Source: Escherichia coli (lineage in GTDB: Bacteria; Pseudomonadota; Gammaproteobacteria; Enterobacterales; Enterobacteriaceae). From it: a stretch of DNA of 64,000 bases. Under the pieces are notes generated by a model. It was given only the letters and a program-made list of their open reading frames with translations, ran no database searches and was not told the origin of the DNA. The stretch is from the NCBI RefSeq assembly GCF_050320075.1, contig NZ_CP190018.1, one strand, 5' to 3'. This document shows positions 1 through 64,000 of this stretch, one piece after another. The position numbers were made by a program, and so were the translations under genes. How positions within the stretch are numbered: position 1 is the stretch's first letter; each line of letters begins with the position of its first letter.

Positions 1-922
1 CCTGAATGAAACAGAGCAGCAACGTTCCCCATAAGGCCATCGTCAGGTAGGGGCTTATACCGAGAATATTGAAGCCGCTTTCAATAATTTGCAGAAGAAA
101 CAGCGCCAGCACCATACCAATTATCCGCCCGCTGCCGCCGTCCGGATTAACCCCGCCGAGTACTGCCGCGAGGATTGACACCAGCAAGTACGATTCGCCA
201 TAAGAGGCCTTAGCCGAGTTGAGTTTCGACATCATCAAAAATGCCGCTACCGCACAAAGCAAGGCGGAAATGACATAAACCCAAATCAGCACCCGACGAG
301 TGTTAATGCCGGAGTAAAGTGTTGCTCGTTCGTTAGAACCAATCAGATAAATGGATTTACCGAGCGGCGTTTTCTCCAGCAATATCCACAGCCCCAGCGC
401 CACTGCGGCAAACAACCACATCGGTAGCGGAATACCGAACCACTGTGCATGATTCAACCACAGCACCCATGAGGGATAATTGGCAATGGCGCTACCGCCT
501 GTCACCAGAATATTTACCCCTTTGAGCAACGTCATCATCCCGAGTGTTGCAAGAATTGGCGACACTCGAATACCAGCAATCAATACGCCGTTACATAAAC
601 CGATTATCACCGCCGCGCCAGCGCCCGCCAGCAGCGTAGCGACAACCGTAGCAATACCCGGTGGATACTGAGTCGCCACCCACGCCATCACCAGTGAACA
701 GGCGTTAGCAGTGGCTATAATTGACAAGTTAATGCCACCGCAAAGCATGGTCACCGCCATAGCCAACGCCAGAATGCCCAGCACGGGCATTTGCGAAGCG
801 ACGGACTGGAAATTACTTATCGACCAGAAAATCTCCGGCATAGTAATGCTGAACGCGGCAACAGTTAGCACCAGCAGGCCGATCAAGTAAAACTCAACGT
901 TATTACGCCACGATTTTTTCAT
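1..922 (-). CDS. Sugar ABC transporter permease (second permease, 3' part runs off the window start)
   Basis: Hand translation of the minus strand from ATG at 920-922 gives MKKSWRNNVEFYLIGLLVLTVAAF... with multiple hydrophobic helices, open to position 1. Its start overlaps the stop of the upstream permease (ATGA). Confidence 0.6.
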   Translation of the reverse strand, partial: MKKSWRNNVEFYLIGLLVLTVAAFSITMPEIFWSISNFQSVASQMPVLGILALAMAVTMLCGGINLSIIATANACSLVMAWVATQYPPGIATVVATLLAGAGAAVIIGLCNGVLIAGIRVSPILATLGMMTLLKGVNILVTGGSAIANYPSWVLWLNHAQWFGIPLPMWLFAAVALGLWILLEKTPLGKSIYLIGSNERATLYSGINTRRVLIWVYVISALLCAVAAFLMMSKLNSAKASYGESYLLVSILAAVLGGVNPDGGSGRIIGMVLALFLLQIIESGFNILGISPYLTMALWGTLLLCFIQ

Positions 923-1890
923 AGCAGACTCCGGTTCTGATGCTGACTCCACGCCGTGGCGCTAATGCTGGCAACGATGATGATGCCGGTGATCAATGTT
1001 TGCCAGTAAGACGAGACTCCCAATAAATTTAGCCCGTTTTGCATCACTGCCAACAACACCACGCCGAGCAAAGTACCGGTTAACGTGCCGCGCCCGCCGA
1101 GCAAACTAGTGCCGCCAAGCACCACCGCAGCCAGTACTGTCAGCTCATAACCCAGAAGAGAATCGGGGGCGACAGTCATCACCGTCCACGACTGCACTAC
1201 ACCCGCAGCGCCAGACATCAATCCCATATAGCCGTAGACGAAAAGTTGCAGTTTCAGCACGCTAAAGCCGATGCGACTGGCGGATTCACGGTTCCCGCCA
1301 AGGGCATAAATTTTGCGCCCTACACTGGTGAAATTCATGATAAACGCTGTCAGCAGCACCACCGTAATCATGGCGATCAGCGGCAGACCAAGGCCATAGT
1401 CATAGCCGTCAGCATCGGTGTACTTGAACAACATTCCCCCCTGCTCAAACCACGGCGGAAAGTCGTACAGCCACACACCTTTACTCAACCATAACAGCAG
1501 GCCATAGAAAATATTCAGCGTCGAAATGGTGATGATGATAGACGGCACCCGTAGGCGATTAACCAGTAAGGCGTTAATTAAGCCAAGTAAAATGCCGATG
1601 CCGCCCGCCAGTGCAAACGCAACAGCAAAGTTGCCACCAATTTTTTGCAGCAGCAGCACCATGCCGTATTGCGCAATGATGGTCATTGCCGGAAACGAAA
1701 TATCAATCCCACCGGAAATTAACACCACAAACAAACCACAGGCGAGAATAGTCAACATGGCATAGTTATTGGCGAGATCGTACAAATTACCGAATGTCAG
1801 AAACTCGTCGCTGCGCCAGGCAAGGCCAACAAACAGCACCACAATCAGTAATGCCAGCCAGAATTCATGGCGTTTTTTCAGTTCAGCCAT
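919..1890 (-). CDS. Sugar ABC transporter permease (RbsC/LsrC-like), 323 aa
   Basis: ORF-track protein is strongly hydrophobic and multi-helical with the typical permease core. It overlaps the ATPase stop by 8 nt, consistent with an operon. Confidence 0.75.
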   Translation of the reverse strand: MAELKKRHEFWLALLIVVLFVGLAWRSDEFLTFGNLYDLANNYAMLTILACGLFVVLISGGIDISFPAMTIIAQYGMVLLLQKIGGNFAVAFALAGGIGILLGLINALLVNRLRVPSIIITISTLNIFYGLLLWLSKGVWLYDFPPWFEQGGMLFKYTDADGYDYGLGLPLIAMITVVLLTAFIMNFTSVGRKIYALGGNRESASRIGFSVLKLQLFVYGYMGLMSGAAGVVQSWTVMTVAPDSLLGYELTVLAAVVLGGTSLLGGRGTLTGTLLGVVLLAVMQNGLNLLGVSSYWQTLITGIIIVASISATAWSQHQNRSLL

Positions 1891-3382
1891 TTACCACCTC
1901 CGCAATCCTGGCCTGAGAACTGCTGTCAGGCAGGAAGCTATGGGTGATCTGACCTTTTTGCATTACCAAAATCCGGTGGCTTTGATACCACGCTTCTTCA
2001 ATTTCATCGCAGATCATCAATACCGCAATGCCATGAGCCGCCAGATCGCTGATAATGCCGTATATTCCTGCTTTGTTGGCGATATCAACACCGATAGTCG
2101 GGCTATCGAGAATCAACAGTCGTGGCCCAATCGCCAGCCATTTGGCGATCGATACTCGCTGCGCGTTACCCCCAGAAAGCGTATTCACCGGGAGATGTGG
2201 GTCAGAGACTTTGATGGTCAATGCCTTGATTAGCCTGTCCACCAGGTCACGCACTTTAGCTTCACTCAGAAAGCCGAAGCGATCTTTTACCTTGTGAAAA
2301 ACAGTGCTAATGATGTTGTCTTCAATAGATTGCGCCATCACCAAACCGCGCGACATGCGATCTTCCGAAACATAACCAATACCGTGGCGGATGGCGTCCT
2401 GGTTACTATGCAGTGTAACCAGCTGGCCGTTGATGAGGATCTCGCCAGCATCCGGTCGGGTCATACCAAACAGACTCAGACATAATTCCGTGCGCCCCGC
2501 ACCAAGCAGGCCAACAATCGACACCACTTCGCCCGCTTCCACCCGCAAGTTAATATTTTGATATTCCCCATGACGACTTAAATTACGCACCTCCAGCACT
2601 GGGATGCTGGATTTTCCCTGCCACAACTCTCGCACCTGATATTCAAACTCCTGGCCGGTCATCAGGAAACCGAGTTGTTTTGTGGTCATCTCTGCAGCCG
2701 GAAAGGTCCCGACCAGCTCACCATCTTTCAGCACTGAAATACGGTCGGAAACTTCCATCACTTCTTCCAGACGATGACTGACGAAGACCACGCAGATCCC
2801 GCGTTCCCGCAATTGATGCACCACCTGTAATAACCCTTGCACTTCCTGATGGGTCAGCGAAGCGGTTGGTTCATCCATCACGATCAACCGTGCGTCCTGC
2901 GCCAGTGCACGGCAAATTGCCACCAGCTGACAGCGGGCAATTGAAAGCTCAGAAACGAGCGTATCCAGTGGCAATGTGACGTTAATACTGGTCATTGCCG
3001 CCTGCGCCACCTCACGCAGACGACGGCGGTTAACAAACAGACCGTGGTGATAGTGATTCACGGCGATATTCTCCCAGACACTCAGGTTAGGAAATAAAGA
3101 GAGGTCCTGATAAATCACCTGAATCCCCTGCGCCACCGAAGCGGCGGGTGTCAGCTTTGACCAGTTTTTCCCACCAAGCGTAATTTCCGCTCCCTCATCC
3201 GGGCGATAAACACCGGACATAATTTTAATCAACGTCGATTTACCACAGCCGTTTTGCCCGGCAAGGCAGTGCACCTCACCCGACATAAAGTCGAGAGAAA
3301 CATCGCGCAGCGCTCGCGTGGCATGAAACGTTTTGTTGATATGACGAAGGGAAAGGAAGGTTTCCATAGCATCCCCTGGCAA
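1883..3382 (-). CDS. Sugar ABC transporter ATP-binding protein with duplicated ABC domains, about 494-499 aa
   Basis: Two nucleotide-binding domains are visible: Walker A GQNGCGKST in the N-terminal half, a second P-loop GLLGAGRTE, and signature-like LSGGNAQ. The start may be the internal METFLSL (3367). Confidence 0.8.
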   Translation of the reverse strand: MPGDAMETFLSLRHINKTFHATRALRDVSLDFMSGEVHCLAGQNGCGKSTLIKIMSGVYRPDEGAEITLGGKNWSKLTPAASVAQGIQVIYQDLSLFPNLSVWENIAVNHYHHGLFVNRRRLREVAQAAMTSINVTLPLDTLVSELSIARCQLVAICRALAQDARLIVMDEPTASLTHQEVQGLLQVVHQLRERGICVVFVSHRLEEVMEVSDRISVLKDGELVGTFPAAEMTTKQLGFLMTGQEFEYQVRELWQGKSSIPVLEVRNLSRHGEYQNINLRVEAGEVVSIVGLLGAGRTELCLSLFGMTRPDAGEILINGQLVTLHSNQDAIRHGIGYVSEDRMSRGLVMAQSIEDNIISTVFHKVKDRFGFLSEAKVRDLVDRLIKALTIKVSDPHLPVNTLSGGNAQRVSIAKWLAIGPRLLILDSPTIGVDIANKAGIYGIISDLAAHGIAVLMICDEIEEAWYQSHRILVMQKGQITHSFLPDSSSQARIAEVVNG

Positions 3383-3415
3383 TAAGAATCGGGGCTTTCG
3401 CCCCGAAGAAATGGA

Positions 3416-4213
3416 TTAATAAAGTGAGTCGATATTGTCTTTGTTGACCAGTAATACCTTATGGAAACGGATAATTCGCTTATCCATATCTACGTCGGCC
3501 TTACCGAGATTCTCCATTTCTAATCCAGGTTTGATCTCTTCACCCTTCAGCAACGTGCTGGCGACGGCCGCGAGTGCGTAACCTGCAGAGGCCGGATCGT
3601 AAGTAATCCCTTCGGTGATATCACCACTTTTAATCAGTGATGCCGCCTGTGAAGGGATCATCATGCCATAGACTGCGACTTTATTTTTCGCCCGTTTCTC
3701 TTTCACTGCACGTCCCGCGCCAATCGGACCGTTTGAACCAAAGGAGACAACCGCTTTCAAGTCAGGATAGGTTTTCATCAGGTCCAGTGTGGTACGACGT
3801 GAGTCATCCACACTCTCGGCAACCGGCATGCGGCGGGTAACTTCATGCATATCCGGGTAATGCTCTTTCTGGTATTTCACCAGCAAGTCAGCCCATAAGT
3901 TATGCTGCGGCACGGTCAAACTACCCACGTAAATCACATAGCCGCCCTTGCCACCCATGCGTTTCGCCATATGCTCAACATATTCAGCGGCAAATTTTTC
4001 GTTATCAATGATTTCGATATCCCAGTTAGCACTTGGCTGACCGGGGGATTCGTTGGTCAGAACCACAATTCCGGCATCTCGCGCTTTTTTGAATACCGGT
4101 TCCAGCACGTTGGCATCGTTTGGCACAATTGTAATTGCATTAACCTTACGGGCGATTAAATCCTCAATGATTTTAACCTGTTGCGGAGCATCAGTACTTG
4201 AAGGCCCCACCTG
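3416..4213 (-). pseudogene. Periplasmic sugar-binding protein (LsrB/RbsB family), C-terminal fragment cut off by IS150
   Basis: The ORF runs right up to the IS150 left end. The translation continues the N-terminal fragment at 5657..5849 once IS150 and one copy of the CCTG duplication are removed (987 nt, 328 aa). The track start is a GTG created at the junction. Confidence 0.8.
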
Positions 4214-4260
4214 TGTACTGCACCCATTTTGTTGGACGATGAAATGGAATAGCCCCTAAT

Positions 4261-4782
4261 ATGTCAAAGCCAAAATACCCTTTTGAAAAGCGCCTTGAAG
4301 TCGTGAATCACTACTTCACAACTGATGATGGTTACAGGATCATCTCGGCACGTTTTGGTGTCCCCCGAACCCAGGTCAGGACATGGGTTGCCCTCTATGA
4401 AAAACATGGAGAAAAAGGTTTAATTCCCAAACCTAAAGGCGTTAGTGCTGATCCAGAGTTGCGTATTAAGGTCGTGAAAGCTGTGATCGAGCAGCACATG
4501 TCCCTTAATCAGGCTGCTGCTCACTTTATGCTTGCTGGTAGTGGTTCTGTAGCCAGGTGGCTGAAGGTCTATGAAGAGCGCGGAGAAGCTGGTTTACGCG
4601 CGCTCAAGATTGGCACCAAAAGAAACATTGCAATATCAGTTGATCCAGAAAAAGCGGCATCAGCATTGGAGCTGTCAAAAGACCGACGCATTGAGGATCT
4701 TGAAAGGCAAGTTCGATTTCTTGAAACGCGGCTTATGTATCTAAAAAAGCTGAAAGCCTTAGCTCATCCCACGAAAAAGTAA
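4261..4782 (+). CDS. insJ: IS150 OrfA (InsJ), HTH DNA-binding transposase subunit, 173 aa
   Basis: Protein MSKPKYPFEKRLEVVNHYFTTDDGYRIISARFGVPRTQVRTWV... is recognised as IS150 InsJ. The A AAA AAG frameshift heptamer lies at 4743-4749 near its 3' end. Confidence 0.9.
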   Translation: MSKPKYPFEKRLEVVNHYFTTDDGYRIISARFGVPRTQVRTWVALYEKHGEKGLIPKPKGVSADPELRIKVVKAVIEQHMSLNQAAAHFMLAGSGSVARWLKVYEERGEAGLRALKIGTKRNIAISVDPEKAASALELSKDRRIEDLERQVRFLETRLMYLKKLKALAHPTKK

Positions 4783-5630
4783 AAGTACTCAACGAGCTAA
4801 GGCAGTTTTATCCTCTTGATGAGCTTCTCAGGGCTGCGGAGATACCGCGCAGTACGTTTTATTACCATCTAAAGGCTCTCAGCAAGCCTGACAAGTATGC
4901 GGACGTTAAAAAGCGTATTGGTGAGATTTATCACGAGAATAGAGGCCGATACGGATACCGTAGGGTAACGCTGTCTCTTCATCGAGAAGGGAAACAGATT
5001 AACCATAAAGCTGTTCAGCGCCTGATGGGAACCCTCTCACTTAAAGCAGCGATTAAGGTCAAGCGATACCGCTCTTACAGAGGAGAGGTAGGGCAAACCG
5101 CCCCTAATGTTCTCCAAAGAGATTTCAAGGCTACGCGGCCAAACGAGAAGTGGGTTACCGATGTTACTGAATTTGTAGTCAATGGGCGCAAGCTGTATTT
5201 GTCTCCAGTAATAGATCTCTTCAACAACGAAGTTATTTCTTACAGCCTTTCGGAAAGACCAGTGATGAACATGGTTGAGAATATGCTCGATCAGGCATTC
5301 AAAAAGCTTAATCCTCACGAGCATCCTGTTCTGCACTCTGACCAGGGATGGCAGTATCGTATGAGAAGATATCAAAATATCCTTAAAGAACATGGTATTA
5401 AACAAAGCATGTCCAGAAAAGGCAATTGTCTGGATAATGCTGTGGTGGAGTGTTTCTTTGGAACCTTAAAGTCGGAGTGTTTTTATCTTGATGAGTTCAG
5501 TAATATAAGCGAACTGAAGGATGCTGTTACGGAATATATTGAATACTACAACAGCAGAAGAATTAGCCTGAAATTAAAAGGTCTGACTCCAATTGAATAT
5601 CGGAATCAGACCTATATGCCTCGTGTTTAA
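4743..5630 (+). CDS. insK: IS150 OrfB (InsK) integrase-core reading frame, made as an OrfAB fusion by -1 frameshift
   Basis: The -1 frame is open from the slippery site to 5630 and reads ...[32 protein letters not shown]...DVTEF...HSDQGWQY...LKSE (DDE motif). The track lists only the ATG-initiated part, 5025..5630. Confidence 0.85.
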
Positions 5631-5656
5631 CTGTCCAACTTTTTGGGGTCAGTACA

Positions 5657-5849
5657 CCTGTGAGGCATTAACACCAAAGGCTTTACCCGCCTCGACCACA
5701 CCTTCGCCCATGCGATTAAACCACGGCATACCATCGACTTTAGAGATATTCACCACGACTTTTTCCGCTGCCTGGAGCGGCGCAGAAATTAGCGCAGCGC
5801 CTAATAACAGCGAAGACACCATATTGATAACAAAACGTTTATTCATCAT
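5657..5849 (-). pseudogene. Periplasmic sugar-binding protein (LsrB/RbsB family), N-terminal fragment with signal peptide
   Basis: MMNKRFVINMVSSLLLGAALISAPLQAAEKVVVNISKVDGMPWFNRMGEGVVEAGKAFGVNASQVY: signal peptide followed by an LsrB-like N-terminal motif. It ends at the IS150 right end. Confidence 0.8.
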
Positions 5850-6099
5850 TTCAGCCTCATTGCAGGGTAGTCAGGAAGTGTTCGCCCAAATTAGCGCGCT
5901 GGAGAGAATAAGAATTTTCGAATATTTTTATGCAGAATAAACAGCCCTATTTCAGGCAGCTATTAAAAATTTGGTTATAAATATGGACAAAACGGGCAGT
6001 AACAATAAGTGTGACAATCATCACGTAAAAAACAGCAAAATAAACAAAATTAGCGATACTTTATGTTTGTGAGCTTATTTCGCGTAGAAAAATAGTTAT

Positions 6100-6510
6100 C
6101 TACACAACGTCAATAAGGGCATATTCTTCAAAGATAACGTCCATTTCTGGTGAATAGCATCCTTCTGTCTGGAAAAAACGACGGTGTTCATTACGCCAAT
6201 ATTCAAGACTGAGGTCACCTTCACCTTCCTTACGGGCAAGCTCTGCGGTGACATCAGAAAAGCGCAGTAAATGCAGGCCAATCACTCTGATAACACAGAC
6301 AGGCTCACCACGGCTATTTCCTACTATCTTATACTCACCAATCATCGGAAATGCGTTGTCTTCAATACATCCCGCCAGCGAACCACAGGAAGCTGTTTTA
6401 ACACCTGTCGCAATCAACGTTGCGAGGTGATCGGCCAACGCTGCTGAATCGCCAAAAGTACAAAAGGAAGCATGGGGATATTTTTGTGAGATTTTTTCTT
6501 TTATGGTCAT
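6100..6510 (-). CDS. ASCH-domain (PUA-like) protein, about 136 aa
   Basis: The ORF resembles small ASCH proteins such as YqfB (LIATGVKTASCGS ... GEPVCVIRVIG ... TAELARKEG). Start assumed at internal MTIKEKIS; the track start is 6543. Confidence 0.45.
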   Translation of the reverse strand: MTIKEKISQKYPHASFCTFGDSAALADHLATLIATGVKTASCGSLAGCIEDNAFPMIGEYKIVGNSRGEPVCVIRVIGLHLLRFSDVTAELARKEGEGDLSLEYWRNEHRRFFQTEGCYSPEMDVIFEEYALIDVV

Positions 6511-6807
6511 GAGAATATTTTCGCGATTACGGAAAAAAATCACATCTTAATTACTGTTGATAACCATCAGCAAGAGGATCATTGGTTTTTCTATGTTTAA
6601 TCTTTTTTATCCGAAGCCGGTCACATTTATGGCTTGATAAATACCTTTGTTAAAACTCACTTTTGTGTATTTCTCTCAAATAATCCCCTGGAAATTATGC
6701 CGGGAGATTATAAAGTTCAGGATCATTCATTAGCAAACCATTGCTGCCCCACTCCCTGGGGCTTTAAATCTCTTACGATTCACCATTGCAGGCGTTTCAA
6801 ATGCGTA

Positions 6808-8190
6808 TCAACCTGCCACACTCCCCCACACCAGTTGCCCTTTATGGAACGTCGCCGTTCTCGGCGAGATACGCGCCACCGCCTCGGCGGAACAGGAGGC
6901 GTCCACCAGCACAAAGCTGGCATCATCCTGCGCTTTGGGCCACACGCGCTCGCCTTTTTCGTTGAGCGGCAATACATCGCCAGTGGCTAAAAACAGCGAG
7001 CGGGAGAGGTTCTGTTCGTTAGGACGAATATAGAGCTGCGCGTACAGATTGGCTTTTTCCAGCATGTCGCCCAGGCCGTAAGGCGACCAGTGGTCGATAA
7101 CGCTGTCGGTGCCGGTCATCACTTTTACGCCTTTGTCGTGCAACTGTTTGAGCGGCATATGCAGCGTGCCAATCGGCACCGTCGAGGCGATAGAAATTTG
7201 CTGCGCCGCCATCCGGTGCGCCAGTTCATCTACCTGTTGCTCATTGAGCGTTGCCAGCGCAAAGGCGTGGCTGATGGTCAGCTTGCCCTTCAGTTGCGGC
7301 GTTTTCTCCACCGTTTCAACCATATAATTGATGGCTGCCACGCCTGCCGGAGTGGTTTCGTGCAGGTGAATATCAACGCCTTTGTCGTAGTCCAGCGCAA
7401 TCTGGAACATGGTGTCGAGGGATTTTTCCATCGCGCCATCAACACTGGTCGGGTCCAGCCCGCCGACGTAATGCGCCCCCGCCTGCATCGCTTCGCGCAT
7501 TAAGGGTTCTGATTTCGACAGCAGCAAACCGTGCTGCGGGAAGGCGACAATTTCACACTCGAAGCCCGCCTGACGTCGCGCCAGAACCGCCTGCAAATTT
7601 TGCAGATTTTTCAGGCCGGAAACCGGTTCGATATTGCAGTGGCTGCGGGAAATGGTAGTGCCTTTCGACTGCAATAAATCAATCAGTTTTTCCGCCCTTT
7701 CCTGAGTGTACGGTTGCAACTCCGGCAGCATTTTCTGCTCGAGTTTGATCATGTCCTGGATGGTGGTGCATGCCGGACGATTGAGCGAGCGCCACGGCCC
7801 GCCGTAGAAGGTTTTGTCGAGATGAATATGCATGTCGCGGGTGGTGGGCAGCATCAGCTTACCGCCAGCGTCATAGTGCGGCAGCGTGGCGTCCGGATGC
7901 TGATTGTTCTCGCGCAGTGCAACAATTTTGCCGTTCTGAATTTCCACAGTCTGGCGCGCCGTGCGGGTCTGCACCGCCACGCCATTTTCGTAGTCAAAAC
8001 CGGTTTCCAGCAACACGTTGTCGAGATAGTAGTGCGGGTCAGTGATTTTCATGGTGTTATTCGCGTCGCAGTGGGTTGTGCCAGAGACTGCCGCATGGGC
8101 GAGCGGCACAGAGGTACCAAACAGCGCGGCGGCGGTGACCATCTTACCGCTCTGGCTCAGAAACTCACGGCGGCTATTGCTTTCTTTCAT
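6808..8190 (-). CDS. yahJ: Metal-dependent amidohydrolase/deaminase with a twin-arginine signal peptide, 460 aa
   Basis: N-terminus MKESNSRREFLSQSGKMVTAAALFGTSVPLAHA has an SRRxFL Tat motif and an AxA cleavage site. The body carries amidohydrolase-like HxH and metal-ligand motifs. Length and context match YahJ. Confidence 0.75.
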   Translation of the reverse strand: MKESNSRREFLSQSGKMVTAAALFGTSVPLAHAAVSGTTHCDANNTMKITDPHYYLDNVLLETGFDYENGVAVQTRTARQTVEIQNGKIVALRENNQHPDATLPHYDAGGKLMLPTTRDMHIHLDKTFYGGPWRSLNRPACTTIQDMIKLEQKMLPELQPYTQERAEKLIDLLQSKGTTISRSHCNIEPVSGLKNLQNLQAVLARRQAGFECEIVAFPQHGLLLSKSEPLMREAMQAGAHYVGGLDPTSVDGAMEKSLDTMFQIALDYDKGVDIHLHETTPAGVAAINYMVETVEKTPQLKGKLTISHAFALATLNEQQVDELAHRMAAQQISIASTVPIGTLHMPLKQLHDKGVKVMTGTDSVIDHWSPYGLGDMLEKANLYAQLYIRPNEQNLSRSLFLATGDVLPLNEKGERVWPKAQDDASFVLVDASCSAEAVARISPRTATFHKGQLVWGSVAG

Positions 8191-8199
8191 CTTACGTCC

Positions 8200-9150
8200 T
8201 TACGTTTTAATAATATGGGTGCCCGTTTCACCGCGCAGCGCCGCAAGCAGGCATTCCGGCGTGGTGATAATCACTTCTTTGCCGCCCTGTTCCAGGAACG
8301 TCAGGCTGGCGATGATTTTTGGCAACATGCTGCCAGGCGGAAAATGCCCTTCCTGCATATAGCGGGTCATGGTGGCAATATCCACCCGATCGAGCGCCTG
8401 CTGCTGCGGTTTGCCAAAGTGAATACACACTTTTTCGACGCCAGTGGTGATCACCAGAATGTCGGCGTGAATTTCACGGGCCAATAGCGCGGTAGAGAGA
8501 TCTTTGTCGATAACCGCGTCCACGCTTTGGTAATCCCCCGCTTCACTGCACACCACCGGAATTCCGCCACCGCCCGCGCCAATCACCACAAAGCCTTGTT
8601 GGATCAGCGCCTTAATGGCAGGTGCTTCTACAATACGTTGCGGTTCCGGCGAGGCGACCACGCGGCGATAGCCCCGTCCGGCATCTTCAACAAAACGCCA
8701 GTCAGGGTTTGCCTTTTGTAATTCGTCACGCTGGCTGTCACTAAAGAATGCGCCGATGGGCTTGGTGGGATGAGCAAAACCCGGATCGTTTTTATCCACT
8801 TCCACCTGAGTCACCACGGTGACGGCTTTTTTCTCGCCATGACGCGCCAGTCGGTTGTTCAGCGCCTGTTGGATCAAGTAGCCAATGCCGCCTTGCGTAT
8901 CCGCCACACAGTTCGCCAGCGGCGTTAAGGGCAGCCCTTCGCGCTCGTGGGCAATCTCCGCGCGGCGTAAATCCAAACCGACCTGCGGTCCGTTGCCGTG
9001 GGTCAGCACAATGTCGTAATCGGAAGCCAGCATTTCCAGCACCGTATCGGCGACGGCTTTCACCGCCTCCGCCTGATGCTCAATCGACTGGCTGGCGTTA
9101 TCTTTGATAATGCTGTTGCCACCAATGGCAACGACCACAAGTTCTTTCAT
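8200..9150 (-). CDS. yahI: Carbamate kinase, 316 aa
   Basis: MKELVVVAIGGNSII... and the amino-acid-kinase fold are typical of carbamate kinase. Start taken at the internal ATG, giving 316 aa; the track ORF extends to 9267. Confidence 0.8.
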   Translation of the reverse strand: MKELVVVAIGGNSIIKDNASQSIEHQAEAVKAVADTVLEMLASDYDIVLTHGNGPQVGLDLRRAEIAHEREGLPLTPLANCVADTQGGIGYLIQQALNNRLARHGEKKAVTVVTQVEVDKNDPGFAHPTKPIGAFFSDSQRDELQKANPDWRFVEDAGRGYRRVVASPEPQRIVEAPAIKALIQQGFVVIGAGGGGIPVVCSEAGDYQSVDAVIDKDLSTALLAREIHADILVITTGVEKVCIHFGKPQQQALDRVDIATMTRYMQEGHFPPGSMLPKIIASLTFLEQGGKEVIITTPECLLAALRGETGTHIIKT

Positions 9151-9245
9151 ATTGTTATGTCCGCTACAGAGGGTGATGGGGTTATGAGAGTGAGGTTGCC
9201 CCTCTCCCCAGAAGGAAGAAGGGATCGTAAGGTGCAGTTGGAGGG

Positions 9246-10664
9246 TCAGACGCCGTAACGTTCGCACCAGCCAAGAATGGCTTTCTCGAAGCAGGCGAAT
9301 GGTGGATGCACAATGCCCGCGCCAATCATGCCAACGCCCGCATCTTTATGGGCAATGGCGGTGTTGATCACCGGCAGAATGCCGCTACTGCCCACGCGGG
9401 TGATGTCGATTGCCGACGGCACGCCCATAAAACCGAGCAGCGGAATGGTGACGTTGGGGTTTTCACCGAGAGTGATTTCGCGCATCTGACGGGAGAAATC
9501 GATAGCCTCTTCCACCGTGCCGCCCACCAGCGCGACGATCGCGGGCGCGGTAGCCATAGCAAATCCACCAATGCCGTAGGTTTCGGTGATGGCGCTGTCG
9601 CCAATATCCAGCCCCGAATCTTCCGGCTTATAACCGGCAAACATCGGGCCGATCACCTGCTGCGCCGGACCGGTAAACCATTGCCCCGGTAATCCGCTGA
9701 CCCGCAGGCCGAACTCGACGCCGTTACGCGCCATCGTGGTGACCACGGTGCTGTATTCGATGCCGTGCGCCGCATCCATCGCCGCTTTACACATCGCCAT
9801 CCACGTCGGGCCGGAGAAGTAGTCGCTGCTGGCGACAAACTCAAACACTTCGCGCTGTTGCTCGACGGAATAACCTGCCTGAATAATCCCCGGCGTCAGC
9901 GCCTGAATCAGCAGCGTCGTCCCGGCGTTATTACGGTTATGGCATTCATCGCCCATATGCAGCGCCTGCGCCAGCATTAAGCGCAGATCGATTTCGCCGA
10001 TAATTTTCATCGCGTCGCGCAGCATTGGCCCCTGCACATCGCGCATCCAGTTGAGGCGGTCAATCACGCTCTGGTCGTTAGCGCCCATACGCAAAATCTT
10101 CGCCATCTGCTCGCTCATATTGGTGTAAGCGATGTTGCCGTAGGTTTTGTTTTTTACGATGTGCATAAACATCGAGGCCGAGGTAACACCTGCCATCGAT
10201 CCCACACAGTCGTGTTCATGGCACGGCGAGAAGGTGATCTCCCCGGAGGCCGCCAAGTCAGCCGCCTCGTCGAGATCTTTCGCCAGCCCTTCGAACACCA
10301 GCGCCCCGGTGACCGCGCCTTTCATTGCGCCGCACATTTTTTCCCAGGTCACTGGCGGCCCGGCGTGAAGAATGGTTTTCGGCGTCATTCCCGGCACCAC
10401 GTTAATCGCCTGATCAAAACCAATCAGCACCGGATGCGACTGGATAATGCGCTCCAGCGCCTGCTGGTTAGCGGCGGCGATTTTGTCTGCCAGCGGCGAA
10501 TCGGCAATGTTATCCAGCGCCTGCACCACCTGCATATTGCCCTGCCCCGGCGGCGTCCAGTCGAGTTGGGTCACTTCTACATGCTGCTTTTTCAAATCAT
10601 CGCTAAACATGGCGATGCCGACGTTAATAACGTTCAACGGTTGGCTAAACAGTGACTGGCTCAT
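9246..10664 (-). CDS. yahG: DUF1116-family protein (YlbE-like), 472 aa
   Basis: Length and position match yahG. The stop overlaps the yahF start by 1 nt, suggesting translational coupling. Confidence 0.7.
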   Translation of the reverse strand: MSQSLFSQPLNVINVGIAMFSDDLKKQHVEVTQLDWTPPGQGNMQVVQALDNIADSPLADKIAAANQQALERIIQSHPVLIGFDQAINVVPGMTPKTILHAGPPVTWEKMCGAMKGAVTGALVFEGLAKDLDEAADLAASGEITFSPCHEHDCVGSMAGVTSASMFMHIVKNKTYGNIAYTNMSEQMAKILRMGANDQSVIDRLNWMRDVQGPMLRDAMKIIGEIDLRLMLAQALHMGDECHNRNNAGTTLLIQALTPGIIQAGYSVEQQREVFEFVASSDYFSGPTWMAMCKAAMDAAHGIEYSTVVTTMARNGVEFGLRVSGLPGQWFTGPAQQVIGPMFAGYKPEDSGLDIGDSAITETYGIGGFAMATAPAIVALVGGTVEEAIDFSRQMREITLGENPNVTIPLLGFMGVPSAIDITRVGSSGILPVINTAIAHKDAGVGMIGAGIVHPPFACFEKAILGWCERYGV

Positions 10665-12211
10665 CAGGCTTCCTCCCCTTTGCAGATAAATTCACGCGCC
10701 AGCAATCCGGTATTGGTGCTGCTGCTTGCCAGAATTACCCCAGCATCAAGCAGCATCTGGCTTTGTTGTTCTAACGATGGCGTATCGAGATCGGTACCCA
10801 GCACATAGGCGAGAATGATCAACTCGCGCCCTTCGGCAGCGGCGATCGCTTTCGCCTCTTTGATCGCCTCGATGGTGGAACCGACCGGATCTTCATGCGA
10901 TCCAAACCCGAGCACAAAATCCATCACGATCACCGCCACTTCTGGATCGTGCGCCTCTTCGATCAAGCGGCTGATACGGTTGGTGGGGTCAATCATTGGA
11001 TGCGGCTTGCCGTTGGTGAAGTCGTCATCGCCAAAGTCGAGGAAGGTGTGTTTGATGCTGCGGTTGATATCTTGCAGGCGGAATTCAGGATCGGGCTGAA
11101 TGTTGCTGTAGACATCGCCATGTTTTTCCATCACCGCGAACATGGTTTCGTCACACAGCGTACCGCCGCAGAACAGGCCACGAATGTATTTCTGTTGCGG
11201 CTTCAGGCGAGCGCGCACGTCAGCAATCAATGGCTGGTTCAGGGTATGCAGATCGAGATGTTCCTGTTTCACGCCGGAGAGCATCACCGCTTTCAGCGCC
11301 GCTTCTTTGCTGCCGCGGGCAAACTTTAGCCCCTGCTCATCCACTGGCGTTTCGCCACGACCGAGGAAGCAGACCACCACCGGCTTGCGGCAGGCGCGTG
11401 CGCGTTCCAGCACTTTGCGGGCCACCGCAGGCGCAGGCGGTTTGGAGATAAGCACAATAATTTCAGTTTGCGGATCGTTTTCCAGCATCCCGATGGCGTC
11501 GAGCATCATCAGGCCGCCGATTTTCTCGCTCAGGTCGCGCCCGCCGGTGCCGATCAGTTGCGAAACGCCGCCGCCAAATTCATGGATACGGACGCTCAGC
11601 TCCTGGCTACCGGTGCCGGATGCGCCAACAATGCCGATGTTGCCGCGACGCACGGCGTTACCAAAGCAGAGCGCCGCGCCGTTGATAATCGCCGTACCGC
11701 AGTCTGGCCCCATCATCAGCAGCCCTTTTTCGTGGGCCAACTGTTTGAGCGCCAGTTCATCTTCAACTGAGACGTTATCGGAAAACAGCATCACGTTAAG
11801 ATCGTTTTGCAGCGCCTGACGCGCTTCGCGAGCGGCAAACAGACCGTTGACCGAAATCACCGCCAGGTTACTTTCCGGGATATGCTTTTTGGCGCTGGCA
11901 ATAGTGGCGTAACGCGCCTCGTGCGGGCCGCTTTGCGCTTTGCTGTTGAACAGTTCTTCAATCTCCACCAGCAACTGCTCGTTGTCTGCGCCCGATTTAC
12001 CATTGATGACAATCATCAGGTCACCGTTTTTCGCCTGCTCCAGCTCCGGCGTCAGCAGCCCTAAATTCTTCAGCACGCCTTTGTTCATTTCGGTCGCCAT
12101 CGCCACAAATGCCTGCTCGACGCCGTCAAGTTTATTTGCACGCGTGGAGATAGACATCAGCGAGACAGAATCAAAATAGGTATTCGGTTTAATGACTATT
12201 TTAACTGACAT
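10664..12211 (-). CDS. yahF: FdrA-like protein with a CoA-ligase/succinyl-CoA-synthetase-alpha-like fold, 515 aa
   Basis: Rossmann/CoA-binding style motifs (GIVGASGTGSQ, GxGG). Length and context match YahF, the FdrA paralogue. Confidence 0.7.
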   Translation of the reverse strand: MSVKIVIKPNTYFDSVSLMSISTRANKLDGVEQAFVAMATEMNKGVLKNLGLLTPELEQAKNGDLMIVINGKSGADNEQLLVEIEELFNSKAQSGPHEARYATIASAKKHIPESNLAVISVNGLFAAREARQALQNDLNVMLFSDNVSVEDELALKQLAHEKGLLMMGPDCGTAIINGAALCFGNAVRRGNIGIVGASGTGSQELSVRIHEFGGGVSQLIGTGGRDLSEKIGGLMMLDAIGMLENDPQTEIIVLISKPPAPAVARKVLERARACRKPVVVCFLGRGETPVDEQGLKFARGSKEAALKAVMLSGVKQEHLDLHTLNQPLIADVRARLKPQQKYIRGLFCGGTLCDETMFAVMEKHGDVYSNIQPDPEFRLQDINRSIKHTFLDFGDDDFTNGKPHPMIDPTNRISRLIEEAHDPEVAVIVMDFVLGFGSHEDPVGSTIEAIKEAKAIAAAEGRELIILAYVLGTDLDTPSLEQQSQMLLDAGVILASSSTNTGLLAREFICKGEEA

Positions 12212-13064
12212 AATTCCCTCCGTAGGTTTGGCTCAGCGCACAACCATCGGCCATGCCATACAGCATGTCGCAGCCGGAACTGGAGCCAATATGTTTAATT
12301 TTTTCTATTGCCTGAGTTGCGTTCCCAGGGATGTCATAAATAATGTTATGAATAAAACGATGAATATCTTCCCGGCAGCGTTGTTGTAATGCGGCTTCCA
12401 GCGTTATGGCACTTAATAACGTGGTATTATTTCTGCCGCGTTGCAGACCGAGATAAAATTCCTCTTTGTATTTTTCCGCCGGATGCCCAGGAATAAATAA
12501 AATAAGCGCCAGACCTGTTAAATAATCGTCGGCTGATGGCGTAAGGCCAATCCCTAAGCCCATCATACTGGCGACCGCTGAGGCGATATTTTGTTTATCG
12601 TTTACGGCCTGAATAACTGCCCGTCGTTTAATATGTAATTCTTTATTTAACGCCTGATAAAACGGATTATCGCCGCAATAATTAAACAGGGTTTCATTTT
12701 CCCCCAGGTGCTGATGAATAATGTCATGCCACTGTTGCCAGGCGATAAGGTGAAAATTCACAGCGGTCATTTGCAAGGTTGGGGACAGCCAACGCCGACA
12801 ACGACTCATCTCTATATGAAGATGTTGACCAACCGTAATGCCTTGATCGTCAAACTGAACCTTATCACCATGCCGGAACAGACCATCAAAGTGAGTGAGT
12901 GCCAACCGACAACTGTTTGGCGCATTGTCGTACTCTTCACAAAGCAGCGTCAGCAACTGCTGGCGGGCCGGAAGTGCGATATTTACCGCTCTGGCAAAGA
13001 CCTGTTCAACCTGTCCTTGCCCCCGCTGCGCCAGAAAATCAGCATCCGCAGTTAGCGCCCACAC
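12201..13064 (-). CDS. yahE: DUF2877-family protein (YlbF-like), 287 aa
   Basis: ORF overlaps the yahF start by 11 nt. Length and context match yahE. Confidence 0.65.
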   Translation of the reverse strand: MWALTADADFLAQRGQGQVEQVFARAVNIALPARQQLLTLLCEEYDNAPNSCRLALTHFDGLFRHGDKVQFDDQGITVGQHLHIEMSRCRRWLSPTLQMTAVNFHLIAWQQWHDIIHQHLGENETLFNYCGDNPFYQALNKELHIKRRAVIQAVNDKQNIASAVASMMGLGIGLTPSADDYLTGLALILFIPGHPAEKYKEEFYLGLQRGRNNTTLLSAITLEAALQQRCREDIHRFIHNIIYDIPGNATQAIEKIKHIGSSSGCDMLYGMADGCALSQTYGGNYVS

Positions 13065-13103
13065 ACACCGTCTTTCTGGTGTGTTGATAGCAAGCCTCCC
13101 GGT

Positions 13104-13709
13104 TTATGCACCTGCGGCCATCAGTAACTGCGCAATCTCTTCAAAGCCTCGTTCCCGCGCCAGTTCCAGCGGCGTTTTGCCATATTTATCCGTCATGTGC
13201 GGGCTGGCACCGTGTTCCAGCAATAACTGGACAATCGCCTGCTGTTTAATCCCGCCATCATTAAGCACAATTGCTTCCAGTAGCGGCGTCCAGCCAACAT
13301 GGTTGGTCTGGTTAACGTTAATCTCCGTATGCGCCAAAAGCTCTTTTACAATACTTAAATGGCCTTTTTCACAGGCAGGCGTCAGGCCGACACCGCCAAA
13401 ACGGGTGACGCAATTAAGATCGGGTTTAGCCGGTAAAATAATCCGTAACAGGGTTAAATCGCCGGTCAGGCAGCTAATTAAAAAAGGATTTGAACATATT
13501 TGATCTTGCTTATTAATATCTGCTCCGGCATCAATTAATGCCTGAACGCAAGCATATTGCTGATATAAACTTGCCAGCGTAATTGCCGTTTTCCCCTGAC
13601 GATCGCAGGTATTAATATCGACACCCAGCGCAAGGCAGGTTTTTACTTTATCGATATCACCCTGTTGCGCAGCCAATAAATAGTCGGCAGGTAGATTTTT
13701 TATAGTCAT
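13104..13709 (-). CDS. yahD: Ankyrin-repeat protein, 201 aa
   Basis: Repeated ankyrin-like units (G.TALH/LA...G....V..LL..GAD.N) are visible in the translation. Length matches YahD. Confidence 0.75.
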   Translation of the reverse strand: MTIKNLPADYLLAAQQGDIDKVKTCLALGVDINTCDRQGKTAITLASLYQQYACVQALIDAGADINKQDQICSNPFLISCLTGDLTLLRIILPAKPDLNCVTRFGGVGLTPACEKGHLSIVKELLAHTEINVNQTNHVGWTPLLEAIVLNDGGIKQQAIVQLLLEHGASPHMTDKYGKTPLELARERGFEEIAQLLMAAGA

Positions 13710-13966
13710 TCACATTCCCCTGGTTTTTGTGGCTGTTTTCGATGAATTGAGAATAGCAACGATAATCTGATAAAAGAACCCGCTTAAATTTAATTCGCCG
13801 TATTTCGCCTTTTTGTTGAATGATGTTCAACAATCTTTTCGCAGTGTGCGGTAGTGCAATATTTGTTTCTTTGACCCGATACCCTTTCACTCAATCAGGT
13901 TTTATTTCTCTATAGTCTGCACATGTAAGAGTAGCTTTCGTCCATGTCTAACCAGAGGGGAACAAG

Positions 13967-14464
13967 ATGAACGGACTCACGGCAACGGGTGTCACCGTCG
14001 GTATTTGTGCAGGGCTTTGGCAGTTAGTGTCTTCACATGTTGGGCTCTCTCAGGGATGGGAATTATTAGGAACCATTGGCTTCGTCGCCTTTTGCAGTTT
14101 TTATGCCGCAGGCGGCGGTAAAACGGGGTTTATCAGAAGCCTGGCGGTTAATTATTCCGGGATGGTGTGGGCGTTTTTCGCCGCGCTGGCTGCCGGTTGG
14201 CTGGCCTCGGTGAGTGGATTGTCCACGTTCTGGGCGAGCGTGATTATGACTGTACCCTTCTCGGCGGTAGTGGTCTGGCAAGGACGTTTCGGTTTATTGT
14301 CTTTTATTCCCGGAGGCTTTCTCGGCATGACGCTATTTTTTGCCAGCGGGATGAACTGGACGGTGACATTACTGGGTTTTCTGGCGGGTAACTGCGTGGG
14401 GATAATTTCAGAATATGGCGGACAAAAATTAAGCGAAGCGACGACTAAACGCGACGGGTATTAA
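13967..14464 (+). CDS. yahC: Inner-membrane protein, 165 aa
   Basis: Highly hydrophobic ORF with several predicted helices, transcribed divergently from yahD. Length matches YahC. Confidence 0.65.
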   Translation: MNGLTATGVTVGICAGLWQLVSSHVGLSQGWELLGTIGFVAFCSFYAAGGGKTGFIRSLAVNYSGMVWAFFAALAAGWLASVSGLSTFWASVIMTVPFSAVVVWQGRFGLLSFIPGGFLGMTLFFASGMNWTVTLLGFLAGNCVGIISEYGGQKLSEATTKRDGY

Positions 14465-14555
14465 AAGTTATTCAAAAATGATTATCTATCTTTAACCGAT
14501 ACCTCTACAGTCATGGCTGGAGAAATTCATAGTAGATAATGGCGGGAATGGTTTA

Positions 14556-15488
14556 ATGAACTCAATTTTTACCGAAGAGAATCTGTTGGCATTTACTACC
14601 GCTGCGCGTTTTGGCAGCTTCAGTAAAGCCGCAGAAGAGTTGGGTTTAACCACTTCCGCCATTAGCTACACCATCAAGCGAATGGAAACAGGGCTGGATG
14701 TGGTGCTGTTCACTCGCAGTACCCGAAGCATTGAGTTAACGGAGTCCGGGCGTTATTTTTTCCGCAAAGCTACCGACCTGCTGAATGATTTTCACGCCAT
14801 CAAACGCAGCATCGATACTATTTCGCAGGGTATAGAAGCACGGGTGCGCATTTGTATTAACCAACTGCTTTATACGCCCAAACACACCGCACGCTTATTA
14901 CAGGTACTGAAAAAGCAGTTTCCTACCTGCCAGATTACCGTCACCACCGAAGTGTATAACGGCGTCTGGGATGCGATTATTAATAATCAGGCGAATATCG
15001 CTATCGGCGCACCCGACACGCTGCTGGACGGTGGCGGCATTGATTACACGGAGATTGGCGCGATTCGCTGGGCTTTTGCCATCGCCCCGGATCACCCGTT
15101 AGCCTTTGTGCCGGAGCCGATCGCCGAAAGCCAACTGCGTCTCTACCCTAATATCATGGTGGAGGACACCGCACATACGATTAATAAAAAAGTGGGCTGG
15201 TTGCTGCATGGGCAGGAGTCAATTCTGGTGCCAGATTTCAACACCAAATGTCAGTGCCAGATTTTAGGTGAAGGAATTGGTTTTTTGCCGGATTACATGG
15301 TCCGTGAGGCGATGGCGCAATCCCTGCTGGTTACCCGACAAATCCATAATCCGCGCCAGGATTCGCGCATGTTACTGGCGACCCAGCACTCTGCCACCGG
15401 TCAGGTGACGCAGTGGATTAAAAAACAATTTTCGCCAAATGGCATATTAACGGGGATCTATCAGGATTTACTGCATCGGGAGAATTAA
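14556..15488 (+). CDS. yahB: LysR-family transcriptional regulator, 310 aa
   Basis: N-terminal LysR HTH (FTTAARFGSFSKAAEELGLTTSAISYTIKRME) plus a substrate-binding domain. Confidence 0.8.
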   Translation: MNSIFTEENLLAFTTAARFGSFSKAAEELGLTTSAISYTIKRMETGLDVVLFTRSTRSIELTESGRYFFRKATDLLNDFHAIKRSIDTISQGIEARVRICINQLLYTPKHTARLLQVLKKQFPTCQITVTTEVYNGVWDAIINNQANIAIGAPDTLLDGGGIDYTEIGAIRWAFAIAPDHPLAFVPEPIAESQLRLYPNIMVEDTAHTINKKVGWLLHGQESILVPDFNTKCQCQILGEGIGFLPDYMVREAMAQSLLVTRQIHNPRQDSRMLLATQHSATGQVTQWIKKQFSPNGILTGIYQDLLHREN

Positions 15489-15529
15489 TCGCTGCCAACT
15501 TCCCGATGCGCTGTGAATAGCGGTTTACA

Positions 15530-16618
15530 TCAACCACCTGCTTTCATTACCCATTCAGAGATAAATTTATTACCCGGTACTGGCGGAGAGTACAAATAGC
15601 CCTGCAAAAAGTGAACGCCTTTGCCGATCATTAAATCCGCCTGCTCCTGGGTTTCTACCCCTTCCGCCACGATACTCAGACCAGGCTTACGCGCCAGTTC
15701 GACAATATTGTCCACAATATGACCGGATATTTCGTCCACGCTCGCCATTTGCACAAATGACTTATCGATCTTAATAAAATCGACCGGGAACGCCTGCAAG
15801 TAACGATAGGTCGCATAACCCGTACCAAAGTCATCCAGCGCAAAGGTAATGTTGTGCTGATGAAGGCTGTCAAATATCGCTCTGGCTTCTGGCGTTACCG
15901 GAATAGGGTTACGTTCCGTTAGCTCGAGAACCAGTTTGATTTTATCGTTACCTAATTTCTTAACCAGGTTCAGGCATTCTTTTTCAAATCCCGCAGCCAA
16001 AAAACAACCCGCCGAGACGTTGATGCCAATATGGAAATTGTCCGGCAGCAAATGTTTTACCGGCATCAGAATATCCGCAGTCTGTTTCATCAACTGGCGA
16101 GTCATTATGACGATAAGACCAGATGACTCCGCCAGAGGAATAAACTGATCCGGTGGGATAATTCCCGTTTGTGGATGTTCCCAGCGGACAAGCACCTCAC
16201 AGCCCGTCAGTACCCCAGTCTGCGCGCAGAAAACCGGTTGGATCCACGGTTTAAATTCATGGTTTTCCAACGCCAGACTGATGGCTTCAGGCGTGACGAT
16301 ATGGTGATAGTGATTATCATTAATATATTTGTGACTATTATTACCCGTGGCGGATATGATCTCCGGATTGTACTGAAAGAAAATATCCCGCCAGAAAGTA
16401 ATATCGCTCTGAATCCCCAGTTTCTCAAAGAGCTGTTTCTTTTGATGTGAAATGGTCTTTGCACTGCGATTTCTGTACTGTGATATTTCTGTTACAGACA
16501 TTCCCTGCATCAGCAGCTTGAGTAGCAGTCGTTCTTTCTCGGATACGCTACCAGGCAATGACAAATGAACCGTTGTACCGAACTCTTGCAGAAAAACACG
16601 AAAATCACATGAATTCAT
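15530..16618 (-). CDS. pdeL: c-di-GMP phosphodiesterase with N-terminal LuxR-type HTH and C-terminal EAL domain, 362 aa
   Basis: LuxR-type HTH (LLKLLMQGMSVTEISQYRNRSAKTISHQKKQLFEKLG) followed by EAL-domain motifs (ELTER, DDFGTGY). Length matches YahA/PdeL. Confidence 0.85.
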   Translation of the reverse strand: MNSCDFRVFLQEFGTTVHLSLPGSVSEKERLLLKLLMQGMSVTEISQYRNRSAKTISHQKKQLFEKLGIQSDITFWRDIFFQYNPEIISATGNNSHKYINDNHYHHIVTPEAISLALENHEFKPWIQPVFCAQTGVLTGCEVLVRWEHPQTGIIPPDQFIPLAESSGLIVIMTRQLMKQTADILMPVKHLLPDNFHIGINVSAGCFLAAGFEKECLNLVKKLGNDKIKLVLELTERNPIPVTPEARAIFDSLHQHNITFALDDFGTGYATYRYLQAFPVDFIKIDKSFVQMASVDEISGHIVDNIVELARKPGLSIVAEGVETQEQADLMIGKGVHFLQGYLYSPPVPGNKFISEWVMKAGG

Positions 16619-17495
16619 GAACACACCTTTTATCTTTTATCGCTGTTCAGTATGAGTGATTACCTGTGGATTCCTGAGCACACATAAGGGGTAACCATAA
16701 ACATCAGCGATGCCATACGCATAACATCCCACATCACTATCAAAAAGATTATCTTTACCTCTGATGCTCGCTCAAAAACAGTTACGCTAAATACCTTAAA
16801 AAGGTAATCACAAGTCAAACTCAGGAGATAATCACGCAAGAATGCAATATTAAAATTCAGATACTCATTTTTGGTAATAAAGAAGTAGTTGGACTATTTC
16901 AATATTTATAATTTCCCACTACGTATTGACGCCCATTCATGAGTAAAGGCGCATTATATGAATTTAACAATCCAGATCAACTGAAAATACCTCAACCTCA
17001 TAAACACATAGCGTCAACATTCAATGACATAATGAGTAAAGATGTTGGTTATGCATACACGTCATTACTCTATGCCTATCCCTTAACAACCTGCTTTTTA
17101 AGGCTGAATCCATTCAGCAATAGATAGCCAACATTATAACAATGACAATAAAAACAATATTTAAAACAATCAATAAAATATCAGACACAGACAATTAAAC
17201 CTTAAACAACAAACAGTTACATTGATTTTAGTTGATTTGCGCTACGCGTTTCCCATGAATAAAGCGTCATTTCAAATTAGCACCAATATTTACATTAAAT
17301 AAGACTAAGCTTATTGAACATTCACAACAGTCCAAGCGTAGGTTTTGGGCTTCAATAGTTCTTTTCTTTTTTATTATCTGTTGCCTGGCAATCATCAATC
17401 GATACTAAGGGCTTAACTGTACACAGATATAACGTATCAAGAGGTAAGAGAAACCGCGCCATATGCAGACATGGCGCGGTTTTATGCAATAACAA

Positions 17496-19529
17496 TCACG
17501 CGTCCGGGAACATCACGCTATGGCCCGGCGCTTCACGATGGAGATGGATAAAGTTAAGGTGCCGCTCGTACTGATCGAGAATATCGGTGATCACCTGCTC
17601 TTTGCTGTAGTCCATCAGGTCGTTGCCCTGGCTGCCTTCTAACAGGAAAGTTTCCAGCCGGTAGTAGGTCGATTTACCGCTACGTGCGCGGTAGGTAAAG
17701 CCCGGCACCGAATATTGCTGCGGCCAAATCTGATAGACAAAGTTTTGCTCTTCGCCCATATGCACCAACAAATCCAGATGCCCCAACTGTTGTCCCTCTT
17801 CCGGCGGCAGGCTTTTTAGCTCCACGTACGCGCCGCGCAACCGCAGCTCCTGCGCCACTTCTTCCATTGCCGGGTAACAGACCGTCTCCATCATCTGTTT
17901 AGTGTAACGCGTGCCCGGATAATTCATCAGGCGCGAGAGACGTTTTTTCCAGCTCAGGCGATCCTGAAGCCCCAGCGGTCGCGGCGCGGTATCACGGTTG
18001 GCACTTTCACGGCGGTAATCTTCTACCTTCAGAGATTTATACAACCCCGCCATCACGAAGAAAATCACAAAGCTGAACGGCAGCCCCATGATTACCGTGG
18101 TGTTTTGCAGCGCGGATATCCCGTTGGTCATCAGCATGCCGAGCGTCAGCAGGCCAATCGCCACCGACCAGAAGACGCGCAGCCAGCCGGGGGCGTCGCT
18201 GTTGATATCTTTAAGCTGCGAGGTGAAATTCCCCAGCACCAGCGCCCCGGAGTCCGCCGAGGTCACATAAAACAGCAGGCCAGTAATGGTGGCGACGGAG
18301 GCGCTAAAGGTAAACGCCGGATACTGCGCCAGCAGGCTGTAGAAGCCGCGCTCCGGATGGACCATCGCTTCCTCGGCAAATGCCGCGCCGCCGTGGATGA
18401 TTTCATACAGCGCGCTATTGCCGAACACCGAGAGCCATAACAGCGTGAAGGTAAACGGAATAATCAACGTGCCCAGCACGAACTGGCGAATGGTACGCCC
18501 ACGCGAGATACGCGCCAGGAACAGGCCGACAAACGGCGACCATGCCACCCACCATGCCCAGAAGAAGAGCGTCCAGTTATTCATCCACTCAACCGGACGG
18601 TCGAAGGCAAAACTGTTGAGCGTCATGCCCATAAAGCGATTCACATAGTCGCCAACGTTCAGCACCAGCGCATTAAGCAGGAACGAGGTGTCGCCCATAA
18701 ACAGCACGAACAGGATCAACCCCAGCGCCAGCGCAACGTTGAGTTCCGATAACACGCGAATGCCCTTATCGACACCGGAGGTGACAGAGATCGTGGCGAT
18801 GATCACCGACAAGGCGATCAGTGCCGCTTTCGCCGCCATTGAATCGGGAATATCAAACAGTACGCTCAAGCCATAGTTAAGCTGTACCACACCGATACCG
18901 AGCGTAGTGGCAATACCGAAGATGGTGCCGATTACCGCTGCAATATCCACTGAATGACCAATCGGCCCGTTAATCCGTTTACCGAAGATCGGGTACAGCG
19001 CCGAGCGGATGGTGAGCGGCAAATTATAACGATAGCTAAAGTATCCGAGCGCCATGCCCATCAGCGCATACATCGACCAGCCGGTTAAGCCGTAGTGAAA
19101 CAGCGTCCAGACCATCGCCTGACGCGCAGCCTCAATCGTCTGACCCGCGCCTTCCGGCGGCTGCATATACTGCGTTACCGGTTCGGCTACGGAGAAGAAC
19201 ATCAGGTCGATACCGATCCCGGCAGCAAACAGCATCGCCGCCCAACTCAGCAGACTGAATTCCGGTTTGGATTGTTCTGGCCCGAGCTTCACCGAACCAA
19301 AACGCGAACAAGCGATACAGACCACAAAGACAATATAGAGCGTTGCCGCCAGCAGATAGTACCAACCGAAGGTTTTAGAGACCCAGTCCAGCGTGCGTCC
19401 AATCCACAGGGCCGAGAAGTCGCGAAACAGGATCGTTGTCAGGGAAAACAACAAAATCAGTCCGGCGGAAGTGTAAAACACCACCGGATTGATTTTGTCC
19501 TTTTCCCTGCTGTGTGAAAGGTCTGTCAT
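17496..19529 (-). CDS. betT: BCCT-family choline transporter, 677 aa
   Basis: Long polytopic membrane protein with the BCCT tryptophan-rich segment (WTLFFWAWWVAWSPFVG). Divergent from betI. Confidence 0.9.
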   Translation of the reverse strand: MTDLSHSREKDKINPVVFYTSAGLILLFSLTTILFRDFSALWIGRTLDWVSKTFGWYYLLAATLYIVFVVCIACSRFGSVKLGPEQSKPEFSLLSWAAMLFAAGIGIDLMFFSVAEPVTQYMQPPEGAGQTIEAARQAMVWTLFHYGLTGWSMYALMGMALGYFSYRYNLPLTIRSALYPIFGKRINGPIGHSVDIAAVIGTIFGIATTLGIGVVQLNYGLSVLFDIPDSMAAKAALIALSVIIATISVTSGVDKGIRVLSELNVALALGLILFVLFMGDTSFLLNALVLNVGDYVNRFMGMTLNSFAFDRPVEWMNNWTLFFWAWWVAWSPFVGLFLARISRGRTIRQFVLGTLIIPFTFTLLWLSVFGNSALYEIIHGGAAFAEEAMVHPERGFYSLLAQYPAFTFSASVATITGLLFYVTSADSGALVLGNFTSQLKDINSDAPGWLRVFWSVAIGLLTLGMLMTNGISALQNTTVIMGLPFSFVIFFVMAGLYKSLKVEDYRRESANRDTAPRPLGLQDRLSWKKRLSRLMNYPGTRYTKQMMETVCYPAMEEVAQELRLRGAYVELKSLPPEEGQQLGHLDLLVHMGEEQNFVYQIWPQQYSVPGFTYRARSGKSTYYRLETFLLEGSQGNDLMDYSKEQVITDILDQYERHLNFIHLHREAPGHSVMFPDA

Positions 19530-19593
19530 CCAGTATCCCCACTGTTATTGTTACCATTTAAAATCAAATTCGTAACAATTAAGACACATTTTA

Positions 19594-19613
19594 TATTGAA
19601 CGTCCAATCAATA
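19594..19613. promoter_or_regulatory. Candidate BetI operator in the betT / betI divergent promoter region
   Basis: Inverted repeat TATTGA-ACGTCCAA-TCAATA lies in the 128-bp region between the divergent betT and betI starts. Confidence 0.45.
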
Positions 19614-19657
19614 ACCGCTTTAATAGATAAACAACGCTGATGAATGGAGTGGCGAAA

Positions 19658-20245
19658 ATGCCCAAATTGGGGATGCAGTCGATCCGGCGCAGACAACTGA
19701 TCGACGCCACGCTGGAAGCAATAAATGAAGTGGGCATGCACGATGCAACGATCGCGCAGATCGCCCGCCGTGCAGGCGTTTCTACGGGGATCATCAGCCA
19801 CTATTTCAGGGACAAAAATGGTCTGCTGGAAGCAACCATGCGCGATATCACCAGTCAGCTGCGTGACGCGGTTTTGAATCGATTACATGCACTTCCGCAG
19901 GGCAGTGCAGAGCAGCGATTATAGGCGATTGTTGACGGGAATTTCGATGAAACGCAGGTCAGTAATGCTGCGATGAAAGCCTGGTTGGCGTTTTGGGCCA
20001 GCAGTATGCATCAGCCAATGCTTTACCGTTTGCAGCAGGTGAGCAGCCGCCGCTTGTTGTCGAATCTGGTGAGCGAATTTCACCGCGAGTTACCGCGCCA
20101 ACAGGCACAGGAAGCGGGCTACGGCCTTGCCGCGCTGATTGACGGATTATGGCTGCGCGCGGCACTGAGCGGCAAACCGCTGGATAAACCTCTCGCACAC
20201 TCGCTGACCCGTCACTTTATTACTCAGCATTTACCCACCGATTAA
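19658..20245 (+). pseudogene. betI: betI (TetR-family choline-responsive repressor) interrupted by an in-frame TAG at 19922-19924
   Basis: Translation [50 protein letters not shown]...GSAEQRL stops at TAG, then continues in the same frame ([12 protein letters not shown]...[10 protein letters not shown]) to the expected end. The track splits it into 19640..19924 and 19973..20245. Confidence 0.8.
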
Positions 20246-20258
20246 CCGAGGAGACGTG

Positions 20259-21731
20259 ATGTCCCGAATGGCAGAACAGCAGCTTTATATACATGGTGGT
20301 TATACCTCCGCCACCAGCGGTCGCACCTTCGAGACCATTAACCCGGCCAACGGTAACGTGCTGGCGACCGTGCAGGCCGCCGGGCGTGAGGATGTCGATC
20401 GCGCCGTGAAGAGTGCCCAACAGGGGCAAAAAATCTGGGCGGCGATGACCGCTATGGAACGCTCGCGTATTCTGCGTCGGGCCGTTGATATTCTGCGTGA
20501 ACGCAATAACGAACTCGCAAAACTGGAAACCCTCGACACCGGAAAAGCGTATTCGGAAACCTCAACCGTCGATATCGTTACCGGCGCGGACGTGCTCGAG
20601 TACTACGCCGGGCTGATCCCGTCGCTGGAAGGCAGCCAGATCCCATTGCGTGAGACGTCATTTGTCTATACCCGCCGCGAACCGCTGGGCGTAGTGGCAG
20701 GGATTGGCGCATGGAACTACCCGATCCAGATTGCCCTGTGGAAATCCGCCCCGGCGCTGGCGGCAGGCAATGCAATGATCTTCAAACCGAGCGAAGTCAC
20801 CCCGCTTACCGCGTTAAAGCTGGCTGAAATTTACAGCGAAGCGGGCCTGCCGGACGGTGTATTTAACGTGTTGCCGGGCGTGGGCGCGGAGACCGGGCAA
20901 TATCTGACCGATCATCCGGGCATTGCCAAAGTGTCATTTACCGGCGGTGTCGCCAGCGGCAAAAAAGTGATGGCTAACTCGGCAGCTTCCTCCCTGAAAG
21001 AAGTGACCATGGAACTGGGCGGTAAATCGCCGCTGATCGTTTTCGACGATGCAGATCTCGATCTCGCCGCTGATATCGCCATGATGGCGAACTTCTTCAG
21101 CTCCGGTCAGGTGTGTACCAACGGCACCCGCGTCTTCGTTCCGGCGAAATGCAAAGCCGCATTTGAACAAAAGATTCTGGCGCGCGTTGAGCGCATTCGC
21201 GCGGGCGACGTTTTCGATCCGCAAACTAACTTTGGCCCGCTGGTCAGCTTCCCGCATCGCGATAACGTGCTGCGTTACATCGCCAAAGGCAAAGAGGAAG
21301 GCGCGCGCGTACTGTGCGGCGGCGATGTACTGAAAGGCGATGGCTTCGATAACGGCGCATGGGTTGCACCGACCGTGTTCACCGATTGCCGCGACGAAAT
21401 GACCATCGTGCGCGAAGAGATCTTCGGTCCGGTGATGTCGCTTCTCACTTATGAATCTGAGGACGAAGTGATTCGCCGCGCCAATGATACCGACTACGGC
21501 CTGGCGGCGGGCATCGTGACGGCGGACCTGAACCGCGCGCATCGCGTCATTCATCAGCTGGAAGCGGGTATTTGCTGGATCAACACCTGGGGCGAATCCC
21601 CTGCTGAGATGCCCGTTGGCGGCTACAAACACTCCGGCATTGGTCGCGAGAACGGCGTGATGACGCTCCAGAGTTACACCCAGGTGAAGTCCATCCAGGT
21701 TGAGATGGCTAAATTCCAGTCCATATTCTAA
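20259..21731 (+). CDS. betB: Betaine-aldehyde dehydrogenase, 490 aa
   Basis: [32 protein letters not shown]... with aldehyde dehydrogenase motifs (ELGGKSP, catalytic Cys region [13 protein letters not shown]). Confidence 0.9.
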
Positions 21732-21744
21732 CCAGGAGGTTTAT

Positions 21745-23415
21745 TTGCAATTTGACTACATCATTATTGGTGCCGGCTCAGCCGGCAACGTTCTCGCTAC
21801 CCGTCTGACTGAAGATCCGAACACAACCGTGCTGCTGCTTGAAGCAGGCGGCCCGGACTATCGCTTTGACTTCCGCACCCAGATGCCCGCCGCGCTGGCA
21901 TTCCCGCTACAGGGTAAACGCTATAACTGGGCCTATGAGACGGAACCGGAACCGTTTATGAACAACCGTCGCATGGAGTGCGGACGCGGTAAGGGGCTTG
22001 GCGGGTCATCACTGATCAACGGCATGTGTTACATCCGTGGTAACGCGCTGGATCTCGATAACTGGGCGCAAGAACCCGGTCTGGAGAACTGGAGTTATCT
22101 CGACTGCCTGCCCTACTACCGCAAGGCCGAGACTCGCGATGTAGGCGAGAACGACTACCACGGTGGCGATGGCCCGGTGAGCGTCACTACCTCCAAACCC
22201 GGCGTCAATCCGCTGTTTGAAGCGATGATTGAAGCGGGCGTGCAGGCAGGCTACCCGCGCACGGACGATCTCAACGGCTATCAGCAGGAAGGTTTTGGCC
22301 CGATGGATCGCACCGTCACGCCGCATGGCCGTCGCGCCAGCACCGCGCGTGGCTATCTCGATCAGGCCAAATCGCGCCCTAACCTGACCATTCGTACTCA
22401 CGCCATGACCGATCACATCATTTTTGACGGCAAACGCGCGGTGGGCGTCGAGTGGCTGGAAGGCGACAGCACCATTCCAACCCGCGCGACAGCGAATAAA
22501 GAGGTGCTGTTATGTGCAGGTGCGATCGCCTCTCCGCAGATCCTGCAACGTTCCGGCGTGGGTAGCGCTGAACTGCTGGCGGAGTTTGATATTCCGCTGG
22601 TGCATGATTTACCCGGCGTCGGCGAAAATCTTCAGGATCACCTGGAGATGTACCTGCAATATGAGTGCAAAGAACCGGTTTCCCTCTACCCTGCCCTGCA
22701 GTGGTGGAATCAGCCGAAAATCGGTGCGGAGTGGCTGTTTGGCGGCACCGGCGTTGGTGCCAGCAACCACTTTGAAGCAGGCGGATTTATTCGCAGCCGT
22801 GAGGAATTTGCGTGGCCGAATATTCAGTACCATTTCCTGCCAGTGGCGATTAACTATAACGGCTCGAACGCAGTGAAAGAGCACGGCTTCCAGTGCCACG
22901 TCGGATCGATGCGCTCGCCAAGCCGTGGGCATGTGCGGATTAAATCCCGCGACCCGCACCAGCATCCAGCGATTCTGTTTAACTACATGTCGCACGAGCA
23001 GGACTGGCAGGAGTTCCGCGACGCAATTCGCATCACCCGCGAGATCATGCATCAACCGGCGCTGGATCAGTATCGTGGCCGCGAAATCAGCCCCGGTGTC
23101 GAATGCCAGACGGATGAGCAGCTCGATGAGTTCGTGCGTAACCACGCCGAAACCGCCTTCCACCCGTGCGGTACCTGCAAAATGGGTTATGACGAGATGG
23201 CAGTGGTTGACGGCGAAGGCCGCGTACACGGGCTGGAAGGCCTGCGCGTGGTGGATGCGTCAATTATGCCGCAGATTATCACCGGCAATTTGAACGCCAC
23301 GACTATTATGATTGGCGAGAAAATGGCGGATATGATTCGCGGGAAGGATGCGTTGCCGAGGAGCACGGCGGGATATTATGTGGCAAATGGGAGGCCGGTG
23401 AGAGCGAAAAAATGA
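21745..23415 (+). CDS. betA: Choline dehydrogenase (GMC oxidoreductase), 556 aa, TTG start
   Basis: FAD fingerprint [20 protein letters not shown]. An AGGAGG ribosome-binding site sits 7 nt upstream of TTG at 21745. The track's upstream start (21700) lies inside betB. Confidence 0.85.
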
Positions 23416-23625
23416 GTCGTGATGTGAACTGACTCAGGAACCTATCAGATTGAGAGTTACCGTTCTACTATGAGGACCGAATCCTTATATAAAACACTGA
23501 GGTAACTCTCATGCTTCATATCCAGTATTCATGATGCTGGTTTTTTGCTGATATTTAACCCGAACACTCCTGATACAGCCTATTAATTCATTTATCTGCG
23601 GCAGATTTTATTTTCTGGATATATT

Positions 23626-24294
23626 ATGAGTGAACAAATCAAACAGGATATCGATCTGATTGAGATTTTATTTTATCTGAAGAAAAAGATTCGTATTATC
23701 CTTTTTATTATAACTATCTGTATGGCAATGGTGCTGTTGTTTCTGTATATCAATAAAGATAATATAAAAGTGAGTTACAGCCTAAAAATAAACCAGACAA
23801 CACCAGGCATACTTGTTAGCTGTGATAGCAATAATAACTTTGCCTGTCAGACCACAATGACTGAAGATGTTATTCAGCGAATTACTACATTTTTTCAGAC
23901 CAGCCCAGATGTCAAGAACAGAGAAATAAAGCTGGAATGGTCAGGAGATAAGAGAGATTTACCAACTGCTGAAGCGGAAATATCTCGCGTGCAGGCGTCT
24001 ATTATCAAATGGTATGCGTCAGAATATCATAATGGCAGGCAAGTTCTCGATGAGATACAAACACCTTCAGCAATTAACAGTGAGCTTTATACAAAAATGA
24101 TATACCTGACCAGGAACTGGTCATTGTATCCGAACGGTGATGGCTGTGTAACTATAAGCTCACCAGAAATAAAAAATAAATACCCTGCTGCCATTTGCCT
24201 GGCTCTGGGATTTTTTATAAGCATTGTAATTTCTGTAATGTTTTGCCTTGTCAAAAAAATGGTAGATGAATACCAACAAAACTCTGGGCAGTAA
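23626..24294 (+). CDS. ykgH: Membrane protein, 222 aa
   Basis: N-terminal and C-terminal hydrophobic helices. Position between betA and ykgG matches ykgH. Confidence 0.6.
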   Translation: MSEQIKQDIDLIEILFYLKKKIRIILFIITICMAMVLLFLYINKDNIKVSYSLKINQTTPGILVSCDSNNNFACQTTMTEDVIQRITTFFQTSPDVKNREIKLEWSGDKRDLPTAEAEISRVQASIIKWYASEYHNGRQVLDEIQTPSAINSELYTKMIYLTRNWSLYPNGDGCVTISSPEIKNKYPAAICLALGFFISIVISVMFCLVKKMVDEYQQNSGQ

Positions 24295-24536
24295 TAAACA
24301 GCATTCTGACAGAGAGTGCCTGTATAAAACTATAGTGACAATGACCGGGAAGGGAGCCCGTCTTCAGGAATGGATTCCTGTCTTTTTCACTGTAAATATC
24401 CTGGCATTACTAATGCCAGGATATTTACAGAAGAGCAGCATAACCATGACGGAACGGGGTTAAGTCAGGTTGTCCTTAACGCTATTCACAACCTCGTATG
24501 CCGCCTTCAGGTTTATGTCCAGACTTCATATCTCTC

Positions 24537-25232
24537 TCAGCAATCCTCAATAATCAGATACACCGCTTTCACCGGGCCATGAACCCCGACGACTTTGATA
24601 AGCTCAATATCCGCCGTTGAACTAGGGCCGCTAATGATGTTAATGCAGGACGGCATTCGTTCACCGGCCTGCGCTTTCTGATGCAATTTTTCTGCGAGTT
24701 GCGCTACACGCGGCAGGATTGTGCTTTTACGCAGGATAAAAAGAGAAGATTCCGGGAGCAGGCTCAATGAACGCCCGCGCTCGGCGGCGGAAAAAAGAAC
24801 CACGCCTCCCGATTCGGTTAAACCATATTCAGCATACACGACACCCACTTTAGCCTGCTCTGCCTGCGAGATATTCTCGGCACCTTTCGCCGGATCCCAA
24901 ACAACGGCATTGCATTCCTGCTGCAAACGTTCGCTAATCCCTAATTCCTCCAGCCTCGTGTCATCGCTAATCACGACCGACTGATCTCCCAGCTCTTTAC
25001 ACAGTCGTATTGCAGCTTCTGCCGCCTGCGCCTCGCTGGTCAGTTCGCAGCGCGTCAACATAACATCGCTGGCAAACTGGATAAACGCGTCACAGCGCTG
25101 CTGTTGGTTAAGTTCGGTAAGCCGCTCGTTAGCATAGTTGTTAAGCGGCGCATCTTCTGCTTGCGGTTCAAGTCGCAGCGGGCGACCCAGTGCCTGAGCA
25201 ACGTTATTCAAAAATTCGCTCCGATTATCCAT
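24537..25232 (-). CDS. ykgG: LutC-like lactate-utilisation protein, 231 aa
   Basis: Third gene of the ykgEFG operon. Start taken at the internal MDNRSEFL, which gives the expected length and an 8-nt overlap with ykgF. Confidence 0.7.
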   Translation of the reverse strand: MDNRSEFLNNVAQALGRPLRLEPQAEDAPLNNYANERLTELNQQQRCDAFIQFASDVMLTRCELTSEAQAAEAAIRLCKELGDQSVVISDDTRLEELGISERLQQECNAVVWDPAKGAENISQAEQAKVGVVYAEYGLTESGGVVLFSAAERGRSLSLLPESSLFILRKSTILPRVAQLAEKLHQKAQAGERMPSCINIISGPSSTADIELIKVVGVHGPVKAVYLIIEDC

Positions 25233-26652
25233 TCTTTTTCTCCTGCGCCTGATGTTTCTTAAACCAACTACGGAAACTCTCTCCGTCAGCTTCAGGAAGA
25301 TCGCGTGCTTCCATCCAGTCGCTAATCGCGCCAAATTTGAGTGGTGTTTTGCCGCCATTGATAAACCAGCTTGCCGCATGAGCGCCGGCCATCATCCCGA
25401 CTTTCCACAATCCTGGATGACTATTGGCATAAGCGAACATTTTTATCGCCCGTTGCTCTGCTTTTGCGGTGATCCCTTTTTCAGCCATCACCCGACGATG
25501 ACGCAAAATCAGTTTTGACAGCGGAATACGCACCGGACACACGCTGTCACAAGCGGTGCATAAAGAGCAGGCGTAGGGTAAATCTTTAAAATCTTTATAG
25601 CCGCCAAGTAGCGGAGAAATCACCGCACCAATTGGCCCTGGATAAATAGAGCCATATCCATGACCGCCAATATGGCGATATGCCGGACAAGTATTCATAC
25701 AAGCCCCGCAGCGAATACAGCGCAGCACATCCCGAAATTCAGAGGCCAGCACCTCAGAACGCCCGTTATCGACAATAACCAGATGAAACTCTTCAGGACC
25801 ATCAACGTGCCCCGCTTCGCGCGGTCCTGTCAGCCAGGTGTTGTATCCCGTCAAACGTGCACCAACGGCACTGCGCGCCAGCATGGTGATCAATACATCT
25901 ACCTCGGCAAACGTGGGGGCAATACGCTCCATTCCCATCACTGCAATATGCGTTTTAGGCAGCGTGGTACACATTCGCGCATTACCTTCATTGGTCACCA
26001 GGCATACCGAACCTGTCTCTGCCACCGCGAAATTACAGCCGGTAATACCTATTTCAGCACTGAGGAAATCTTCGCGGATTTTTTGCCGGATGAATAAGGT
26101 CATTGCTTCAGGCGTTTCCGACCCCTCATAGCCCAGACGTTCGTGTAGCACCCGACGGATCTGATGGCGATCTTTATGAATTGCCGGGACCACAACATGA
26201 GAGGGCGGATCTTGATCCAGCTGGAGAATGTATTCACCCAGATCGGTTTCAATCACCTGAATGCCAGCATCCTGCAACACATGATTGACACCAATCTCTT
26301 CGGTCACCATCGATTTAGATTTCACCACCTTCCGGGCATTTTTGCGTTGGGCAACCTGTAAAATGTAGCGGGTAGCGTCTTCTTTGGTTTTTGCAAAATA
26401 GACGTGACCGCCGTTTTGCGTCACTTTTTCTGAGAGCTGGTACAGATAAGCGTCGAGATTACTCAGAACATGATCACGTATCTGGGCGGCCCGATCGCGC
26501 CACTCCTCCCAGTGCCCCAATTCATCGACCATTTTTTGCCGATTTGCCCCGATACGCTGCTGCGCGTTTGCCACCGCTTTGCGCATGATCGGATCTTCAA
26601 TTTGCTGACGGATGCGTGTCTTAAAATCTGTATTACTGGTTTTGATCGACAT
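25225..26652 (-). CDS. ykgF: LutB-like iron-sulfur oxidoreductase, 475 aa
   Basis: Two 4Fe-4S ferredoxin-type Cys clusters (CIRCGACMNTCPAY, CSLCTACDSVCP). Confidence 0.8.
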   Translation of the reverse strand: MSIKTSNTDFKTRIRQQIEDPIMRKAVANAQQRIGANRQKMVDELGHWEEWRDRAAQIRDHVLSNLDAYLYQLSEKVTQNGGHVYFAKTKEDATRYILQVAQRKNARKVVKSKSMVTEEIGVNHVLQDAGIQVIETDLGEYILQLDQDPPSHVVVPAIHKDRHQIRRVLHERLGYEGSETPEAMTLFIRQKIREDFLSAEIGITGCNFAVAETGSVCLVTNEGNARMCTTLPKTHIAVMGMERIAPTFAEVDVLITMLARSAVGARLTGYNTWLTGPREAGHVDGPEEFHLVIVDNGRSEVLASEFRDVLRCIRCGACMNTCPAYRHIGGHGYGSIYPGPIGAVISPLLGGYKDFKDLPYACSLCTACDSVCPVRIPLSKLILRHRRVMAEKGITAKAEQRAIKMFAYANSHPGLWKVGMMAGAHAASWFINGGKTPLKFGAISDWMEARDLPEADGESFRSWFKKHQAQEKKNG

Positions 26653-26662
26653 CTTTATATCC

Positions 26663-27382
26663 TCAGCAGCTCATCAACACTTCAGCAATATGCATCACTT
26701 TGACTTTCTGCCCTTCCCGTTGTAATCGCCCACTGATGTTCAGCAGGCAACTCACGTCAGCACCTATTAAATACTCAGGGCGGACTTCCATCAGGTGCGC
26801 AACCTTTTCTTTCACCATCTCGCCGGATATTTCGGCCATTTTGACCGAGAACGTGCCGCCAAATCCGCAGCAGGTATCCTGTTCAGCAAAGGTCAACAGC
26901 TCCAGTCCACGCACATTTTTCAGCAGCGTAAGTGGCTCGTCCTTCACCCCCAGCTTACGGGCCAGGCTACAAGATGGGTGATACACCGCTCTCCCTTGCA
27001 AACTGGCACCTACATCGACTACCCCTAATGTATTAACAATAAAAGAGGTGAGATCCTGCATACGCGCGGCAACCTTTTCGGCACGTGATGCCCATTCAGG
27101 CTCATCCGCCAGATACGTTGGGTAACTTTTTACGGCATAGGTACAGGAGCCAGCCGGTGAAATAATGGGATCGTCGTTATCCTCCAGTGCGGCGATCAGA
27201 TTTTTCATCCCTGGAATCGCTTCTTTGATATAACCACTATTGATCGCAGGCTGACCGCAGCATCCTTGTTTCTCCGGGAAATTTACGCGACAGCCGAGTT
27301 TTTCCAGTAGCAGCACGGAGTCTCGTGCCATTCTTGATTTCAGGGCGTCACCAATACAGGTGACAAAGAAATTGACATTCAC
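26663..27382 (-). CDS. ykgE: LutA-like cysteine-rich (CCG-domain) Fe-S oxidoreductase, 239 aa
   Basis: Cysteine-rich CCG-type motifs (CCGQP, CCGFGG). First gene of the ykgEFG operon. Confidence 0.8.
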   Translation of the reverse strand: MNVNFFVTCIGDALKSRMARDSVLLLEKLGCRVNFPEKQGCCGQPAINSGYIKEAIPGMKNLIAALEDNDDPIISPAGSCTYAVKSYPTYLADEPEWASRAEKVAARMQDLTSFIVNTLGVVDVGASLQGRAVYHPSCSLARKLGVKDEPLTLLKNVRGLELLTFAEQDTCCGFGGTFSVKMAEISGEMVKEKVAHLMEVRPEYLIGADVSCLLNISGRLQREGQKVKVMHIAEVLMSC

Positions 27383-27908
27383 AACTAATACTCCATTACT
27401 TCATGCCCATTTATGCCCGATGGTTCCCCCCACCGGGGGATCAATCATCAATAAATATGGCGTTCTTTTTTAATTGGCTAGCAACATACCACCCCTCATT
27501 TGTATGACAAATGATAATCTTTCATCCAAACTTCAAATGCAATAACTAATTTTATTTCTTTCGGCATCGCTCACATTTTATAGGGAAATCGACGATCATT
27601 TTTGGCATAAGAAATCCATTTAAAAAGGCTACATCCCTTATACCTATTCAGTGCTACTTATTCAGGGGTTATTGAGATATACACTGATGGTGTACAAACA
27701 AAATCACCAACAATAATTACGTATCAAGTAATAATCGGCATTTTATTTAATTGAAGCAATTTAGTTTGCATTTTTATTTAAAAACTGAGCTAGAGTCCAT
27801 CAGAAAAAAATATATAAAGCCCAAACCACCGTTGGAAATAGAAATAGTTGAAAGGCTCACAACTCCCGGAATGCGGATTATCTTTGCCCTGATTTCTGGC
27901 GGTTTTAT

Positions 27909-28763
27909 TCAGGGTGCAAGCTGTCTGACCCTTTCCCGATATTCTCCCGGAGTACAACCAAACTCGCGGACAAACGCCTTGTGAAAAGATGATTCACTGG
28001 CATAGCCTACTGACTCAGCGATCACCACAACAGGGAGCATTTCCCGGGAAAACATCTGGGCCGCTATTTGTAGACGCAACTTTGTTAATACAGCTAGCGG
28101 CGTGGTTCCGGAAACATCACGGAAAAGCTGGGCAAAACTTGCCCGGGACATGTGGGCGATGCTGGCCAGCGATTCGACGGTCCAGGCGTGTCCTGGCATT
28201 TCCAGCATTTGCTGTATTACCGCACCAAGACGTGGATGCAGAAGCAAACTGAGAATGTTTTTCTCTGTATTAACCTGTGCAATCCACTCACGCACCGCGA
28301 GGGTAAAGAATGTAGCGCAGATCTGGCTACACAGAGCATCCACTCCCGGCATTGCCGATCTGGATTCCTGTTGTAAAAACGGGATCGCCTCCCTCAGCCA
28401 GTTATATTCCACGCTATGGTTCACTGGTGCTACAAACAGCGTTTCCGGCAAAGACGTTAAAAAATAACGCGCCGAATGTTGCAGCCGAAGAGTGCCACAG
28501 ACAATACAGGTCGATTCATTTTCGACATGACTCAGGCGATGAGCTGAATTTTGTGGTAGCAGGACCACATTTCCCGGGCGTAATGTAAAAATCTCTCCCG
28601 TCGGCATTTCCAGCTTCGCCGCTCCTTGCGTTAACGCATGCCAACGAATAACCGACAATTCCCCGGCACCATGTGGAAGTTGCCAGTCACTTCCTAACAC
28701 GCAATTCTTATCGATCGTTCCTTGTGGAGCGTTAAGCATCAACAAACGGCTAAGAGCATCCAT
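27909..28763 (-). CDS. rclR: AraC-family activator of reactive-chlorine resistance, 284 aa
   Basis: C-terminal AraC HTH. Divergent from rclA. Start at the internal MDALSRLL gives 284 aa. Confidence 0.8.
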   Translation of the reverse strand: MDALSRLLMLNAPQGTIDKNCVLGSDWQLPHGAGELSVIRWHALTQGAAKLEMPTGEIFTLRPGNVVLLPQNSAHRLSHVENESTCIVCGTLRLQHSARYFLTSLPETLFVAPVNHSVEYNWLREAIPFLQQESRSAMPGVDALCSQICATFFTLAVREWIAQVNTEKNILSLLLHPRLGAVIQQMLEMPGHAWTVESLASIAHMSRASFAQLFRDVSGTTPLAVLTKLRLQIAAQMFSREMLPVVVIAESVGYASESSFHKAFVREFGCTPGEYRERVRQLAP

Positions 28764-28989
28764 ATCAGACTCCTGAGTAGTTTTTTGATTACAAACACCA
28801 ACAATCTTAGTCAATAATTAATCTAATACCATCAAATAGTTAATCATGATTTTTGTTTTGTGATTCTGATTAAGAAAAAGAAAATACCAGACGATAAGAC
28901 AAAACATCAAGCGTTGTGAAGAAATGTTATTTGCTCTTTTGCGTCTATAGTCATGATGTCAAATGAACGCGTTTCGACAGGAAATCATC

Positions 28990-30315
28990 ATGAATAAATA
29001 TCAGGCAGTTATTATTGGTTTTGGCAAGGCTGGAAAAACATTAGCCGTCACGCTGGCAAAAGCAGGTTGGCGTGTGGCTCTCATCGAACAATCAAATGCA
29101 ATGTATGGCGGGACCTGTATTAATATCGGCTGTATCCCAACCAAAACATTGGTTCATGACGCACAGCAGCACACAGATTTTGTCCGTGCCATACAGCGTA
29201 AAAATGAAGTGGTTAATTTTTTACGTAATAAGAATTTTCATAATCTTGCGGATATGCCCAATATCGACGTGATCGACGGCCAGGCGGAGTTTATCAATAA
29301 TCATAGCCTGCGTGTTCATCGGCCTGAGGGAAATCTGGAAATTCATGGCGAGAAAATTTTTATTAATACCGGTGCACAAACCGTGGTTCCGCCAATTCCT
29401 GGAATTACCACCACGCCAGGAGTATATGACAGCATCGGATTACTTAATCTAAAAGAATTGCCTGGGCATTTAGGTATTTTGGGCGGCGGATATATTGGCG
29501 TTGAGTTCGCCTCTATGTTCGCTAATTTTGGCAGCAAGGTAACCATTTTAGAAGCAGCTTCGCTGTTTTTGCCTCGGGAAGATCGGGATATTGCTGATAA
29601 TATCGCGACGATTTTACGCGATCAGGGCGTCGATATTATCCTCAATGCCCATGTGGAGCGAATCAGTCACCATGAAAATCAAGTGCAAGTGCATAGCGAG
29701 CACGCCCAACTGGCGGTGGATGCACTGTTAATAGCTTCCGGTCGTCAACCGGCTACCGCTTCGTTACATCCAGAAAATGCCGGTATCGCAGTAAACGAGC
29801 GCGGGGCAATTGTCGTTGACAAGCGATTACATACCACCGCAGACAATATTTGGGCGATGGGAGATGTTACCGGCGGGCTGCAATTTACTTATATTTCACT
29901 GGATGATTACCGCATTGTACGTGATGAGTTACTGGGTGAAGGCAAACGTAGTACTGATGATCGGAAAAATGTGCCTTATTCCGTATTTATGACACCGCCC
30001 CTGTCCAGGGTTGGTATGACAGAAGAACAAGCCAGAGAGAGTGGTGCTGATATTCAGGTGGTGACATTGCCTGTAGCTGCAATTCCGCGCGCCAGAGTGA
30101 TGAACGATACCCGTGGGGTATTAAAAGCGATTGTTGATAATAAAACCCAACGTATATTAGGGGCATCACTGCTGTGTGTTGACTCCCACGAGATGATTAA
30201 TATAGTGAAAATGGTGATGGATGCCGGGCTGCCTTATAGCATATTACGCGATCAGATATTTACTCATCCGTCGATGAGCGAATCACTCAATGATCTATTT
30301 TCATTAGTCAAATAA
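28990..30315 (+). CDS. rclA: Pyridine-nucleotide-disulfide oxidoreductase, 441 aa
   Basis: MNKYQAVIIGFGKAGKTLA FAD fingerprint, redox-active GGTCINIGCIPTK, second NAD(P) fingerprint GILGGGYIGVE. Confidence 0.85.
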   Translation: MNKYQAVIIGFGKAGKTLAVTLAKAGWRVALIEQSNAMYGGTCINIGCIPTKTLVHDAQQHTDFVRAIQRKNEVVNFLRNKNFHNLADMPNIDVIDGQAEFINNHSLRVHRPEGNLEIHGEKIFINTGAQTVVPPIPGITTTPGVYDSIGLLNLKELPGHLGILGGGYIGVEFASMFANFGSKVTILEAASLFLPREDRDIADNIATILRDQGVDIILNAHVERISHHENQVQVHSEHAQLAVDALLIASGRQPATASLHPENAGIAVNERGAIVVDKRLHTTADNIWAMGDVTGGLQFTYISLDDYRIVRDELLGEGKRSTDDRKNVPYSVFMTPPLSRVGMTEEQARESGADIQVVTLPVAAIPRARVMNDTRGVLKAIVDNKTQRILGASLLCVDSHEMINIVKMVMDAGLPYSILRDQIFTHPSMSESLNDLFSLVK

Positions 30316-30423
30316 ACTCAAAATCAGACGCCAGAACAAATATTCTGGCGTCTCAGAGAAAAGAATCTTATTAATTCTCTGTTACTCTATAACTTCTTAA
30401 TCACTTCATTGATGGTATTTTAT

Positions 30424-30660
30424 ATGTTTAAAAAATCTGTTTTATTTGCAACACTATTATCTGGCGTTATGGCATTTTCCACCAATGCAGATGATAAAAT
30501 AATTCTGAAACATATCAGCGTCTCGTCAGTATCAGCATCACCGACAGTTCTGGAGGATGCCATTGCTGATATAGCCAGAAAATATAATGCTTCATCCTGG
30601 AAAGTCACATCGATGCGAATTGATAATAATTCAACCGCAACAGCAGTATTGTATAAATAA
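30424..30660 (+). CDS. rclB: Small secreted protein, 78 aa
   Basis: Signal peptide MFKKSVLFATLLSGVMAFSTNA. Position between rclA and rclC. Confidence 0.7.
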   Translation: MFKKSVLFATLLSGVMAFSTNADDKIILKHISVSSVSASPTVLEDAIADIARKYNASSWKVTSMRIDNNSTATAVLYK

Positions 30661-30671
30661 GGATGTTCACA

Positions 30672-31265
30672 ATGGAAAAATACCTTCACCTGTTAAGTCG
30701 GGGAGATAAAATTGGCCTGACATTGATTCGTCTGAGTATTGCGATTGTTTTTATGTGGATTGGGTTATTAAAGTTTGTCCCTTACGAGGCAGACAGCATT
30801 ACACCATTCGTCGCAAACAGTCCACTAATGTCGTTCTTTTATGAACACCCGGAAGACTATAAACAGTATCTGACTCACGAAGGCGAATACAAACCAGAAG
30901 CAAGGGCATGGCAATCGGCCAATAATACCTATGGTTTTTCCAACGGTCTTGGCGTCGTGGAGGTGATTATTGCTCTGCTGGTTTTGGCTAATCCTGTCAA
31001 TCGCTGGTTAGGTTTATTGGGAGGGCTGATGGCATTTACCACACCGTTGGTAACACTCTCATTTTTAATCACCACCCCGGAGGCATGGGTACCCGCATTG
31101 GGTGACGCTCATCATGGTTTCCCTTATTTATCTGGTGCTGGTCGCCTGGTATTGAAAGATACTCTGATGCTGGCAGGTGCTGTCATGATAATGGCAGATT
31201 CGGCGCGGGAAATTCTTAAACAACGCAGTAATGAATCCAGTTCAACGTTAAAAACTGAATATTGA
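30672..31265 (+). CDS. rclC: Inner-membrane protein, 197 aa
   Basis: MEKYLHLLSRGDKIGLTLIRLSIAIVFMWIGLLKF..., polytopic. Last gene of rclABC. Confidence 0.75.
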   Translation: MEKYLHLLSRGDKIGLTLIRLSIAIVFMWIGLLKFVPYEADSITPFVANSPLMSFFYEHPEDYKQYLTHEGEYKPEARAWQSANNTYGFSNGLGVVEVIIALLVLANPVNRWLGLLGGLMAFTTPLVTLSFLITTPEAWVPALGDAHHGFPYLSGAGRLVLKDTLMLAGAVMIMADSAREILKQRSNESSSTLKTEY

Positions 31266-31424
31266 TAATCCGAACACTGTCTGTTGTTCACTTTTTCAGG
31301 CGTCAGGCCCCCTTTCTGATGATGAAGCCTGACGCCATATTACCGGAGATATGACAGAGTGAAGATCAATATCACTCCCCTGTTAAAAGATTCTTGTCGT
31401 CTCAGGTAAAATACATGATTAATA

Positions 31425-32294
31425 TCAATCATGTATTTTTACAGCAAGACAACCACGAACAAATTCAGGATTAAAATGTTTTACCGACTCCCCAACATAA
31501 CCCAAATCAAGCGAACTAATTTGTGCCATTTCTTTCTCTGTCAGTGAGAAATCCCAGATAGCAAAATTTTCTTCGATACGCTGTTGATGTGTCGATTTCG
31601 GAATAACGACCACTCCCCGTTGAATATTCCAACGCAGAATGACTTGAGAAATCGATTTTTGATGGGCATCTGCAATACTCTGAAGCAGATTATTTTCAAA
31701 GGGTTTATGTCGTCCACCACCTAACGGAGCCCATGCTTCAGGCTGCACGTTATAATACTTCATGGTTGCCAGCGCCTCTGGTTGGGCAAAATAGGGATGC
31801 AACTCGACCTGGTTGACCATCGGTTTAACTCTTACCGTTTCACAAAAGTTCGCCAGAACATGAGGATAGAAATTGGAAACCCCAATTGCTTTTAATTTGC
31901 CCTCTTCATAGGCATCTTCGAGTGCACGCCACGCACTGAAATAATCGCGCATAGCCTGGTGCAATAAATAGAGGTCGAAGTATTCTAGTCCCGATTTTTT
32001 TAATGATGCTTCAATACCTGCTTTTGCCGTATCCTGATTCAACATATCCTGCACCCACAATTTAGACGTTATAAATAACTCATCTCGGGTACATAAACCT
32101 TCAGATATAGCTTCACGAACGGCTTCACCGACGGCATCTTCATTACCGTATACCGCTGCAGTGTCGATGAGTCGATAACCCGTGCGGATAGCATTCAACA
32201 CTGACTGTTTGCACACGTCTTTATCGGTAACCTGAAAAACACCAAATCCCATCATCGGCATTTTCAGATTGTTACTTAATACGGAAAATTCCAC
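31425..32294 (-). CDS. Aldo-keto reductase (NADPH-dependent), about 289 aa
   Basis: AKR motifs (GFGVFQ, IDTAAVYGNE, LYLLHQ, GVSNF). Paralogue of the ORF at 38340..39191. Probable GTG start 7 nt after a GGAGGG ribosome-binding site; the track start is 32309. Confidence 0.75.
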   Translation of the reverse strand: MEFSVLSNNLKMPMMGFGVFQVTDKDVCKQSVLNAIRTGYRLIDTAAVYGNEDAVGEAVREAISEGLCTRDELFITSKLWVQDMLNQDTAKAGIEASLKKSGLEYFDLYLLHQAMRDYFSAWRALEDAYEEGKLKAIGVSNFYPHVLANFCETVRVKPMVNQVELHPYFAQPEALATMKYYNVQPEAWAPLGGGRHKPFENNLLQSIADAHQKSISQVILRWNIQRGVVVIPKSTHQQRIEENFAIWDFSLTEKEMAQISSLDLGYVGESVKHFNPEFVRGCLAVKIHD

Positions 32295-32508
32295 TGTCAG
32301 TCCCTCCATTAGGTATGAACAATGAGTCTACGTTAAAACGTAACCTCAAATTAGTATGTGGATTTTGATATCACTTATGCAAAAAATTCATTAATAATGT
32401 AGGACTGAAACCTCTCTATTTTTGGGGCAATGAAGCAGACGCTATCAGTGCTTTTGCCTTGGGACTTGCTGTTTTTGATACACTTAAGGCCCAGGACATA
32501 ACGAAAAT

Positions 32509-33399
32509 GTGCGATATGACAAAGAATTAACGGAGAATGTGATGATCAGGCAGAAGATTCTACAGCAGCTCCTGGAGTGGATTGAGTGCAATCTTGAGCA
32601 CCCTATTTCAATCGAAGATATCGCACAGAAATCTGGCTACAGCAGACGCAACATCCAGCTTCTGTTCCGAAATTTCATGCATGTGCCTTTGGGAGAATAC
32701 ATTCGCAAACGAAGGCTTTGTCGTGCCGCCATTCTTGTCCGACTCACCGCGAAATCTATGCTTGATATTGCACTCTCTTTACATTTTGACTCACAGCAGT
32801 CATTCAGCCGCGAATTTAAAAAGTTATTCGGCTGCTCTCCCCGTGAATACCGCCACCGTGATTATTGGGATCTCGCAAATATCTTCCCTTCTTTTTTAAT
32901 ACGTCAACAGCAAAAGACGGAGTGTAGATTAGTCAACTTTCCTGAGACACCTATTTTTGGCAATTCATTTAAATATGATATTGAAGTATCGAATAAATCA
33001 CCGGATGAAGAAGTCAAACTGCGACGTCATCATTTAGCCAGATGTATGAAGAATTTTAAGACGGATATCTATTTCGTCTCCACATTCGAACCGTCAACAA
33101 AATCGGTCGATTTGCTCACAGTTGAAACTTTTGCCGGTACGGTATGCAAACAAACCGATTCAGAGATGTCGAAAGAGTGGACAATTAACCGAGGACTGTA
33201 TGCCTCTTTCCGCTATGAAGGTGAGTGGGAGCACTACCCTGAATGGGCGCGAAACCTCTATCTGATGGAATTACCTGCCAGGGGGTTAGCCAGAGTGAAC
33301 GGCAGTGATATTGAGCGATTTTATTACAATGAAAACTTCGTCGAAATTGATAGCAATAACATTGTTTGCGAAATTTTTATCCCCGTTCGCCCGGTTTAG
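32509..33399 (+). CDS. ykgA: AraC-family regulator with a C-terminal GyrI-like effector-binding domain
   Basis: N-terminal AraC HTH (ISIEDIAQKSGYSRRNIQLLFRNFMHVPLGEYIRKRRL) plus a C-terminal domain of about 150 aa. The symbol is assigned by position only. Confidence 0.55.
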   Translation: MRYDKELTENVMIRQKILQQLLEWIECNLEHPISIEDIAQKSGYSRRNIQLLFRNFMHVPLGEYIRKRRLCRAAILVRLTAKSMLDIALSLHFDSQQSFSREFKKLFGCSPREYRHRDYWDLANIFPSFLIRQQQKTECRLVNFPETPIFGNSFKYDIEVSNKSPDEEVKLRRHHLARCMKNFKTDIYFVSTFEPSTKSVDLLTVETFAGTVCKQTDSEMSKEWTINRGLYASFRYEGEWEHYPEWARNLYLMELPARGLARVNGSDIERFYYNENFVEIDSNNIVCEIFIPVRPV

Positions 33400-33471
33400 C
33401 CTGTAAATCCATCACATAAGATTTACCCTACCCTGCCACCGTCTAATCGGTACCAGGGTAGGTATTCAGTA

Positions 33472-33511
33472 AATAATGGCGCTGCGCATGTCAACGCCAT
33501 TATTATTTATT
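33472..33511. terminator. Stem-loop with T-rich tail between the convergent ykgA-like gene and eaeH
   Basis: Perfect 10-bp inverted repeat AATAATGGCG...CGCCATTATT followed by ATTTATT. Confidence 0.45.
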
Positions 33512-33523
33512 ACATCGTCGTTT

Positions 33524-36500
33524 TTATTTCTCCTCAGCACCTTCAGTATCTGCAGGAACGGCGTTAATTGTCACAGTCACTGGTTTCATTTCATACCCTC
33601 CATATGTCAAAGAGTTGAATGTGAATGTGTATGTACCTGGCTTGTTGGTACTAAATGTACGCGTGATTTTCCCGCTCGCGAAATGGTCATTTTTCGACGG
33701 CAGGAACTGATAATCCGCCTCTGTCACCCCTTCCGGAGCCTCAATGTCGACCCACATGGTTCCTCCTACGGGGTTGACACCCGACATCAGAGTAACCGTC
33801 AGTGTTGCAGTAGTCTTCCCGTCCGCCACCAGAGAATCTACACGCTCTGGAGATGCAGCGAGCTCCGCGTTTTTATCATCCGCGACGAATTTAGATTCGG
33901 CAGTTTTCGTCGATTCCTGACCGTCGGCCTGTTCCACTTTCGCCGTGAGTGTATATGTCGCTGCGACAGTGGTCGTGGCGGTGAAAATAGCCTGTCCTTG
34001 CTCATTCGTTGTCGCCGTCCCATCGGGATCCAGAGCTAAATTTGCCGGGCTAGCAGTCAGCGTCACCTCGCTATCTTTCAACAGGTTGTTATTGGCATCA
34101 GTCACCGTAACTTTATACGTCTGTTTGGCTTTGCCATCCGCCAGTGCATAGTTGCCAATCACCTCAATACCGGAGACGGTTGCGGTCGCCTTATCGGCCA
34201 CAAACGTTATAGTCTGCGCATCCGAAGGCTGGTCATTTCCTGCCGATGCCGTGATCTCATAGGTTCCGGCAGTCACGGAAACCACCTGCAACTCTGCTTT
34301 CCCCTCATCGTTGGCTTTCACCCAGACATTATCGCCAGTAAGCGGCTTGACACCCCGGGGCAGATTAAAGGTCACCAGAGTGCCTGGAACAGGGTTACCG
34401 TTTTTATCCTCAACGGTCGCCGTCAGCGTAAAGGCATCTTTGCCGTTTGCCACTTTTTGAACGGCGGTGTCAACCTGCAGGTTTGCCTGACCGGTGCTGG
34501 CATCCGCGTTGAATTTCACCGTGACCGTCTTCTGAGAGTTTTTCACCGCGGCCGCGATTTCAAGTTCCCCTGCAACGGTTGATATCAACTCAATATCCGC
34601 TTTACCTGCCGCATTGGTTGTTACTGTATTCCCCGTCTTGCTAGTCACACCCTGCGGTAAAGTCAGCGTAACTTCTTGCCCCTGCAACGGGTTACCATAG
34701 CTGTCCACGACGGTCAGGGTTATCTGGTTAGCAGACTGTCCATTAGCCAGTTGGTTATTAACCTTCACTGTCATATCACGAATCTCAGCCTGAGAAGCGT
34801 CCCCTGCAACGTTCAGCACCAGTGGCTGAGCAACAGCATTTTGGCCGTTCACTCGCGGCATCACAGACAACTGACCCGCGGCAGATCCCAGCGTTAAGGT
34901 CGACACGTAGACCCCATTACCTTTCTCTGTCCAGTTTCCTGCTGAAGGACGCTCACTCCCCGTGCTGGCGGCACCGCTAAACACTGGTGCATCTGGCTTC
35001 AGCCCGGTGACCGGATTCCCGTACGCATCCTTCACGGTGAAGGTGAGTTCCGTCGTCGTTTTAACCGTTGGAGTTTTATTGTCCGCAACAAGCGTAGAAT
35101 TCGCTGATGACATCTCTCCGGCAATAACAGTCAGCTGCGCGGCTTCGGTGGCTGCTGGCTGGCCGTTGAAGAGCGGCATGACACGAAGCTCGCCCGTCTT
35201 TCCGCCTGTAGTTAACGTAGCAACATAGGAACCGTCACCTTTTTCGGTCCAACTGGAAACGGTCGCCCCTTCAGAGGCGGTCCCCGTCAAACTTGCCGAC
35301 AACGAAAGACCACTGATAGCGTTGCCATGTGCATCTTTCGCCACCAACGTCACGGTTGTGCTTTCGCCGGCTTTTACGTGATCTTCCGCGACAGAGACTT
35401 TCGACTGGTTTGAAGATAACGCATCAGCCACCACGGTTACTTTTGCCGCATTTGCTGCCGCATCCTGTCCATTTAGCTTCGGCATAACTTCTAATTCACC
35501 CGCCGTAGAGCCGAGAGTAATCTGCGCAGTCCACGTCCCATCACCATTATTTGTCCAGCCAGATGCCGTAGAACCAACAGCAGCGGCACCCGCTAATGAC
35601 GGCGCTTCCGGCGTGAGGCTGGTCACAGGGTTGTCATTGGCATCTTTTGTCGACCAGATTGCCGTAAGCGTACCGCCGACCACCGGTTTATCAGGATTCA
35701 GGGTGATGGACGAATGTGCTGCATCAAGCGGCCCGGCAACAAACTTCAGCGTTTGTTGTAATGTGCCCAGCTGATACTGCTCGCTGAAGGCGCGCACAAC
35801 AACGTTTCCGGCACGGGTCGAAGAAACCGTGGCGCTGTAAACCCCTGGTTTTATTTCCGAAATGGCACCAACGGTAACACCATTAGTGTCTTGCGGAACA
35901 AGTCGCAGGCGGCTGGCTTCTCCCGTCACCGGATTACCCTCGGAGTCCACCGCAGTCAGCGTCAGCGTGTAGGCTTGCTGACCATCAGCAACCACGTCAC
36001 CTGACGGCTCGTTAGCGCTCAGGGTGGAGTTTGCCACATCCATCATCGTGGCCCGCAGTTCTGCAGTGACGGTTTTGCTCATGCCATCAACGCTAACAGT
36101 AATCGTTGCCTCACCTGACTGCGTTCCGGTCGTAAAGACAGACTGGTACACCCCTGCTTCAGTTTCGGTGAACTCACCCAGTGTGGGCTGTGCCTGTGAT
36201 TTAGTGGCCTTCAGGGTACGAGTCACAATATTTCCAGCCGGTTTGAAGGTTAGTTCAGTCTTGATCTGCTCCTTCATGCCCGTGACTGGCTGACCCTCGG
36301 CGTCGCGCATAGACAGCACCAGCGGCTTTTGCTCATTACCGTTAGCAAGCATTTGAATACGGCTCTGACCGTCAAGCGTTAACGCCGTGCGATCGGCGCT
36401 CATACCAGCTCCGGTAATAACCACTTCTGTCTGCACACGTTTCGAGGCATTGCCTTTGTTATCGTAGGCAACTGCTGAAATCGCATAATAATTGTCTTTG

Positions 36501-37774
36501 CCTGGACGATAAGCCGGGAGCGTTACTTGCCACTGACTACCCTGACCGGTAATTTTGCCACCTTCAGCCAGTAATGACGGCGCTTCCCACTGCACATTTT
36601 TCAGTCCGTGTGTTGCTTTGCTGACCACAAGCCCCAGGGAAACCGTCTGACCGCCCTTACCTTCAATACGCTCAGGCAGAGCAATACGGATCACTTCAGA
36701 TTTGCGGTACTCAAGAACGATGTTGTTATTACGCTCAACCAGGTCATAGCGGCTGCCTGCCAGCATTCGACGCTCGCGAATGCTGTCTGTATCGAGTTGT
36801 TTTTGCAGAGGTTCGCCAATCCGATAATTAACTTCCAAGCCAAAGCGAGTGTCATTCTCACCACTCTTGCCCTGCTTATGCCCGGCACTCAGGGTCAGAA
36901 GAGGCACTGGCGTGTAATTCACTTCAGCGGTAATCGCATGTGGATCTTTCTGGCGTTTATCTTTGCCAAACAGCCCGACTTCATCGCCATAATACTGCTC
37001 ATACATCAGGCTTGCGCCAAGCTGCGGCCAGGCGGGTAAATAGCCCTCAGCACGAATATCCCAGCCATTCGCCGGGCGTTCCTGATAATCCTCAACATCC
37101 GGCGATTTTTTCCAGCCAGAAGCCCGGATATAACCATTGGCGCTCAATTTCAAATAATCACGCCAGTATTCCGCACCAACACCAATGCGGGTATGACTAC
37201 GGGATAAATCATGGTCGATAAAGGTGTTCACCCCCGCCATCCAGTCATTTCCTGAAAAATGACGCCAGCCAAAACCAATATTTGACTGAGTACGATCGTC
37301 GGTACGATGTATTGCCCCCTGAGTGAACAACATATTTGTCGGTGTATCATAAATCGGATAAAGCATTTCCAGCGAAGAATCCTTCAGCGAGAAATCTTTA
37401 TCGACATTCAGTTTGACGCGCGCAGTACCGTATTTCCCGAGCCACTCCTGAATTTCCTGGTTAGCTTTAGCGGTGGCCATTCCGGTAATAAAGTTACGTG
37501 TCGCATCGCTATCTGGCTGACTGCTTAAAAATGTCCCGGCATTTGCGGCAAACGACGCGACATTTTTCTCCACATTATTATCAGCAGCTACTGTGGTATT
37601 TTCCATGCTCAAACGTGGCTGAACCGCATGCTGCGCACGTGCTGCCATTACTGGCGTAAAGGTGACAGCGAGTGGAAAAAGAACCTGAACAGAGATATTT
37701 GCCCACGCCACGCAGCGGGCCAGAACTGAATAACGAAATCGTGGTTGTTTATGACCTGTTTTATAACGTGACAT
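33524..37774 (-). CDS. eaeH: Intimin/invasin-family inverse-autotransporter adhesin with tandem bacterial Ig-like domains, 1416 aa, apparently full length
   Basis: N-terminal signal and beta-barrel region, then many repeated Ig-like modules (for example GWTNNGDGTWTAQITLGSTAGELEVMPKLNGQ / SWTEKGDGSYVATLTTGGKTGELRVMPLFNGQ / NWTEKGNGVYVSTLTLGSAAGQLSVMPRVNGQ). Single uninterrupted ORF. Confidence 0.85.
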   Translation of the reverse strand: MSRYKTGHKQPRFRYSVLARCVAWANISVQVLFPLAVTFTPVMAARAQHAVQPRLSMENTTVAADNNVEKNVASFAANAGTFLSSQPDSDATRNFITGMATAKANQEIQEWLGKYGTARVKLNVDKDFSLKDSSLEMLYPIYDTPTNMLFTQGAIHRTDDRTQSNIGFGWRHFSGNDWMAGVNTFIDHDLSRSHTRIGVGAEYWRDYLKLSANGYIRASGWKKSPDVEDYQERPANGWDIRAEGYLPAWPQLGASLMYEQYYGDEVGLFGKDKRQKDPHAITAEVNYTPVPLLTLSAGHKQGKSGENDTRFGLEVNYRIGEPLQKQLDTDSIRERRMLAGSRYDLVERNNNIVLEYRKSEVIRIALPERIEGKGGQTVSLGLVVSKATHGLKNVQWEAPSLLAEGGKITGQGSQWQVTLPAYRPGKDNYYAISAVAYDNKGNASKRVQTEVVITGAGMSADRTALTLDGQSRIQMLANGNEQKPLVLSMRDAEGQPVTGMKEQIKTELTFKPAGNIVTRTLKATKSQAQPTLGEFTETEAGVYQSVFTTGTQSGEATITVSVDGMSKTVTAELRATMMDVANSTLSANEPSGDVVADGQQAYTLTLTAVDSEGNPVTGEASRLRLVPQDTNGVTVGAISEIKPGVYSATVSSTRAGNVVVRAFSEQYQLGTLQQTLKFVAGPLDAAHSSITLNPDKPVVGGTLTAIWSTKDANDNPVTSLTPEAPSLAGAAAVGSTASGWTNNGDGTWTAQITLGSTAGELEVMPKLNGQDAAANAAKVTVVADALSSNQSKVSVAEDHVKAGESTTVTLVAKDAHGNAISGLSLSASLTGTASEGATVSSWTEKGDGSYVATLTTGGKTGELRVMPLFNGQPAATEAAQLTVIAGEMSSANSTLVADNKTPTVKTTTELTFTVKDAYGNPVTGLKPDAPVFSGAASTGSERPSAGNWTEKGNGVYVSTLTLGSAAGQLSVMPRVNGQNAVAQPLVLNVAGDASQAEIRDMTVKVNNQLANGQSANQITLTVVDSYGNPLQGQEVTLTLPQGVTSKTGNTVTTNAAGKADIELISTVAGELEIAAAVKNSQKTVTVKFNADASTGQANLQVDTAVQKVANGKDAFTLTATVEDKNGNPVPGTLVTFNLPRGVKPLTGDNVWVKANDEGKAELQVVSVTAGTYEITASAGNDQPSDAQTITFVADKATATVSGIEVIGNYALADGKAKQTYKVTVTDANNNLLKDSEVTLTASPANLALDPDGTATTNEQGQAIFTATTTVAATYTLTAKVEQADGQESTKTAESKFVADDKNAELAASPERVDSLVADGKTTATLTVTLMSGVNPVGGTMWVDIEAPEGVTEADYQFLPSKNDHFASGKITRTFSTNKPGTYTFTFNSLTYGGYEMKPVTVTINAVPADTEGAEEK

Positions 37775-38324
37775 TGAGATAATTTCCTGATGAACGAATT
37801 AACGAACATAGGCAGACACAAATAATGGCGTCTGCTTGTCAGAAAAACCGGGGATTTCCCGGTTTCCTTTTCCGCAGAAAAGGAAATACCTTTATGTAAG
37901 AAAGTACACCGCCACCTAATATATCCAGTGTCTGTAGCCACTCATCAGGTGGTTGGGCGCGGGATTATATTTTTATTTATGGGTAAAAATTTAGCTTTTT
38001 GTGCAAGTTATTAAATAGATACTTAAGTTATATTTCTTACTCTGCGGGCAGTGAATAATTCATTATTAAGAGTGAATAATAATGACCCGTCTTTAATTAA
38101 CTGCTATTGGGAGTACGTCGAAGTGAGTATATACGCCAGGATAAACCAATATATTTTTTATGGACATTCATTTATATTCATCGGACTGTAAATTCCGGGG
38201 ATATCGAACTTGCACGACTAATCTCAACCCTCAAACAGATTTATGAATTTTGTTCATAACCCCTGACAAATCCTGCCGTCTAATCGAGCTTTTCCCTTTA
38301 CGTTATGCTTCTCATGAACGATAA

Positions 38325-41248
<2,924 letters not shown>

Positions 41249-41330
41249 CTAAACTTTCAGGAGATTTATTATGAATAAACGTATCCTCACGATTGCGCCA
41301 TTCTTCTTACCGATATTCTGACACACATCA

Positions 41331-42257
41331 TTAACTTTCTATTTTTACTCTTTTCTCCACCATAAAATCAATAAAAGCACGAACTTTAGAGGGCATTCTC
41401 ACCCGTGATGAAACATATATATAAAATCCAGGAAATGAAACGGCCCAATCCTCAAGAATCGGCTGTAACTTGCCCGCATTGATATGTTCAGCGATTGCAA
41501 AATCCAGATGTTGAATGATACCCGTTCCATTCAGCGCCATTCGTATCATGCTTTCGTCATCATTAGAAATATACTTACCTGAAACCTCTATTTCGAACTC
41601 TTCATTACCCCCCACAACATTAGAAAACTCCCATGCAGAGAGTGCACCGCTACTTTTATGCCGCAACCGAAGGCAATTATGGTTACTCAGTTCCTGAGGC
41701 GTTTCAGGAATACCGTGTTCTTTTAAATAATCTGGCGATGCCACAGTAACCAGTTTAATAAGCGGAGAAACAGGAACGGCAGTCATATGCTCATCCAGTC
41801 CTTGCTCAAGACGTATGCCCACATCACAGCCGTCCGCAATAATGTTAGATAAACCGTCATCCATAATGAGTTCTATCTTTGTTTTGGGGTAACGAGTAAG
41901 AAACTCGCCAATATGAGGCTCAACAAGCATCCGTGCTGCAACACGGGAGGAATTTATTCTCAACAGGCCTGTAGGTTCAAGTTGGGTATCACCAACATCT
42001 TTCAAAGCATCATCAATTTGCCCCAAAGCCGACACCAGCACTTCATACAGACGCTGTCCTTCCTCAGTAAGCGACATATTGCGGGTCGTACGGTATATCA
42101 GCTTGGTGTTAAGACGTTCCTCAAGAGATTTTAAATTCTGGGACAATGCGGCCCGCGTAATACCCATTTCAGAAGCGGCTCTGGAAAAACTGCCGGCACG
42201 AACAATAAGCGCAAACCAGGCAAGAGAAGGCAAAATTGAAGGCTCTATTTTCATCAT
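41331..42257 (-). CDS. LysR-family transcriptional regulator, about 308 aa
   Basis: HTH LAWFALIVRAGSFSRAASEMGITRAALSQNLKSLEERL. Divergent from the hydrolase/OYE genes. Start uncertain (internal MMKIEPS). Confidence 0.75.
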   Translation of the reverse strand: MMKIEPSILPSLAWFALIVRAGSFSRAASEMGITRAALSQNLKSLEERLNTKLIYRTTRNMSLTEEGQRLYEVLVSALGQIDDALKDVGDTQLEPTGLLRINSSRVAARMLVEPHIGEFLTRYPKTKIELIMDDGLSNIIADGCDVGIRLEQGLDEHMTAVPVSPLIKLVTVASPDYLKEHGIPETPQELSNHNCLRLRHKSSGALSAWEFSNVVGGNEEFEIEVSGKYISNDDESMIRMALNGTGIIQHLDFAIAEHINAGKLQPILEDWAVSFPGFYIYVSSRVRMPSKVRAFIDFMVEKRVKIES

Positions 42258-42413
42258 TGTAAACCTTAACTTAACACTGTGATAGATATTAGACCATTGA
42301 TGATAACCAATACAAGTCATACTATTACGCCGTTCTCGATATGAACACGAATGCCAGTTGCGGATAATAGAAATGATATTTAAATCTGTTTAGGCAAATC
42401 CCCGGAGCTTGAA

Positions 42414-43334
42414 ATGAAAACTGTTTCGATAAAACATACTTACTGGGATATAGCTGCTGATATCTATTTCCCTGACGATTTTAATAGTGAAAAAAAGTAT
42501 CCTGCCATTATCAGCGCCCATCCAATTGGAAGCTGCAAAGAACAGACATCGGGTAGTGTGTATGGTGCCGCCCTGGCAAAAGCTGGTTTTATCGTCATTG
42601 CTTTTGATGCCAGTTTTCAGGGAAGCAGCGGTGGAGAACCGCGTTATCTGGAAGATCCAACAATGCGAGTAAAAGACTTCAGCATTGTCGTTGATTACCT
42701 TACCACCTTACCTTACGTTGATGCCGGGCGTATTGGTGTACTGGGTATTTGTGGTGGAGGTGGATATGCCATTAATGCCGCAATGACAGAACGTCGAATT
42801 AAAGCTATTGGTACTGTCACGGGTGCAAACTACGGGCGTCTTATGCGTGAGGGATTTACAGCGTTTAATCCTATCGGAGCACTCGAAGCGATGGCGCAAC
42901 AAAGAACAGACGAAGCTAACGGCGCAAAACTTCGCGTAGATGATTTACTCCCCTCTTCTCCGGATGCAGCTCTTGAAGCGGGATTAACAGAAATAGACCT
43001 TTTTGAAGCCACAGAATATTATCGTTCGCCACGAGGCTGTGCACCTAATGGGGTAAATCGTTCGCTATTCTCACATCAGACTGTTGCCGTGGGTTGGGAT
43101 GCATTTCATCTTGCAGAAGTCCTGTTAACTCAACCAATAATGGTTGTGGTGGGCGATAGAGTGGGCGCATTTGGTGCCTACCGTGACGGCTGCGAAATTA
43201 TTGGCCGCGCTGCCTCAAAACATAAAGAGCTGGTCGTGGTTGAAGGTTATTCACATTACGACCTGTATGATAAGCCAGAACCTGTGAAACAGGCACTCGA
43301 AAAATTAATTCCTTTTTATAAAACACATTTGTAA
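42414..43334 (+). CDS. Alpha/beta-fold hydrolase (dienelactone-hydrolase-like), cytoplasmic, 306 aa
   Basis: Nucleophile-elbow-like LGICGGGGYA and a C-terminal HxD region (GYSHYDLYD). No signal peptide. Paralogue of 61616..62752. Confidence 0.65.
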   Translation: MKTVSIKHTYWDIAADIYFPDDFNSEKKYPAIISAHPIGSCKEQTSGSVYGAALAKAGFIVIAFDASFQGSSGGEPRYLEDPTMRVKDFSIVVDYLTTLPYVDAGRIGVLGICGGGGYAINAAMTERRIKAIGTVTGANYGRLMREGFTAFNPIGALEAMAQQRTDEANGAKLRVDDLLPSSPDAALEAGLTEIDLFEATEYYRSPRGCAPNGVNRSLFSHQTVAVGWDAFHLAEVLLTQPIMVVVGDRVGAFGAYRDGCEIIGRAASKHKELVVVEGYSHYDLYDKPEPVKQALEKLIPFYKTHL

Positions 43335-43507
43335 TAATCTTACAGGGAGATTCCTTATCTCCCTGACATTTATCCTTTATTGACTACACAACAATAATAA
43401 AATTACTCAAAAAGAATTCTATTAAAGGAAAAAAAGCATCAAAAAGTAGCAACTCAACTTATTAAGATTATACGCATTAAAATCAGATAAACATTTGAGG
43501 TATTGTT

Positions 43508-44650
43508 ATGACAAATAAACACCCATCATTGTTTTCTCCTTTTATGCTGACAGAAAAAATAAAGCTACGTAATCGTATCGTTATGGCTCCTATGACAACC
43601 TGGTCAGCTAATCCTGATGGAACCATCTCTGAGCAAGAACTCGAATTTTATAAACGTCGCTCACAAAATGTTGGTTTAGTAATAACAGGATGCACCTATG
43701 TCACGCCAAGCGGCATTGGGTTTACTCATGAATTTGCCGCGTATGACGACCGTTTCATTAACAGCCTTGAAAAGTTAGCAGCTGCAGCCAAAAGTGGCGG
43801 TGCTCCGGCTATTTTGCAGATTTTCCACGCTGGTAATAAAGCCATCCCGGAGCTTGTGCCAAATAACGATGTTATTAGTGCCAGCGCATCAAGCGTAAAA
43901 TCTGGTGACTTTATGAAGAGAGTGGTACAAAGCAGGGAAATGACTGAAAACGAAATTCAGGAAACCATTAGAGCATTCGGAGATGTCACAAAAAGGGCGA
44001 TTAAAGCAGGTTTTGATGGCGTTGAACTTCATGGTGCGCACGGATTCCTTCTACAGAATTTCTTCTCCCCTCTATTTAACCAGCGTAATGACCGATGGGG
44101 AGGAGATCTCGAAAGACGTATGCGATTCCCGCTGGCCGTATTACAGGAAGTAAAAAATGTAGTCTATGAATATGCGACAAAGCCCTTTGCCATCGGTTAC
44201 AGAATATCTCCTGAAGAATCTGCAACAGGGGGGCTGCGGATAGAGGATACTTATAAACTCCTTGATCGGCTCATTGCATCCGGTATTTCGTATATACATA
44301 CCTCGCTGGTCAGTATTAACGATAGCTACCCTGTTGAGTCGCCAAATGGCCCCCGAACTATTGAATTGATTTTAAATCATATTGCAGGCAGAGTGCCGGT
44401 AATCGCTGCAGGTAAAATACGCACACCGTCTCAGGCTCAAGAAGCAATTTCCACTGGCCTGCCACTTGTTGCGATCGGTAAAGGGCTGGTGATAAATCCA
44501 GAATGGGTGACTTTAGCTGAATCAGGTAGAAGCCATGAAATTCAAACAACCCTTAATCCACAACTTGTTCCTGAATTAACCATTCCGGATAAACTATGGG
44601 ATCAAATTCAGGCATCGAAAGGAACTGGCTGGTTTCCGTTAATGGATTAA
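43508..44650 (+). CDS. Old-Yellow-Enzyme family NADH:flavin oxidoreductase, 380 aa
   Basis: OYE motifs: RIVMAPMTT, GFDGVELHGAHGFLLQNFFSP, and a C-terminal TIM-barrel GKG segment. Confidence 0.8.
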   Translation: MTNKHPSLFSPFMLTEKIKLRNRIVMAPMTTWSANPDGTISEQELEFYKRRSQNVGLVITGCTYVTPSGIGFTHEFAAYDDRFINSLEKLAAAAKSGGAPAILQIFHAGNKAIPELVPNNDVISASASSVKSGDFMKRVVQSREMTENEIQETIRAFGDVTKRAIKAGFDGVELHGAHGFLLQNFFSPLFNQRNDRWGGDLERRMRFPLAVLQEVKNVVYEYATKPFAIGYRISPEESATGGLRIEDTYKLLDRLIASGISYIHTSLVSINDSYPVESPNGPRTIELILNHIAGRVPVIAAGKIRTPSQAQEAISTGLPLVAIGKGLVINPEWVTLAESGRSHEIQTTLNPQLVPELTIPDKLWDQIQASKGTGWFPLMD

Positions 44651-45121
44651 ATATCTATTACTCTCCCGAGTGTAAAACTATCAAACCAATGAGTAACCGA
44701 TACAGCCTCGCAAATTCTTTCAGATAATTAACCCGTCACTGCGGCACGTTCTCTCATAAGGCGTGCCTGCTGTGTAATCCAGTATGGATCCAGCATAGTT
44801 GACGGCTTAATAGACTCAATTCCTTTCCCAGGTTACCAACAACGATATCTTGTATAACACCCCAGAAGATACGACATTATGATGAGATGAGGTATGCTCC
44901 TCAGCGCCAATCAACGCCAGGGCTGGGCCAGTTTTGAGATCAGACTCATTCCCGGACTGACTTCAGGCGACATATATCAATGACGTTGGGGCAATAAAAG
45001 ATAGCCGATGTAATACATCTATTCAAATTTGTGATACATGTCAAAAAATTGGTTGACCAAACTCGTTATTTATATAAGGGCACTTACGAAGTGCACTCTT
45101 TTTTAAAGCGAGGAAGTACCA

Positions 45122-45223
45122 ATGAAAGAGAATAAAGTACAACAAATCAGTCATAAACTGATTAATATCGTTGTTTTTGTCGCAATTGTAGAATACGCCT
45201 ATTTATTTCTCCATTTCTATTAA
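45122..45223 (+). CDS. ykgR: Small membrane protein, 33 aa
   Basis: ATG preceded by a GAGGAAG ribosome-binding site. Translation MKENKVQQISHKLINIVVFVAIVEYAYLFLHFY has a single helix. Found by hand; too short for the ORF track. Confidence 0.55.
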   Translation: MKENKVQQISHKLINIVVFVAIVEYAYLFLHFY

Positions 45224-45552
45224 TAACGGCAATAAACTGTTCACTTCAGTGATATTAAAAAATATGCATCCTCTCCCTTTTTTGTAAGTAATTATTATAT
45301 CCGTGGGAGAGGAATACACGCTGTCCGGCAATCAATCAAACTGCGATAAATCATCGGCCAGTAAAATGGAGATAGCCTCCATTCTCGAAAAATTCATACT
45401 CTCAGCGAAACCATCACTCATCAAGGCGTTTATGGGAGCGTCGCCAATGGCTGCTAACAATGCCAGACTTCCCCGTTGCCGAAATTCCACATACCACAAA
45501 TGGTCACAGGGATTGGGTGTTGAAATGATCCGGATGAGCATGTATCTTTATG

Positions 45553-45570
45553 GTTATGTTATAACATAAC
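45553..45570. promoter_or_regulatory. Zur box (zinc-uptake-regulator operator) upstream of ykgM
   Basis: Perfect 18-bp palindrome GTTATGTTATAACATAAC ending 12 nt before the ykgM start codon. Confidence 0.7.
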
Positions 45571-45581
45571 AGGTAAAAATG

Positions 45582-45845
45582 ATGAAGCCCAATATCCATC
45601 CTGAGTATCGTACTGTGGTGTTCCACGACACCAGTGTTGATGAGTACTTTAAAATCGGCTCGACTATCAAAACAGACCGTGAGATTGAGCTGGATGGAGT
45701 AACGTATCCGTACGTGACAATTGATGTCTCTTCTAAATCGCACCCGTTCTATACAGGGAAGCTGAGAACAGTGGCATCAGAAGGAAATGTTGCACGATTC
45801 ACCCAACGTTTTGGTCGTTTTGTTAGCACGAAAAAGGGGGCATGA
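45582..45845 (+). CDS. ykgM: Ribosomal protein L31 paralogue (type B, lacks the zinc ribbon), 87 aa
   Basis: [32 protein letters not shown]... is an L31-type sequence without the CxxC pairs. Zur box immediately upstream. Confidence 0.9.
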
Positions 45846-45985
45846 TGAAAGTCCTTAACTCTCTGCGTACCGCAAAAGAACGCCATCCAGACTGTCAGAT
45901 TGTGAAGCGAAAAGGACGGCTATATGTGATTTGTAAATCTAATCCACGTTTTAAGGCCGTTCAGGGTCGTAAGAAAAAACGTTGA
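45845..45985 (+). CDS. ykgO: Ribosomal protein L36 paralogue, 46 aa
   Basis: Hand translation [46 protein letters not shown]. The start overlaps the ykgM stop. Too short for the ORF track. Confidence 0.85.
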
Positions 45986-46036
45986 TTCAAAATTCGACGA
46001 ATTAACGATATTTGTCTGATTAATAATCAGACCGGA

Positions 46037-46075
46037 TTAATGTTGGTGTATTTATTACACCAGCATTAATTTTCC
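46037..46075 (+). terminator. Probable rho-independent terminator of ykgM-ykgO
   Basis: 14-bp stem TTAATGTTGGTGTA / TACACCAGCATTAA with one mismatch, loop TTTAT, then TTTTCC. Confidence 0.55.
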
Positions 46076-46391
46076 TGGGGATGTATCTTCCTGTTCATTT
46101 AAAGTCAACTGCCTGACGTTTCTCTCCGAATATTCCATTATATTAATGTTGACTTGTTGACCAGGTGCGCCCTGTATGCTGGCATCAACTCTCTTTTAGA
46201 CTGAACACGCCACTCAGTTTCCTCCCTTTGCGACGCAGCCTGCATTTACACTCAAACGGTTAAGATGATAAATGTGGTAAATCTGTTGGTACTGACATAA
46301 AAACGTTTACGCCACAGGAACGGCCTGATCCACCGGTAACCCCATCGCCGACGTTCGAGTGCCAGTTAGAGTAACGCGCACAGATGACTGA

Positions 46392-46616
46392 ATGCAGTGC
46401 CCTGGCAAAGAGGCCATCGTTCCTGTGACAACTGGCAGTCTTCGTTTAACTTCACTTAATTTGGCTCTTAGGGGGCTTACCGGACAGATGACGTACTTAC
46501 ACCTGTTTAATTTTTCATCACTTATTGGGATGAACCCCCATAACCATTTTGTGCGGCATGTTAATCCATTAAAACACCTTACTGATTGGCAAATCATCTT
46601 TAATTATGACTCATGA
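46392..46616 (+). CDS. Hypothetical small protein, 74 aa; possibly ykgL by position
   Basis: ORF-track entry in the AT-rich region upstream of ecpR. No recognisable motif, so coding status is uncertain. Confidence 0.25.
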   Translation: MQCPGKEAIVPVTTGSLRLTSLNLALRGLTGQMTYLHLFNFSSLIGMNPHNHFVRHVNPLKHLTDWQIIFNYDS

Positions 46617-46999
46617 TAGTTTTATATTCTATTTCTTATCATTTAAACTTGTTTTTTTACTAGTCCATTACACAACACATTAAGACTATTCCTAACACCT
46701 CAGGGCAAAGTTCCTGGCTAATATAAAATGCAAGTAAGAATTGAACGTTATATTGCCAATAACCTTATGAAACTGAATGTCTTTTTCTTCTTATCAAAAA
46801 AGCAATATTTTCATTTTTTGTAAATATTGACTTAACCATGGAATTCCTTTTCTGTTCACATATTGACACTCATCAGGAAAAAAACATAAATTTAAACCTA
46901 ATCGAAATAATTAAAACTTAATCTCGTTTAACCTATATTGATATGTGCTACGTATCTTATTTACTTCCGATTTACTAAAGAAACTGAATGTACCTGTAA

Positions 47000-47611
<612 letters not shown>

Positions 47612-47685
47612 ACTCCAGGCAAGTTAGTTTTAAAAAATGACTCACAGGGACATCACGTCCTCAATTCAACTCGGGAAGAAAAGCA

Positions 47686-48273
47686 ATGAAAAAAAAGGTT
47701 CTGGCAATAGCTCTGGTAACGGTGTTTACCGGCATGGGTGTGGCGCAGGCTGCTGACGTAACAGCTCAGGCTGTAGCGACCTGGTCAGCAACAGCCAAAA
47801 AAGACACCACCAGTAAGCTGGTTGTGACGCCACTCGGTAGCCTGGCGTTCCAGTATGCCGAAGGCATTAAAGGTTTTAACTCACAGAAAGGTCTATTTGA
47901 CGTAGCTATCGAGGGTGACTCAACGGCTACCGCCTTTAAACTGACCTCACGTCTTATCACCAACACCTTAACCCAGTTGGATACCTCAGGTTCCACACTG
48001 AATGTGGGCGTTGATTATAACGGCGCGGCAGTCGAAAAAACTGGCGATACCGTGATGATCGATACCGCCAACGGCGTACTGGGCGGCAACCTTAGCCCAC
48101 TGGCTAACGGTTACAATGCCAGCAATCGTACCACCGCACAGGATGGTTTCACTTTCTCCATCATCAGCGGCACCACCAATGGTACCACCGCAGTAACCGA
48201 TTACAGCACTCTACCGGAAGGCATCTGGAGCGGCGACGTTAGCGTACAGTTCGACGCTACCTGGACCAGTTAA
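47686..48273 (+). CDS. ecpA: E. coli common pilus major subunit, 195 aa
   Basis: Signal peptide [22 protein letters not shown] followed by a Thr/Gly-rich pilin domain. Confidence 0.9.
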
Positions 48274-48329
48274 TCTCTCTGATGTACCAGCAGGGGTACC
48301 CCCCTGCTTTATTCCTGGACGGAATTGTT

Positions 48330-48998
48330 ATGAAAAAGCACCTTCTGCCTCTCGCTCTGCTGTTTTCCGGAATATCTCCGGCCCAGGCGCTGGATGTCGG
48401 CGATATATCATCGTTTATGAACAGTGACAGCAGCACGCTGAGCAAAACGATCCAAAACAGTACCGACAGTGGCCGCCTCATCAATATCCGTCTCGAACGG
48501 CTCTCTTCACCGCTTGACGACGGGCAGGTTATCGCAATGGACAAGCCGGATGAGTTGCTACTCACTCCCGCTAGCTTGCTGCTACCCGCCCAAGCCAGCG
48601 AAGTGATCCGCTTCTTCTATAAGGGACCAGCAGATGAAAAAGAGCGCTACTACCGCATTGTCTGGTTCGATCAGGCCCTCAGTGATGCGCAGCGCGATAA
48701 TGCCAACCGCAGCGCTGTAGCCACTGCTTCCGCCCGCATCGGCACCATTCTGGTCGTCGCCCCCCGCCAGGCGAACTACCGCTTTCAGTACGCCAACGGC
48801 TCCCTGACGAATACAGGAAATGCGACGCTGCGGATCCTCGCCTACGGCCCCTGCCTGAAAGCCGCCAATGGTAAGGAGTGTAAAGAGAATTACTACCTGA
48901 TGCCGGGTAAGTCGCGTCGTTTTACCCGCGTGGATACGGCGGATAACAAAGGACGGGTTGCACTTTGGCAGGGTGATAAGTTCATTCCCGTGAAATAG
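48330..48998 (+). CDS. ecpB: Ecp periplasmic chaperone, 222 aa
   Basis: Signal peptide [20 protein letters not shown]. Start taken at the internal ATG; the track start is 48282. Confidence 0.85.
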
Positions 48999-49023
48999 AT
49001 AGCTGTGCAGATGGATAACGACA

Positions 49024-51549
49024 ATGCCTTTACGACGGTTCTCCCCAGGACTGAAAGCCCAGTTTGCCTTCGGCATGGTCTTTTTGTTCGTTCAGCCCGA
49101 TGCCAGCGCTGCTGACATAAGTGCGCAGCAAATCGGTGGGGTGATTATTCCGCAGGCCTTCAGTCAGGCGCTTCAGGACGGCATGAGCGTCCCGCTCTAT
49201 ATTCATCTTGCCGGTAGCCAGGGTCGCCAGGACGATCAGCGAATCGGCAGCGCTTTTATCTGGTTGGATGATGGACAGCTACGCATCCGGAAAATACAGC
49301 TGGAAGAGAGTGAAGATAACGCCAGTGTCAGCGAACAAACTCGACAGCAGCTGATGGCTCTGGCCAACGCCCCGTTCAATGAGGCCCTTACCATCCCCCT
49401 GACTGACAACGCGCAGCTGGATCTCAGCTTGCGCCAACTGCTGCTGCAGCTGGTGGTCAAGCGCGAAGCGCTGGGCACCGTACTACGCTCACGTAGCGAA
49501 GACATCGGGCAGTCCAGTGTTAACACCCTCAGCAGTAATCTGAGCTATAACTTCGGCGTCTATAACAACCAGTTGCGTAACGGCGGGAGCAACACATCCA
49601 GCTATCTGTCGCTGAATAACGTTACTGCGCTGCGCGAACATCACGTGGTGCTCGACGGCTCACTGTACGGGATTGGTAGCGGTCAACAGGACAGTGAATT
49701 ATATAAAGCGATGTATGAACGCGATTTTGCTGGTCACCGATTTGCCGGTGGAATGCTCGACACCTGGAACTTGCAGTCCTTAGGGCCGATGACCGCCATT
49801 TCAGCAGGGAAGATTTACGGCCTTTCCTGGGGAAACCAGGCCAGCTCCACCATCTTCGACAGCAGCCAGTCAGCCACGCCAGTGATCGCCTTTTTACCGG
49901 CGGCGGGCGAAGTACATCTCACCCGTGATGGGCGACTACTAAGCGTTCAGAACTTCACCATGGGCAATCATGAAGTGGATACCCGGGGTCTACCGTACGG
50001 TATTTACGATGTGGAAGTTGAGGTGATCGTTAACGGTCGCGTGATCAGCAAACGCACCCAGCGGGTCAATAAGCTGTTTAGCCGGGGGCGCGGCGTCGGT
50101 GCACCACTGGCGTGGCAGATATGGGGCGGTAGCTTTCATATGGATCGCTGGTCGGAAAACGGGAAAAAGACGCGACCAGCTAAAGAGAGTTGGCTGGCAG
50201 GTGCCTCAACCTCCGGCTCACTGAGTACGCTTAGCTGGGCGGCAACGGGATATGGATACGATAATCAGGCGGTGGGTGAAACCCGTCTGACGCTGCCGCT
50301 TGGGGGGGCGATCAACGTTAACCTGCAAAACATGCTGGCCAGTGACAGCTCATGGAGCAACATCGCCAGCATCAGCGCCACTCTACCTGGAGGCTTCAGT
50401 TCTCTGTGGGTTAACCAGGAAAAAACCCGCATTGGCAATCAATTGCGACGTAGCGATGCCGACAACCGTGCAATCGGCGGCACACTCAACCTGAACTCAC
50501 TGTGGTCGAAGCTGGGTACGTTCAGCATCAGCTACAATGATGACCGCCGCTACAACAGCCATTATTACACGGCAGATTACTATCAAAATGTCTACAGCGG
50601 TCCCTTTGGTTCGCTTGGCCTGCGGGCCGGTATTCAGCGCTATAACAACGGCGACAGCAGCGCCAATACAGGGAAATATATCGCTCTCGATCTCTCGCTA
50701 CCACTGGGCAACTGGTTTAGCGCAGGGATGACCCATCAAAACGGCTACACCATGGCAAACCTGTCAGCACGCAAACAGTTTGATGAAGGAACCATTCGCA
50801 CTGTTGGTGCCAATCTGTCACGAGCCATCTCCGGCGATACCGGTGATGACAAAACCCTCAGCGGTGGGGCGTATGCACAGTTCGACGCTCGTTACGCCAG
50901 CGGAACGCTGAACGTCAATAGCGCGGCGGACGGCTACATCAATACCAATTTGACCGCCAACGGCAGCGTCGGCTGGCAAGGTAAAAACATCGCTGCCAGC
51001 GGGCGGACCGATGGCAATGCTGGGGTGATATTCGACACTGGCCTGGAGAACGATGGTCAGATCAGCGCCAAAATCAACGGGCGGATTTTCCCGCTTAACG
51101 GCAAGCGTAACTATCTCCCGCTCTCTCCCTATGGAAGATATGAGGTGGAGTTACAGAACAGCAAAAACTCACTCGACAGTTACGATATCGTCAGCGGTCG
51201 CAAAAGCCATCTGACTCTCTATCCAGGCAATGTCGCTGTCATTGAGCCAGAAGTGAAGCAGATGGTTACCGTCTCCGGTCGTATCCGTGCGGAAGACGGC
51301 ACACTGCTGGCTAACGCACGGATTAACAACCATATCGGCCGAACCCGAACCGATGAAAACGGCGAGTTTGTCATGGACGTGGATAAGAAATACCCCACTA
51401 TCGATTTTCGCTACAGTGGCAATAAAACCTGCGAAGTGGCACTGGAACTCAACCAGGCGCGCGGTGCCGTCTGGGTCGGTGATGTGGTCTGCAGCGGCCT
51501 CTCATCGTGGGCGGCGGTGACGCAGACAGGAGAAGAGAATGAGAGTTAA
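49024..51549 (+). CDS. ecpC: Ecp outer-membrane usher, 841 aa
   Basis: Large beta-rich protein with a signal peptide, in the usher position. Confidence 0.85.
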
Positions 51550-53182
51550 CCTACTGATAGCGATGATAATCGTTGCGCTAATCTGGCCTGCAACCGCGCT
51601 CAGAGCGGCAGTGAGCAAAACCACCTGGGCGGATGCTCCGGCACGCGAGTTTGTGTTTGTCGAAAACAACTCAGACGACAACTTTTTCGTCACTCCTGGC
51701 GGGGCGCTGGATCCGCGCCTGACCGGTGCCAACCGCTGGACCGGTTTAAAATACAATGGTTCAGGAACCATCTATCAGCAAAGCCTCGGCTACATTGATA
51801 ACGGTTACAACACCGGCCTTTATACCAACTGGAAGTTTGATATGTGGCTGGAAAATTCACCAGTTTCATCTCCTTTAACTGGCTTGCGCTGCATCAACTG
51901 GTACGCTGGGTGTAATATGACCACCAGTCTTATCCTGCCGCAAACCACCGACGCCAGTGGATTTTATGGCGCGACGGTGACCAGCGGCGGCGCGAAGTGG
52001 ATGCACGGCATGTTGTCAGACGCGTTTTACCAGTATCTGCAACAAATGCCCGTCGGCAGCAGCTTTACAATGACCATCAATGCCTGCCAGACCTCTGTGA
52101 ACTATGACGCCAGCAGCGGCGCACGCTGTAAGGATCAGGCCTCCGGCAACTGGTATGTTCGCAACGTCACCCATACGAAAGCAGCAAATCTACGGTTGAT
52201 AAATACCCACTCGCTGGCGGAGGTGTTTATCAACAGCGACGGAGTACCGACTCTGGGCGAAGGGAACGCCGACTGCCGGACGCAAACCATCGGCAGCCGT
52301 TCAGGATTAAGTTGTAAGATGGTTAACTATACCCTGCAAACAAACGGACTCAGCAACACCTCAATCCATATATTCCCGGCGATCGCCAACTCGTCGTTAG
52401 CCTCGGCCGTCGGGGCGTACGATATGCAGTTCAGTCTGAATGGCAGTTCATGGAAACCGGTGAGCAATACTGCCTATTACTACACCTTCAACGAGATGAA
52501 GAGCGCAGACTCGATCTATGTTTTCTTCTCGAGCAACTTCTTTAAGCAGATGGTGAACCTCGGGATCAGCGATATCAACACCAAAGATCTATTCAACTTT
52601 CGCTTTCAGAACACCACATCACCGGAGTCTGGCTGGTATGAATTTTCTACCTCCAACACGCTGATTATCAAACCCCGTGATTTCAGCATCAGTATTATCT
52701 CCGATGAATATACTCAGACACCGTCGCGGGAGGGATATGTTGGCAGCGGCGAGTCGGCACTCGATTTCGGCTATATCGTAACCACCAGCGGTAAAACAGC
52801 TGCCGACGAAGTGCTGATCAAGGTGACCGGACCCGCGCAGGTGATTGGCGGGCGCTCCTATTGTGTCTTCAGCTCCGATGATGGTAAGGCGAAAGTACCG
52901 TTCCCGGCGACGCTTTCCTTTATTACCCGCAGCGGAGCTACAAAAACCTACGATGCCGGGTGCGATGATAGCTGGCGGGATATGACCGATGCGCTGTGGC
53001 TGACCACACCGTGGACTGATATCTCTGGCGAAGTGGGGCAGATGGATAAGACCACAGTCAAATTTTCGATTCCAATGGATAACGCCATTTCGCTGCGTAC
53101 GGTAGATGATAACGGCTGGTTTGGCGAAGTCAGCGCTTCAGGAGAGATTCATGTTCAGGCGACGTGGCGTAACATTAACTAA
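51539..53182 (+). CDS. ecpD: Ecp tip adhesin / polymerised minor subunit, 547 aa
   Basis: Signal peptide [23 protein letters not shown]. Overlaps ecpC by 11 nt. Confidence 0.85.
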
Positions 53183-53861
53183 GGCCCTGCTGACAGTGGT
53201 CTGTATGCTGGCGGCACCTTTGACACAGGCGATTTCGGTCGGCAATCTGACTTTTTCACTGCCGTCCGAGACTGACTTTGTCAGCAAACGTGTAGTGAAT
53301 AACAACAAAAGCGCACGGATATACCGTATTGCCATCAGTGCTATTGATAGCCCGGGCAGCAGTGAATTGCGCACCCGACCGGTGGATGGTGAACTGCTTT
53401 TCGCCCCCCGCCAGCTGGCGTTGCAGGCTGGTGAGAGCGAGTATTTTAAATTTTACTATCATGGTCCACGGGATAACCGCGAGCGCTACTACCGGGTCTC
53501 ATTTCGCGAGGTCCCCACTCGTAACCTGACAAAACGCAGCCCTACCGGCGGTGAGGTCAGCACGGAGCCGGTGGTGGTGATGGATACCATTCTGGTAGTA
53601 CGACCACGTCAGGTTCAGTTTAAATGGTCCTTCGACCAGGTGACAGGAACGGTAAGTAACACTGGCAACACATGGTTTAAGCTACTGATTAAGCCAGGAT
53701 GTGATTCGACCGAAGAGGAAGGCGATGCCTGGTATCTACGTCCGGGAGAGGTGGTTCATCAGCCTGAGTTACGTCAGCCGGGGAATCATTATCTGGTCTA
53801 TAACGACAAATTCATTAAGATTAGCGATTCCTGTCCGGCTAAGCCCCCTTCGGCGGACTAA
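53151..53861 (+). CDS. ecpE: Ecp second periplasmic chaperone, 236 aa
   Basis: Signal peptide [27 protein letters not shown]. Paralogous to EcpB (shared [15 protein letters not shown] / [15 protein letters not shown] motif). Confidence 0.85.
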
Positions 53862-54173
53862 GACTTATCCATCGGTCAAGGGAAGAACTCCACCTCAGAG
53901 ACTCAAAAATCGTTTAAATAATGTGGAAGCGATCGTCAATGTCACCTGTAACGATGGGCTTTCTCATATGTACACCATAGTGTTCAGGAGACGCGGAAAG
54001 GTACCAGGCAGCCTGCTAACGAGTGGTTTATTCACGAATTAGTACGTAAAATCGGTAACGGCTGGAAATCATTCAATACTCACACTATCGAAAGTTCCCC
54101 AGCCAACCGCGGTACGTTCTTACATACGATGTACCGCTGTTCTCTTTACGATTTATAGCTGTACTGGTGAATT

Positions 54174-54503
54174 ATGAGCAATCTGAATCCATGCATGACG
54201 TGTGGTGCCTGTTGTGCATTTTTCCGCGTCTCTTTTTACTGGGCCGAAGCCGACGATGCTGGCGGTACCATTCCCGCCAGGCTCACTGAACAAATATCCC
54301 CTTTTCACCGATGCATGAGCGGTACCAATCAGAAAAACCCCCGATGTATTGCCCTTGCAGGAACACCGGGCAAAAATGCCTGCTGCACGATATATAAAAA
54401 TCGATCGTCCACGTGCAGAGAATTCGCCATGTCTGGTGAGAACGGAGTCGTCAATGAGGCTTGCAATCGTGCAAGAGCTAAATACGGGCTGACACCGTTA
54501 TAA
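54174..54503 (+). CDS. ykgJ: YkgJ-family cysteine-cluster protein (putative Zn/Fe-binding), 109 aa
   Basis: CMTCGACC and further Cys motifs (CxxxxC, ACCTIY, CREF). Confidence 0.75.
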
Positions 54504-54525
54504 ATATGCAATAATTAATTGCACT

Positions 54526-54558
54526 GCCCCGCCAGCTATAATCGCGGGGCTTCGTTTT
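54526..54558 (+). terminator. Probable rho-independent terminator after ykgJ
   Basis: GCCCCGC-(11 nt loop)-GCGGGGC followed by TTCGTTTTT. Confidence 0.6.
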
Positions 54559-54709
54559 TCAGGGATAACAAAACCCGAAACTTCTTCCATCTGCCAGCAA
54601 CAATGCCTCTTCCTCTATAGTGTTCTCCGGATCTACAGCATCCTGAAGTAGCGCGATGTACTCACGGGCTATCTGCTTCAGAAAGTAAAAAGCAATGTTT
54701 TTAACCTAT

Positions 54710-54738
54710 AAAAATGGCGCTGCATTTGCGCCATTTTT
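54710..54738. terminator. Probable terminator hairpin downstream of yagU (possibly bidirectional)
   Basis: AAAAATGGCGC-TGCATTT-GCGCCATTTTT: an 11-bp perfect stem flanked by A- and T-runs. Confidence 0.6.
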
Positions 54739-54751
54739 ATTATTCAATGCA

Positions 54752-55366
54752 TTATCTGTTTGAGCCTAAAGGGATCTCAGGGTCTGGCTCATGAGTAATT
54801 CTGTTTCGTAAATCTCTGCGAATAATTTCAATGGACCAGAACCAGACTAAATGTCCAAAAATTTCAGAAACATTCTCATACCACGGGAGATCAAACAGAG
54901 GTGGCGTCAGTCCCATGAGAGGGAATGAAATCATATGAACAAAAAGTTGGGCTAAAGCACCTGCCAGTAAGCCCTGCCAGAGTTTAATTTTTGGAAATAC
55001 TTCAGCGACCACACAATAACCGACAGCAAACACTATCGAAAAGATAATGTGCGTAACACCAACCCAGTTAAAGACATGCCCGGCAAAGGTATAAACAGCC
55101 GCATTGGGATCTGTCAGCCCCAACCAGTCTCGAAGAAAAATATACGGAGGATTGAGAAAATTACGGGAGCAATCAATTTGCCCAGCAGCCCTGATTAATG
55201 ATTCCGGGCCACACGCTGCATTAAACATATCCACCGGGCTACGTGGCGGCAATGGAACTTCAGCCCCCCACTTCACAAATGCGGAAACAACGCCAGCAAT
55301 CAGCCCAATGAATGCAGCAAGACCATAACGTCTGCGGTTCGGTGGAGTTTGTTCAAATATATTCAT
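54752..55366 (-). CDS. yagU: DUF1440-family inner-membrane protein, 204 aa
   Basis: Polytopic membrane protein. Length and position (between ykgJ and paoA) match yagU. Confidence 0.75.
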
Positions 55367-55771
55367 ATCTACCCTGCTTGTACCATTATGTTATACACCT
55401 CTTCAGGAGTATTCATAAAATAAGACAAATGTAAAGAACTGTATTGTTTTGTATAATGCAATGGTGACTAATCGCCAATGAATATAAGCACCATCATTTC
55501 TCCCTATTTTTATATTAAAAGTGACAACGATTTACAGGGTGATGCTGAGCTGACAATCACAGGTTTCCTTATCGGTTTTTGCATCGCACAACTAAAGCAA
55601 TAAACTAGCTCCCGTCATCGGCGAATATGAATTAATTAGCCGGGCTCATAGCTGCATTCGCGTTTTAAGAATAATCCTCCTGCTCTCACCGACTATGCTT
55701 AACGTTTAAAAAAGCATCAGCACTCTCGCAACGCACTCTTATTTTCCCCTTTAGAATACCGGAGGCCTGGT

Positions 55772-56461
55772 ATGAGCAACCAAGGCGAATACCCCGAAGA
55801 TAATCGGGTTGGGAAGCACGAGCCGCACGATTTTAGTTTGACCCGTCGCGATCTGATTAAAGTCAGCGCCGCAACGGCGGCGACCGCCGTGGTTTATCCT
55901 CATTCTACGCTTGCGGCAAGCGTTCCGGCAGCTACACCCGCGCCAGAGATAATGCCCCTGACACTTAAGGTGAACGGCAAAACCGAGCAGTTGGACGTTG
56001 ATACCCGAACCACGCTACTGGACGCTTTGCGTGAAAATCTGCATCTGATCGGTACCAAGAAAGGTTGCGATCACGGACAGTGCGGAGCCTGTACCGTGCT
56101 GGTCAATGGTCGAAGGCTTAATGCCTGCCTGACGCTTGCAGTCATGCATCAGGGGGCCGAGATCACCACCATTGAAGGCCTGGGTTCACCAGAGAATCTT
56201 CACCCCATGCAGGCGGCCTTTATCAAGCATGATGGCTTCCAGTGCGGCTACTGCACCTCCGGGCAAATTTGCTCATCAGTAGCGGTGCTAAAAGAGATTC
56301 AGGACGGCATTCCCAGTCACGTCACGGTCGATTTGGTTTCCCCTCCAGAAAGAACGGCCGATGAGATCCGTGAACGTATGAGCGGCAACATCTGTCGCTG
56401 TGGTGCATACGCTAACATCCTTGCCGCCATTGAAGACGCTGCGGGGGAGATAAAATCATGA
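55772..56461 (+). CDS. paoA: Periplasmic aldehyde oxidoreductase 2Fe-2S subunit with Tat signal peptide, 229 aa
   Basis: Twin-arginine motif [19 protein letters not shown]. Two [2Fe-2S] clusters ([11 protein letters not shown]..., [17 protein letters not shown]). Confidence 0.9.
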
Positions 56462-59205
56462 AGGCGTTTACCTATGAACGTGTGAACACCCCGGCCGAGG
56501 CGGCACTTAGCGCTCAGCGCGTACCTGGCGCAAAATTTATCGCTGGCGGGACCAATCTGCTGGACCTGATGAAGCTGGAAATTGAAACGCCAACCCACCT
56601 TATCGATGTGAACGGGCTCGGGCTCGATAAGATTGAAGTGACCGACGCGGGTGGGCTGCGCATCGGCGCACTGGTACGGAACACCGACCTGGCGGCTCAC
56701 GAGCGCGTGCGTCGTGATTACGCGGTACTCTCCCGCGCCCTGCTCGCTGGCGCGTCTGGTCAGTTACGCAATCAGGCAACCACCGCAGGTAATCTGCTCC
56801 AGCGCACGCGCTGCCCCTATTTTTACGACACCAATCAGCCCTGCAATAAGCGCCTGCCCGGGAGCGGCTGCGCGGCACTTGAAGGCTTTAGCCGTCAGCA
56901 CGCGGTGGTAGGCGTAAGCGAAGCCTGCATTGCCACCCATCCGAGCGATATGGCGGTCGCAATGCGGTTGCTGGATGCGGTGGTGGAAACCATCACGCCG
57001 GAGGGAAAGACTCGCAGTATCACACTGGCTGATTTTTATCACCCTCCGGGAAAAACGCCGCACATTGAAACCGCCCTGCTTCCCGGTGAGCTTATCGTTG
57101 CGGTGACGTTACCTCCGCCGCTCGGCGGAAAACATATCTACCGCAAGGTGCGCGATCGCGCCTCCTACGCCTTTGCCCTGGTATCGGTCGCGGCGATTAT
57201 TCAGCCTGACGGCAGCGGGCGCGTCGCGCTGGGCGTACTGGCTGTCATTACCGCCAGTAACGCCGGGGCACTCGGCAAAGGCGACAAAAACACCGCCAGG
57301 CTGTTAGGCGGCCCCACTATTGAACACTATCATCAGGCCATTGCGCTGGTAGTGGCCGAGACCTTCGAACAGGCGCGAGCGGCGGCCTCGCTGGTGCAGG
57401 CGCACTATCGCCGTAATAAAGGAGCTTACTCCCTGGCGGACGAGAAACAGGCCGTCAGTCAGCCGCCGGAAGACACGCCCGATAAAAATGTTGGTGACTT
57501 TGACGGGGCTTTCACCTCCGCTGCGGTGAAGATTGATGCTACCTACACGACCCCGGACCAGAGCCATATGGCGATGGAGCCGCATGCCTCGATGGCCGTC
57601 TGGGATGGAAATAAGCTTACCCTCTGGACCTCAAATCAGATGATTGACTGGTGCCGCACCGATCTGGCAAAAACGCTGAAAGTGCCCGTGGAGAATGTGC
57701 GTATTATCTCCCCGTATATCGGCGGAGGGTTTGGCGGCAAGCTGTTCCTGAGAAGCGATGCGCTGCTGGCGGCCCTCGCCGCCCGTGCGGTGAAACGTCC
57801 GGTTAAAGTGATGCTCCCCCGCCCCACTATTCCCAATAACACCACGCACCGCCCCGCCACCCTTCAGCACTTGCGTATCGGTACTGACCAGAGCGGGAAA
57901 ATCACCGCTATCTCACATGAAAGCTGGTCCGGAAACCTGCCCGGCGGCACGCCGGAAACGGCGGTACAGCAAAGCGAATTTCTTTACGCAGGGGCGAATC
58001 GTCATACCGGCCTGCGGCTCGCCATGCTTGATTTGCCGGAAGGGAACGCCATGCGTGCGCCCGGCGAAGCCCCCGGTCTGATGGCGCTCGAAATCGCGAT
58101 CGATGAACTGGCGGAAAAAGCGGGCATCGATCCCGTCGAGTTTCGCATCCTGAATGACACTCAGGTTGACCCCGCCGATCCGACGCGCCGCTTCTCTCGC
58201 CGTCAGCTTATCGAGTGCTTGCGCACCGGAGCGGATAAATTTGGCTGGAAGCAGCGCAACGCCACACCCGGACAGGTACGCGACGGGGAGTGGCTAGTCG
58301 GCCACGGTGTTGCGGCGGGCTTTCGCAATAATCTGCTGGAAAAATCGGGTGCGTGGGTTCACCTGGAGCAAAACGGCACCGTTACCGTGGAAACGGACAT
58401 GACCGATATTGGCACTGGCAGCTACACCATTCTGGCCCAGACGGCAGCGGAAATGCTTGGCGTACCGCTGGAGCAGGTTGCGGTTCACCTCGGCGATTCC
58501 AGTTTCCCGGTTTCTGCGGGGTCTGGTGGACAATGGGGCGCGAATACCTCCACCTCCGGCGTTTACGCCGCCTGTGTGAAGCTTCGCGAAATGATTGCCT
58601 CGGCAGTCGGGTTTGATCCTGAGCAGTCGCAGTTTGCCGACGGCAAGATTACCAACGGTACCCGAAGCGCCACGCTACATGAGGCCACCGCAGGCGGCAG
58701 ACTGACAGCGGAAGAGAGCATTGAATTCGGAATACTGAGCAAGGAGTACCAGCAATCGACCTTTGCCGGGCATTTTGTGGAGGTCGGCGTGCATAGCGCG
58801 ACGGGAGAAGTTCGGGTCCGGCGTATGCTCGCCGTGTGCGCAGCGGGGCGCATTCTGAATCCGAAAACTGCACGCAGCCAGGTCATTGGCGCGATGACTA
58901 TGGGCATGGGCGCGGCACTGATGGAGGAGCTGGCGGTAGATGACCGTTTGGGCTACTTCGTTAATCACGATATGGCGGGGTATGAAGTGCCGGTTCATGC
59001 GGATATCCCAAAACAGGAGGTGATTTTCCTGGATGATACCGACCCCATCTCCTCCCCGATGAAGGCCAAAGGTGTCGGTGAGCTGGGCCTGTGCGGCGTG
59101 AGCGCGGCTATCGCCAACGCGGTGTATAACGCCACCGGTATTCGGGTACGGGATTATCCCATCACTCTGGATAAGCTGCTCGATAAGCTGCCGGATGTGG
59201 TTTAA
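56458..59205 (+). CDS. paoC: Apparent in-frame fusion of paoB (FAD subunit, truncated C-terminus) to paoC (molybdopterin subunit, truncated N-terminus), 915 aa
   Basis: The ORF starts with a CO-dehydrogenase-type FAD-binding domain ([13 protein letters not shown]...), overlapping the paoA stop. Around residue 250 (...[26 protein letters not shown]...) it passes directly into a molybdopterin-subunit sequence that runs to the end (...[14 protein letters not shown]). Junction is near 57228-57235. Confidence 0.7.
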
Positions 59206-59214
59206 GGAGGAACA

Positions 59215-60168
59215 ATGTCATACTCGCTTTTTGACAAAGACGAGCACTGGCATAAGCCAGAGCAGGCGTTTCTCACCGATGACCACCGGGCCATTCTGCG
59301 CTTCGCCGTAGAGGCGCTAATGTCCAGTAAAGGAGCGGTGCTGGTGACGCTGGTGGAAATACGCGGCGGCGCGGCGCGCCCGCTCGGGGCGCAGATGGTG
59401 GTGCGCGAAGATGGTCATTACTGCGGTTTTGTCTCTGGCGGCTGCGTGGAGGCCGCTGCCGCTTTTGAAGCGCTGGAGATGATGGGCTCAGGCCGCGATC
59501 GCGAAATTCGCTATGGTGAAGGTTCGCCGTGGTTTGACATCGTTCTGCCCTGCGGCGGTGGGATCACGCTGACGCTCCATAAACTACGCTCGGCACAACC
59601 TCTGCTCGCCGTGCTGAACCGCCTGGAACAGAGAAAACCGGCGGGTCTGCGCTACGATCCGCAAGCACAATCGTTGGTGTGCCTGCCCACGCAAACCCGG
59701 ACGGGCTGGAATCTCAATGGCTTTGAGGTGGGGTTCAGACCATGCGTCAGGCTGATGATTTACGGACGTTCTCTTGAGGCGCAGGCAACCGCGAGTCTTG
59801 CAGCAGCCACAGGCTATGACAGCCATATCTTCGATCTTTTTCCGGCCTCAGCCAGCGCTCAGATCGATACCGATACGGCGGTCATTTTGCTGTGCCATGA
59901 TCTCAACCGGGAACTGCCAGTGTTGCAGGCCGCGCGAGAAGCAAAACCCTTTTATCTCGGCGCATTGGGCAGCTATCGAACCCACACTTTACGTCTGCAA
60001 AAGCTCCACGAGCTGGGATGGTCCAGGGAGGAGACAGAGCAAATCCGGGCACCTGTCGGGATATTCCCCAAAGCCCGGGATGCGCATACTCTGGCCCTTT
60101 CCGTACTGGCAGAAGTCGCCGCTGTACGTCTCCGTCAGGAGGATTCATGCCTGCCCCCATCGTCCTGA
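59215..60168 (+). CDS. paoD: XdhC-like molybdenum-cofactor insertion chaperone, 317 aa
   Basis: XdhC/CoxI-family architecture. Follows paoC after 9 nt with a GGAGG ribosome-binding site. Confidence 0.8.
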   Translation: MSYSLFDKDEHWHKPEQAFLTDDHRAILRFAVEALMSSKGAVLVTLVEIRGGAARPLGAQMVVREDGHYCGFVSGGCVEAAAAFEALEMMGSGRDREIRYGEGSPWFDIVLPCGGGITLTLHKLRSAQPLLAVLNRLEQRKPAGLRYDPQAQSLVCLPTQTRTGWNLNGFEVGFRPCVRLMIYGRSLEAQATASLAAATGYDSHIFDLFPASASAQIDTDTAVILLCHDLNRELPVLQAAREAKPFYLGALGSYRTHTLRLQKLHELGWSREETEQIRAPVGIFPKARDAHTLALSVLAEVAAVRLRQEDSCLPPSS

Positions 60169-60254
60169 TCCTCGCGGCGGGGCGTGGGGAGCGCTTCCTC
60201 ACCTCCGGGGGAAATACCCATAAATTAAGAGAAAAATCTGCAGTAGCCGTTTAA
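60150..60254 (+). pseudogene. 35-codon remnant resembling the N-terminus of a MobA/MocA-type molybdenum-cofactor nucleotidyltransferase
   Basis: MPAPIVLILAAGRGERFLTSGGNTHKL carries the LAAGxGxRF nucleotide-binding motif of that family, then stops after 35 codons. Overlaps the paoD 3' end. Confidence 0.4.
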
Positions 60255-60346
60255 GAAAATCACCTAAATCGTTTAAAAGAGCGCCCAACCCATAGTGGGC
60301 GCTTATCGCCTTGTGAAACTTATTCAGCAACGCGCGCCTCGCCGGA

Positions 60347-61540
60347 CTAAAGCGCACCGGCCTTCTGGCGTGCGGTAACAAAGGTCAGTACGCCAGCGCA
60401 AAGGAGCAGCACGCTACTCATAGCAAACGTGCTCTGCCAGCCAAGGCGGTCAAACACAATGCCTCCTGCCGTTGATCCAAGGGCGATGGCGAGCTGAATC
60501 ACCGCGACCATGAGCCCGCCTCCAGCTTCGGCGTTGTCAGGCAACGTACGCGCAATCCATGTCCACCATCCGGTTGGCGCGGCGGTGGCCAGCATGCCCC
60601 AGAGTCCTAACAGCAGCGAGACCGTCCAGACGTGATGCCCGGTAAGCATCAGACCGATGGCAATGACGGCCATCAGTCCGGGTATGGCCATCAGCGTGGG
60701 GTAGAATTTTCTGTTGAGAAATGCCGAAACAACCAGCGTGCCAATAAAACCGGCCACGCCGATAATCAGCAAAATCGACGACAAGCCTAAGGAATTAACC
60801 CGTGTCACCGACTCCAGAAACGGGCGCACATAGGTGAATAGCGCAAACTGCCCCATGAAAAACAGGCCACAAGCTATCATGCCGACCACAACCATGCGGC
60901 GGCTAAATAAGCGGAATACCGCGCCACATGAAGTGTGGCTTTTATTCGCATCCATGCTTGGCAGGCTGATGCACTGCCAGATAAAGGCGACAACCGCGAT
61001 GGGCACCAGGCACAAGAAAGCGCCTCGCCATCCGACCGTAGCCCCCAGATAGCTTCCCAGCGGTGCGGCCACGACCGTCGCCAGCGCATTACCGGCGTTG
61101 AAAATTGCCAGCGCACGCGTGACCTGATGCTGCGGCACCAGACGAATCGCCGTTGCCGCTGACATCGACCAGAATCCGCCAATAGCCACACCAATCATCG
61201 CACGACCGACCATATACATCAGATAACTGGAAGCCAGCGCAATAATAAGCCCCGATACGGCCATCAGAACCGTCATCCCCAGCTGCAGGAACTTACGATT
61301 CATCTTTCCAGCTAGCGTTGAAAGCGTCAGGCTGGTCAGAACCGCCAGCGCGCCGGAGATAGCAATCCCCTGCCCTGCCAGCCCCTCCGTCACGCCTAAA
61401 TCGCGGGTAATCGGCGTGAGCAGGCTGACGGGCATAAATTCAGAAGCAATCAGCACAAACACGCACAGGGTCATGGCAAAAATACCGCCCCAGTATGCGC
61501 GCTGATGATGAGGTGATAGTGTTTGGCTTAGTGTCGACAT
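60347..61540 (-). CDS. MFS-family transporter (12 predicted helices), 397 aa
   Basis: Hydrophobic throughout, with MFS-like repeats. The stem-loop AGCGCCCA...TGGGCGCT at 60281-60304 just beyond the stop may terminate it. Confidence 0.75.
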   Translation of the reverse strand: MSTLSQTLSPHHQRAYWGGIFAMTLCVFVLIASEFMPVSLLTPITRDLGVTEGLAGQGIAISGALAVLTSLTLSTLAGKMNRKFLQLGMTVLMAVSGLIIALASSYLMYMVGRAMIGVAIGGFWSMSAATAIRLVPQHQVTRALAIFNAGNALATVVAAPLGSYLGATVGWRGAFLCLVPIAVVAFIWQCISLPSMDANKSHTSCGAVFRLFSRRMVVVGMIACGLFFMGQFALFTYVRPFLESVTRVNSLGLSSILLIIGVAGFIGTLVVSAFLNRKFYPTLMAIPGLMAVIAIGLMLTGHHVWTVSLLLGLWGMLATAAPTGWWTWIARTLPDNAEAGGGLMVAVIQLAIALGSTAGGIVFDRLGWQSTFAMSSVLLLCAGVLTFVTARQKAGAL

Positions 61541-61615
61541 AGTGAAATTTCACAAAGATCAGGATAAAAGCCACCAGCCTATGGCCGGTGGCTTTGCATC
61601 AATTCAGGAGAGGTT

Positions 61616-62752
61616 TTATTTCAGTTTGGTCTGGAAAAATTGTTCGAACTTCGCGAAAGGTATTTTTCCGGCCACGTTATCGTACAGGTCCACGTGATTT
61701 GCCCCTGGTACCACCACCAACTCTTTGTCTTTACTGCCAACCGCCTTGTAAGCATCTTCAGCAAAATAGCGTGAATGTGCTTTCTCACCGGTCACAATCA
61801 GCGTCGGAATGGTGATTTCACTGGCGTAGCTCAACAGCGGCATATTCATAAATGACAGCGGCATCGTTGCCGTCCACGCCCCGGTAGAGTTAACGGAACG
61901 TTCGTGGAAGCCGCGCGGCATGCGATAGTAGTCAAAGAACTCTTTCAGTACCGGATGAGGATTTGCCGGCAGCGTTTCTGGCAGAATGCGCTCGCCCGCA
62001 CTGACCTTGCCGTTGCTGTCGACATTAATATCATGACCACCGTGAGCGAACGTTCCGCTCTGCGCATCCTTCCAGCGCTGTTCATTCAGATATTGCAGAA
62101 CAGCACGACGGTCGGCGGTAGAATAACGGTCTTTGCCATCCCCCACACCATGGCCCATCGCCCGGCTCATGTCATACATCACGCTGGTAGCTACCGCTTT
62201 AACGCGGGTATCCATCGCCGCGTCGTTCAGCGCCATGCCGCCCCAGCCACAAATACCGAGCAGCCCGATACGGTTGCGATCTACCTCTTTTTGCAGCCCT
62301 AAGAAATCCACTGCCGCGCTGAAATCTTCAGTGTTGATATCCGGTGAGGCGACGTTTCGCGGATAGCCGCCGCTTTCCCCGGTGTAAGAAGGATCGAACG
62401 CCAGGGTAACAAACCCTCGTTCCGCCAGCGTCTGCGCATACAGGCCGCTGGATTGCTCTTTCACCGCGCCAAATGGCCCACTGACCGCAATCGCCGCCAG
62501 CTTGCGATCGCCACGGTCTTTAGGCAGGTAAAGATCGCCCACTAAGGTGATGCCATATCGGTTCGGGAACGAGACTTTACGGTGATCGACTTTCTGGCTC
62601 TCGGCGAACGTTTTATCCCATTTATCTGTCATGGACACAGGGGCATTAGGATTGGTTGAATCAGCATAACTCATTGTCGTGACTCCACTTAATGATGCGA
62701 AAAGCAGCATGGTCGGCATCGCGGTTTTTAGCGTGCGGGTGAAGGCTTTCAT
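61616..62752 (-). CDS. Secreted alpha/beta-fold hydrolase (dienelactone-hydrolase-like), about 378 aa
   Basis: Signal peptide MKAFTRTLKTAMPTMLLFASLSGVTTMSYA. Shares motifs with the cytoplasmic paralogue at 42414..43334 (LGICGWGG, YYRMPRG, VVVPGANHVDLYD). Confidence 0.65.
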   Translation of the reverse strand: MKAFTRTLKTAMPTMLLFASLSGVTTMSYADSTNPNAPVSMTDKWDKTFAESQKVDHRKVSFPNRYGITLVGDLYLPKDRGDRKLAAIAVSGPFGAVKEQSSGLYAQTLAERGFVTLAFDPSYTGESGGYPRNVASPDINTEDFSAAVDFLGLQKEVDRNRIGLLGICGWGGMALNDAAMDTRVKAVATSVMYDMSRAMGHGVGDGKDRYSTADRRAVLQYLNEQRWKDAQSGTFAHGGHDINVDSNGKVSAGERILPETLPANPHPVLKEFFDYYRMPRGFHERSVNSTGAWTATMPLSFMNMPLLSYASEITIPTLIVTGEKAHSRYFAEDAYKAVGSKDKELVVVPGANHVDLYDNVAGKIPFAKFEQFFQTKLK

Positions 62753-62938
62753 AAAAATCCCCATAAAAAACAACAGAGAGATACAGGTTTCCGACGGACA
62801 ACGCTGCGGTGCTTTACTTTGATGGGGTCATTATAGTGAGCAGAATTAGTGCTGATTAGGGGGCGATTAATGCTAAGATTAATACCATATTGTTATAAAT
62901 TAATGTGGAGATTGCCGGCATGAAGGGGGGATGTTTCA

Positions 62939-63823
62939 ATGGCGAAAAGGGAGAACTACAACGAGCTGTACCTGTTTATGCAGGTGGTGCGGGAAGGCAG
63001 CTTTACCGCAGCGGCTCAGCGGCTGGGTCTTGCTCAGTCAGGAGTCAGCCGTTCTGTTCGCGAGCTTGAAGAAAGGCTGGGTGTCCAGCTGCTAGTGCGC
63101 ACCACGCGTAAACTGTCGCTGACACAAGCAGGCGAGCAGCTCTACCAGAAGACGGCATCTGGATTTGAAATGTTAGATCTTGGGCTTGCCACGCTGGCGC
63201 ATTATCGAGAGACGCCCTCCGGCACGGTGCGTATCAATGCCAGCCAGCACGCGATTGATAAATGCCTGCTGCCAAAGCTGGCGGTATTTAAACAGAGATA
63301 TCCTGATATCCGGCTTGAACTGATAAATGAGAGCCGGTTCGTCGATATCATCGAGGAAAGATTCGATGCAGGTGTCCGCCTGGGGCCTGAAGTCGGCCAG
63401 GGTATGGTCGCGGTACGCATCACGCCCGATATGGAGATGGCAATTGTGGGGACTCCGGAACATTTTCGTCGCTATGGTTTTCCGCAAACCCCGGCGGATT
63501 TAAAGGCGCATCCCTGTATCGCCTATCAGTTTGCCGACGGCAGCGTATACCAGTGGGAACTCAATCAGGATGATAAAAAAATCACTCATCGCCCTGAAGG
63601 GCAATGGGCCCTATCCGACAGCTATATGGAAGCAGAAGCCGCCCGGCTGGGCCTCGGATTGGCCTATGTTCCTGTTGAACTGGTCGCGGATGATTTAGAA
63701 CACGGTAAGCTTATCAGGGTGTTGCAGCGTTACAGCCTGCGAATGGAGGGATTGTTTCTCTATTACCCTCATCGCAACGTCTCCCCCGCCCTGCGGATGG
63801 TCATTGATACATTGAAAATCTGA
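62939..63823 (+). CDS. LysR-family transcriptional regulator, 294 aa
   Basis: HTH LYLFMQVVREGSFTAAAQRLGLAQSGVSRSVRELEERLG. Divergent from the hydrolase/MFS genes. Confidence 0.8.
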   Translation: MAKRENYNELYLFMQVVREGSFTAAAQRLGLAQSGVSRSVRELEERLGVQLLVRTTRKLSLTQAGEQLYQKTASGFEMLDLGLATLAHYRETPSGTVRINASQHAIDKCLLPKLAVFKQRYPDIRLELINESRFVDIIEERFDAGVRLGPEVGQGMVAVRITPDMEMAIVGTPEHFRRYGFPQTPADLKAHPCIAYQFADGSVYQWELNQDDKKITHRPEGQWALSDSYMEAEAARLGLGLAYVPVELVADDLEHGKLIRVLQRYSLRMEGLFLYYPHRNVSPALRMVIDTLKI

Positions 63824-64000
63824 ACGTTAACAACGACCGACTCTTCACTGTGCAAAATTGTGTCAGGTAGTCCCTCTGCGTTCAATTCCAGGGTCTGCTT
63901 TGAGCGAGAAAGAGGGGACTATCCAGCAATGGAGATCACCCAAAAGAAAAAACCACCTGGCTCCCTCGACAACCTTCATCCGGGCATTTAGCCTCAATCA

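Follow-up and report, generated by a model that had tools for sequence, protein, structure and literature searches.

The bet cluster of the analysed stretch of Escherichia coli DNA (64,000 nt, hereafter the window) is flanked by pdeL and ykgH and comprises the choline transporter gene betT and, divergent from it, the genes betI, betB and betA (Table 1). The betI gene has the context expected for this repressor, i.e., it is the first gene of betIBA and is divergent from betT. Its frame occupies positions 19658-20245 of the plus strand and consists of an ATG at 19658 that opens 88 sense codons, a TAG, 106 further sense codons and a TAA at 20243-20245. The TAG, located at 19922-19924, is codon 89 of 195 and the sole interruption of the frame. 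A first-pass annotation of this DNA had described a single in-frame amber at this very place, and both its coordinates and its codon number proved correct on re-translation. The BetT protein (WP_000131044.1) is the same as that of relatives with an intact betI, and betB possesses its own Shine-Dalgarno site, GAGGAG, 13 nt past the betI stop. The betT-betI intergenic region contains an inverted repeat, TATTGA-N8-TCAATA, at 19594-19613, which is taken here as the putative BetI operator after Rkenes et al. (1996), as this work is cited in PMC6790063 and PMC7876524.

Table 1. Features of the bet locus, in window coordinates.
Feature	Position	Strand	Description
betT, choline BCCT transporter	17496..19529	-	677 aa, intact; ORF; RefSeq WP_000131044.1
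betT-betI intergenic region, divergent promoters	19530..19657	.	identical to intact-allele relatives
betI codons 1-88, only part expected to be translated	19658..19921	+	HTH (14-59) and linker helix
promoter-like site TCGAAA, 18 nt, TATAAT	19918..19947	-	consensus match only; points toward betT
amber TAG replacing CAG (Gln89)	19922..19924	+	C>T at 19922
betI codons 90-195 and TAA, untranslated remainder	19925..20245	+	BetI-type C-terminal domain, without further mutations
ORF of 90 aa from Met106	19973..20245	+	ORF list; gene callers report it as a C-terminal fragment in its own right
C-rich, G-poor patch (C/G up to about 2)	20138..20255	+	sliding-window composition; betI tail, just before betB
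betB	20259-21731	+	intact; WP_000089106.1, identical to the protein of intact-betI relatives
betA	21745-23415	+	intact; WP_001159140.1, identical to the protein of intact-betI relatives

Outside the bet cluster, RefSeq annotates at 56458-59205 of the window a paoB without its C-terminus and a paoC without its N-terminus, the two overlapping, which suggests an internal deletion fusing or inactivating these periplasmic aldehyde oxidoreductase genes. The ykgL gene (46020-46245) is annotated as frameshifted.

The identity of the interrupted gene is clear. With Gln put back at codon 89, the protein of 195 residues exceeds the curated cut-offs of two NCBIfam models, reaching 306.2 bits for NF001978 (cut-off 118) and 265.3 bits for TIGR03384 (cut-off 201.3), and Pfam places a TetR_N domain (PF00440) at residues 14-59 and a BetI-type C-terminal domain (PF13977) at residues 85-192 of this conceptual full-length translation. 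These limits agree with the previous proposal that the HTH lies upstream of the stop and the ligand-binding and dimerisation core downstream of it: the amber spares the HTH and precedes essentially all of PF13977. The 88-aa product alone is still recognised by NF001978 as a BetI N-terminus, and against TIGR03384 it obtains 118.2 bits, below the cut-off. A structure search for BetI returned no close solved structure, the best match being 3e7q (E = 8e-16). Membership of the BetI family requires an uninterrupted frame carrying both domains and this one is broken at codon 89, so that the locus is a betI pseudogene and not a functional family member.

The first-pass annotation had raised the question of whether codon 89 is normally CAG (Gln). 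This is the case in K-12 MG1655 and in strains 118UI and MS14384, and the reference gene does not end at this point with a separate gene downstream, since betI of K-12 is one gene of 195 codons. The betI genes of the window and of 118UI are one nucleotide apart, the C>T at 19922, and a 741-nt query covering betI and its promoter region found in the intact relatives 1 mismatch in total, again the TAG. The intact allele of 118UI and MS14384 (WP_001376735.1) is identical at all other nucleotides of betI and the promoter region, and it is accompanied by the same BetT, BetB and BetA proteins. MS14384, a close relative assigned to ST963 (PMC10024524), differs from the window by 7 SNPs in 23.5 kb, and across positions 12624-25000 of the window the C>T at 19922 is the sole difference. 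The lack of other changes in betI and its promoter region, together with this small number of SNPs, argues for a recent mutation, and the comparison indicates that the allele derives from a single C>T transition that converted Gln89 into an amber codon. In betI, 63 single-nucleotide changes lead to a stop, 23 of them transitions. A Dcm hotspot was discarded, as the mutated C sits in ATTACAGGC and not in CCWGG. A 94-aa ORF beginning at an ATG at 19640 was also considered and set aside; the only sequences that match it exactly belong to two short metagenome contigs ending there with a C at the SNP position, and these are thus uninformative on the amber codon.

The window matches with 100% identity a stretch of the YZLc1-3 chromosome (NZ_CP123240.1) that starts at record position 3,895,582; this E. 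coli strain was isolated from chicken faeces in Yangzhou, China. In RefSeq, betI of YZLc1-3 is a pseudogene with the note "internal stop", and Ec-U3, isolated from human urine in Burkina Faso, carries the same betI allele with the same flag. Among the approximately 5140 betI-carrying complete E. coli genomes, a 91-nt query centred on the TAG matched exactly only in these two strains. With the genome of a different haplotype described below included, the TAG at codon 89 was found in 3 genomes, against 5177 that carry betI; the gene is otherwise conserved with an open frame, and the stop is an exception. The locus has therefore the attributes of a nonsense pseudogene: an orthologue that is intact in nearly all conspecifics, a point difference from it, and a mutation that is present in independent assemblies.

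YZLc1-3 and Ec-U3 also share an IS150 copy (window 4216-5654, transposase CDS 4261-5630) that splits the gene of an autoinducer-2-type ABC transporter substrate-binding protein, which is intact in MS14384 (WP_001042105.1). Among complete genomes this insertion was found only in these two strains, and 118UI and MS14384 lack it at 4261-5630. Both strains thus form a sub-clade, for which the IS150 insertion provides another marker besides the amber. Ec-U3 contains in addition an IS1A in the pdeL-betT spacer, downstream of betT (1-499 of its retrieved locus, approximately window position 17060), that is absent in YZLc1-3.

In the NCBI, Logan and ENA assemblies, the exact 88-aa product was found on 145 contigs, and the intact BetI allele on at least 1000 contigs of the same collections. 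The neighbourhood of the window is shared by 22 of the 24 longest contigs with the 88-aa product, and three of the loci retrieved show 100% identity to the window along 5.7-8.3 kb. As a control, we searched the same collections for the products that would result from a stop at each of ten other betI codons. Nine of the ten lengths were present, on 3-994 contigs; the three lengths that were inspected (stops at codons 73, 86 and 88) corresponded mostly to contig-end partials on short contigs. Unlike these control truncations, the contigs with the 88-aa product show a size peak at 20-50 kb, which is the signature of one expanded clone. The comparison with the control shows the clonal expansion of Q89amber and has no bearing on selection. 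The clone marked by Q89amber is small, has spread internationally and lies close to the ST963 strain MS14384.

Many draft and metagenome contigs (nine loci among those retrieved) end inside betI, between codons ~72 and 94, and an 85-aa partial BetI product was alone found on 994 contigs. The breaks fall about where the betI haplotypes of E. coli start to diverge (from nt 278). Their probable cause is the assembly of mixed strains, and in databases they can pass for truncated proteins.

The same stop was also found in a different genetic background. The Logan assembly SRR35395840 (locus L008; betI at 4001-4588) encodes the same 88-aa product in a bet locus that is only 96.9% identical to the window. 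Its betI has the TAG at codon 89 within a K-12-like haplotype with 21 nt differences, and the nearest polymorphic sites flanking codon 89 (nt 54 and nt 278) differ from those of the window. A 91-nt query from this haplotype matched one complete genome, 19AR0254 (NZ_CM132280.1; midstream urine, New Zealand), which agrees with L008 at 100% identity along 8 kb. In 19AR0254 (betI at 3782-4369 of the retrieved locus), RefSeq also notes an "internal stop", and ehaA instead of pdeL adjoins betT. This second lineage shares with the window the nucleotide change and the codon, and differs from it in haplotype and in the neighbour of betT. The presence of the same TAG in a different haplotype with different neighbours shows an independent origin, so that Q89amber has arisen at least twice. 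This recurrence is a mild curiosity that carries little weight: the exact-product look-up finds only stops at codon 89, hence the recurrence is ascertained and not unbiased, there are 63 routes to a stop, and very many E. coli assemblies are public.

True internal disruptions of betI at other points were also observed, namely a stop at codon 86 (SRR14063412), a 72-aa truncation (GCA_900449925.1) and an 87-aa truncation (ERR10749420 and ERR10710712). A frameshift near codon 87 is present in SRR9153341. The existence of such disruptions in single isolates indicates that the loss of betI is not unique to Q89amber.

Concerning the consequences of the mutation, translation would end after 88 residues and leave an HTH fragment without the BetI C-terminal domain. 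In the TetR family, ligand pocket and dimer interface are both provided by this C-terminal domain and, with both missing, no functional repressor dimer would be formed. The 88-aa fragment may display some residual DNA binding and, having only the HTH and the following helix, should be unable to form the dimer that is needed for operator binding. BetI is a repressor of betIBA and of the divergent betT that is relieved by choline (PMC7876524, where Lamark et al., 1996 and Rkenes et al., 1996 are the sources cited). Without a repressor dimer, the divergent betT and betIBA promoters would lose their choline-responsive repression, and this loss of choline-dependent repression is, judging from the sequence, the most likely effect of the allele. 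Expression of the bet genes would become independent of choline and would retain the osmotic induction and the ArcA control to which these genes are reportedly subjected.

The stop could also influence the downstream genes. It would leave 334 untranslated nt ahead of betB, which may expose betBA to partial Rho-dependent polarity; the C-rich patch of the betI tail is a candidate Rho loading site, and the amber could in this way be partly polar on betBA. A restart at Met106 (19973), which is preceded only by a weak AGG 14 nt upstream, is possible but should be inefficient, and its predicted product would lack the DNA-binding domain. Public assemblies list the ORF from Met106 as a gene with PF13977. 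Altogether, we consider it very probable that this betI is a recent inherited loss-of-function allele under which the bet promoters lose choline-responsive repression, polarity on betBA being possible.

This interpretation presupposes that the TAG is real and that it is read as a stop. An error in the sequencing or assembly of this one genome, which the first-pass annotation had contemplated, would be in keeping with a single-base difference from the close relatives. Nevertheless, the complete genomes of three strains (China, Burkina Faso and New Zealand), each sequenced independently, show the same base, and so do drafts in NCBI and assemblies from Logan and ENA. Given this agreement between independent assemblies the mutation is real and inherited, and the probability of an artefact is practically nil. 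The amber could otherwise be functionally silent, a working BetI still being made through a suppressor tRNA or a high natural read-through. Beyond the amber the frame carries no damage, as this would demand, but a very recent mutation explains this equally well. Near-cognate tRNA-Gln(CUG), through basal read-through of UAG, would restore precisely the wild-type Gln89, and a trace of full-length BetI could arise in this manner; however, a TAG found in 3 of the approximately 5140 genomes is no conserved recoding site. With respect to suppressors, the gln tRNA cluster of YZLc1-3 contains four genes whose anticodon positions read ttg, ttg, ctg and ctg (ttg in glnU/W, ctg in glnV/X), i.e., the wild type, which rules out supE and supB in this strain. 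A supE-type query (glnV with CTA) matched 155 records and, among the matches listed (60 of 155), all were K-12 laboratory derivatives. A supF-type query (tyrT with CTA) matched none of 5425 genomes exactly, the tyrT/V supF allele being thus absent from the complete genomes, and the window itself carries no tRNA gene. The suppressors covered by these checks are supE, supB and supF. The supE/supF background suggested by the first-pass annotation is accordingly unlikely, and a functionally silent amber as a whole is very improbable.

A different possibility is that the loss of BetI has been adaptive, by allowing choline-independent uptake and betaine synthesis in hyperosmotic niches such as urine or the poultry gut, with the C>T perhaps creating in addition a promoter for betT. 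The identical nucleotide change occurs in two unrelated haplotypes, but this recurrence is ascertained by a look-up that sees only this codon, and other true internal truncations of betI exist. One of the lineages, found in poultry and in human urine, has expanded to roughly 100 assemblies from several continents, although the success of the clone may have had unrelated causes, in which case the allele hitchhiked. Urine is the source of two of the three complete genomes, yet isolates from urine make up a disproportionate share of the E. coli sequenced. The conservation of intact betT, betB and betA is also compatible with adaptation. As for the promoter, on the minus strand (19923 to 19918) the amber C>T makes a perfect TATAAT out of the wild-type TGTAAT. 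This hexamer faces betT and is preceded, at a distance of 18 nt, by TCGAAA, a -35 match of 4/6. This TATAAT could be a putative new promoter toward betT; nonetheless, promoter-like matches at the threshold of the tool appear at about 0.8 per 950 bp in shuffles of the region, i.e., about once per kb, and we regard it as a curiosity and not as evidence. An adaptive loss is thus unlikely in our view, and we are more doubtful still about Q89amber as a recurrently selected regulatory switch that would abolish BetI, render bet expression choline-independent and place a consensus -10 reading into betT. Such a switch would be of only moderate interest even if true.

The recent loss of function favoured here is an ordinary clone-specific gene loss in a well-known regulator, and the pseudogene status of betI had already been flagged in RefSeq. 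A literature search found no paper on betI nonsense alleles, Q89amber included, and none on YZLc1-3. The finding has little importance beyond strain-level annotation, and the repeated origin of the SNP would gain interest only with a demonstrated effect on fitness. Nevertheless, the clone probably expresses the choline-to-betaine osmoprotection genes without the choline inducer, which could slightly alter its fitness in urine or in the gut. Q89amber is also a convenient SNP marker for the clone, and, for studies of bet regulation, the clone offers a naturally betI-null background in which betT, betB and betA are intact.

A premature stop in a local repressor is a common route to derepression (PMC6790063). 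The null alleles of acrR, envR and ramR, which encode TetR repressors of Enterobacteriaceae, resemble Q89amber in having a premature stop with their targets intact (PMC6790063); they differ in being tied to antibiotic selection on efflux pumps, betI having no known selective agent, and betI is not among the genes listed with premature stops in that survey. The closest reference is BetI of K-12 (b0313, NP_414847.3), which corresponds to the same gene at the same locus with the same 195-codon frame, and whose residues 1-88 are identical in protein sequence to those of the window. The divergent betT/betIBA layout and the intergenic dyad are common to both. The K-12 gene differs from the haplotype of the window at 36 nt, mostly after codon 93, and at codon 89 it has a CAG where the allele of the window has the TAG.

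Follow-up and report, generated by a model that had tools for sequence, protein, structure and literature searches.

The window analysed here, a stretch of 64,000 nucleotides of Escherichia coli DNA (contig NZ_CP190018.1), carries on its minus strand one long uninterrupted reading frame, preceded by an intergenic region:

33524..37774, minus strand: fdeC (eaeH) coding sequence, intact, 1416 codons and a stop (open reading frame list, translation, match to annotated fdeC)
37775..38339, no strand assigned: intergenic region of 565 bp, common to fdeC and a divergent aldo/keto reductase gene (annotation, composition profile)

The initial annotation had proposed a single intact 1416-codon frame of the FdeC/EaeH type at 33524..37774. 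The coordinates were exact and translation revealed zero internal stops; no strand had been given, and the frame was found on the minus strand. Its DNA matches fdeC as annotated in E. coli YZLc1-3 at 100% identity (NZ_CP123240.1, a chromosome record identical to the first 50,000 bases of the window), and start and stop are the same in the RefSeq annotation of that record, so that both the proposed identity and the intactness of the gene were borne out. Representatives of protein clusters that bear the name FdeC, among them clusters of 3,112 and 17,949 members, are 92-95% identical to the protein at full coverage, while identity to fdeC across thousands of genomes is 92-99%; residues 595-1008 hardly differ from the crystallised FdeC fragment (PDB 4E9L). 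Over its full length the protein thus falls within the range published for the FdeC/EaeH orthologue group (>91% amino acid identity). Among NCBIfam models no FdeC-specific one reached its cut-off, the best matches came from models for the N-terminal part of related inverse autotransporters and lay far under the thresholds set for these; the name FdeC therefore rests on near-identity to the characterised protein and not on a family HMM. The neighbours, taken from the annotation of the identical record, are a reductase/LysR cluster, an AraC-type gene and the rcl genes. This synteny agrees with the locus described by Nesta 2012, and the gene sits, among regulators, reductases and hydrolases, at the conserved chromosomal locus that runs from the ykgR/ykgM side to the rcl side. 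Considering these data, we are highly confident that the gene is fdeC (eaeH) in its functional, full-length form, which encodes a chromosomal adhesin of E. coli belonging to type Ve (the inverse autotransporters). As such it is an ordinary gene, described before, and the finding is already known.

The K-12 counterpart is a pseudogene (Nesta 2012). In XL1-Blue and W3110 only nucleotides 1-876 of fdeC are left, followed by IS3. These first 876 nucleotides of the K-12 eaeH pseudogene (b0297 region), together with the upstream leader, are ~95-96% identical to the sequence in the window, whereas IS3 stands in place of window positions 33147-36898, with loss of the neighbouring AraC-type gene's 3′ end as well as of fdeC nucleotides 877-4251. 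K-12 is also without window positions 38326-44558, a 6.2-kb reductase/LysR/hydrolase cluster. The earlier statement that the gene is interrupted in K-12 is accordingly right as regards the loss of the full-length gene and needs rewording as regards its cause: rather than a simple interruption, it is an IS3-associated deletion of 80% of fdeC.

The encoded protein was divided into the following parts, all on the minus strand:

37640..37774, minus strand: long signal peptide of the Sec type, predicted for aa 1-45 (N-region basic; hydrophobic core at aa 17-45; VMA then AR)
36725..37549, minus strand: inverse-autotransporter β-barrel, aa 76-350 (Pfam PF11924)
36371..36703, minus strand: Ig-like module D0, aa 358-468, equivalent to intimin D00 (PDB 6TQD match)
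34790..36370, minus strand: Ig-like modules D1-D5, aa 469-995, Invasin_D3 type (PF09134)
33869..34789, minus strand: Ig-like modules D6-D8, aa 996-1302, Big_1 type (PF02369)
33527..33868, minus strand: distal module D9, aa 1303-1416, Ig-like tip without a lectin domain (Pfam, AlphaFold2, PDB)

The signal peptide suggested earlier was judged by simple charge and hydropathy rules only, with which it is consistent: residues 1-22 include six K/R and zero D/E, a hydrophobic stretch spans aa 17-45, and V-M-A precedes the likely cleavage site. Pfam recognised the proposed barrel on aa 76-350 (IAT_beta, PF11924) with E 1.9e-110 and 369 bits, the cut-off being 22.3, and the solved barrels of invasin and intimin (PDB 4E1T, 4E1S) align to aa 113-357. 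The long Ig-like array also proved to be present, nine units being recognised by Pfam and the tenth by structure. The latter is the membrane-proximal D0, which gave no Pfam match when tested alone and is matched by intimin D00 (PDB 6TQD; aa 358-474, E 7.8e-13). When tested one by one, all nine units D1-D9 matched Invasin_D3 or Big_1, eight of them above the Pfam cut-off: D1-D5 scored 43.8-55.2 bits each with PF09134 (cut-off 33), D6-D8 63-79 bits each with PF02369, and D9 fell under the Pfam cut-off for Invasin_D3 (29.4 bits, E 1.2e-6). Invasin (PDB 1CWV) aligns to aa 1008-1141. The AlphaFold2 model of D8-D9 is all-beta (pLDDT 85) with an Ig-like β-sandwich fold, its best PDB matches being intimin D0-D1, invasin, InvE and InvD. 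All ten modules lie C-terminal to the barrel (inverted order); an N-terminal PF11924-type barrel followed by an IgSF-fold passenger is what characterises inverse autotransporters according to Heinz 2016, and the count of ten equals the ‘10 Big domains’ given there. Paralogy of the units at the protein level, claimed as clear in the initial annotation, is so only for subsets: with D4 as query, D3 and D5 were found at E 1e-19 and 1e-18, D2 at 6e-6, and D1 and D6 at ~1e-3. The remaining units are linked only through profiles (phmmer/HMM iteration, in which only the first round is independent evidence), and self-blastp of FdeC returned nothing beyond the self-match.

Matches to fdeC occur in 5,077 of 5,426 complete E. 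coli genomes, the gene being full-length in ~85% of complete genomes. The allele in the window is an infrequent one, at least 99% identical at the DNA level in only 118 of 5,082 matching records. Most of its differences from common alleles lie in D6-D9, with amino acid identity of 71-100% by module in a mosaic pattern. Alleles have diversified by mosaic divergence in the distal modules, not by changes in module number. The gene is under purifying selection, with omega of 0.13-0.17 overall, 0.08-0.12 in the barrel and 0.19-0.32 in the distal modules.

Upstream of the start codon the GC content drops to 32-34% (positions 37900-38200 of the composition profile), and the region adjoining fdeC contains a putative structured leader with the following elements:

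37775..37969, minus strand: conserved structured leader of fdeC, of putative function (fold z-score, consensus fold, conservation)
37969-37964, minus strand: perfect TATAAT, ~185 nt before the fdeC start codon, perfectly conserved
37958-37908, minus strand: leader hairpin 0 (consensus fold, simulation)
37885-37864, minus strand: leader hairpin 1 (predicted fold)
37863-37847, minus strand: leader hairpin 2, terminator-like, followed by a U-run (predicted fold)
37846-37839, minus strand: U-run UUUUCUGA, predicted to pair with the ribosome-binding site UCAGGAAA (37790-37783)
37835-37812, minus strand: leader hairpin 3 (predicted fold)

The leader has a fold z-score of -5.2, and the consensus fold of seven Escherichia leaders contains four compensatory pairs. 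In the fast-evolving hairpin 0 all 12 pairs are kept despite 17 substitutions in 41 positions, the simulated probability being ~0.007 in one lineage and 0.14 in another. The leader is single-copy, 97-100% identical and unannotated in each of the 11 full-length matches sampled, and at least 95% identical in 5,036 of 5,038 matching records. A scan of the genome collection with a 20-mer from the leader gave three true Escherichia loci; three further matches in Clostridia/Oscillospiraceae MAGs were discarded as chance. Rfam gave no match over 33300-38400 at E up to 1, and a scan for consensus promoters and terminators found sites no commoner than in shuffled sequences and missed hairpin 2. In the literature search no fdeC RNA thermometer and no ykgR-eaeH intergenic element were found. 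The predicted opening of the ribosome-binding site is gradual (from 0.04 at 25°C to 0.17 at 42°C), and sharp RNA-thermometer behaviour is unsupported by this modelled melting curve. We tentatively put forward the ~185 nt between the TATAAT and the fdeC start as a candidate cis-regulatory RNA, undescribed so far, a proposal that we regard as possible and still somewhat doubtful. It might act as a leader, in which hairpin 2 with its U-run would attenuate transcription and the same U-run UUUUCUGA would pair with the ribosome-binding site UCAGGAAA, as the modelled fold suggests; or it might be a small RNA of ~110 nt ending at the hairpin 2 terminator. For both versions the indications are suggestive only.

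FdeC of ExPEC IHE3034 (ECOK1_0290; PDB 4E9L) and EaeH of ETEC H10407 are the same gene at the same locus, both of 1416 aa, with the barrel, ten Ig-like modules and the flanking regulators and reductases found here, and only allelic differences. Intimin (Eae of EPEC/EHEC) resembles FdeC in its PF11924 barrel, in a first module of the D00 type and in its Ig-like rod, and both are type Ve secretion proteins which need BAM and TAM; invasin of Yersinia and E. coli YeeJ, IatC and IatD have the barrel family and Big_1/Invasin_D3 modules in common with it. With a barrel family and Ig-like passenger common to all of these, and the NCBIfam intimin_all model aligning to aa 62-469, one could take the gene for an intimin or invasin proper, that is, a Tir- or integrin-binding protein causing attaching-effacing lesions or invasion. 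However, that alignment, confined to this N-terminal part, reaches 382 bits where the cut-off is 1400, and the models for IatC, Ilp, YrIlm, Inv and SinH are far below their cut-offs too. Intimin has four Ig modules, LysM and a C-terminal lectin-like Tir-binding domain, and invasin, YeeJ, IatC and IatD end in a C-type lectin-like cap, some with LysM, whereas FdeC has ten modules, its distal domain is modelled as Ig-like, and no LysM, Intimin_C or C-type lectin match was obtained at E up to 0.01. Because it has neither a LysM domain nor a lectin-like tip, FdeC is not an intimin or invasin proper; membership of that family is refuted by these absences and the sub-cut-off HMM score, and the corresponding function is hardly credible. 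In agreement with this, the neighbours (reductase, LysR, AraC and rcl genes) form no LEE context, and FdeC has been placed in a separate subfamily (Heinz 2016). A second reading starts from the initial annotation, in which the tandem Ig-like repeats were called prone to recombinational length variation, with a repeat number that may differ among isolates; in its strong form, repeat recombination or slippage would often alter module number and make fdeC variable in length. Rare length variants do exist: in-register deletions of about one to two modules remove 102 aa in P0073 (D2 to D3), 105 aa in P0100 (D0 to D1), 107 aa in P0106 and 196 aa in P0115, strain Y5 has lost ~650 bp reaching from D6 to D8, with a short, imperfect homology at the junction, and a 1630-aa form has two additional modules. 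But the P0073 junction shows 1 nt of microhomology, the deletions in P0112 and P0119 are out of register, and that in Y5 is frameshifting. The additional modules of the 1630-aa form share no more than 35-43% identity with D3-D5 and so are ancient; none of the 5,426 complete E. coli genomes contains their DNA, and this 12-module form belongs to an Escherichia lineage with E. marmotae-like flanking genes. Within fdeC itself TRF detected no tandem array and blastn no self-match, the longest exact direct repeat is 16 nt (up to 15 in shuffled sequences), and the modules are just 19-43% identical in amino acid sequence; global nucleotide identities of 60-76% between units were set aside as uninformative, since such values are raised artificially by gapped global alignment. 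Gene length is essentially constant in E. coli: the 79 single-piece full-length matches sampled from the 5,426 complete genomes all measure 4,206-4,251 bp, and in 4,585 genomes at least 80% of the gene is covered. By TRF, self-blastn, exact repeats and length survey alike, fdeC does not behave as a length-variable gene with DNA-level tandem repeats, and a locus whose length often changes by such recombination is very improbable. The Ig-like units are old and have diverged past recognition at the DNA level. Repeat number can differ among isolates, as was suggested, yet it does so rarely, by deletions or as the 12-unit form elsewhere, and not by homologous recombination between repeats; the unit count in this gene is ten by Pfam and PDB.

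Our own analysis shows which gene this is and that it is intact, its domain architecture and synteny, the purifying selection acting on it and its distribution in the population; the secretion route, TAM dependence, collagen binding and regulation are taken from the literature on orthologues. On this basis, the FdeC precursor would be exported by Sec via its long N-terminal signal peptide, its N-terminal 12-stranded barrel would insert into the outer membrane aided by BAM and TAM, and the C-terminal passenger would thread outward through the barrel, presumably forming a rod of ten Ig-like β-sandwich modules (~1060 residues) projecting from the cell surface. For CFT073 FdeC, TAM-assisted assembly and a protease-accessible passenger were demonstrated by pulse labelling and proteinase K (Heinz 2016). 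Orthologues are reported to bind epithelial cells and collagens (types I, III, V and VI, Kd ~1e-8 M; Nesta 2012) and to mediate cell-to-cell aggregation, as this one may do as well; H-NS acting on the AT-rich region upstream would normally keep the gene silent, with induction at ≥39°C or by host contact. It could be argued instead that the intact frame is effectively cryptic, being silenced, with aggregation, biofilm or motility rather than host adhesion as the main effect of any expression. The orthologues are indeed expressed only at ≥39°C and silent in standard laboratory conditions; H-NS is named as an fdeC regulator in the title of Easton 2014 (PMC4249167), which the AT-rich upstream region fits, and in the predicted fold the ribosome-binding site is concealed by the leader. 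In APEC IMT5155, moreover, deletion of fdeC raised adhesion and motility at 42°C, so the net effect of fdeC on adherence is context-dependent. Against this stand the strong purifying selection (omega about 0.15), the retention of the full-length gene in most complete genomes, and the collagen and cell binding and contribution to kidney colonisation shown for orthologues (Nesta 2012; Heinz 2016). We consider a cryptic gene unlikely, and FdeC is probably made and adhesive in this strain.

As an adhesin FdeC is conserved broadly in E. coli, and it has been studied as a vaccine antigen; its intactness in this chicken isolate is a matter of routine annotation. The stability of the Ig-like array, combined with mosaic divergence of the distal modules, bears on antigen design, and the structured leader, if functional, could contribute to the restriction of FdeC expression to ≥39°C.

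The gene under study encodes the full-length EaeH/FdeC adhesin that the initial annotation had described as a single intact 1416-codon ORF, and both statements hold. The feature is as follows:

33524–37774, minus strand: fdeC (eaeH), inverse autotransporter adhesin, 1416 aa in the ORF list

Minus-strand translation contains no internal stop; the strand, left unstated initially, matters because plus-strand translation of 33524–37774 yields dozens of stops. In a megablast search of 5,426 complete E. coli genomes, the gene matched at 100% over its full length a gene of YZLc1-3 (source, chicken faeces) annotated as 'fdeC: inverse autotransporter adhesin FdeC', and over its first 50 kb the window agrees base for base with the YZLc1-3 chromosome. 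This is a genuine, previously described gene, and its identification was right. Elsewhere in the window, an IS150 copy (4261–5630) splits a sugar/autoinducer-2 ABC transporter substrate-binding gene (3416–5849), the two fragments of which are annotated as pseudogenes; the identical record also annotates betI (19658–20245), whose product represses the bet choline-glycine betaine operon, as a pseudogene containing an internal stop, and ykgL (46020–46245) as frameshifted.

A Pfam search of the whole protein revealed IAT_beta at aa 76–350 (E 1.9e-110), nine Invasin_D3 stretches and four of Big_1, and no LysM, Intimin_C or lectin domain. Among solved structures, the barrels of invasin and intimin (4E1T and 4E1S) align with aa 113–357 and intimin D00-D0 (6TQD) with aa 358–474, and the FdeC fragment 4E9L is an almost identical match to aa 595–1008. 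The passenger was divided into ten pieces, D0 to D9 outward from the barrel, and each was scanned singly against Pfam.

Modules of FdeC: best Pfam match; identity of the window allele to the major alleles
Barrel: IAT_beta (whole-protein search); 98–99%
D0: no match singly, identity via 6TQD only; 94–99%
D1–D5: Invasin_D3, 44–55 bits (cut-off 33); 87–100%
D6: Big_1 (63–79 bits across D6–D8); 86–96%
D7: Big_1 (same range); 71–100%
D8: Big_1 (same range); 84–90%
D9: Invasin_D3, 29.4 bits, E 1.2e-6, below cut-off; 76–84%

An AlphaFold2 model of D8-D9 (pLDDT 85) comprises two beta-sandwiches, with intimin D0-D1, invasin, InvE and InvD as top PDB matches and no lectin fold among the best ones. Heinz et al. 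(2016) report '10 Big domains' for FdeC, equal to the module count obtained here. The N-terminus carries six K/R and no acidic residues in aa 1–22, a hydrophobic stretch at aa 17–45 and VMA followed by AR, a pattern that, by charge and hydrophobicity only, fits a long Sec leader. Both the barrel and the Ig-like array initially proposed are thus confirmed, and the architecture shown is that of a type Ve adhesin. The description of the units as clearly paralogous stands in part: with D4 as a single-sequence query (round 0), D3 (E 1e-19), D5 (1.4e-18) and D2 (6e-6) were recovered, D1 and D6 reached about 1e-3, and D7–D9 and D0 were not significant. Amino acid identity is 41–43% among D3–D5, 41% between D6 and D7, and 19–38% in other pairs; later HMM rounds, being self-trained, served to define boundaries only.

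By family, the protein is an inverse autotransporter, and by orthology it falls in the FdeC/EaeH group. Assignment to intimin/invasin proper was rejected (NCBIfam intimin_all, 382 against a cut-off of 1400); FdeC lacks LysM and a lectin cap, and the gene lacks the LEE context. Since a scan of the protein gave no FdeC-specific NCBIfam model above its cut-off, the name rests on near-identity to the characterised FdeC. The assembly of the orthologue is enhanced by TAM, and its 100-kDa passenger is protease-accessible (Heinz 2016); it binds epithelial cells as well as collagens I, III, V and VI (Nesta 2012), and immunisation with FdeC is protective in a UTI model, according to the title of the paper. 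For orthologues, expression has been reported only from 39°C upwards, at alkaline pH or upon host contact, and in APEC deletion of fdeC increases adhesion and motility at 42°C. H-NS is named as a regulator of fdeC in the title of Easton (2014), and the AT-rich 565-bp region upstream of the gene (GC down to 32–34%) may be compatible with H-NS binding. A paralogue with about 80% amino acid identity (P0113; compared loci L008, 1501–5745, and L009) occurs in 10–11 plasmid places, in a plasmid-like context with PerC, MarR and ParA neighbours.

The statement that the gene is interrupted in laboratory K-12 holds in substance, the lesion being an IS3-associated truncation; the same pseudogene was described by Nesta et al. 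(2012). In XL1-Blue and W3110, where fdeC is annotated as a partial pseudogene, only nt 1–876 remain, followed by IS3. Alignment to the K-12 locus places IS3 instead of window 33147–36898, that is, the remainder of fdeC, the spacer and the 3' end of the AraC-type neighbour. Also absent from K-12 are a 6.2-kb cluster that lies upstream of fdeC (38326–44558; two aldo/keto reductases, two LysR regulators, an alpha/beta hydrolase and a flavin oxidoreductase) and about 725 bp (31554–32278) inside the downstream aldo/keto reductase gene (31425–32294). Strain Y5 has these same two deletions.

Just upstream of the gene lies a structured region:

37775–37969, minus strand: unannotated fdeC leader with a perfect TATAAT and four hairpins, one of them terminator-like and followed by a U-run

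The 126 nt preceding the ATG fold into three hairpins (MFE -41.8 kcal/mol, z = -5.2). Hairpin 2 (ACCGGG..CCCGGU), followed by U5, resembles a sense-strand intrinsic terminator, and in the predicted fold the U-rich stretch UUUUCUGA is base-paired to the ribosome-binding site UCAGGAAA. Seven chromosomal versions from Escherichia conserve both TATAAT (37969–37964) and the entire leader; the leader is single-copy, with at least 95% identity in 5,036 of 5,038 matching records, and 11/11 sampled full-length matches (97–100% identity) carry no annotated feature. The RNAalifold consensus has 57 pairs, four with compensatory double changes (0–3 in slid controls), and 98.7% of cells are paired versus 40–50% with partners slid, a control biased because the structure was derived from the same sequences; a shuffle control on the pair count was not significant. 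Hairpin 0 keeps 12/12 pairs against the 1630-aa lineage despite 17/41 differing nucleotides (simulated P 0.007), and 10/12 against E69 (P 0.14). No Rfam match was obtained, and literature searches returned nothing on the intergenic region or on an fdeC RNA thermometer; the modelled unpaired probability of the ribosome-binding site rises from 0.04 at 25°C to only 0.17 at 42°C. The leader may act as an attenuator or thermosensor, or it may be a small RNA of roughly 110 nt; we regard it as a lead rather than a finding. In the P0113 paralogue the last roughly 50 nt are kept, another GC-rich hairpin replaces hairpin 1, and hairpin 2 is absent.

The supposition that the repeats are recombination-prone was not supported, as the units are not repeats at the DNA level. 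TRF detected only a trivial 19-nt hexamer run (3.2 copies), self-blastn of the gene found no match between units, and exact direct repeats reach 16 nt at most (longest in shuffles: mean 11.5, maximum 15). RecA-dependent recombination in E. coli is efficient only from roughly 20–30 bp of identity, so homologous unequal exchange is not expected here. The gene matched in 5,077 of the 5,426 genomes (at least 80% covered in 4,585), and 79/79 sampled single-piece full-length matches span 4,206–4,251 bp; database proteins are mostly 1413–1418 aa long, including clusters of 3,112, 3,064 and 17,949 members. The expectation that module number may differ between isolates survives only for rare variants. 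Residues are missing in P0073 (102 aa, from D2 position 38 to D3 position 39, with 1-nt microhomology at the junction), P0100 (105), P0101 (91), P0103 (95), P0106 (107), P0112 (156), P0115 (196) and P0119 (269); part of the mapped deletions are in register, giving hybrid modules, and the rest out of register. In Y5, a deletion of roughly 650 bp from D6 to D8, at imperfect AATAAC..AAC..CTG homology, causes a frameshift with a stop at codon 1012. The long variant is:

6001–10893 of compared loci L003/L004/L005: P0090, 1630-aa FdeC, 234 member sequences

Its 12 modules include two additional ones of Invasin_D3 type, located after D4; only 35–43% identical to D3–D5 and 37% to each other, these two are old. 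Its context is E. marmotae-like (Escherichia lineage, with the upstream sulfatase as in E. marmotae), and the insert DNA had no match in the 5,426 E. coli genomes. Given the uniform length and the rare, mapped variants, the number of modules in E. coli is stable, and its changes are rare and mostly illegitimate deletions.

Allele differences form a mosaic: D7 of the window shares 100% identity with P0014 and 71% with P0020, and for D4 the figures are 87% with P0014 and 100% with both P0002 and P0020. The pattern points to segmental exchange between alleles, concentrated in distal D6–D9 (33527–34789). Only 118 of 5,082 records reach 99% or more DNA identity to the window allele. Compared with E. 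marmotae, the 1630-aa lineage and the plasmid-like paralogue, dN/dS is 0.13–0.17 overall, 0.08–0.12 in the barrel and 0.19–0.32 in D6–D9. Purifying selection acts on FdeC, less strongly at the tip, in agreement with the conservation gradient of Heinz (2016).

Follow-up and report, generated by a model that had tools for sequence, protein, structure and literature searches.

The two abutting palindromes 5′ of fdeC (eaeH) are, on balance, probably hairpins A and B of a conserved, cis-acting 5′ leader RNA of this adhesin gene, which would extend from about −125 to −1 relative to the start codon (37775–37900, minus strand). As a structured regulatory 5′ leader it is of a familiar kind, and it is unannotated. 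Read in the direction of the gene, it consists of hairpin A, hairpin B, the U-run UUUUUCUGA, hairpin C and ∼40 nt that contain the Shine–Dalgarno (SD) motif AGGA and lead to the AUG (Table 1). Positions are those of the window, by which we mean the whole 64,000-nucleotide stretch of Escherichia coli DNA that was analysed.

The palindromes were pointed out in an earlier note on this DNA, which quoted them from the plus strand; fdeC lies on the minus strand. Both are present as quoted, AAAAACCGGGGATTTCCCGGTTT at 37843–37865 and TTCCTTTTCCGCAGAAAAGGAAA at 37864–37886, and a repeat search delimits them as two perfect inverted repeats, 37845–37865 (arms 37845–37852 and 37858–37865; 8 bp, 5-nt loop) and 37863–37886 (arms 37863–37872 and 37877–37886; 10 bp, 4-nt loop). 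They do abut, with an overlap of three bases (TTT on the plus strand, AAA on the gene strand), so that the outermost pairs of stems A and B compete. Their position, 71–112 nt upstream of the eaeH ATG, is close to the 70–110 nt given originally. The note was right about the two hairpins but they are only part of a larger element: hairpin C, the pairing of the U-run with the SD region and the invariant 40 bases before the ATG had been missed. The 64-kb window is about 15-fold enriched in perfect inverted repeats whose arms are 10 bp or longer and whose loops measure 3–8 nt (∼6 distinct repeats versus 0.4 expected from block shuffles).

The only long open reading frame adjoining the dyads is that at 33524–37774 on the minus strand, which is annotated as ‘inverse autotransporter adhesin FdeC’ in a RefSeq chromosome that is 100% identical. 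Its ATG is the first start codon past a stop, leaving no room for an upstream extension. The K-12 remnant of fdeC is named eaeH, and the K-12 copy is an H-NS-silenced pseudogene. The dyads sit in a 565-bp AT-rich intergenic region (37.5% GC versus 52% for fdeC) common to fdeC and a divergent aldo/keto reductase gene. Neither the open reading frames nor the annotation of the locus place a neighbouring co-directional gene upstream of fdeC; regulator genes are present near the locus.

Table 1. Features of the fdeC leader and its surroundings, in window coordinates.
Feature	Position	Strand	Description	Basis
fdeC (eaeH) CDS	33524–37774	minus	1416-aa inverse autotransporter adhesin; ATG at 37774	ORF list
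Leader 3′ part	37775–37811	minus	UAUGUUCGUUAAUUCGUUCAUCAGGAAAUUAUCUCA, almost invariant; weak predicted hairpin 37791–37808	alignment
SD side of predicted long-range helix	37783–37790	minus	UCAGGAAA; AGGA at −14 to −11 from AUG	folding
Hairpin C	37812–37835	minus	GCAGACGC-CAUUAUUU-GUGUCUGC; 8 bp including one G-U	folding, alignment
U-run/anti-SD	37839–37846	minus	UUUUCUGA, directly 3′ of hairpin B, part of UUUUUCUGA	folding, invariance
Hairpin B	37845–37865	minus	AAACCGGG-AAAUC-CCCGGUUU; 5-bp GC core plus A-U pairs	repeat search and folding
Hairpin A	37863–37886	minus	UUUCCUUUUC-UGCG-GAAAAGGAAA; 10-bp perfect stem, 4-nt loop	repeat search and folding
Conserved block	37887–37904	minus	CUUUCUUACAUAAAGGUA, just 5′ of hairpin A	alignments
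Hypervariable spacer	37905–37959	minus	between promoter-like blocks and conserved leader; length 55–68 nt	alignments
Candidate fdeC promoter region	37960–38007	minus	blocks CTTGCACAAAAAGCTAAATT (38007–37988) and AAAAATATAATCCCG (37974–37960)	conservation

Of 5426 complete E. coli genomes, 5035 contain the 216 nt upstream of the ATG by sensitive blastn, nearly always at 95% identity or more and at a median of one place per genome (maximum 2), and no annotated feature lies under the leader in those genomes. The many copies that characterize dispersed repeats of the REP/BIME or ERIC/IRU type are thus not seen across the 5035 genomes. No Rfam family matches the leader (cmscan of 36500–39500, E up to 10); the sole match in that interval is a chance one to DUF2815 on the plus strand (E 5.1).

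Variation was followed in 62 metagenome loci, found with a degenerate pattern for the FdeC N-terminus, together with the corresponding loci of E. whittamii, Escherichia sp. E1V33 and a divergent strain of E. coli, E69; 17 distinct leaders were analysed, with the Kosakonia type (see below) included in the count for the U-run. Metagenome contig L111, which looks C-to-T hypermutated, was left out; L110 and L109 carry alleles that are usual for E. coli. The sequence of hairpin A is the same in 59 of 65 sampled sequences, and one E. coli variant carries a C-to-U change that gives a U-G pair. Hairpin B occurs as three common alleles, and its variants place U-G or G-U at four different pairs; its loop varies and is inverted (AAAUC to GAUUU) in 15/65 sequences. 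In hairpin C, E69 has exchanged one G-C pair for A-U by a double change, and elsewhere G-U, G-C and A-U interchange. The U-run UUUUCUGA is invariant in all 17 distinct leaders, Kosakonia type included. The 40 bases right before the ATG do not vary either, except for single-base variants in two sequences, and from −30 to −1 there is one segregating site among 42 haplotypes. Over the 17 distinct leaders, 99% of the cells of the proposed structure are paired. A fourth helix 5′ of hairpin A (GUACUUU/AAGGUAU) was rejected: common variants break it and its register differs between lineages. The CUUUCUUACAUAAAGGUA block may form a small extra hairpin (CUUU/AAAG), which is without covariation support.

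A protein search identified an isolated FdeC lineage at 81% protein identity (P0022). One locus lies in assembly GCA_051411795.1, to whose proteins NCBI gives the label Kosakonia sacchari, and the other in a Logan contig. The region upstream of this Kosakonia-type ortholog follows the same plan of promoter-like blocks, spacer and leader. The blocks TTGCACAAAAAGCTAAATT and AAAAATATAATCCCG, the latter with a perfect TATAAT, are identical, and the spacer (55–68 nt) is unalignable. Hairpin A shows a compensatory change from U-A to C-G and a new loop, UUCU; hairpin B a double change of its apical G-C pair to A-U and likewise a new loop; and hairpin C is almost entirely different in sequence (GAGCA(A)CCG/CGGUGCUC) with pairing kept at the same place. 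In the last ∼37–39 nt before the AUG, only the first base (U to C) and, at one of the two loci, one more base differ. In the combined alignment of the 17 distinct leaders, three pairs have changed on both sides, and hairpins A, B and C each contribute one of them. The covariation score of this alignment is matched by 1/500 shuffles and its percentage of paired cells by 0/500; it rests on three to four independent lineages, and the independent compensatory events are few.

Identity to the Kosakonia type is 0.81 for the leader, 0.60 for synonymous third positions and 0.52 for the spacer; the corresponding values for E69 are 0.92, 0.75 and 0.65. Because the leader exceeds both synonymous sites and spacer in identity, we conclude that it is under purifying selection. 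Both dyads are kept across E. coli and in the Kosakonia-type ortholog, the comparison that the earlier note had proposed as a check, and the compensatory double changes in both stems of that ortholog support its suggestion that the palindromes form hairpins in RNA. At the level of aligned sequences, the hairpins are thereby shown to exist, to be conserved and to covary, with stems under selection for pairing. The window and 35 loci were searched with a covariance model built from the leader (R1); the set covered inverse autotransporters from other genera, including a 66%-identical Salmonella homolog. The model matched its own training sequences alone, and the element is therefore specific to fdeC orthologs.

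The stem changes also reveal on which strand the constraint operates. Among 14 variant pair types, 10 still pair in the sense RNA versus 4 on the opposite strand. Single stem changes within E. coli are mostly C-to-U opposite G, and this gives U-G pairs in the fdeC-sense RNA alone, which favours the RNA-hairpin reading and argues against DNA operators. Within the stems there are 7 C>T versus 2 G>A changes, and both of the latter still pair; outside the stems the two classes are balanced (19 versus 20 in noncoding and 35 versus 46 in coding sequence). The asymmetry in the stems is modest in number. The alignments thus show selection acting on the sense-strand RNA, as judged from the pattern of substitution. 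The earlier note had also offered the dyads as protein-binding sites in DNA; a constraint symmetric between the strands, as expected of an operator, was not observed, and the strand-asymmetric stem changes together with the freely varying loops disfavour that proposal.

Neither promoter-like block varies among E. coli, E. whittamii, E69 and the Kosakonia type, and the sequences that flank them diverge. Block AAAAATATAATCCCG contains a perfect −10 hexamer, TATAAT, at 37969–37964; upstream of it there is no convincing −35 hexamer, and a simple promoter scan made no call for this candidate promoter ∼190 nt before the ATG. Since the conserved TATAAT block is followed by a free spacer and then by conserved structured RNA, we infer that fdeC transcription starts near 37958, which would give a 5′ UTR of ∼184 nt. 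The RNA-type covariation in A, B and C likewise places the start upstream of about 37890. K-12 Cappable-seq has no sense-strand start between −535 and −1 and one at −536. As K-12 carries a silenced pseudogene, these data are weak evidence; neither E69 nor the Kosakonia type shares the −536 region. There is no entry for eaeH in the supplements of Kim 2012 and of SMRT-Cappable-seq, and in the accessible part of the Adams 2021 Term-seq supplements there is neither an entry nor a 3′ end for eaeH, ykgR or ykgP.

Other features of the region were considered and rejected. A promoter downstream of hairpin B, with TATGTT or GTTAAT as −10, has a poor −35, is unconserved and is incompatible with the RNA-type covariation of hairpin C. 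A sigma-54 reading of TTGCAC lacks the GG element at −24. The RfaH ops-like motif GGCGGTGT (∼37911–37904) is an incomplete match and is unconserved in E69 or the Kosakonia type. An upstream mini-ORF of 9 codons (ATG at 37946) is unconserved, being lost in E69.

RNA folding bears out the hairpins, which are both more stable than dinucleotide shuffles (z −4.2 for hairpin A, −2.9 for hairpin B). The 129-nt leader as a whole folds with −43 kcal/mol (z −6.1; 0/200 shuffles were equally stable), and the leaders of E69 (z −4.4) and of the Kosakonia type (z −5.4), folded independently, adopt the same five-helix architecture. In the minimum-energy fold, the U-run UUUUCUGA (37839–37846) pairs with UCAGGAAA (37783–37790) and hairpin C is enclosed between them; the same pairing is present in the minimum-energy folds of three divergent leaders. 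As U-run and SD helix are both invariant, covariation neither supports nor refutes this pairing. The minimum-energy structure is unchanged from 25 to 45 °C. According to the partition function, the AGGA of the SD has a probability of being unpaired of at most 0.31 at 20–42 °C for every 5′ end that contains the U-run, and it is predicted to be far more accessible in RNAs that begin 3′ of the U-run. This predicted probability climbs gradually between 20 and 50 °C, not in a switch-like manner, and varies with the assumed 5′ end. The plus-strand (antisense) version of the leader folds as well (z −3.7). The 3′ arm of hairpin A also holds an SD-like AGGAAA.

Hairpin B and the U-run together have the appearance of an intrinsic terminator, a CCGGG-AAAUC-CCCGG stem (−8.1 kcal/mol) followed by UUUUUCU. 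The terminator score is marginal (+8 for the window allele, −3.6 for the common K-12-type U-G allele), and a simple consensus scan for terminators made no minus-strand call at hairpin B. Neither the sequence nor the folds revealed an upstream stretch complementary to the CCGGG/CCCGG arms that could act as an antiterminator, and no leader peptide is apparent. A terminator-like U-run that is complementary to the SD would fit the thermosensing or attenuating structure proposed in the earlier note.

Several other explanations of the palindromes have to be weighed against a cis-acting leader. Hairpins A and B and the U-run could be the Rho-independent terminator of a separate transcript, which they would end or insulate instead of controlling fdeC in cis. 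This could be a ∼115-nt small RNA from the −190 block, or RNA from further upstream in the intergenic region, for example the K-12 transcript with its start at −536. The shape is that of a terminator, with a GC-core stem, a 5-nt loop and UUUUUCU, and the score of the window allele is positive. Hfq-type small RNAs usually end in a 3′ module made of a stem-loop and, after it, a terminator hairpin plus U tail. A, B and the U-run resemble such a module, a conserved promoter-like block is at hand, and the K-12 −536 transcript has to end somewhere. The RNA-level selection on A and B would suit a terminator equally well. However, conservation and covariation run past the U-run through hairpin C to the AUG, which a stand-alone terminator leaves without explanation, and the putative 5′ half of the small RNA (55–68 nt) is the least conserved part (identity 0.52–0.65), the opposite of what is expected of a seed region. 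The −536 region is absent from E69 and the Kosakonia type, no same-strand gene adjoins upstream, and the accessible part of the Term-seq supplements gives no 3′ end or entry for eaeH or ykgP. We therefore regard a separate terminator as unlikely, although it is the strongest of the competitors.

Far less weight attaches to the palindromes as DNA operators, whether for dimeric regulators (the neighbouring LysR, AraC or EcpR-type proteins) or for factors that counteract H-NS, and we consider this quite improbable. The dyads are perfect, the identity of hairpin A in 59/65 sequences goes beyond purely structural need, regulator genes lie nearby and fdeC is under transcriptional control by H-NS (Easton 2014, as cited in PMC11143625). 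Yet the stem substitutions are strand-asymmetric and tolerate G-U, the Kosakonia type has symmetric double changes in both half-sites, hairpin C has been swapped for an unrelated self-complementary sequence, and the dyad centres vary freely, one of them being inverted; moreover, the dyads would lie ∼75–115 nt downstream of the start if the −190 block is the promoter. That the hairpins act instead in an antisense (plus-strand) RNA, initiated at a promoter-like site at 37799–37826, is very improbable. This site has a sigma-70-like match, TTAACG-16-AATAAT, the plus strand folds, its version of hairpin A is called terminator-like and the leader covariance model has a weak reverse-strand match; against this, pairing is retained on the plus strand in 4/14 variant pair types, the 16-nt promoter spacing is not retained in the Kosakonia type (14 nt), and the region holds 2 promoter-like matches versus 3.4 expected by chance. 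The least credible explanation, which we hardly entertain, is that the palindromes arose by chance or as mutational by-products, such as the remnant of a mobile element or the outcome of template switching. The inverted loop of hairpin B does show a mutation of the template-switch type, but the element is single-copy, evolves 2–3 times more slowly than synonymous sites, carries compensatory changes and is kept in a lineage with 81% protein identity. The conservation excludes chance.

Returning to the leader RNA, we can sketch how it might work. Transcription would start upstream, probably at the conserved TATAAT block ∼190 nt before the ATG, and the RNA would fold into hairpins A, B and C, which organize the fold. 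The U-run UUUUCUGA would then pair with the SD region UCAGGAAA around hairpin C and keep the ribosome-binding site closed, so that fdeC translation is off by default and the adhesin is made only once this pairing has been opened by heat, a small RNA or a protein. Within the leader, hairpin B and the U-run may in addition cause weak intrinsic termination or pausing. Transcription from the −190 block, SD pairing in vivo and control of translation or termination are what we infer from the conserved architecture.

Such a default-off leader fits the published behaviour of the protein. Many in-vitro conditions yield no FdeC, and the protein appears upon host contact (Nesta 2012, PMC3324786). In EHEC it was detected from 39 °C upwards only, in APEC at 42 °C, and fdeC is repressed by H-NS (Easton 2014, both as cited in PMC11143625). 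The modelled leader could be behind the expression at 39 °C or above; H-NS alone could account for the thermoregulation of FdeC. Opening of the predicted SD helix by a small RNA or a protein of the Hfq, CsrA or ProQ type would be just as possible as opening by heat. As a tentative suggestion, and one that we ourselves hold to be rather unlikely, the fdeC leader would be an undescribed thermosensor or riboregulator, common to Escherichia and the Kosakonia lineage, in which a long-range, fourU-like anti-SD, formed by the U-tail of the terminator-like hairpin, sets the unusually high threshold of at least 39 °C, or of host contact, for FdeC production on top of H-NS silencing.

Among the nearest known systems are the fourU thermometers (Salmonella agsA, Yersinia lcrF, Shigella shuA/E. 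coli chuA and Vibrio toxT), where a U-run is likewise predicted to pair with the AGGA of the SD, including U-G pairs. The pairing of at least four consecutive U with the SD AGGA, by which fourU elements are recognized, is present in the predicted folds of the fdeC leader, which also fronts a virulence/adhesion gene whose protein is seen only at elevated temperature. In contrast to the single short local hairpin of fourU elements, the U-run and SD of fdeC are ∼50 nt apart and enclose a hairpin, and there is no match to the Rfam FourU model in 36500–39500. The predicted melting is gradual, and a threshold of 39 °C is unusually high and may reflect H-NS.

Leader attenuators and 5′-UTR terminators known from E. 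coli 3′-end mapping (PMC7815308) share with the fdeC leader a GC-core stem-loop followed by UUUUU within a long leader. In fdeC the AUG follows this stem-loop by ∼70 nt, and no gene of the same direction lies upstream whose transcript it could end; unlike in the attenuators, no competing antiterminator, leader peptide or ligand-binding fold was found, and the strength of the terminator is marginal. The leaders of rpoS (controlled by DsrA/RprA/ArcZ) and shiA (RyhB) resemble it in a long-range stem that joins the ribosome-binding site to a U-rich strand further upstream and in translation that is off by default, and the A-rich (ARN-like) and U-rich tracts near the fdeC ribosome-binding site are candidate Hfq sites; the difference is that no partner small RNA is known for the fdeC leader. 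Stabilizing hairpins of the ompA type are also tandem stem-loops that lead the mRNA of an outer-membrane protein. However, the ompA hairpin is at the very 5′ end, whereas those of fdeC probably begin some 70 nt into the putative transcript, and the predicted state of the fdeC SD is closed instead of open.

As an adhesin, FdeC is broadly conserved in E. coli and serves as a vaccine antigen, yet it is notoriously not made in the laboratory: it is seen only upon host contact, from 39 °C upwards or when H-NS is missing (PMC3324786; Easton 2014, as cited in PMC11143625). A leader that closes the ribosome-binding site would, if true, be a concrete and mutable explanation of this silence and of any thermoregulation that is not due to H-NS, and would provide a handle to switch the antigen on for study or for vaccine production. 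Absent from both Rfam and genome annotation, the leader would count as a further family among enterobacterial cis-regulatory RNAs. In the papers searched, fdeC/eaeH has no link to RNA thermometers, small RNAs or Hfq beyond incidental mentions. Four GGA motifs are present in the leader, one of them within the SD, and CsrA binding was considered as a candidate only.

Hairpin B is one of the hairpins of the conserved leader upstream of the adhesin gene fdeC (eaeH in K-12). In 15 of the 65 sequences sampled, its centre matches the other allele exactly in reverse complement (GGGAAAUCCCC versus GGGGAUUUCCC). The loop is inverted and the stem is retained; therefore the loop sequence is not constrained. 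The inversion looks like a template-switch mutation inside the palindrome.

Hairpin A is wholly missing from one metagenome contig, L085 (SCPN01000356.1), at the counterpart of window 37866-37900. Around 33 nt are replaced there, which yields CACTTTGGGGGAAATCGGG; hairpin B and the remainder are intact. This contig may carry a deletion that occurs naturally, or it may be misassembled. A second unusual contig, L111 (Logan SRR24798440), differs from E. coli in the fdeC start region almost exclusively by C-to-T changes; its sequence looks like that of bisulfite-treated or damaged DNA, not a genuine variant.

Beside the hairpins, GGCGGTGT is similar to the core of the RfaH ops element GGCGGTAG. We rejected this site as an ops element: the match is incomplete, and it is missing in the divergent E. 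coli strain E69 and in the Kosakonia-type ortholog.

In K-12, Cappable-seq maps a start of transcription (score 10.9) on the sense strand, 536 nt before the eaeH ATG; TATCGT may be its −10 element. In the window, the corresponding site lies only ∼ 30 nt from the start codon of a divergent aldo/keto reductase gene. A sigma-70-like match closer to fdeC is directed away from the gene, across the hairpins, and its spacing differs in the Kosakonia-type leader.

Homology with K-12-type genomes ends ∼ 550 nt upstream of fdeC (window 38325 onward). Beyond this point, two genes for aldo/keto reductases are present in the window strain, together with LysR regulators, whereas K-12 has ykgP, ykgR and ykgM-ykgO at the corresponding position; the two arrangements each occur in roughly half of E. 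coli genomes.

In Logan contig L113 (2420-7297) the divergent fdeC ortholog is a full-length gene of 1625 aa; in L107 (2501-5252; GCA_051411795.1, an assembly labelled Kosakonia sacchari) it is broken into pieces of 522 aa and 397 aa. Since the AraC/GyrI-like gene downstream of it is syntenic with E. coli ykgA, gene order suggests that the whole locus was transferred or inherited as one.

Five further perfect inverted repeats lie elsewhere in the window; their arms measure 10-19 bp, their loops are short, and they are probably terminators or REP-type elements.

Features in and around the fdeC leader and further inverted repeats
Feature	Window position	Strand	Details
K-12 start at −536	∼ 38310	minus	MG1655 U00096.2 position 313045; Cappable-seq
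ops-like motif	37904-37911	minus	
Hairpin B centre, loop inversion	37850-37860		Loci listed: L046, L047, L048, L055, L063, L066
Sigma-70-like match	37799-37826	+	TTAACG-16-AATAAT
Perfect inverted repeat	17451-17482		
Perfect inverted repeat	24390-24430		19-bp arms
Perfect inverted repeat	30326-30353		
Perfect inverted repeat	31408-31439		
Perfect inverted repeat	54708-54740

Follow-up and report, generated by a model that had tools for sequence, protein, structure and literature searches.

A predicted cytoplasmic and a predicted exported hydrolase of the YcjY/PA2218 family in two separate LysR-linked modules of an Escherichia coli chromosome

Described relatives and family membership

The gene ycjY (b1327) of E. 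coli K-12 encodes a 306-aa α/β hydrolase without a signal peptide (YcjY; PDB 5xb6) and is transcribed divergently from the LysR gene pgrR (ycjZ). PgrR binds the ycjY/ycjZ spacer, and ycjY belongs to the PgrR regulon (PMC5934670). The second solved relative, PA2218 of Pseudomonas aeruginosa (PDB 2hdw), is described as a 'hypothetical protein'; our literature searches retrieved no published function for PA2218, no paper on the crystal structures 5xb6 and 2hdw, and no characterised member of the YcjY/PA2218 family. Dienelactone hydrolase (Pfam DLH, PF01738) likewise has an α/β hydrolase fold with a cysteine at the nucleophile elbow, and its triad is Cys-His-Asp. Finally, UilS of Serratia marcescens (NF047920) is a dienelactone-hydrolase-like cytoplasmic enzyme with demonstrated N-acyl-homoserine lactone (AHL) lactonase activity (PMC11633161).

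We analysed a window of 64,000 nucleotides of an E. coli chromosome (contig NZ_CP190018.1), in which two hydrolase genes, here named Hyd1 and Hyd2, were each found next to a LysR-type regulator gene. The features of the first module are the following.

38326..44558, no strand: 6.2-kb block missing from IAI1/K-12-like E. coli (BLASTN breakpoints against IAI1)
41331..42257, minus strand: LysR1, LysR-type regulator, 308 aa, divergent from Hyd1 (HTH_1 and LysR_substrate domains)
42414..43334, plus strand: Hyd1, YcjY-like Cys-nucleophile α/β hydrolase, predicted cytoplasmic, 306 aa (match to 5xb6)
42750-42752, plus strand: codon of Hyd1 Cys113
43254-43256, plus strand: codon of Hyd1 His281
43508..44650, plus strand: NADH:flavin oxidoreductase of the Old Yellow Enzyme (OYE) family, 380 aa, downstream of Hyd1 (Oxidored_FMN domain)

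Those of the second module are as follows.

60347..61540, minus strand: MFS transporter, 397 aa, DHA1/NepI-like, downstream of Hyd2 (Pfam MFS_1, E 2e-36)
61616..62752, minus strand: Hyd2, PA2218-like Cys-nucleophile α/β hydrolase, predicted exported, 378-aa precursor (match to 2hdw)
61696-61694, minus strand: codon of Hyd2 His353
62251-62249, minus strand: codon of Hyd2 Cys168
62663..62752, minus strand: predicted Sec signal peptide of Hyd2, codons 1-30, MKAFTRTLKTAMPTMLLFASLSGVTTMSYA, cleavage after SYA
62939..63823, plus strand: LysR2, LysR-type regulator, 294 aa, divergent from Hyd2 (HTH_1 and LysR_substrate domains)

The two hydrolases had been described in an earlier note as a paralogous pair sharing three motif blocks, and both reading frames were indeed present. 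BLASTP aligned them with 33% identity over 323 columns (E 1e-44), a similarity far above chance and above the 20% identity under which the note would have taken the motifs to be spurious. The blocks are genuine, namely LGICGGGG in Hyd1 and LGICGWGG in Hyd2, YYRSPRG and YYRMPRG, and VVVEGYSHYDLYD and VVVPGANHVDLYD, respectively; they extend beyond this pair to the whole family. Among 79 full-length family representatives, clustered at 50% identity, Cys168, Tyr275-Tyr276 and His353 (Hyd2 numbering) were conserved in at least 89%.

Both proteins showed full-length similarity to solved members: Hyd1 matched YcjY (5xb6) over residues 12-304 (E 4e-67; 41% identity with the K-12 protein, E about 1e-70), and Hyd2 matched PA2218 (2hdw) over residues 30-382 of a 385-aa ORF (E 8e-125). 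An AlphaFold model of Hyd2 (pLDDT 90.7) displayed an α/β hydrolase fold with a lid, superposable on 2hdw and 5xb6 (target-normalised TM-scores of 0.96 and 0.92, respectively), while Hyd1 was placed in this fold by its sequence only. Judged from sequence, Hyd1 and Hyd2 are homologous α/β hydrolases, and both are members of the YcjY/PA2218 family (COG1073-like; structures 5xb6 and 2hdw). Matches to Pfam DLH (cutoff 21) were weak and marginal: Hyd1 scored 25.0 bits, in one partial stretch at profile positions 12-123 of 217, and Hyd2 scored 21.1 bits, with no stretch that passed alone.

Catalytic residues and proposed chemistry

A G-x-C-x-G nucleophile elbow and an H-x-D-L-Y-D motif were found in both proteins, with Cys113 and His281 in Hyd1 and Cys168 and His353 in Hyd2. 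The nucleophile column is Cys in 70 of the 79 family representatives and the His column is His in 74. The position that follows β7, where an acid is expected, is Asp248 in Hyd1, Glu323 in Hyd2 and Ser in YcjY, and was acidic in only 37 of the 79 representatives; other candidates for the acid are the invariant Asp120, Asp143 and Glu99. Based on the elbow and the conserved His, the members of the family probably hydrolyse esters, lactones or thioesters in a thiol-dependent manner. In such a mechanism, reaction with the carbonyl of an ester, lactone, thioester or amide would give an acyl-thioenzyme, which a His-activated water would then hydrolyse, as in dienelactone hydrolase. The recurrent neighbours of family members, which include OYE, NmrA-like and flavodoxin-like NAD(P)H reductases as well as efflux-type MFS transporters, weakly suggest that an electrophilic lactone, ester or quinone-related compound is processed or detoxified.

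A more specific reading is that Hyd1 and Hyd2 are quorum-quenching AHL lactonases of the UilS/AidA type, with one acting inside the cell and the other in the periplasm. The UilS model was the best NCBIfam match of both proteins and the activity of UilS itself would fit; however, the scores (75.0 bits for Hyd1 and 67.1 bits for Hyd2) are far under the cutoff of 400 and cover the N-terminal half only, so that neither protein is a member of that family. Moreover, the nearest structures belong to proteins of unknown function, with thioesterases and feruloyl esterases coming next, the neighbouring reductase and MFS genes give no hint of quorum sensing, and E. coli is not known to make AHLs. We consider this reading improbable.

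A similarly low probability was given to the proposal that the two proteins act as peptidases or amidases, with cell-wall-derived or otherwise unusual peptides as substrates. Hyd1 scored 39.9 bits against Pfam Peptidase_S15 (PF02129, X-Pro dipeptidyl peptidase; cutoff 23), and the paralogue ycjY lies between mpaA and pgrR, adjoins mppA and ycjG, and appears in the PgrR regulon for murein-peptide recycling (ycjY-ymjDC-mpaA). The S15 match, however, is confined to positions 5-128 of the 262 in the profile, its N-terminal half, Hyd2 gave no match, and the nucleophile is Cys rather than Ser; neither protein was assigned to this family. Genes of peptide metabolism are missing from both modules of the window. 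In the cytoplasmic branch, the neighbour that is conserved from taxon to taxon is an NAD(P)H reductase, of which K-12 ymjC is a decayed copy, and this suggests that the linkage of ycjY to mpaA is secondary.

Start codon and signal peptide of Hyd2

According to the earlier note, Hyd2 alone carries an N-terminal signal peptide, and our analysis agrees with this. The Hyd1 ORF opens at the first start codon past an in-frame stop, and its residue 1 aligns with the first strand of the fold, which leaves no space for a signal. Hyd2, on the other hand, begins with an extension (MKAFTRTLKTAMPTMLLFASLSGVTTMSYA|DS) whose residues 1-30 include three Lys/Arg and no Asp/Glu. Its h-region has a best 10-residue hydropathy mean of 2.0, and the putative cleavage site has Ser at -3 and Ala at -1 (S-Y-A). 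These are the features of a type I signal peptide, i.e., a basic n-region, a hydrophobic h-region of at least 10 residues and small residues at -3 and -1; neither a lipobox nor a twin-arginine motif was detected in residues 1-30. In the AlphaFold model, pLDDT was below 50 at residues 1-33.

The main objection is the choice of start codon. RefSeq/PGAP places the start at an internal ATG (62674), which yields a 352-aa protein ('MSYADST...') devoid of the signal; Hyd2 would then be cytoplasmic like Hyd1, and the signal peptide an artefact. This ATG has a plausible GGAG 8 nt upstream, and 352 aa were also recorded for 5 of the 120 closest homologues. Against this, 378 aa were called for 100 of the 120. 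In Hyd2 orthologues across Enterobacterales the 26 upstream codons are open and retain all three regions of the signal (basic n, hydrophobic h and S-x-A c), with indels that are in-frame and three residues long, whereas Met27, the RefSeq start, is replaced by Ile or Lys in some of them. The ATG at 62752 and, 5-6 nt before it, its Shine-Dalgarno (SD) sequence (GGGGA or GGAG) are aligned among E. coli, Dickeya and Yersinia, and where E. coli and Yersinia differ within codons 1-26, they do so mostly at third codon positions (3, 5 and 11 differences at positions 1, 2 and 3, respectively). In addition, the family is bimodal, and its N-terminally extended members carry Sec, lipoprotein (lipobox) or Tat (twin-arginine) signals; those of distant members are unrelated, yet stand at the same place. 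This comparative evidence favours the start at 62752 over 62674 and indicates that translation begins upstream of the hydrophobic segment. Together with the simple heuristic above, it makes the signal peptide look real, and an artefact of start choice appears quite unlikely.

Two modules, their origin and their control

The first module consists of LysR1, divergent from Hyd1, and a flavin reductase gene that follows Hyd1; its hydrolase would act in the cytoplasm. RefSeq gives LysR1 identical coordinates. The OYE gene (Oxidored_FMN, E 6e-78) takes the place of the NAD_binding_10/NmrA-like reductase that adjoins Hyd1 orthologues elsewhere; in Paraburkholderia, P. aeruginosa and Rhodococcus, the orthologue is accompanied by a divergent regulator and an NAD(P)H reductase. 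The 6.2-kb block takes in Hyd1, the greater part of the OYE gene, two LysR genes and two aldo/keto reductase genes. Since a pseudogene corresponding to the 3' end of OYE is left in IAI1, the absence of this block is a deletion. In the second module, LysR2 is divergent from Hyd2, which is followed, as previously noted, by the MFS gene, 75 bp downstream; its enzyme would bear a cleavable Sec signal and act in the periplasm. The transporter scored 290 bits against NCBIfam NepI, under the cutoff of 584, and is 77% identical, from residue 1, to the MFS protein adjoining Yersinia Hyd2. The arrangement of a divergent LysR gene and an MFS gene around Hyd2 is kept in Dickeya and Yersinia.

The gene content of the modules also bears on whether the two proteins might be acyltransferases or polymerases, such as synthases of short-chain poly-3-hydroxybutyrate (cPHB). 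A review recounts that Rychlewski et al. listed ycjY as a candidate cPHB polymerase, from structural similarity and the GXCXG motif (PMC3709699), and among the structural neighbours, DcsB and GrgF catalyse acyl transfer or cyclisation. The role of YcjY in cPHB synthesis is nevertheless a prediction for which that source reports no activity (PMC3709699), the PHA synthase families of Pfam and NCBIfam were not matched, and CoA-ester supply genes are absent from both modules, which leaves this proposal very improbable.

The earlier note had also proposed a duplication followed by relocalisation, and here the results run the other way. Hyd1 and Hyd2 share only 33% identity with each other, compared with 75-97% with their orthologues elsewhere. 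Hyd1 orthologues, 75-82% identical, were found across several phyla, in Burkholderia, Cupriavidus, Pseudomonas, Stenotrophomonas, Rhodococcus, Mycobacterium and Propionispora, and those of Hyd2, 85-97% identical, across Enterobacterales. In a neighbour-joining tree of the family representatives (midpoint root, without support values), the two proteins fell on opposite sides of the root: Hyd2 within a mostly exported clade with a common WDKTF motif, and Hyd1 and YcjY in separate subclades of a mostly cytoplasmic clade. The copies are thus not each other's closest relatives, and they were not retained as recent E. coli paralogues. Hyd2 is a PA2218 orthologue within the mostly exported clade, and Hyd1 belongs on the side of YcjY.

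An orthologous LysR protein accompanies each hydrolase in other genera, with 52% identity between LysR1 and the regulator divergent from the Paraburkholderia Hyd1 orthologue, and 79-89% between LysR2 and those divergent from Hyd2 in Dickeya and Yersinia. PgrR is closer to LysR2 (41%) than to LysR1 (30%), while YcjY is closer to Hyd1 (41%) than to Hyd2 (34%); these relationships are incongruent and therefore do not indicate a simple co-duplication of regulator and enzyme. The modules also differ in G+C content (41-45% versus 52-57%) and in distribution: among 5426 complete E. coli genomes, Hyd1 was present in 2118 (39%) and Hyd2 in 945 (17%), independently of each other.

The explanation that we favour, with good though not full confidence, is that of two distinct modules of three genes each, both dispensable, whose central enzymes stem from different ancient branches of the YcjY/PA2218 family. 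As deep paralogues, Hyd1 and Hyd2 would have entered E. coli, or been retained in it, independently, and were not duplicated in this lineage. The pair is a case of ordinary gene-family biology, with no recent duplication. The least probable of the alternatives is an E. coli or enterobacterial duplication followed by the gain of a signal peptide in one copy and of a separate LysR circuit in each: the homology of the two genes, their spacing of 18 kb in one chromosome region and the LysR gene beside each would suit it, but it is opposed by the far closer orthologues in other genera and phyla, the different deep clades, the contrasting G+C and presence/absence patterns, the incongruent regulators, and the export, WDKTF N-terminal motif and LysR/MFS neighbours of Hyd2 that already exist in Dickeya and Yersinia, with exported WDKTF-type members in much more distant lineages.

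As to control, separate LysR circuits had been suggested. The gene arrangement would fit such putative circuits: a separate LysR gene is transcribed divergently from each hydrolase gene, and LysR1 and LysR2 share only 30% identity. The pairs are separated by 156 bp (LysR1-Hyd1) and 186 bp (LysR2-Hyd2), within the range of about 200 bp used for a divergent LysR/target pair. The following features were recorded.

42258..42413, no strand: LysR1/Hyd1 divergent control region, 156 bp
62753..62938, no strand: Hyd2/LysR2 divergent control region
62762-62758, minus strand: SD sequence of Hyd2, GGGGA
62835-62830, minus strand: TATAAT upstream of Hyd2
62900-62871, minus strand: AT-rich block upstream of Hyd2
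62895-62883, minus strand: T-N11-A candidate TAACAATATGGTA inside the AT-rich block

An alignment of the E. coli, Dickeya and Yersinia upstream regions showed all four elements of Hyd2 (SD, TATAAT, AT-rich block and T-N11-A) to be conserved. Measured from the inferred transcription start, the T-N11-A box is located about 65 nt upstream, a position that would fit a classical LysR recognition site. In the LysR1/Hyd1 region, a GGAG sits 7 nt ahead of the Hyd1 ATG (42414), and a dyad-symmetric T-N11-A candidate, TAACACTGTGATA, was found at 42272-42284 but is unconserved. Scans for promoter-like matches, including those in the LysR1/Hyd1 region, and for terminators gave nothing above shuffle expectation. 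The intergenic region of each pair is probably bound by its LysR protein, which would activate the putative hydrolase operon on a small-molecule cue; this proposal is made because of the divergent architecture, the conserved T-N11-A about 65 nt upstream of the Hyd2 TATAAT, and the case of PgrR and ycjY.

Compared with the described systems, both proteins resemble YcjY in the G-I-C-x-G elbow, the H-x-D-L-Y-D motif and the divergent LysR gene, and Hyd1 also in its length of 306 aa and lack of a signal peptide. YcjY nevertheless forms an orthologous group separate from both; it lies in a murein-peptide recycling cluster with a decayed NAD_binding_10 gene downstream, whereas Hyd1 is part of a block of reductase genes; Hyd2, unlike YcjY, is predicted to be exported. 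Hyd2 aligns with PA2218 over the whole mature protein, including the WDKTF segment, with about 58% identity in the structural alignment, but PA2218 belongs to another genus, and Hyd2 has an extra lid insertion of about 20 residues. Classical dienelactone hydrolases lack the large lid of the YcjY/PA2218 family (about residues 195-305 in Hyd2), and chlorocatechol-pathway neighbours are absent from both modules. Finally, the two modules are like classical LTTR pairs, which have a T-N11-A near -65, in that a LysR gene is divergent from its target at 156-186 bp and, for Hyd2, in that a conserved T-N11-A-containing block lies upstream of a conserved TATAAT.

Layout, fold and probable catalytic residues of the two hydrolases

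The window is a piece of the E. coli chromosome, and several complete E. coli genomes, e.g. strain 746 (NZ_CP023353.1), were 100% identical to it at both loci. The region carries, in order, rclABC, fdeC, a block of aldo/keto reductases, two LysR genes, a hydrolase and a flavin reductase, then ykgR/M/O/L, ecpRABCDE, ykgJ, yagU and paoABCD, and lastly an MFS gene, a hydrolase and a LysR gene.

Features of the two hydrolase modules
42414..43334, plus strand: Hyd1, hydrolase of 306 aa (ORF listing)
41331..42257, minus strand: LysR1, LysR gene divergent from Hyd1
43508..44650, plus strand: Old Yellow Enzyme-type flavin reductase (OYE), after Hyd1
61616..62773, minus strand: ORF of Hyd2, hydrolase of 378 aa from the ATG at 62752 (ORF listing)
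62939..63823, plus strand: LysR2, LysR gene divergent from Hyd2
60347..61540, minus strand: MFS transporter, 75 bp past Hyd2

The earlier note had described two related hydrolases, each beside a divergently transcribed LysR gene, with an MFS gene following the second, and this layout was recovered in full. The hydrolases are homologous, with 33% identity over 323 columns by BLASTP (E 1e-44), and a tblastn search across the window detected no family member beyond Hyd1 and Hyd2. The MFS protein was closest to NepI/SotB-type DHA1 exporters (290 bits, under the cutoff). Directly downstream of LysR1, and in tandem with it, lies a second LysR gene, LysR0 (40238-41131), which is tail-to-tail with two aldo/keto reductase genes (38340-40207); the LysR0 product was 47% identical to PgrR, the LysR protein associated with the K-12 paralogue YcjY, and 43% identical to LysR2, and is nearer to both than LysR1 is.

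Both Hyd1 and Hyd2 were recognized by Pfam as alpha/beta hydrolases, with weak, overlapping matches to the Peptidase_S15, PETase, Hydrolase_4, DLH and Abhydrolase families. Hyd1 matched the crystal structure of YcjY (5xb6; E 4e-67) and Hyd2 that of Pseudomonas aeruginosa PA2218 (2hdw; E 8e-125), both deposited as uncharacterised proteins. No paper on the function or structure of the family came up in searches on YcjY, PA2218, 5XB6 and 2HDW, and the literature on YcjY gave just a cPHB polymerase prediction and a PgrR regulon listing. The fold is common to the pair: the AlphaFold model of Hyd2 (pLDDT 90.7) gave target-normalised TM scores of 0.96 on 2hdw and 0.92 on 5xb6, and its further structural neighbours were a Chloroflexus hydrolase, the fungal thioesterase DcsB, GrgF, feruloyl esterases and monoglyceride lipases. 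The top named NCBIfam model for Hyd1 and Hyd2 was the UilS AHL lactonase; membership was rejected on score (75 and 67 bits, respectively, against a cutoff of 400), and this match is a lead at most.

At E<=1e-30, a profile search against 1.84 billion cluster representatives identified 854 proteins. In a set of 79 full-length representatives, the conserved positions (Hyd2 numbering) were K98-E99-Q100, D120, G125-x-S127-x-G129, D143, G166-x-C168, R183, R226, Y275-Y276, G322, H353 and Y357-D358, which thus include a conserved Cys and a conserved His. The nucleophile-elbow residue, Cys113 in Hyd1 and Cys168 in Hyd2, was a Cys in 70 of the 79. After strand beta7, the canonical acid position holds Asp248 in Hyd1, Glu323 in Hyd2 and Ser in YcjY, and it was acidic in just 37 of the 79 representatives; consequently, we assigned no residue as the third member of the triad, for which Asp120, Asp143 and Glu99 are further candidates.

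Start codon and predicted signal peptide of Hyd2

RefSeq places the start of Hyd2 at an internal ATG at 62674 (352 aa, beginning MSYADST), preceded by GGAG 8 nt upstream, and the hydrophobic segment is thereby lost. Five lines of evidence favoured the ATG at 62752. A length of 378 aa was recorded for 100 of the 120 homologues that lie nearest to Hyd2 in the database (84-99% identity; Klebsiella, Buttiauxella, Kluyvera, Yersinia, Dickeya, Rahnella, Erwinia and others). Their first 30 residues were variable and contained in-frame three-residue deletions, yet the N-terminal architecture was conserved: 2-3 residues are basic and none is acidic, the core is hydrophobic, and the segment ends in M-S-Y/H-A; Met27 was replaced by Ile or Lys in some homologues, in which the RefSeq start therefore does not exist. 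When the upstream DNA was aligned, the ATG at 62752 and a purine-rich SD sequence 5-6 nt before it (GGGGA or GGAG) were kept in E. coli, Dickeya and Yersinia, and E. coli differed from Yersinia over codons 1-26 at 3, 5 and 11 sites in codon positions 1, 2 and 3, respectively. The length of the N-terminus ahead of the fold was bimodal in the family: about half of the representatives begin at the first strand, and the others carry 28-61 extra residues resembling Sec, lipoprotein (LVAC, LAGC, LTSC) or twin-arginine (RRREFL, RRDLLK) signals. Finally, residues 1-33 of the Hyd2 model had a pLDDT <50.

The RefSeq model of Hyd2 (WP_122987197.1, 352 aa) thus probably starts 26 codons late, hiding the signal peptide, and such a start would mislead localisation-based analyses. 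The ATG of Hyd1 is the first start past an in-frame stop and has GGAG 7 nt before it; in the alignment, the fold begins at residue 1, which leaves no room for a signal. The contrast drawn in the earlier note between a cytoplasmic Hyd1 and a Hyd2 with a predicted signal peptide thus finds good support in the sequences, contrary to the RefSeq start, and the signal is unlikely to be an artefact of start-codon choice. The MFS protein is 375 aa in RefSeq; for its ORF of 397 aa, the alignment with the orthologue of Yersinia (77% identity) begins at residue 1, and its RefSeq start, like that of Hyd2, may be too far downstream.

Separate histories of the two modules

The homology of the pair had been read as a duplication followed by relocalisation to another compartment. 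This reading was wrong in time-scale and place. The 33% identity between Hyd1 and Hyd2 compares with 75-82% between Hyd1 and its nearest non-E. coli relatives and with 85-97% between Hyd2 and its nearest relatives. The relatives of Hyd1 were found in Burkholderia, Paraburkholderia, Cupriavidus, Massilia, Pseudomonas, Stenotrophomonas and Shewanella, as well as in Rhodococcus, Mycobacterium, Nitrospira and the Firmicute Propionispora; the nearest relatives of Hyd2 were enterobacterial. YcjY was 41% identical to Hyd1 and 34% to Hyd2. In a neighbour-joining tree built without support values, Hyd1 and Hyd2 fell into different clades: Hyd2 into a mostly exported clade with a common WDKTF segment, and Hyd1 and YcjY into separate subclades of a mostly cytoplasmic clade. 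The latter also holds isolated signal-bearing members, which suggests that export was gained or lost several times in the family. LysR1, LysR2 and PgrR were mutually 30-41% identical, in a pattern that did not mirror that of the hydrolases. The G+C content was 41-45% in the Hyd1 module and 52-57% in the Hyd2 module. A repeat search from 38 to 64 kb detected no repeats common to the flanks of both modules, and hence no sign of segmental duplication or of a joint mobile vehicle inside the window. Hyd1 and Hyd2 are deep paralogues in separate, independently inherited modules, with a third module, pgrR-ycjY, in K-12.

The neighbours of each hydrolase are conserved in other bacteria. In Dickeya, a LysR gene is divergent from Hyd2, followed by a cyclophilin-like gene and an MFS gene; in Yersinia, the last two are in the reverse order. 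LysR2 was 79-89% identical to the Hyd2-associated LysR proteins of these two genera, and the window MFS was 77% identical to that of Yersinia. In Paraburkholderia, a LysR gene (52% identity to LysR1) is divergent from Hyd1, and an NAD_binding_10 reductase comes after the hydrolase; in P. aeruginosa, the regulator divergent from Hyd1 is of the AraC type and NAD_binding_10 again comes next, and in Rhodococcus, an HTH_31 regulator is divergent from NAD_binding_10, with Hyd1 after it. More distant PA2218-like genes adjoin a flavodoxin-like reductase or a cyclophilin-like gene. In Dickeya, in Yersinia and on an unrelated metagenome contig, the PA2218-like exported hydrolase is accompanied by a Cyclophil_like2 (PF18050) gene, which is missing from the E. 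coli Hyd2 module.

Cyclophil_like2 (PF18050) genes in the compared loci, in the coordinates of each locus
L003 7234-7743
L009 7601-8104
L012 4576-4998

Within the species, Hyd1 was present in 2118 and Hyd2 in 945 of 5426 complete E. coli genomes. The segment 38326..44558 (6,233 bp; two aldo/keto reductases, two LysR genes, Hyd1 and most of OYE) was missing from IAI1/K-12-like genomes, which keep the last ~90 nt of the flavin-reductase gene, its 3' end, as a pseudogene; the Hyd1 block was therefore deleted there rather than inserted here. Past paoD, homology with K-12-like genomes stops at 60223. The MFS-Hyd2-LysR2 genes occupy this site in the present strain (60223-64000); its occupants in K-12-like genomes are yagP, an unrelated LysR fragment, and intF, the integrase of CP4-6 (L014 4723-6746), and the site downstream of paoD is a variable hot spot. 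The possibility that yagP is a remnant of LysR2 was rejected (29% identity).

Other variation was observed around the second module. In 33 complete E. coli genomes, the best hyd2 match was a divergent allele, with 80-90% identity across the gene and 60-80% across the module as a whole, and E. coli proteins ~88% identical to Hyd2 were also found in the database; hyd2 matched at two places in a few E. coli genomes, and three places were on plasmids. From these allele and copy patterns, exchange with other Enterobacterales seems to have happened repeatedly. Beyond the window end, strain 746 (L001 34029-39766) carries, directly after LysR2, a duplicated ykgR fragment and an AbiEii/AbiEi toxin-antitoxin pair, together with a 1069-aa RNA-directed DNA polymerase and an ash-family gene, which looks like a mobile or defence islet. 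Moreover, paoB and paoC were fused in frame into one 915-aa ORF (56458-59205) by a 404-bp deletion relative to a K-12-like strain, with the junction (57226-57235) in a 10-bp repeat. This deletion removes the PaoB C-terminus and the PaoC N-terminus, so that the periplasmic aldehyde oxidoreductase is probably inactive; both genes are marked as pseudogenes in the identical strain 746 in RefSeq.

Regulation, candidate function and comparison with known systems

In the alignment of the Hyd2 upstream region, a TATAAT (62835-62830, minus strand) and an AT-rich block (62900-62871, minus strand) were kept across three genera. The block includes the T-N11-A sequence TAACAATATGGTA (62895-62883), ~65 nt upstream of the inferred transcription start, the classical place of a LysR recognition site, and this sequence is a candidate for such a site. 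Scans for sigma-70 promoters and intrinsic terminators at both loci gave nothing over shuffle expectation, the TATAAT having come from the alignment and not from the sigma-70 scan. In the intergenic region of Hyd1, a dyad scan yielded a single T-N11-A candidate at an atypical distance, which was not relied on.

Each LysR protein would control its neighbouring operon in response to a ligand. Hyd2 would be exported by Sec and cut after Ala30, catalysis would be thiol-based and proceed through an acyl-enzyme, and the MFS protein would carry the substrate or product over the inner membrane, in either direction. The substrate class may be a lactone, ester, thioester or electrophile-derived compound, to which the reductase partners point weakly.

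More broadly, the YcjY/PA2218 proteins might form a large family of thiol-dependent hydrolases and define a widespread two-step pathway of Cys-hydrolase and NAD(P)H reductase, with cytoplasmic and periplasmic versions, an idea that we regard as rather unlikely. If it were true, the Cys-hydrolase would open an electrophilic lactone, ester or quinone-derived compound, and the coupled reductase (NmrA-like, OYE or flavodoxin-like) would reduce the product. Hyd1 and YcjY would be the cytoplasmic version, and Hyd2 and PA2218 the periplasmic one, coupled to an efflux-type MFS and often to a cyclophilin-like protein; the conservation of Hyd1 (75-82%, from Proteobacteria to Actinobacteria and Firmicutes) would reflect one specific, widely met substrate. 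The recurrent pairing with NAD(P)H reductases is a testable lead to the substrate class. E. coli holds up to three LysR-coupled members of this structurally solved Cys-hydrolase family, of which two are dispensable, so that natural presence/absence strains could be used for phenotype screens.

As framed, the finding matters little: differently localised deep paralogues beside their own LysR genes are common in bacteria, and thousands of E. coli genomes already have hyd1 and hyd2 annotated in generic terms. The 59-aa K-12 protein YmjC (L002 4681-4863), encoded just downstream of ycjY, matched the NAD_binding_10 N-terminus (E 1e-5), i.e. the reductase family adjoining Hyd1 orthologues elsewhere, so that ymjD/ymjC resemble what is left of a partner gene that has decayed. 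Like the hydrolases of the window, K-12 ycjY is divergent from a LysR gene, pgrR, whose product reportedly binds the ycjY/ycjZ spacer and has ycjY-ymjDC-mpaA under its control (PMC5934670). Nothing in the Hyd1 and Hyd2 modules departs from known kinds of system.

Follow-up and report, generated by a model that had tools for sequence, protein, structure and literature searches.

Introduction

Characterised small membrane proteins mostly bind and modulate larger membrane proteins, and AcrZ, MgtS, KdpF, CydX and MgrB are examples of this behaviour. Some small proteins are also handled by the intramembrane protease RseP, whose substrates are generally single-span proteins with an N-in/C-out orientation. 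For YkgR of Escherichia coli, the discovery paper is said to be Hemm et al. 2008, and chromosomally tagged YkgR is reportedly described in Hemm 2008/2010.

His-tagged YkgR was detected in vivo and analysed by SRP cross-linking, and these data indicate that SRP recognition of YkgR is post-translational (PMC7549839). The same study demonstrated insertion by SecYEG or YidC for YohP and extended the conclusion to small membrane proteins in general. YkgR is a class I substrate of RseP that was cleaved in all four assays, among them those with chromosomally encoded RseP and with the purified enzyme (PMC10470546). It has served as a periplasmic anchoring tag, with fusions made at 8-25 mg/L (PMC7558204), and it has been called stationary-phase induced (PMC10502375). 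The expression and localisation data in these papers refer to tagged or plasmid-expressed protein.

Here we follow up a 33-codon open reading frame (ORF) in a 64,000-nucleotide stretch of E. coli DNA, called the window throughout, which an initial annotation made from the sequence alone had described as an unlisted, ykgR-like small membrane protein with a strong ribosome-binding site. The ORF is ykgR itself, and every feature of the family that could be tested was found in it.

Results

Identity of the reading frame

The gene and its ribosome-binding site are as follows.

45122..45223, + strand: ykgR coding sequence (ORF listing; RefSeq CDS WP_000662258.1 at the identical position)
45110..45116, + strand: Shine-Dalgarno sequence GAGGAAG (read from the sequence; its core GAGGAA is invariant in the alignments of all orthologues)

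The ORF consists of an ATG, 33 codons in all and a TAA stop, with the product MKENKVQQISHKLINIVVFVAIVEYAYLFLHFY, and it is present on the + strand exactly at 45122-45223, where the initial annotation had placed it. All 33 of its 33 residues are identical to those of b4671 of K-12 MG1655, the founding member, and the exact protein sequence is named YKGR_ECOLI in UniProt. In K-12 the ATG corresponds to position 313242 on the minus strand. At the DNA level the window differs from K-12 ykgR by a single synonymous base, codon 7 being CAA for CAG. In a profile search, the NCBIfam equivalog NF041474 matched the protein with 78.1 bits (E = 2.6e-22) against a curated cut-off of 40 bits, with an alignment that spans both in full (residues 1-33, profile positions 1-33 of 33). 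A local Pfam profile search of the protein gave no match, though precomputed tables list PF28062:YkgR. The RefSeq product name at the corresponding coordinates in matching E. coli records is 'small membrane protein YkgR' (WP_000662258.1). The description 'ykgR-like' can thus be sharpened to ykgR on the strength of RefSeq, NF041474, UniProt and K-12 b4671. The description 'unlisted' is right only for the size-filtered ORF track, in which 33 codons fall below the default cut-off of 60 aa, because public annotation has carried ykgR for years. The gene is therefore already known, annotated and experimentally studied, and is an ordinary feature of this chromosome.

Many RefSeq E. coli chromosomes match the window at 100% identity from 44900 to 45600, and this region is present in 5086 of the 5426 complete E. 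coli genomes. In the matching RefSeq records, ykgR is flanked by a gene for an NADH-dependent flavin oxidoreductase and by ykgM-ykgO.

The DNA upstream of ykgR varies by E. coli lineage. In the window the flavin oxidoreductase gene is intact (43508-44650), other E. coli strains carry the large intimin-like adhesin gene eaeH at this place, and K-12 has a ykgP remnant together with an eaeH disrupted by IS3.

Ribosome-binding site, protein architecture and the toxin question

The GAGGAAG lies at canonical spacing, as had been claimed for it, with 5 nt between it and the ATG, or 8 nt if the count starts from GAGG. Pairing of the GAGGAAG with the 16S rRNA 3' end is predicted to yield -7.8 kcal/mol. 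The predicted architecture of the protein likewise agrees with the charged N-terminus and single hydrophobic helix of the initial annotation, since K2, K5 and K12 precede a segment with a Kyte-Doolittle mean of 2.2. Residues 1-12 carry K2, E3, K5, H11 and K12, and the remainder (13-33) is hydrophobic and aromatic. Among 17-residue windows the best is INIVVFVAIVEYAYLFL, to which the mean of 2.2 belongs, and the 19-residue window LINIVVFVAIVEYAYLFLH has a mean of 2.0. With 33 aa, under the limit of 50 aa for a small membrane protein, and one hydrophobic segment of membrane-spanning length, the product belongs to that class. We infer an N-in/C-out topology for YkgR because the three N-terminal lysines fit the positive-inside rule and because PMC7558204 attributes this topology, at second hand, to Fontaine et al. 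2011.

The proposal in the initial annotation that a tagged product be sought is answered in part by the literature, where tagged YkgR has been published from plasmid expression (PMC7549839, PMC10470546).

A small, hydrophobic, single-helix protein could also be a type I toxin-like peptide that damages membranes unless antisense RNA or proteolysis restrains it, and it fits such a role that HokB and HokE share the RseP class I substrate group with YkgR (PMC10470546). However, the Rfam search of 44600-45650 and the promoter scan returned no antisense repressor RNA: no Rfam family matched at E values up to 1, a chance match to IS009 aside, and the minus strand yielded a single promoter-like site, which fits the consensus weakly and is no more than chance would give, bearing in mind that RNAs of unknown families would be missed. 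The Shine-Dalgarno sequence of ykgR is strong and unsequestered, and the N-terminus of YkgR is without the strongly basic end that is typical of Hok and Ibs peptides. Moreover, the yields of 8-25 mg/L reached by YkgR fusions (PMC7558204) speak of high production that is tolerated. A toxin-like role for YkgR is thus highly improbable.

A conserved upstream block with a CRP-like site and a hairpin

Two elements stand out between the upstream gene and the Shine-Dalgarno sequence.

45030..45045, + strand: CRP-like site TGTGATACATGTCAAA (pattern match, 1 mismatch to the CRP core consensus)
45076..45104, + strand: hairpin (core GCACTT-ACG-AAGTGC, 45080-45094) with T6 (45099-45104) (terminator-like match, folds)

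They belong to a conserved block that covers roughly the 115 nt before the ATG and that E. coli, E. albertii, Escherichia sp. E1V33 and contig L003 share regardless of the upstream gene, which may be the flavin oxidoreductase gene, the eaeH adhesin gene, an effector-like ORF or a YdgH/BhsA-like gene. The CRP-like pattern is not rarer in the 64-kb window than expected by chance (3 matches, 1.85 expected). Its TGTGA half-site is conserved in all orthologues except that of the indel-rich assembly L004. The abstract of Hemm et al. 2010 reportedly states that CRP activates ykgR and that Zur represses ykgMO, and the conservation of the site is consistent with this reported CRP activation. The segment 45030-45045 would then be the activator site for CRP-dependent transcription of ykgR.

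The core of the hairpin can be extended to 45076-45100, and the structure sits between the CRP-like site and the Shine-Dalgarno sequence, directly 5' of the latter. E. albertii, Escherichia sp. E1V33 and contig L003 all have the hairpin and its T6. In five orthologues, standard pairs make up 91.8% of the pair cells; one pair is compensatory (A:U replaced by G:C), and several other changes create G.U wobbles, for which pairing is possible on the + strand alone. Covariation among these five sequences was suggestive and not significant, as 155 of 500 shuffles reached the observed score. If CRP acted from -41.5, the start site would lie near 45079, and a leader of some 43 nt would open directly with the hairpin. 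By comparison with known stabilising 5' stem-loops, the ykgR transcript may begin with a hairpin of this kind. In general terms, 45076-45104 could be a stabilising stem-loop in the 5'-UTR or at the 5' terminus, or a terminator-like attenuator. More specific roles, in which the hairpin and U6 would form a dedicated regulatory element (an early intrinsic attenuator or an Hfq/sRNA-binding module gating ykgR expression) or in which the lasting linkage with ykgMO would reflect a part played by YkgR in the zinc-starvation or ribosome-remodelling response, appear unlikely.

Separation of ykgR from ykgM-ykgO

The following features lie downstream of ykgR.

45269..45313, + strand: 9-bp G+C-rich stem TCCTCTCCC / GGGAGAGGA with a 27-nt loop (inverted repeat, 100% complementary)
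45520-45548, + strand: promoter-like TTGAAA-17-TATCTT of ykgM (promoter-like match)
45553..45570, both strands: Zur-type box TGTTATAACATAAC, a perfect palindrome at the ykgM promoter (pattern search)
45582-45845, + strand: ykgM, type B L31 (RefSeq transfer; Pfam Ribosomal_L31)
45845-45985, + strand: ykgO, type B L36 (RefSeq transfer; Pfam Ribosomal_L36)

The stem begins 46 nt past the ykgR stop, its arms span 45269-45277 and 45305-45313, and it has a minimum free energy of -19.4 kcal/mol (z = -4.1). A counterpart was found in Escherichia sp. E1V33 and in E. albertii. On the + strand no U-run follows the stem; the - strand has one, 6 nt beyond it. The stem probably delimits the ykgR transcript at its 3' end or protects it there, or it may alternatively be a bidirectional terminator.

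The initial annotation had located the ORF upstream of the Zur-regulated ykgM-ykgO, and this is borne out: ykgM starts 358 nt further on along the same strand, and a Zur-type box is present. The pattern search found two overlapping matches to this box, with 0.02 expected. The hexamer pair TTGAAA / TATCTT that is listed for ykgMO in PMC3946193 is the same as at 45520-45548. The box and the promoter-like site belong to ykgMO and not to ykgR. The exact YkgR protein is followed by ykgM-ykgO in all 10 of 10 distinct contexts, and the adjacency of ykgR and ykgM is kept in E. coli and E. albertii. In Escherichia sp. E1V33 an integrase-like ORF stands after ykgR in place of ykgM.

This conserved adjacency, with both genes on one strand and 358 nt apart, is what would be expected if the ORF were a leader peptide whose translation regulates ykgM-ykgO. 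However, ykgM has its own promoter-like site with a perfect Zur-type palindrome just upstream of the gene, a strong stem-loop stands between ykgR and ykgM, and in E1V33 the ORF precedes something other than ykgM. Furthermore, purifying selection acts on the amino-acid sequence of YkgR, beyond a need for mere translation, and the protein accumulates and enters the membrane (PMC7549839, PMC10470546). The chance that ykgR is a leader peptide is accordingly very slight. Because ykgM has its own promoter-like site and Zur box and because the arrangement differs in E1V33, we regard ykgR as an independent module that is neither part of the ykgMO operon nor its leader.

Several observations concern the surroundings of these genes. 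Two unannotated ORFs fill the spacer between ykgR and ykgM, an 88-aa frame starting with GTG (45303-45569, +) and a 69-aa frame starting with ATG (45332-45541, -); both are probably non-coding. In E. albertii this spacer is longer and shows little conservation, and E1V33 has other sequence in its place. Downstream of ykgO, ykgL (about 46020-46245, -) is a frameshifted pseudogene in the closest RefSeq genome and an intact 75-aa ORF in K-12. A suppressor of the detergent sensitivity of an E. coli ydgH deletion has been mapped to the ykgM-ykgR intergenic region, as a T to C change at 308,687 of that strain (PMC11705850). Contig L003 carries a YdgH/BhsA-like gene directly upstream of ykgR, and its occurrence there alongside the ydgH suppressor may be coincidence.

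Selection on the reading frame and its distribution

The ykgR ORF segment is present in 5072 of the 5426 complete E. coli genomes, with at least 99% identity in 4901 records, and is missing from about 6% of the complete genomes. E. albertii and Escherichia sp. E1V33 have kept the frame at its length of 33 codons, its start (ATG) and stop (TAA), and GAGGAA as the core of the Shine-Dalgarno sequence. Contig L003 retains the Shine-Dalgarno sequence and the start, and its ORF is truncated at codon 26 by adapter sequence. The E. fergusonii protein is a V6I variant. In nine between-species comparisons within Escherichia, pN/pS was 0.03-0.23 with mostly synonymous substitutions, and both alternative frames of ykgR are closed by stops. 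By these sequence comparisons, the reading frame is under purifying selection in the relatives of E. coli.

We further compared ykgR with the 429 ATG ORFs of 16-50 codons within the 64-kb window. An equal or stronger Shine-Dalgarno sequence was found in 10 of these 429 small ORFs and an equal or higher hydrophobicity in 4; only ykgR had both, with about 0.09 ORFs expected if the two properties were independent. Because ykgR alone of the 429 combines both properties, the observation from which this analysis started is accurate and not a chance pattern. The idea that the ORF is an untranslated chance frame, whose membrane-like look comes from an A+T-rich composition, draws on the frequency of short hydrophobic ORFs in A+T-rich DNA (4 of the 429 being at least as hydrophobic), but it has a negligible probability given the unique combination with a strong Shine-Dalgarno sequence, the mostly synonymous substitutions between species and, decisively, the published detection and study of the YkgR protein (PMC7549839, PMC10470546), which refutes it.

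The initial annotation had suggested that the frame and its ribosome-binding site be followed across the Enterobacteriaceae. Both are conserved within the genus Escherichia, and neither the protein scan nor the DNA scan described here found them beyond it. When 1.84 billion representative proteins were searched exhaustively with phmmer, no more than nine matched YkgR, and the majority of these represent variants within E. coli, read-through products or chimeras with adapter sequence. Two of the nine, P0021 and P0024, are the only diverged ones; P0021 runs into Nextera adapter where its contig stops, and the source assembly of P0024 is indel-rich. The C-termini of P0017, P0021 and P0022 (L003 4085-4106) are translated Nextera adapter (CTGTCTCTTATACACATCT) at contig ends and are artefacts. 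A degenerate-codon DNA scan covered 100,044 species with one genome each and used the pattern K-L-x-N-x-x-x-F-x-A-x-x-E-Y, in which x stands for Ile/Val/Met (RTN codons). Apart from E. albertii and Escherichia sp. E1V33, it matched nothing but two tiny contigs from assemblies of Firmicutes.

One of the two contigs is contig122 of Sulfoacidibacillus thermotolerans (403 bp), which is near-identical to E. coli ykgR; the other is a contig of Alkalicoccobacillus porphyridii (264 bp, coverage 0.79) that matches the ykgR pattern. Both are almost certainly E. coli contamination. A marginal tblastn match in Salmonella phage SSU5 (45%, E = 0.009) is regarded as chance. As the degenerate scan found ykgR in Escherichia only, these contaminants aside, conservation throughout the Enterobacteriaceae is unsupported, and no YkgR homologue was found outside Escherichia among the 1.84 billion proteins or the 100,044 species. 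Its restriction to Escherichia and its absence from about 6% of complete E. coli genomes indicate that ykgR is dispensable.

About 900 extra BLAST places for the ykgR ORF occur among complete E. coli genomes, O157:H7 included. As a second ykgR gene they were rejected on the one record that was examined (L020 22082-22153), a truncated and frameshifted fragment of 72 nt. It comprises the 3' two-thirds of ykgR with the 3' flank at 89% identity and lies about 19.4 kb downstream of ykgR. This place maps about 80 nt past the end of the window (64000), and PGAP annotates it as an 18-aa 'hypothetical protein'. Because it has no promoter, no Shine-Dalgarno sequence and none of the first 11 codons, and because it carries a 1-nt insertion, it is a pseudogene fragment.

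Discussion

We hold with high confidence that the feature at 45122-45223 is the known E. coli ykgR, a self-contained gene unit whose Shine-Dalgarno-dependent translation gives a 33-residue protein with a single helix. A reading made from the sequence alone had correctly recovered a genuine small protein gene below the size cut-off of the ORF track, and it adds little else. The regulatory module of ykgR is delimited here as a CRP-like site, a hairpin 5' of the ORF and a stem 3' of it, and the restriction of ykgR to Escherichia is shown.

Taken together, the observations are consistent with the following sequence of events. The 33-residue YkgR is translated from the strong and conserved Shine-Dalgarno sequence. 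Its predicted layout is a short cytoplasmic N-terminus rich in lysine (residues 1-12), followed by a single transmembrane helix (roughly residues 13-33) with a conserved Glu24 and an aromatic-rich tail at its end. Published experiments show that SRP recognises the protein once it has been released from the ribosome, and insertion would probably proceed via SecYEG or YidC, by analogy with YohP. They also show cleavage of YkgR by the intramembrane protease RseP in vivo and in vitro. The transcription unit would consist of the upstream block of about 115 nt with its CRP-like site and hairpin, the ORF and the 3' stem-loop, and would stand apart from the Zur-repressed promoter of ykgMO.

As to function, YkgR could possibly bind a larger protein or complex of the inner membrane and modulate it when carbon is limiting or in stationary phase. 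We put this forward tentatively, as a possible rather than a probable role, because of the analogy with AcrZ, MgtS, KdpF, CydX and MgrB and because of the conserved glutamate, Glu24, in the middle of the helix.

These five proteins resemble YkgR in size class and architecture, with no homology to it. YohP (27 aa), YshB, YncL and YoaJ, like YkgR, have fewer than 50 residues and a single helix and are described as associated with stress or stationary phase, and this group shares with YkgR the post-translational recognition by SRP and the status of RseP substrates. There is, however, no sequence similarity between them and YkgR, which is confined to Escherichia and differs from the group in its mid-helix glutamate and its aromatic C-terminal tail. 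The nearest described system is K-12 ykgR (b4671; NF041474; PF28062), which has the same protein, Shine-Dalgarno sequence, upstream block and position relative to ykgM-ykgO as the gene in the window. The two loci differ in what lies upstream of this unit, where the window has the intact flavin oxidoreductase gene (43508-44650) and K-12 has the ykgP remnant and eaeH/IS3.

Follow-up and report, generated by a model that had tools for sequence, protein, structure and literature searches.

A perfect palindrome in front of two short genes for ribosomal proteins, located within a 64-kb stretch of Escherichia coli DNA (the window), raises the question whether this locus is the zinc-sparing ribosome remodelling system that a preliminary description recognized in it, and whether it holds anything beyond what has been published for that system. 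We identify it, with a probability of roughly 97%, as the zinc-repressed ykgM-ykgO operon of E. coli (L31p/L36p, bL31B/bL36B) together with its Zur operator. The operon is already known in full detail, and there is nothing new at the locus. The earlier recognition stands on the basis of family models, ligand loss, conservation of the box, identity to K-12 and the published K-12 experiments. A 901-bp query (45300-46200) showed up to 100% identity to E. coli chromosomes, and with the same query the locus was found in 5,061 of 5,426 complete E. coli genomes. RefSeq annotates, in this order, ykgR, ykgM (type B L31), ykgO (type B L36), the convergent ykgL and the ecp pilus operon, and the gene order in K-12 MG1655 is the same. 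Sequence anatomy, family membership, ligand loss, the conservation of box, promoter and gene pair, and the identity to K-12 were observed directly in the present analysis. For conservation, 80 loci with close relatives of YkgM were compared, taken from contigs representing one genome per species (81 loci including the window); the sampled genera were Escherichia, Citrobacter, Kluyvera, Enterobacter, Klebsiella, Salmonella, Serratia, Photorhabdus, Brenneria, Vibrio and Pseudoalteromonas. The operon and its signals are arranged as follows:

45520-45525, + strand: -35 hexamer TTGAAA, from a consensus scan, with a constant spacing between TTG and box in 81 loci
45543-45548, + strand: -10 hexamer TATCTT behind a 17-nt spacer, from a consensus scan, with TA conserved across genera
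45553-45570, no strand assigned: Zur box, a perfect 18-bp inverted repeat of GTTATGTTA and TAACATAAC, assigned by its sequence, its conservation and the Gilston 2014 pattern
45571-45574, + strand: putative Shine-Dalgarno-like AGGT of ykgM, predicted from the sequence, with GAGG or AGG at the same place in orthologues
45582-45845, + strand: ykgM, type B (zinc-free) L31 (bL31B), 87 aa, no cysteine, from the ORF listing, RefSeq, family models and PDB
45835-45840, + strand: putative Shine-Dalgarno-like AGGGGG of ykgO within the 3' end of ykgM, predicted from the sequence and conserved in Escherichia
45845-45985, + strand: ykgO, type B L36 (bL36B), 46 aa, from the ORF listing, RefSeq, family models and PDB
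46014-46032, + strand: small hairpin GTCTGATTA-A-TAATCAGAC, dG -8.1 kcal/mol, z -3.3, weakly conserved
46035-46073, + strand: long AT-rich hairpin with a stem of 16-17 bp, a 5-nt loop and UUUU; stem 46035-46071, dG -21.1 kcal/mol, z -7.9

The two genes had been described as encoding paralogues of L31 and L36, an assignment that is borne out by Pfam and by the type B models of NCBIfam, which both proteins match above the cut-offs. YkgM aligns over its full length with PF01197 (L31; 87.1 bits, E 8.9e-25), exceeds the cut-off of TIGR00105 and reaches 122.9 bits with NF002462 'type B 50S ribosomal protein L31' (cut-off 86); with the type A L31 models NF000612 and NF001809 it stays below their cut-offs. 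In the ribosome structure PDB 6i7v, chain D7 ("L31 type B") is YkgM, with identity over the 68 modelled residues. For comparison with the canonical proteins, the sequences of RpmE and RpmJ were verified residue for residue against hundreds of PDB entries of E. coli ribosomes and then aligned with their paralogues. In this alignment YkgM carries a 12-residue insertion relative to RpmE, and all four zinc ligands of RpmE (C16/C18/C37/C40) are lost, being replaced by T/V/S/S. With no cysteine among its 87 residues and consequently no Cys-x-x-Cys motif, YkgM indeed lacks the zinc-binding cysteine pairs, as had been claimed, and 79 of the 81 orthologues are likewise free of cysteine.

YkgO obtained 68.6 bits with PF00444 (L36) and 91 bits with NF002021 'type B L36' (cut-off 70), and it is identical to chain C5 ("L36 2") of PDB 6i7v. 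Here the loss of ligands is incomplete: the RpmJ ligands C11/C14/C27/H33 align with His14/Cys17/Cys30/Phe36, so that two of the four positions of the Cys3-His motif are disrupted and two of the three ligand cysteines (Cys17 and Cys30) are retained. The same H-C-C-F pattern occupies the ligand positions in 69 of 71 parsed L36B orthologues, and the equivalent of His14 is missing in Pseudoalteromonas (locus L078) and in PDB chain 9hig_3, which are more distant type B L36 proteins. The characterization of both products as zinc-independent paralogues therefore holds for the cysteine-free YkgM and has to be qualified for YkgO, which keeps two of three cysteines. With His14, Cys17 and Cys30 in place, the presumed zinc independence of YkgO rests on the motif argument of the literature. 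It is quite improbable that these three residues, which are conserved in enterobacteria, still form a metal site and that YkgO is not strictly zinc-free, and the lack of the histidine in Pseudoalteromonas and 9hig_3 speaks against it; if YkgO did hold a metal, the label 'zinc-independent' would be fully right for YkgM only.

An L36B gene is located directly 3' of the L31B gene in all 81 loci; in 71 of them L36B was parsed automatically with a sequence pattern, and the other ten were inspected and have the gene directly after the L31B stop codon. In the 71 parsed loci the two genes overlap by up to 4 nt or are separated by up to 17 nt, except for one locus with a distance of 197 nt. The invariable position of L36B after L31B supports co-transcription and, probably, coupled translation. 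In the window, the start of ykgO was said to overlap the stop of ykgM, and both the ORF listing and RefSeq agree with this, the overlap being a single base within TGATG. An alternative ATG for ykgO at 45842, which would result in an ATGA overlap, is peculiar to this lineage and not conserved. It is created by an A/G difference to K-12 at 45842, one of four coding substitutions between the two operons, all of which are synonymous.

The 18-mer GTTATGTTATAACATAAC at 45553-45570 is, as described, a perfect inverted repeat with two arms of 9 bp each and the sole perfect palindrome with arms of at least 9 bp in the 64-kb window, which contains neither a second copy of the 18-mer nor further Zur boxes at up to three mismatches (expected 0.01). 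Dinucleotide shuffles contained on average 0.3 such palindromes per window and at least one in 28% of cases. The palindrome alone is therefore not improbable, and its significance derives from its sequence, position and conservation. The spacing of 12 nt from the ykgM start given in the preliminary description was reproduced as the difference between 45582 and 45570, which corresponds to 11 intervening nucleotides. A box with no more than four mismatches was found upstream of L31B in all 81 loci, mostly 12-14 nt before the start codon, compared to none in 1,467 control windows of 105 nt drawn at random from these loci, where the closest match had five mismatches. Within four Escherichia lineages the box is invariant and its flanks vary. 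The half-sites GTTATGTTA and TAACATAAC match the 18-bp Zur operator pattern RxxxYRxxR·YxxYRxxxY, derived from the crystal structure of the Zur-DNA complex (Gilston 2014, PMC4219657), at all eight R/Y positions. The same study characterized the L31p operator of K-12 as the most palindromic and most tightly bound operator of the Zur regulon, with 560-fold repression and Zur binding in EMSA (PMC4219657). As a text string, the 18-mer gave no match in the full text of the papers searched; the published operator is displayed in figures only.

Anchored on the first base of the box, only three elements besides the box itself were conserved: TTG at -33 to -31, TA at -10/-9 and a purine-rich ribosome-binding site. 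Since the conserved TTG and TA coincide with the -35 and -10 hexamers of the consensus scan, 4 nt separate the -10 hexamer from the 18-bp core, which extends over the transcription start that we infer to be at about 45553-45556. On these grounds the operator is predicted to overlap the start site, at 4 nt past the -10 hexamer. The palindrome had been placed over the promoter, and this is accurate for the predicted start site, which it covers, and inaccurate for the hexamers, as the core starts 4 nt past the -10. With a length of about 30 bp, the published Zur footprint (PMC4219657) would nevertheless reach the -10 hexamer, so that the phrase is right in effect. Inside the box, the motif TGtTATAAC (45557-45565) is similar to an extended -10 element (TGnTATAAT); its use as -10 would leave only about 10 nt between the transcription start and the ATG. 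We favor TATCTT as the -10 hexamer, because the TTG and TA upstream of the box are conserved across species.

With a transcription start at about 45555 the box would be part of the transcript, and together with the frequency of perfect 18-bp palindromes in shuffled windows this could suggest that the palindrome acts as RNA, as a hairpin or attenuator in the 5' leader, or that it arose by chance as an AT-rich palindrome and is no repressor site. However, the RNA structure predicted for 45555-45600 does not exceed that of shuffled sequences in stability (dG -2.6 kcal/mol, z +0.46), the sequence of the box is conserved across genera beyond its pairing potential, it fits the Zur operator pattern, and the K-12 experiments were performed with the identical sequence (PMC4219657). 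A transcribed box that lacks a significant RNA fold points to a DNA site; the role as leader hairpin was rejected for lack of significant RNA structure, and we regard this whole alternative to a Zur operator as exceedingly improbable. An Rfam scan of 44600-46700 at E <= 1 yielded only two sub-threshold chance matches (snoR01 and folP RNA) and no ribosomal-protein leader.

The start codon of ykgM is the ATG at 45582, which is both annotated in RefSeq and conserved in the family; another ATG in the same frame, at 45579, is E. coli-specific and missing from E. albertii and the cryptic clade. Further upstream, 25-45 nt before the -35 hexamer, a block GTTGC..AATTCCACATACCA (about 45475-45496) is kept in E. 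albertii and cryptic-clade Escherichia, and the spacer around it diverges. In a biosensor based on the ykgMO promoter, inclusion of the whole intergenic region lowered the background (PMC10410751). The long open reading frames across the spacer between ykgR and ykgM (45303-45569 on the + strand and 45332-45541 on the - strand) are not regarded as genes, in view of a 1-nt deletion in K-12 and fast divergence in other Escherichia.

The small gene ykgR (45122-45223), encoding a 33-aa membrane protein, lies on the same strand 360 nt upstream of ykgM. Just before it, at 45080-45103 and about 430 nt past an oxidoreductase gene, there is a terminator-like hairpin with a T-run (GCACTTACGAAGTGC and ACTCTTTTTT). 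Collinearity between the window and K-12 MG1655 extends from 49356 down to 44559 and resumes at 38325, so that about 6.2 kb (38326-44558) are absent from K-12. The genes of this segment encode aldo/keto reductases, two LysR regulators and an alpha/beta hydrolase, and it also includes most of the gene (43508-44650) for an OYE-type NADH:flavin oxidoreductase of 380 aa; the last approximately 90 bp of that gene are represented in K-12 by the 'ykgP' pseudogene.

The region 3' of ykgO folds far better than shuffled sequences (z -4.8), and a strong hairpin terminator had been proposed at 46037-46075. The hairpin was indeed found (dG -21.1 kcal/mol), and its designation as a strong terminator is reduced to a plausible one by a U-run of four and the lack of a call. 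Only four U residues (46070-46073) follow the stem, and a terminator consensus scan did not call it. From its sequence and position, we consider the long hairpin at 46035-46073 to be the probable end of the ykgMO transcript. It could instead act as a stabilizer or processing stop of the 3' end, or be an element of the convergent ykgL, and not be an intrinsic terminator of ykgMO. The short U-run and the silent scan are compatible with such a role, as is the location of the hairpin inside the ykgL reading frame on the opposite strand; moreover, in E. albertii and a cryptic-clade strain the long stem is kept, including one double change from G-C to A-U, and the U-run is lost. On the other hand, the very stable stem is located 50 nt past the end of ykgO and carries a U-run in E. 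coli, classical GC-rich terminators occupy the corresponding position in other genera, and ykgL is a frameshifted pseudogene here. We therefore judge a function other than termination to be unlikely. The remnants of ykgL (46020-46245, - strand), which is convergent with ykgO and annotated as 'frameshifted' in RefSeq, correspond to pieces of K-12 YkgL in three different frames, and both hairpins behind ykgO lie in or over its 3' end.

Zur binding, the response to zinc, incorporation into ribosomes and repression of rpmE are known from the literature, and since promoter, box, 5' UTR and proteins are identical to those of K-12, the results obtained with K-12 and related strains apply directly. 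A chromosomal ykgM-lacZ fusion was silent and was induced about 1000-fold in a zur mutant or by TPEN (PMC7297116). In E. coli Nissle exposed to calprotectin, expression of ykgM increased about 2500-fold and that of ykgO about 1000-fold, and the ykgMO promoter has been used as a calprotectin/zinc biosensor (PMC10410751). Replacement of L31 by YkgM in ribosomes was reported (PMC9825181, PMC7873864), and L31p was found to repress translation of rpmE (PMC9825181).

In the mechanism that we propose, two dimers of zinc-loaded Zur, one on each face of the DNA, would occupy 45553-45570 under zinc-sufficient conditions and, lying over the predicted start site, would exclude RNA polymerase and keep the operon silent. 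Upon zinc depletion, Zur would leave the DNA and the sigma-70 promoter TTGAAA-17-TATCTT would give rise to a bicistronic mRNA with a short leader. Translation of ykgM would begin at the ATG at 45582 and that of ykgO at the overlapping TGATG with its own Shine-Dalgarno sequence, an arrangement that implies coupled translation, and the transcript would probably end at the hairpin at 46035-46073; we infer the exact transcription start site, the translational coupling and the terminator from the sequence. YkgM, devoid of the four zinc cysteines of L31, and YkgO, with its disrupted Cys3His motif, would then substitute for L31 and L36 in the 50S subunit, so that ribosome assembly may proceed without zinc and the zinc bound by L31 and L36 may be spared or released; YkgM additionally represses the translation of rpmE.

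The benefit of this exchange is still debated, with zinc release from old ribosomes and the mere assembly of zinc-free ribosomes as the two views. It is possible, albeit in our estimate the less probable case, that the operon is controlled by Zur and yet serves mainly as a fail-safe for ribosome assembly when L31 and L36 cannot be metallated, or for the formation of functionally different (stationary-phase or specialized) ribosomes. According to papers cited in PMC9825181 and PMC7297116, YkgM and YkgO enter ribosomes in stationary phase, and ribosomes with bL31B differ slightly in fidelity and in growth in the cold; the repression of rpmE by L31p (PMC9825181) is also in line with such a role. 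The near-equivalent activity of the paralogues (Ueta 2020, as cited in PMC7873864) counts against this view. A fail-safe or specialized function does not conflict with the sequence, as it concerns the physiology and neither the anatomy of the locus nor the switch. For the strain analyzed here, we retain the reading as a Zur-repressed operon of zinc-sparing paralogues, with which no observation conflicts. Since promoter, operator and proteins are those of K-12, the locus offers no new biology and no fresh test of an open question; the value of the analysis lies in the correct annotation only, of what is a textbook case of metal-sparing ribosome remodelling.

The closest known system is ykgM-ykgO of K-12 itself, which is the same locus. 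No base differs between the window and K-12 in the segment 45517-45697, which extends from the -35 hexamer to nucleotide 116 of ykgM, the YkgM and YkgO proteins are identical as well, and the neighbors are the same, with ykgR upstream and ykgL and ecpR-ecpE downstream. In addition to the synonymous substitutions, the window strain differs from K-12 by three substitutions in the downstream hairpin, by the frameshifts in ykgL and by the roughly 6.2 kb of upstream DNA that K-12 lacks. In Yersinia pestis, ykgM-rpmJ2 (Li et al. 2009, PMC2706843) is likewise an L31B-L36B pair behind a Zur box near the start codon. There, the region protected by Zur overlaps the -10 element of ykgM, and repression was demonstrated with a lacZ fusion, EMSA, footprinting and primer extension (PMC2706843). 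In contrast to the spacer-less 9+9 box of the window, which extends from -29 to -12 relative to the ATG, the Y. pestis box GATGTTACATTATAACATA has a 9-1-9 structure and extends from -34 to -16. More distant counterparts are ytiA (rpmEB) of Bacillus subtilis and the alternative (C-) operons of mycobacteria. They differ in the set of proteins, which comprises L31 alone in B. subtilis and S14, S18, L28 and L33 in mycobacteria, in their Gram-positive or actinobacterial Zur boxes, and in being linked to ribosome hibernation, a connection not known from E. coli. Like the operon described here, these systems supply Zur-repressed paralogues without cysteines in place of zinc-ribbon proteins during zinc starvation (PMC6094098).
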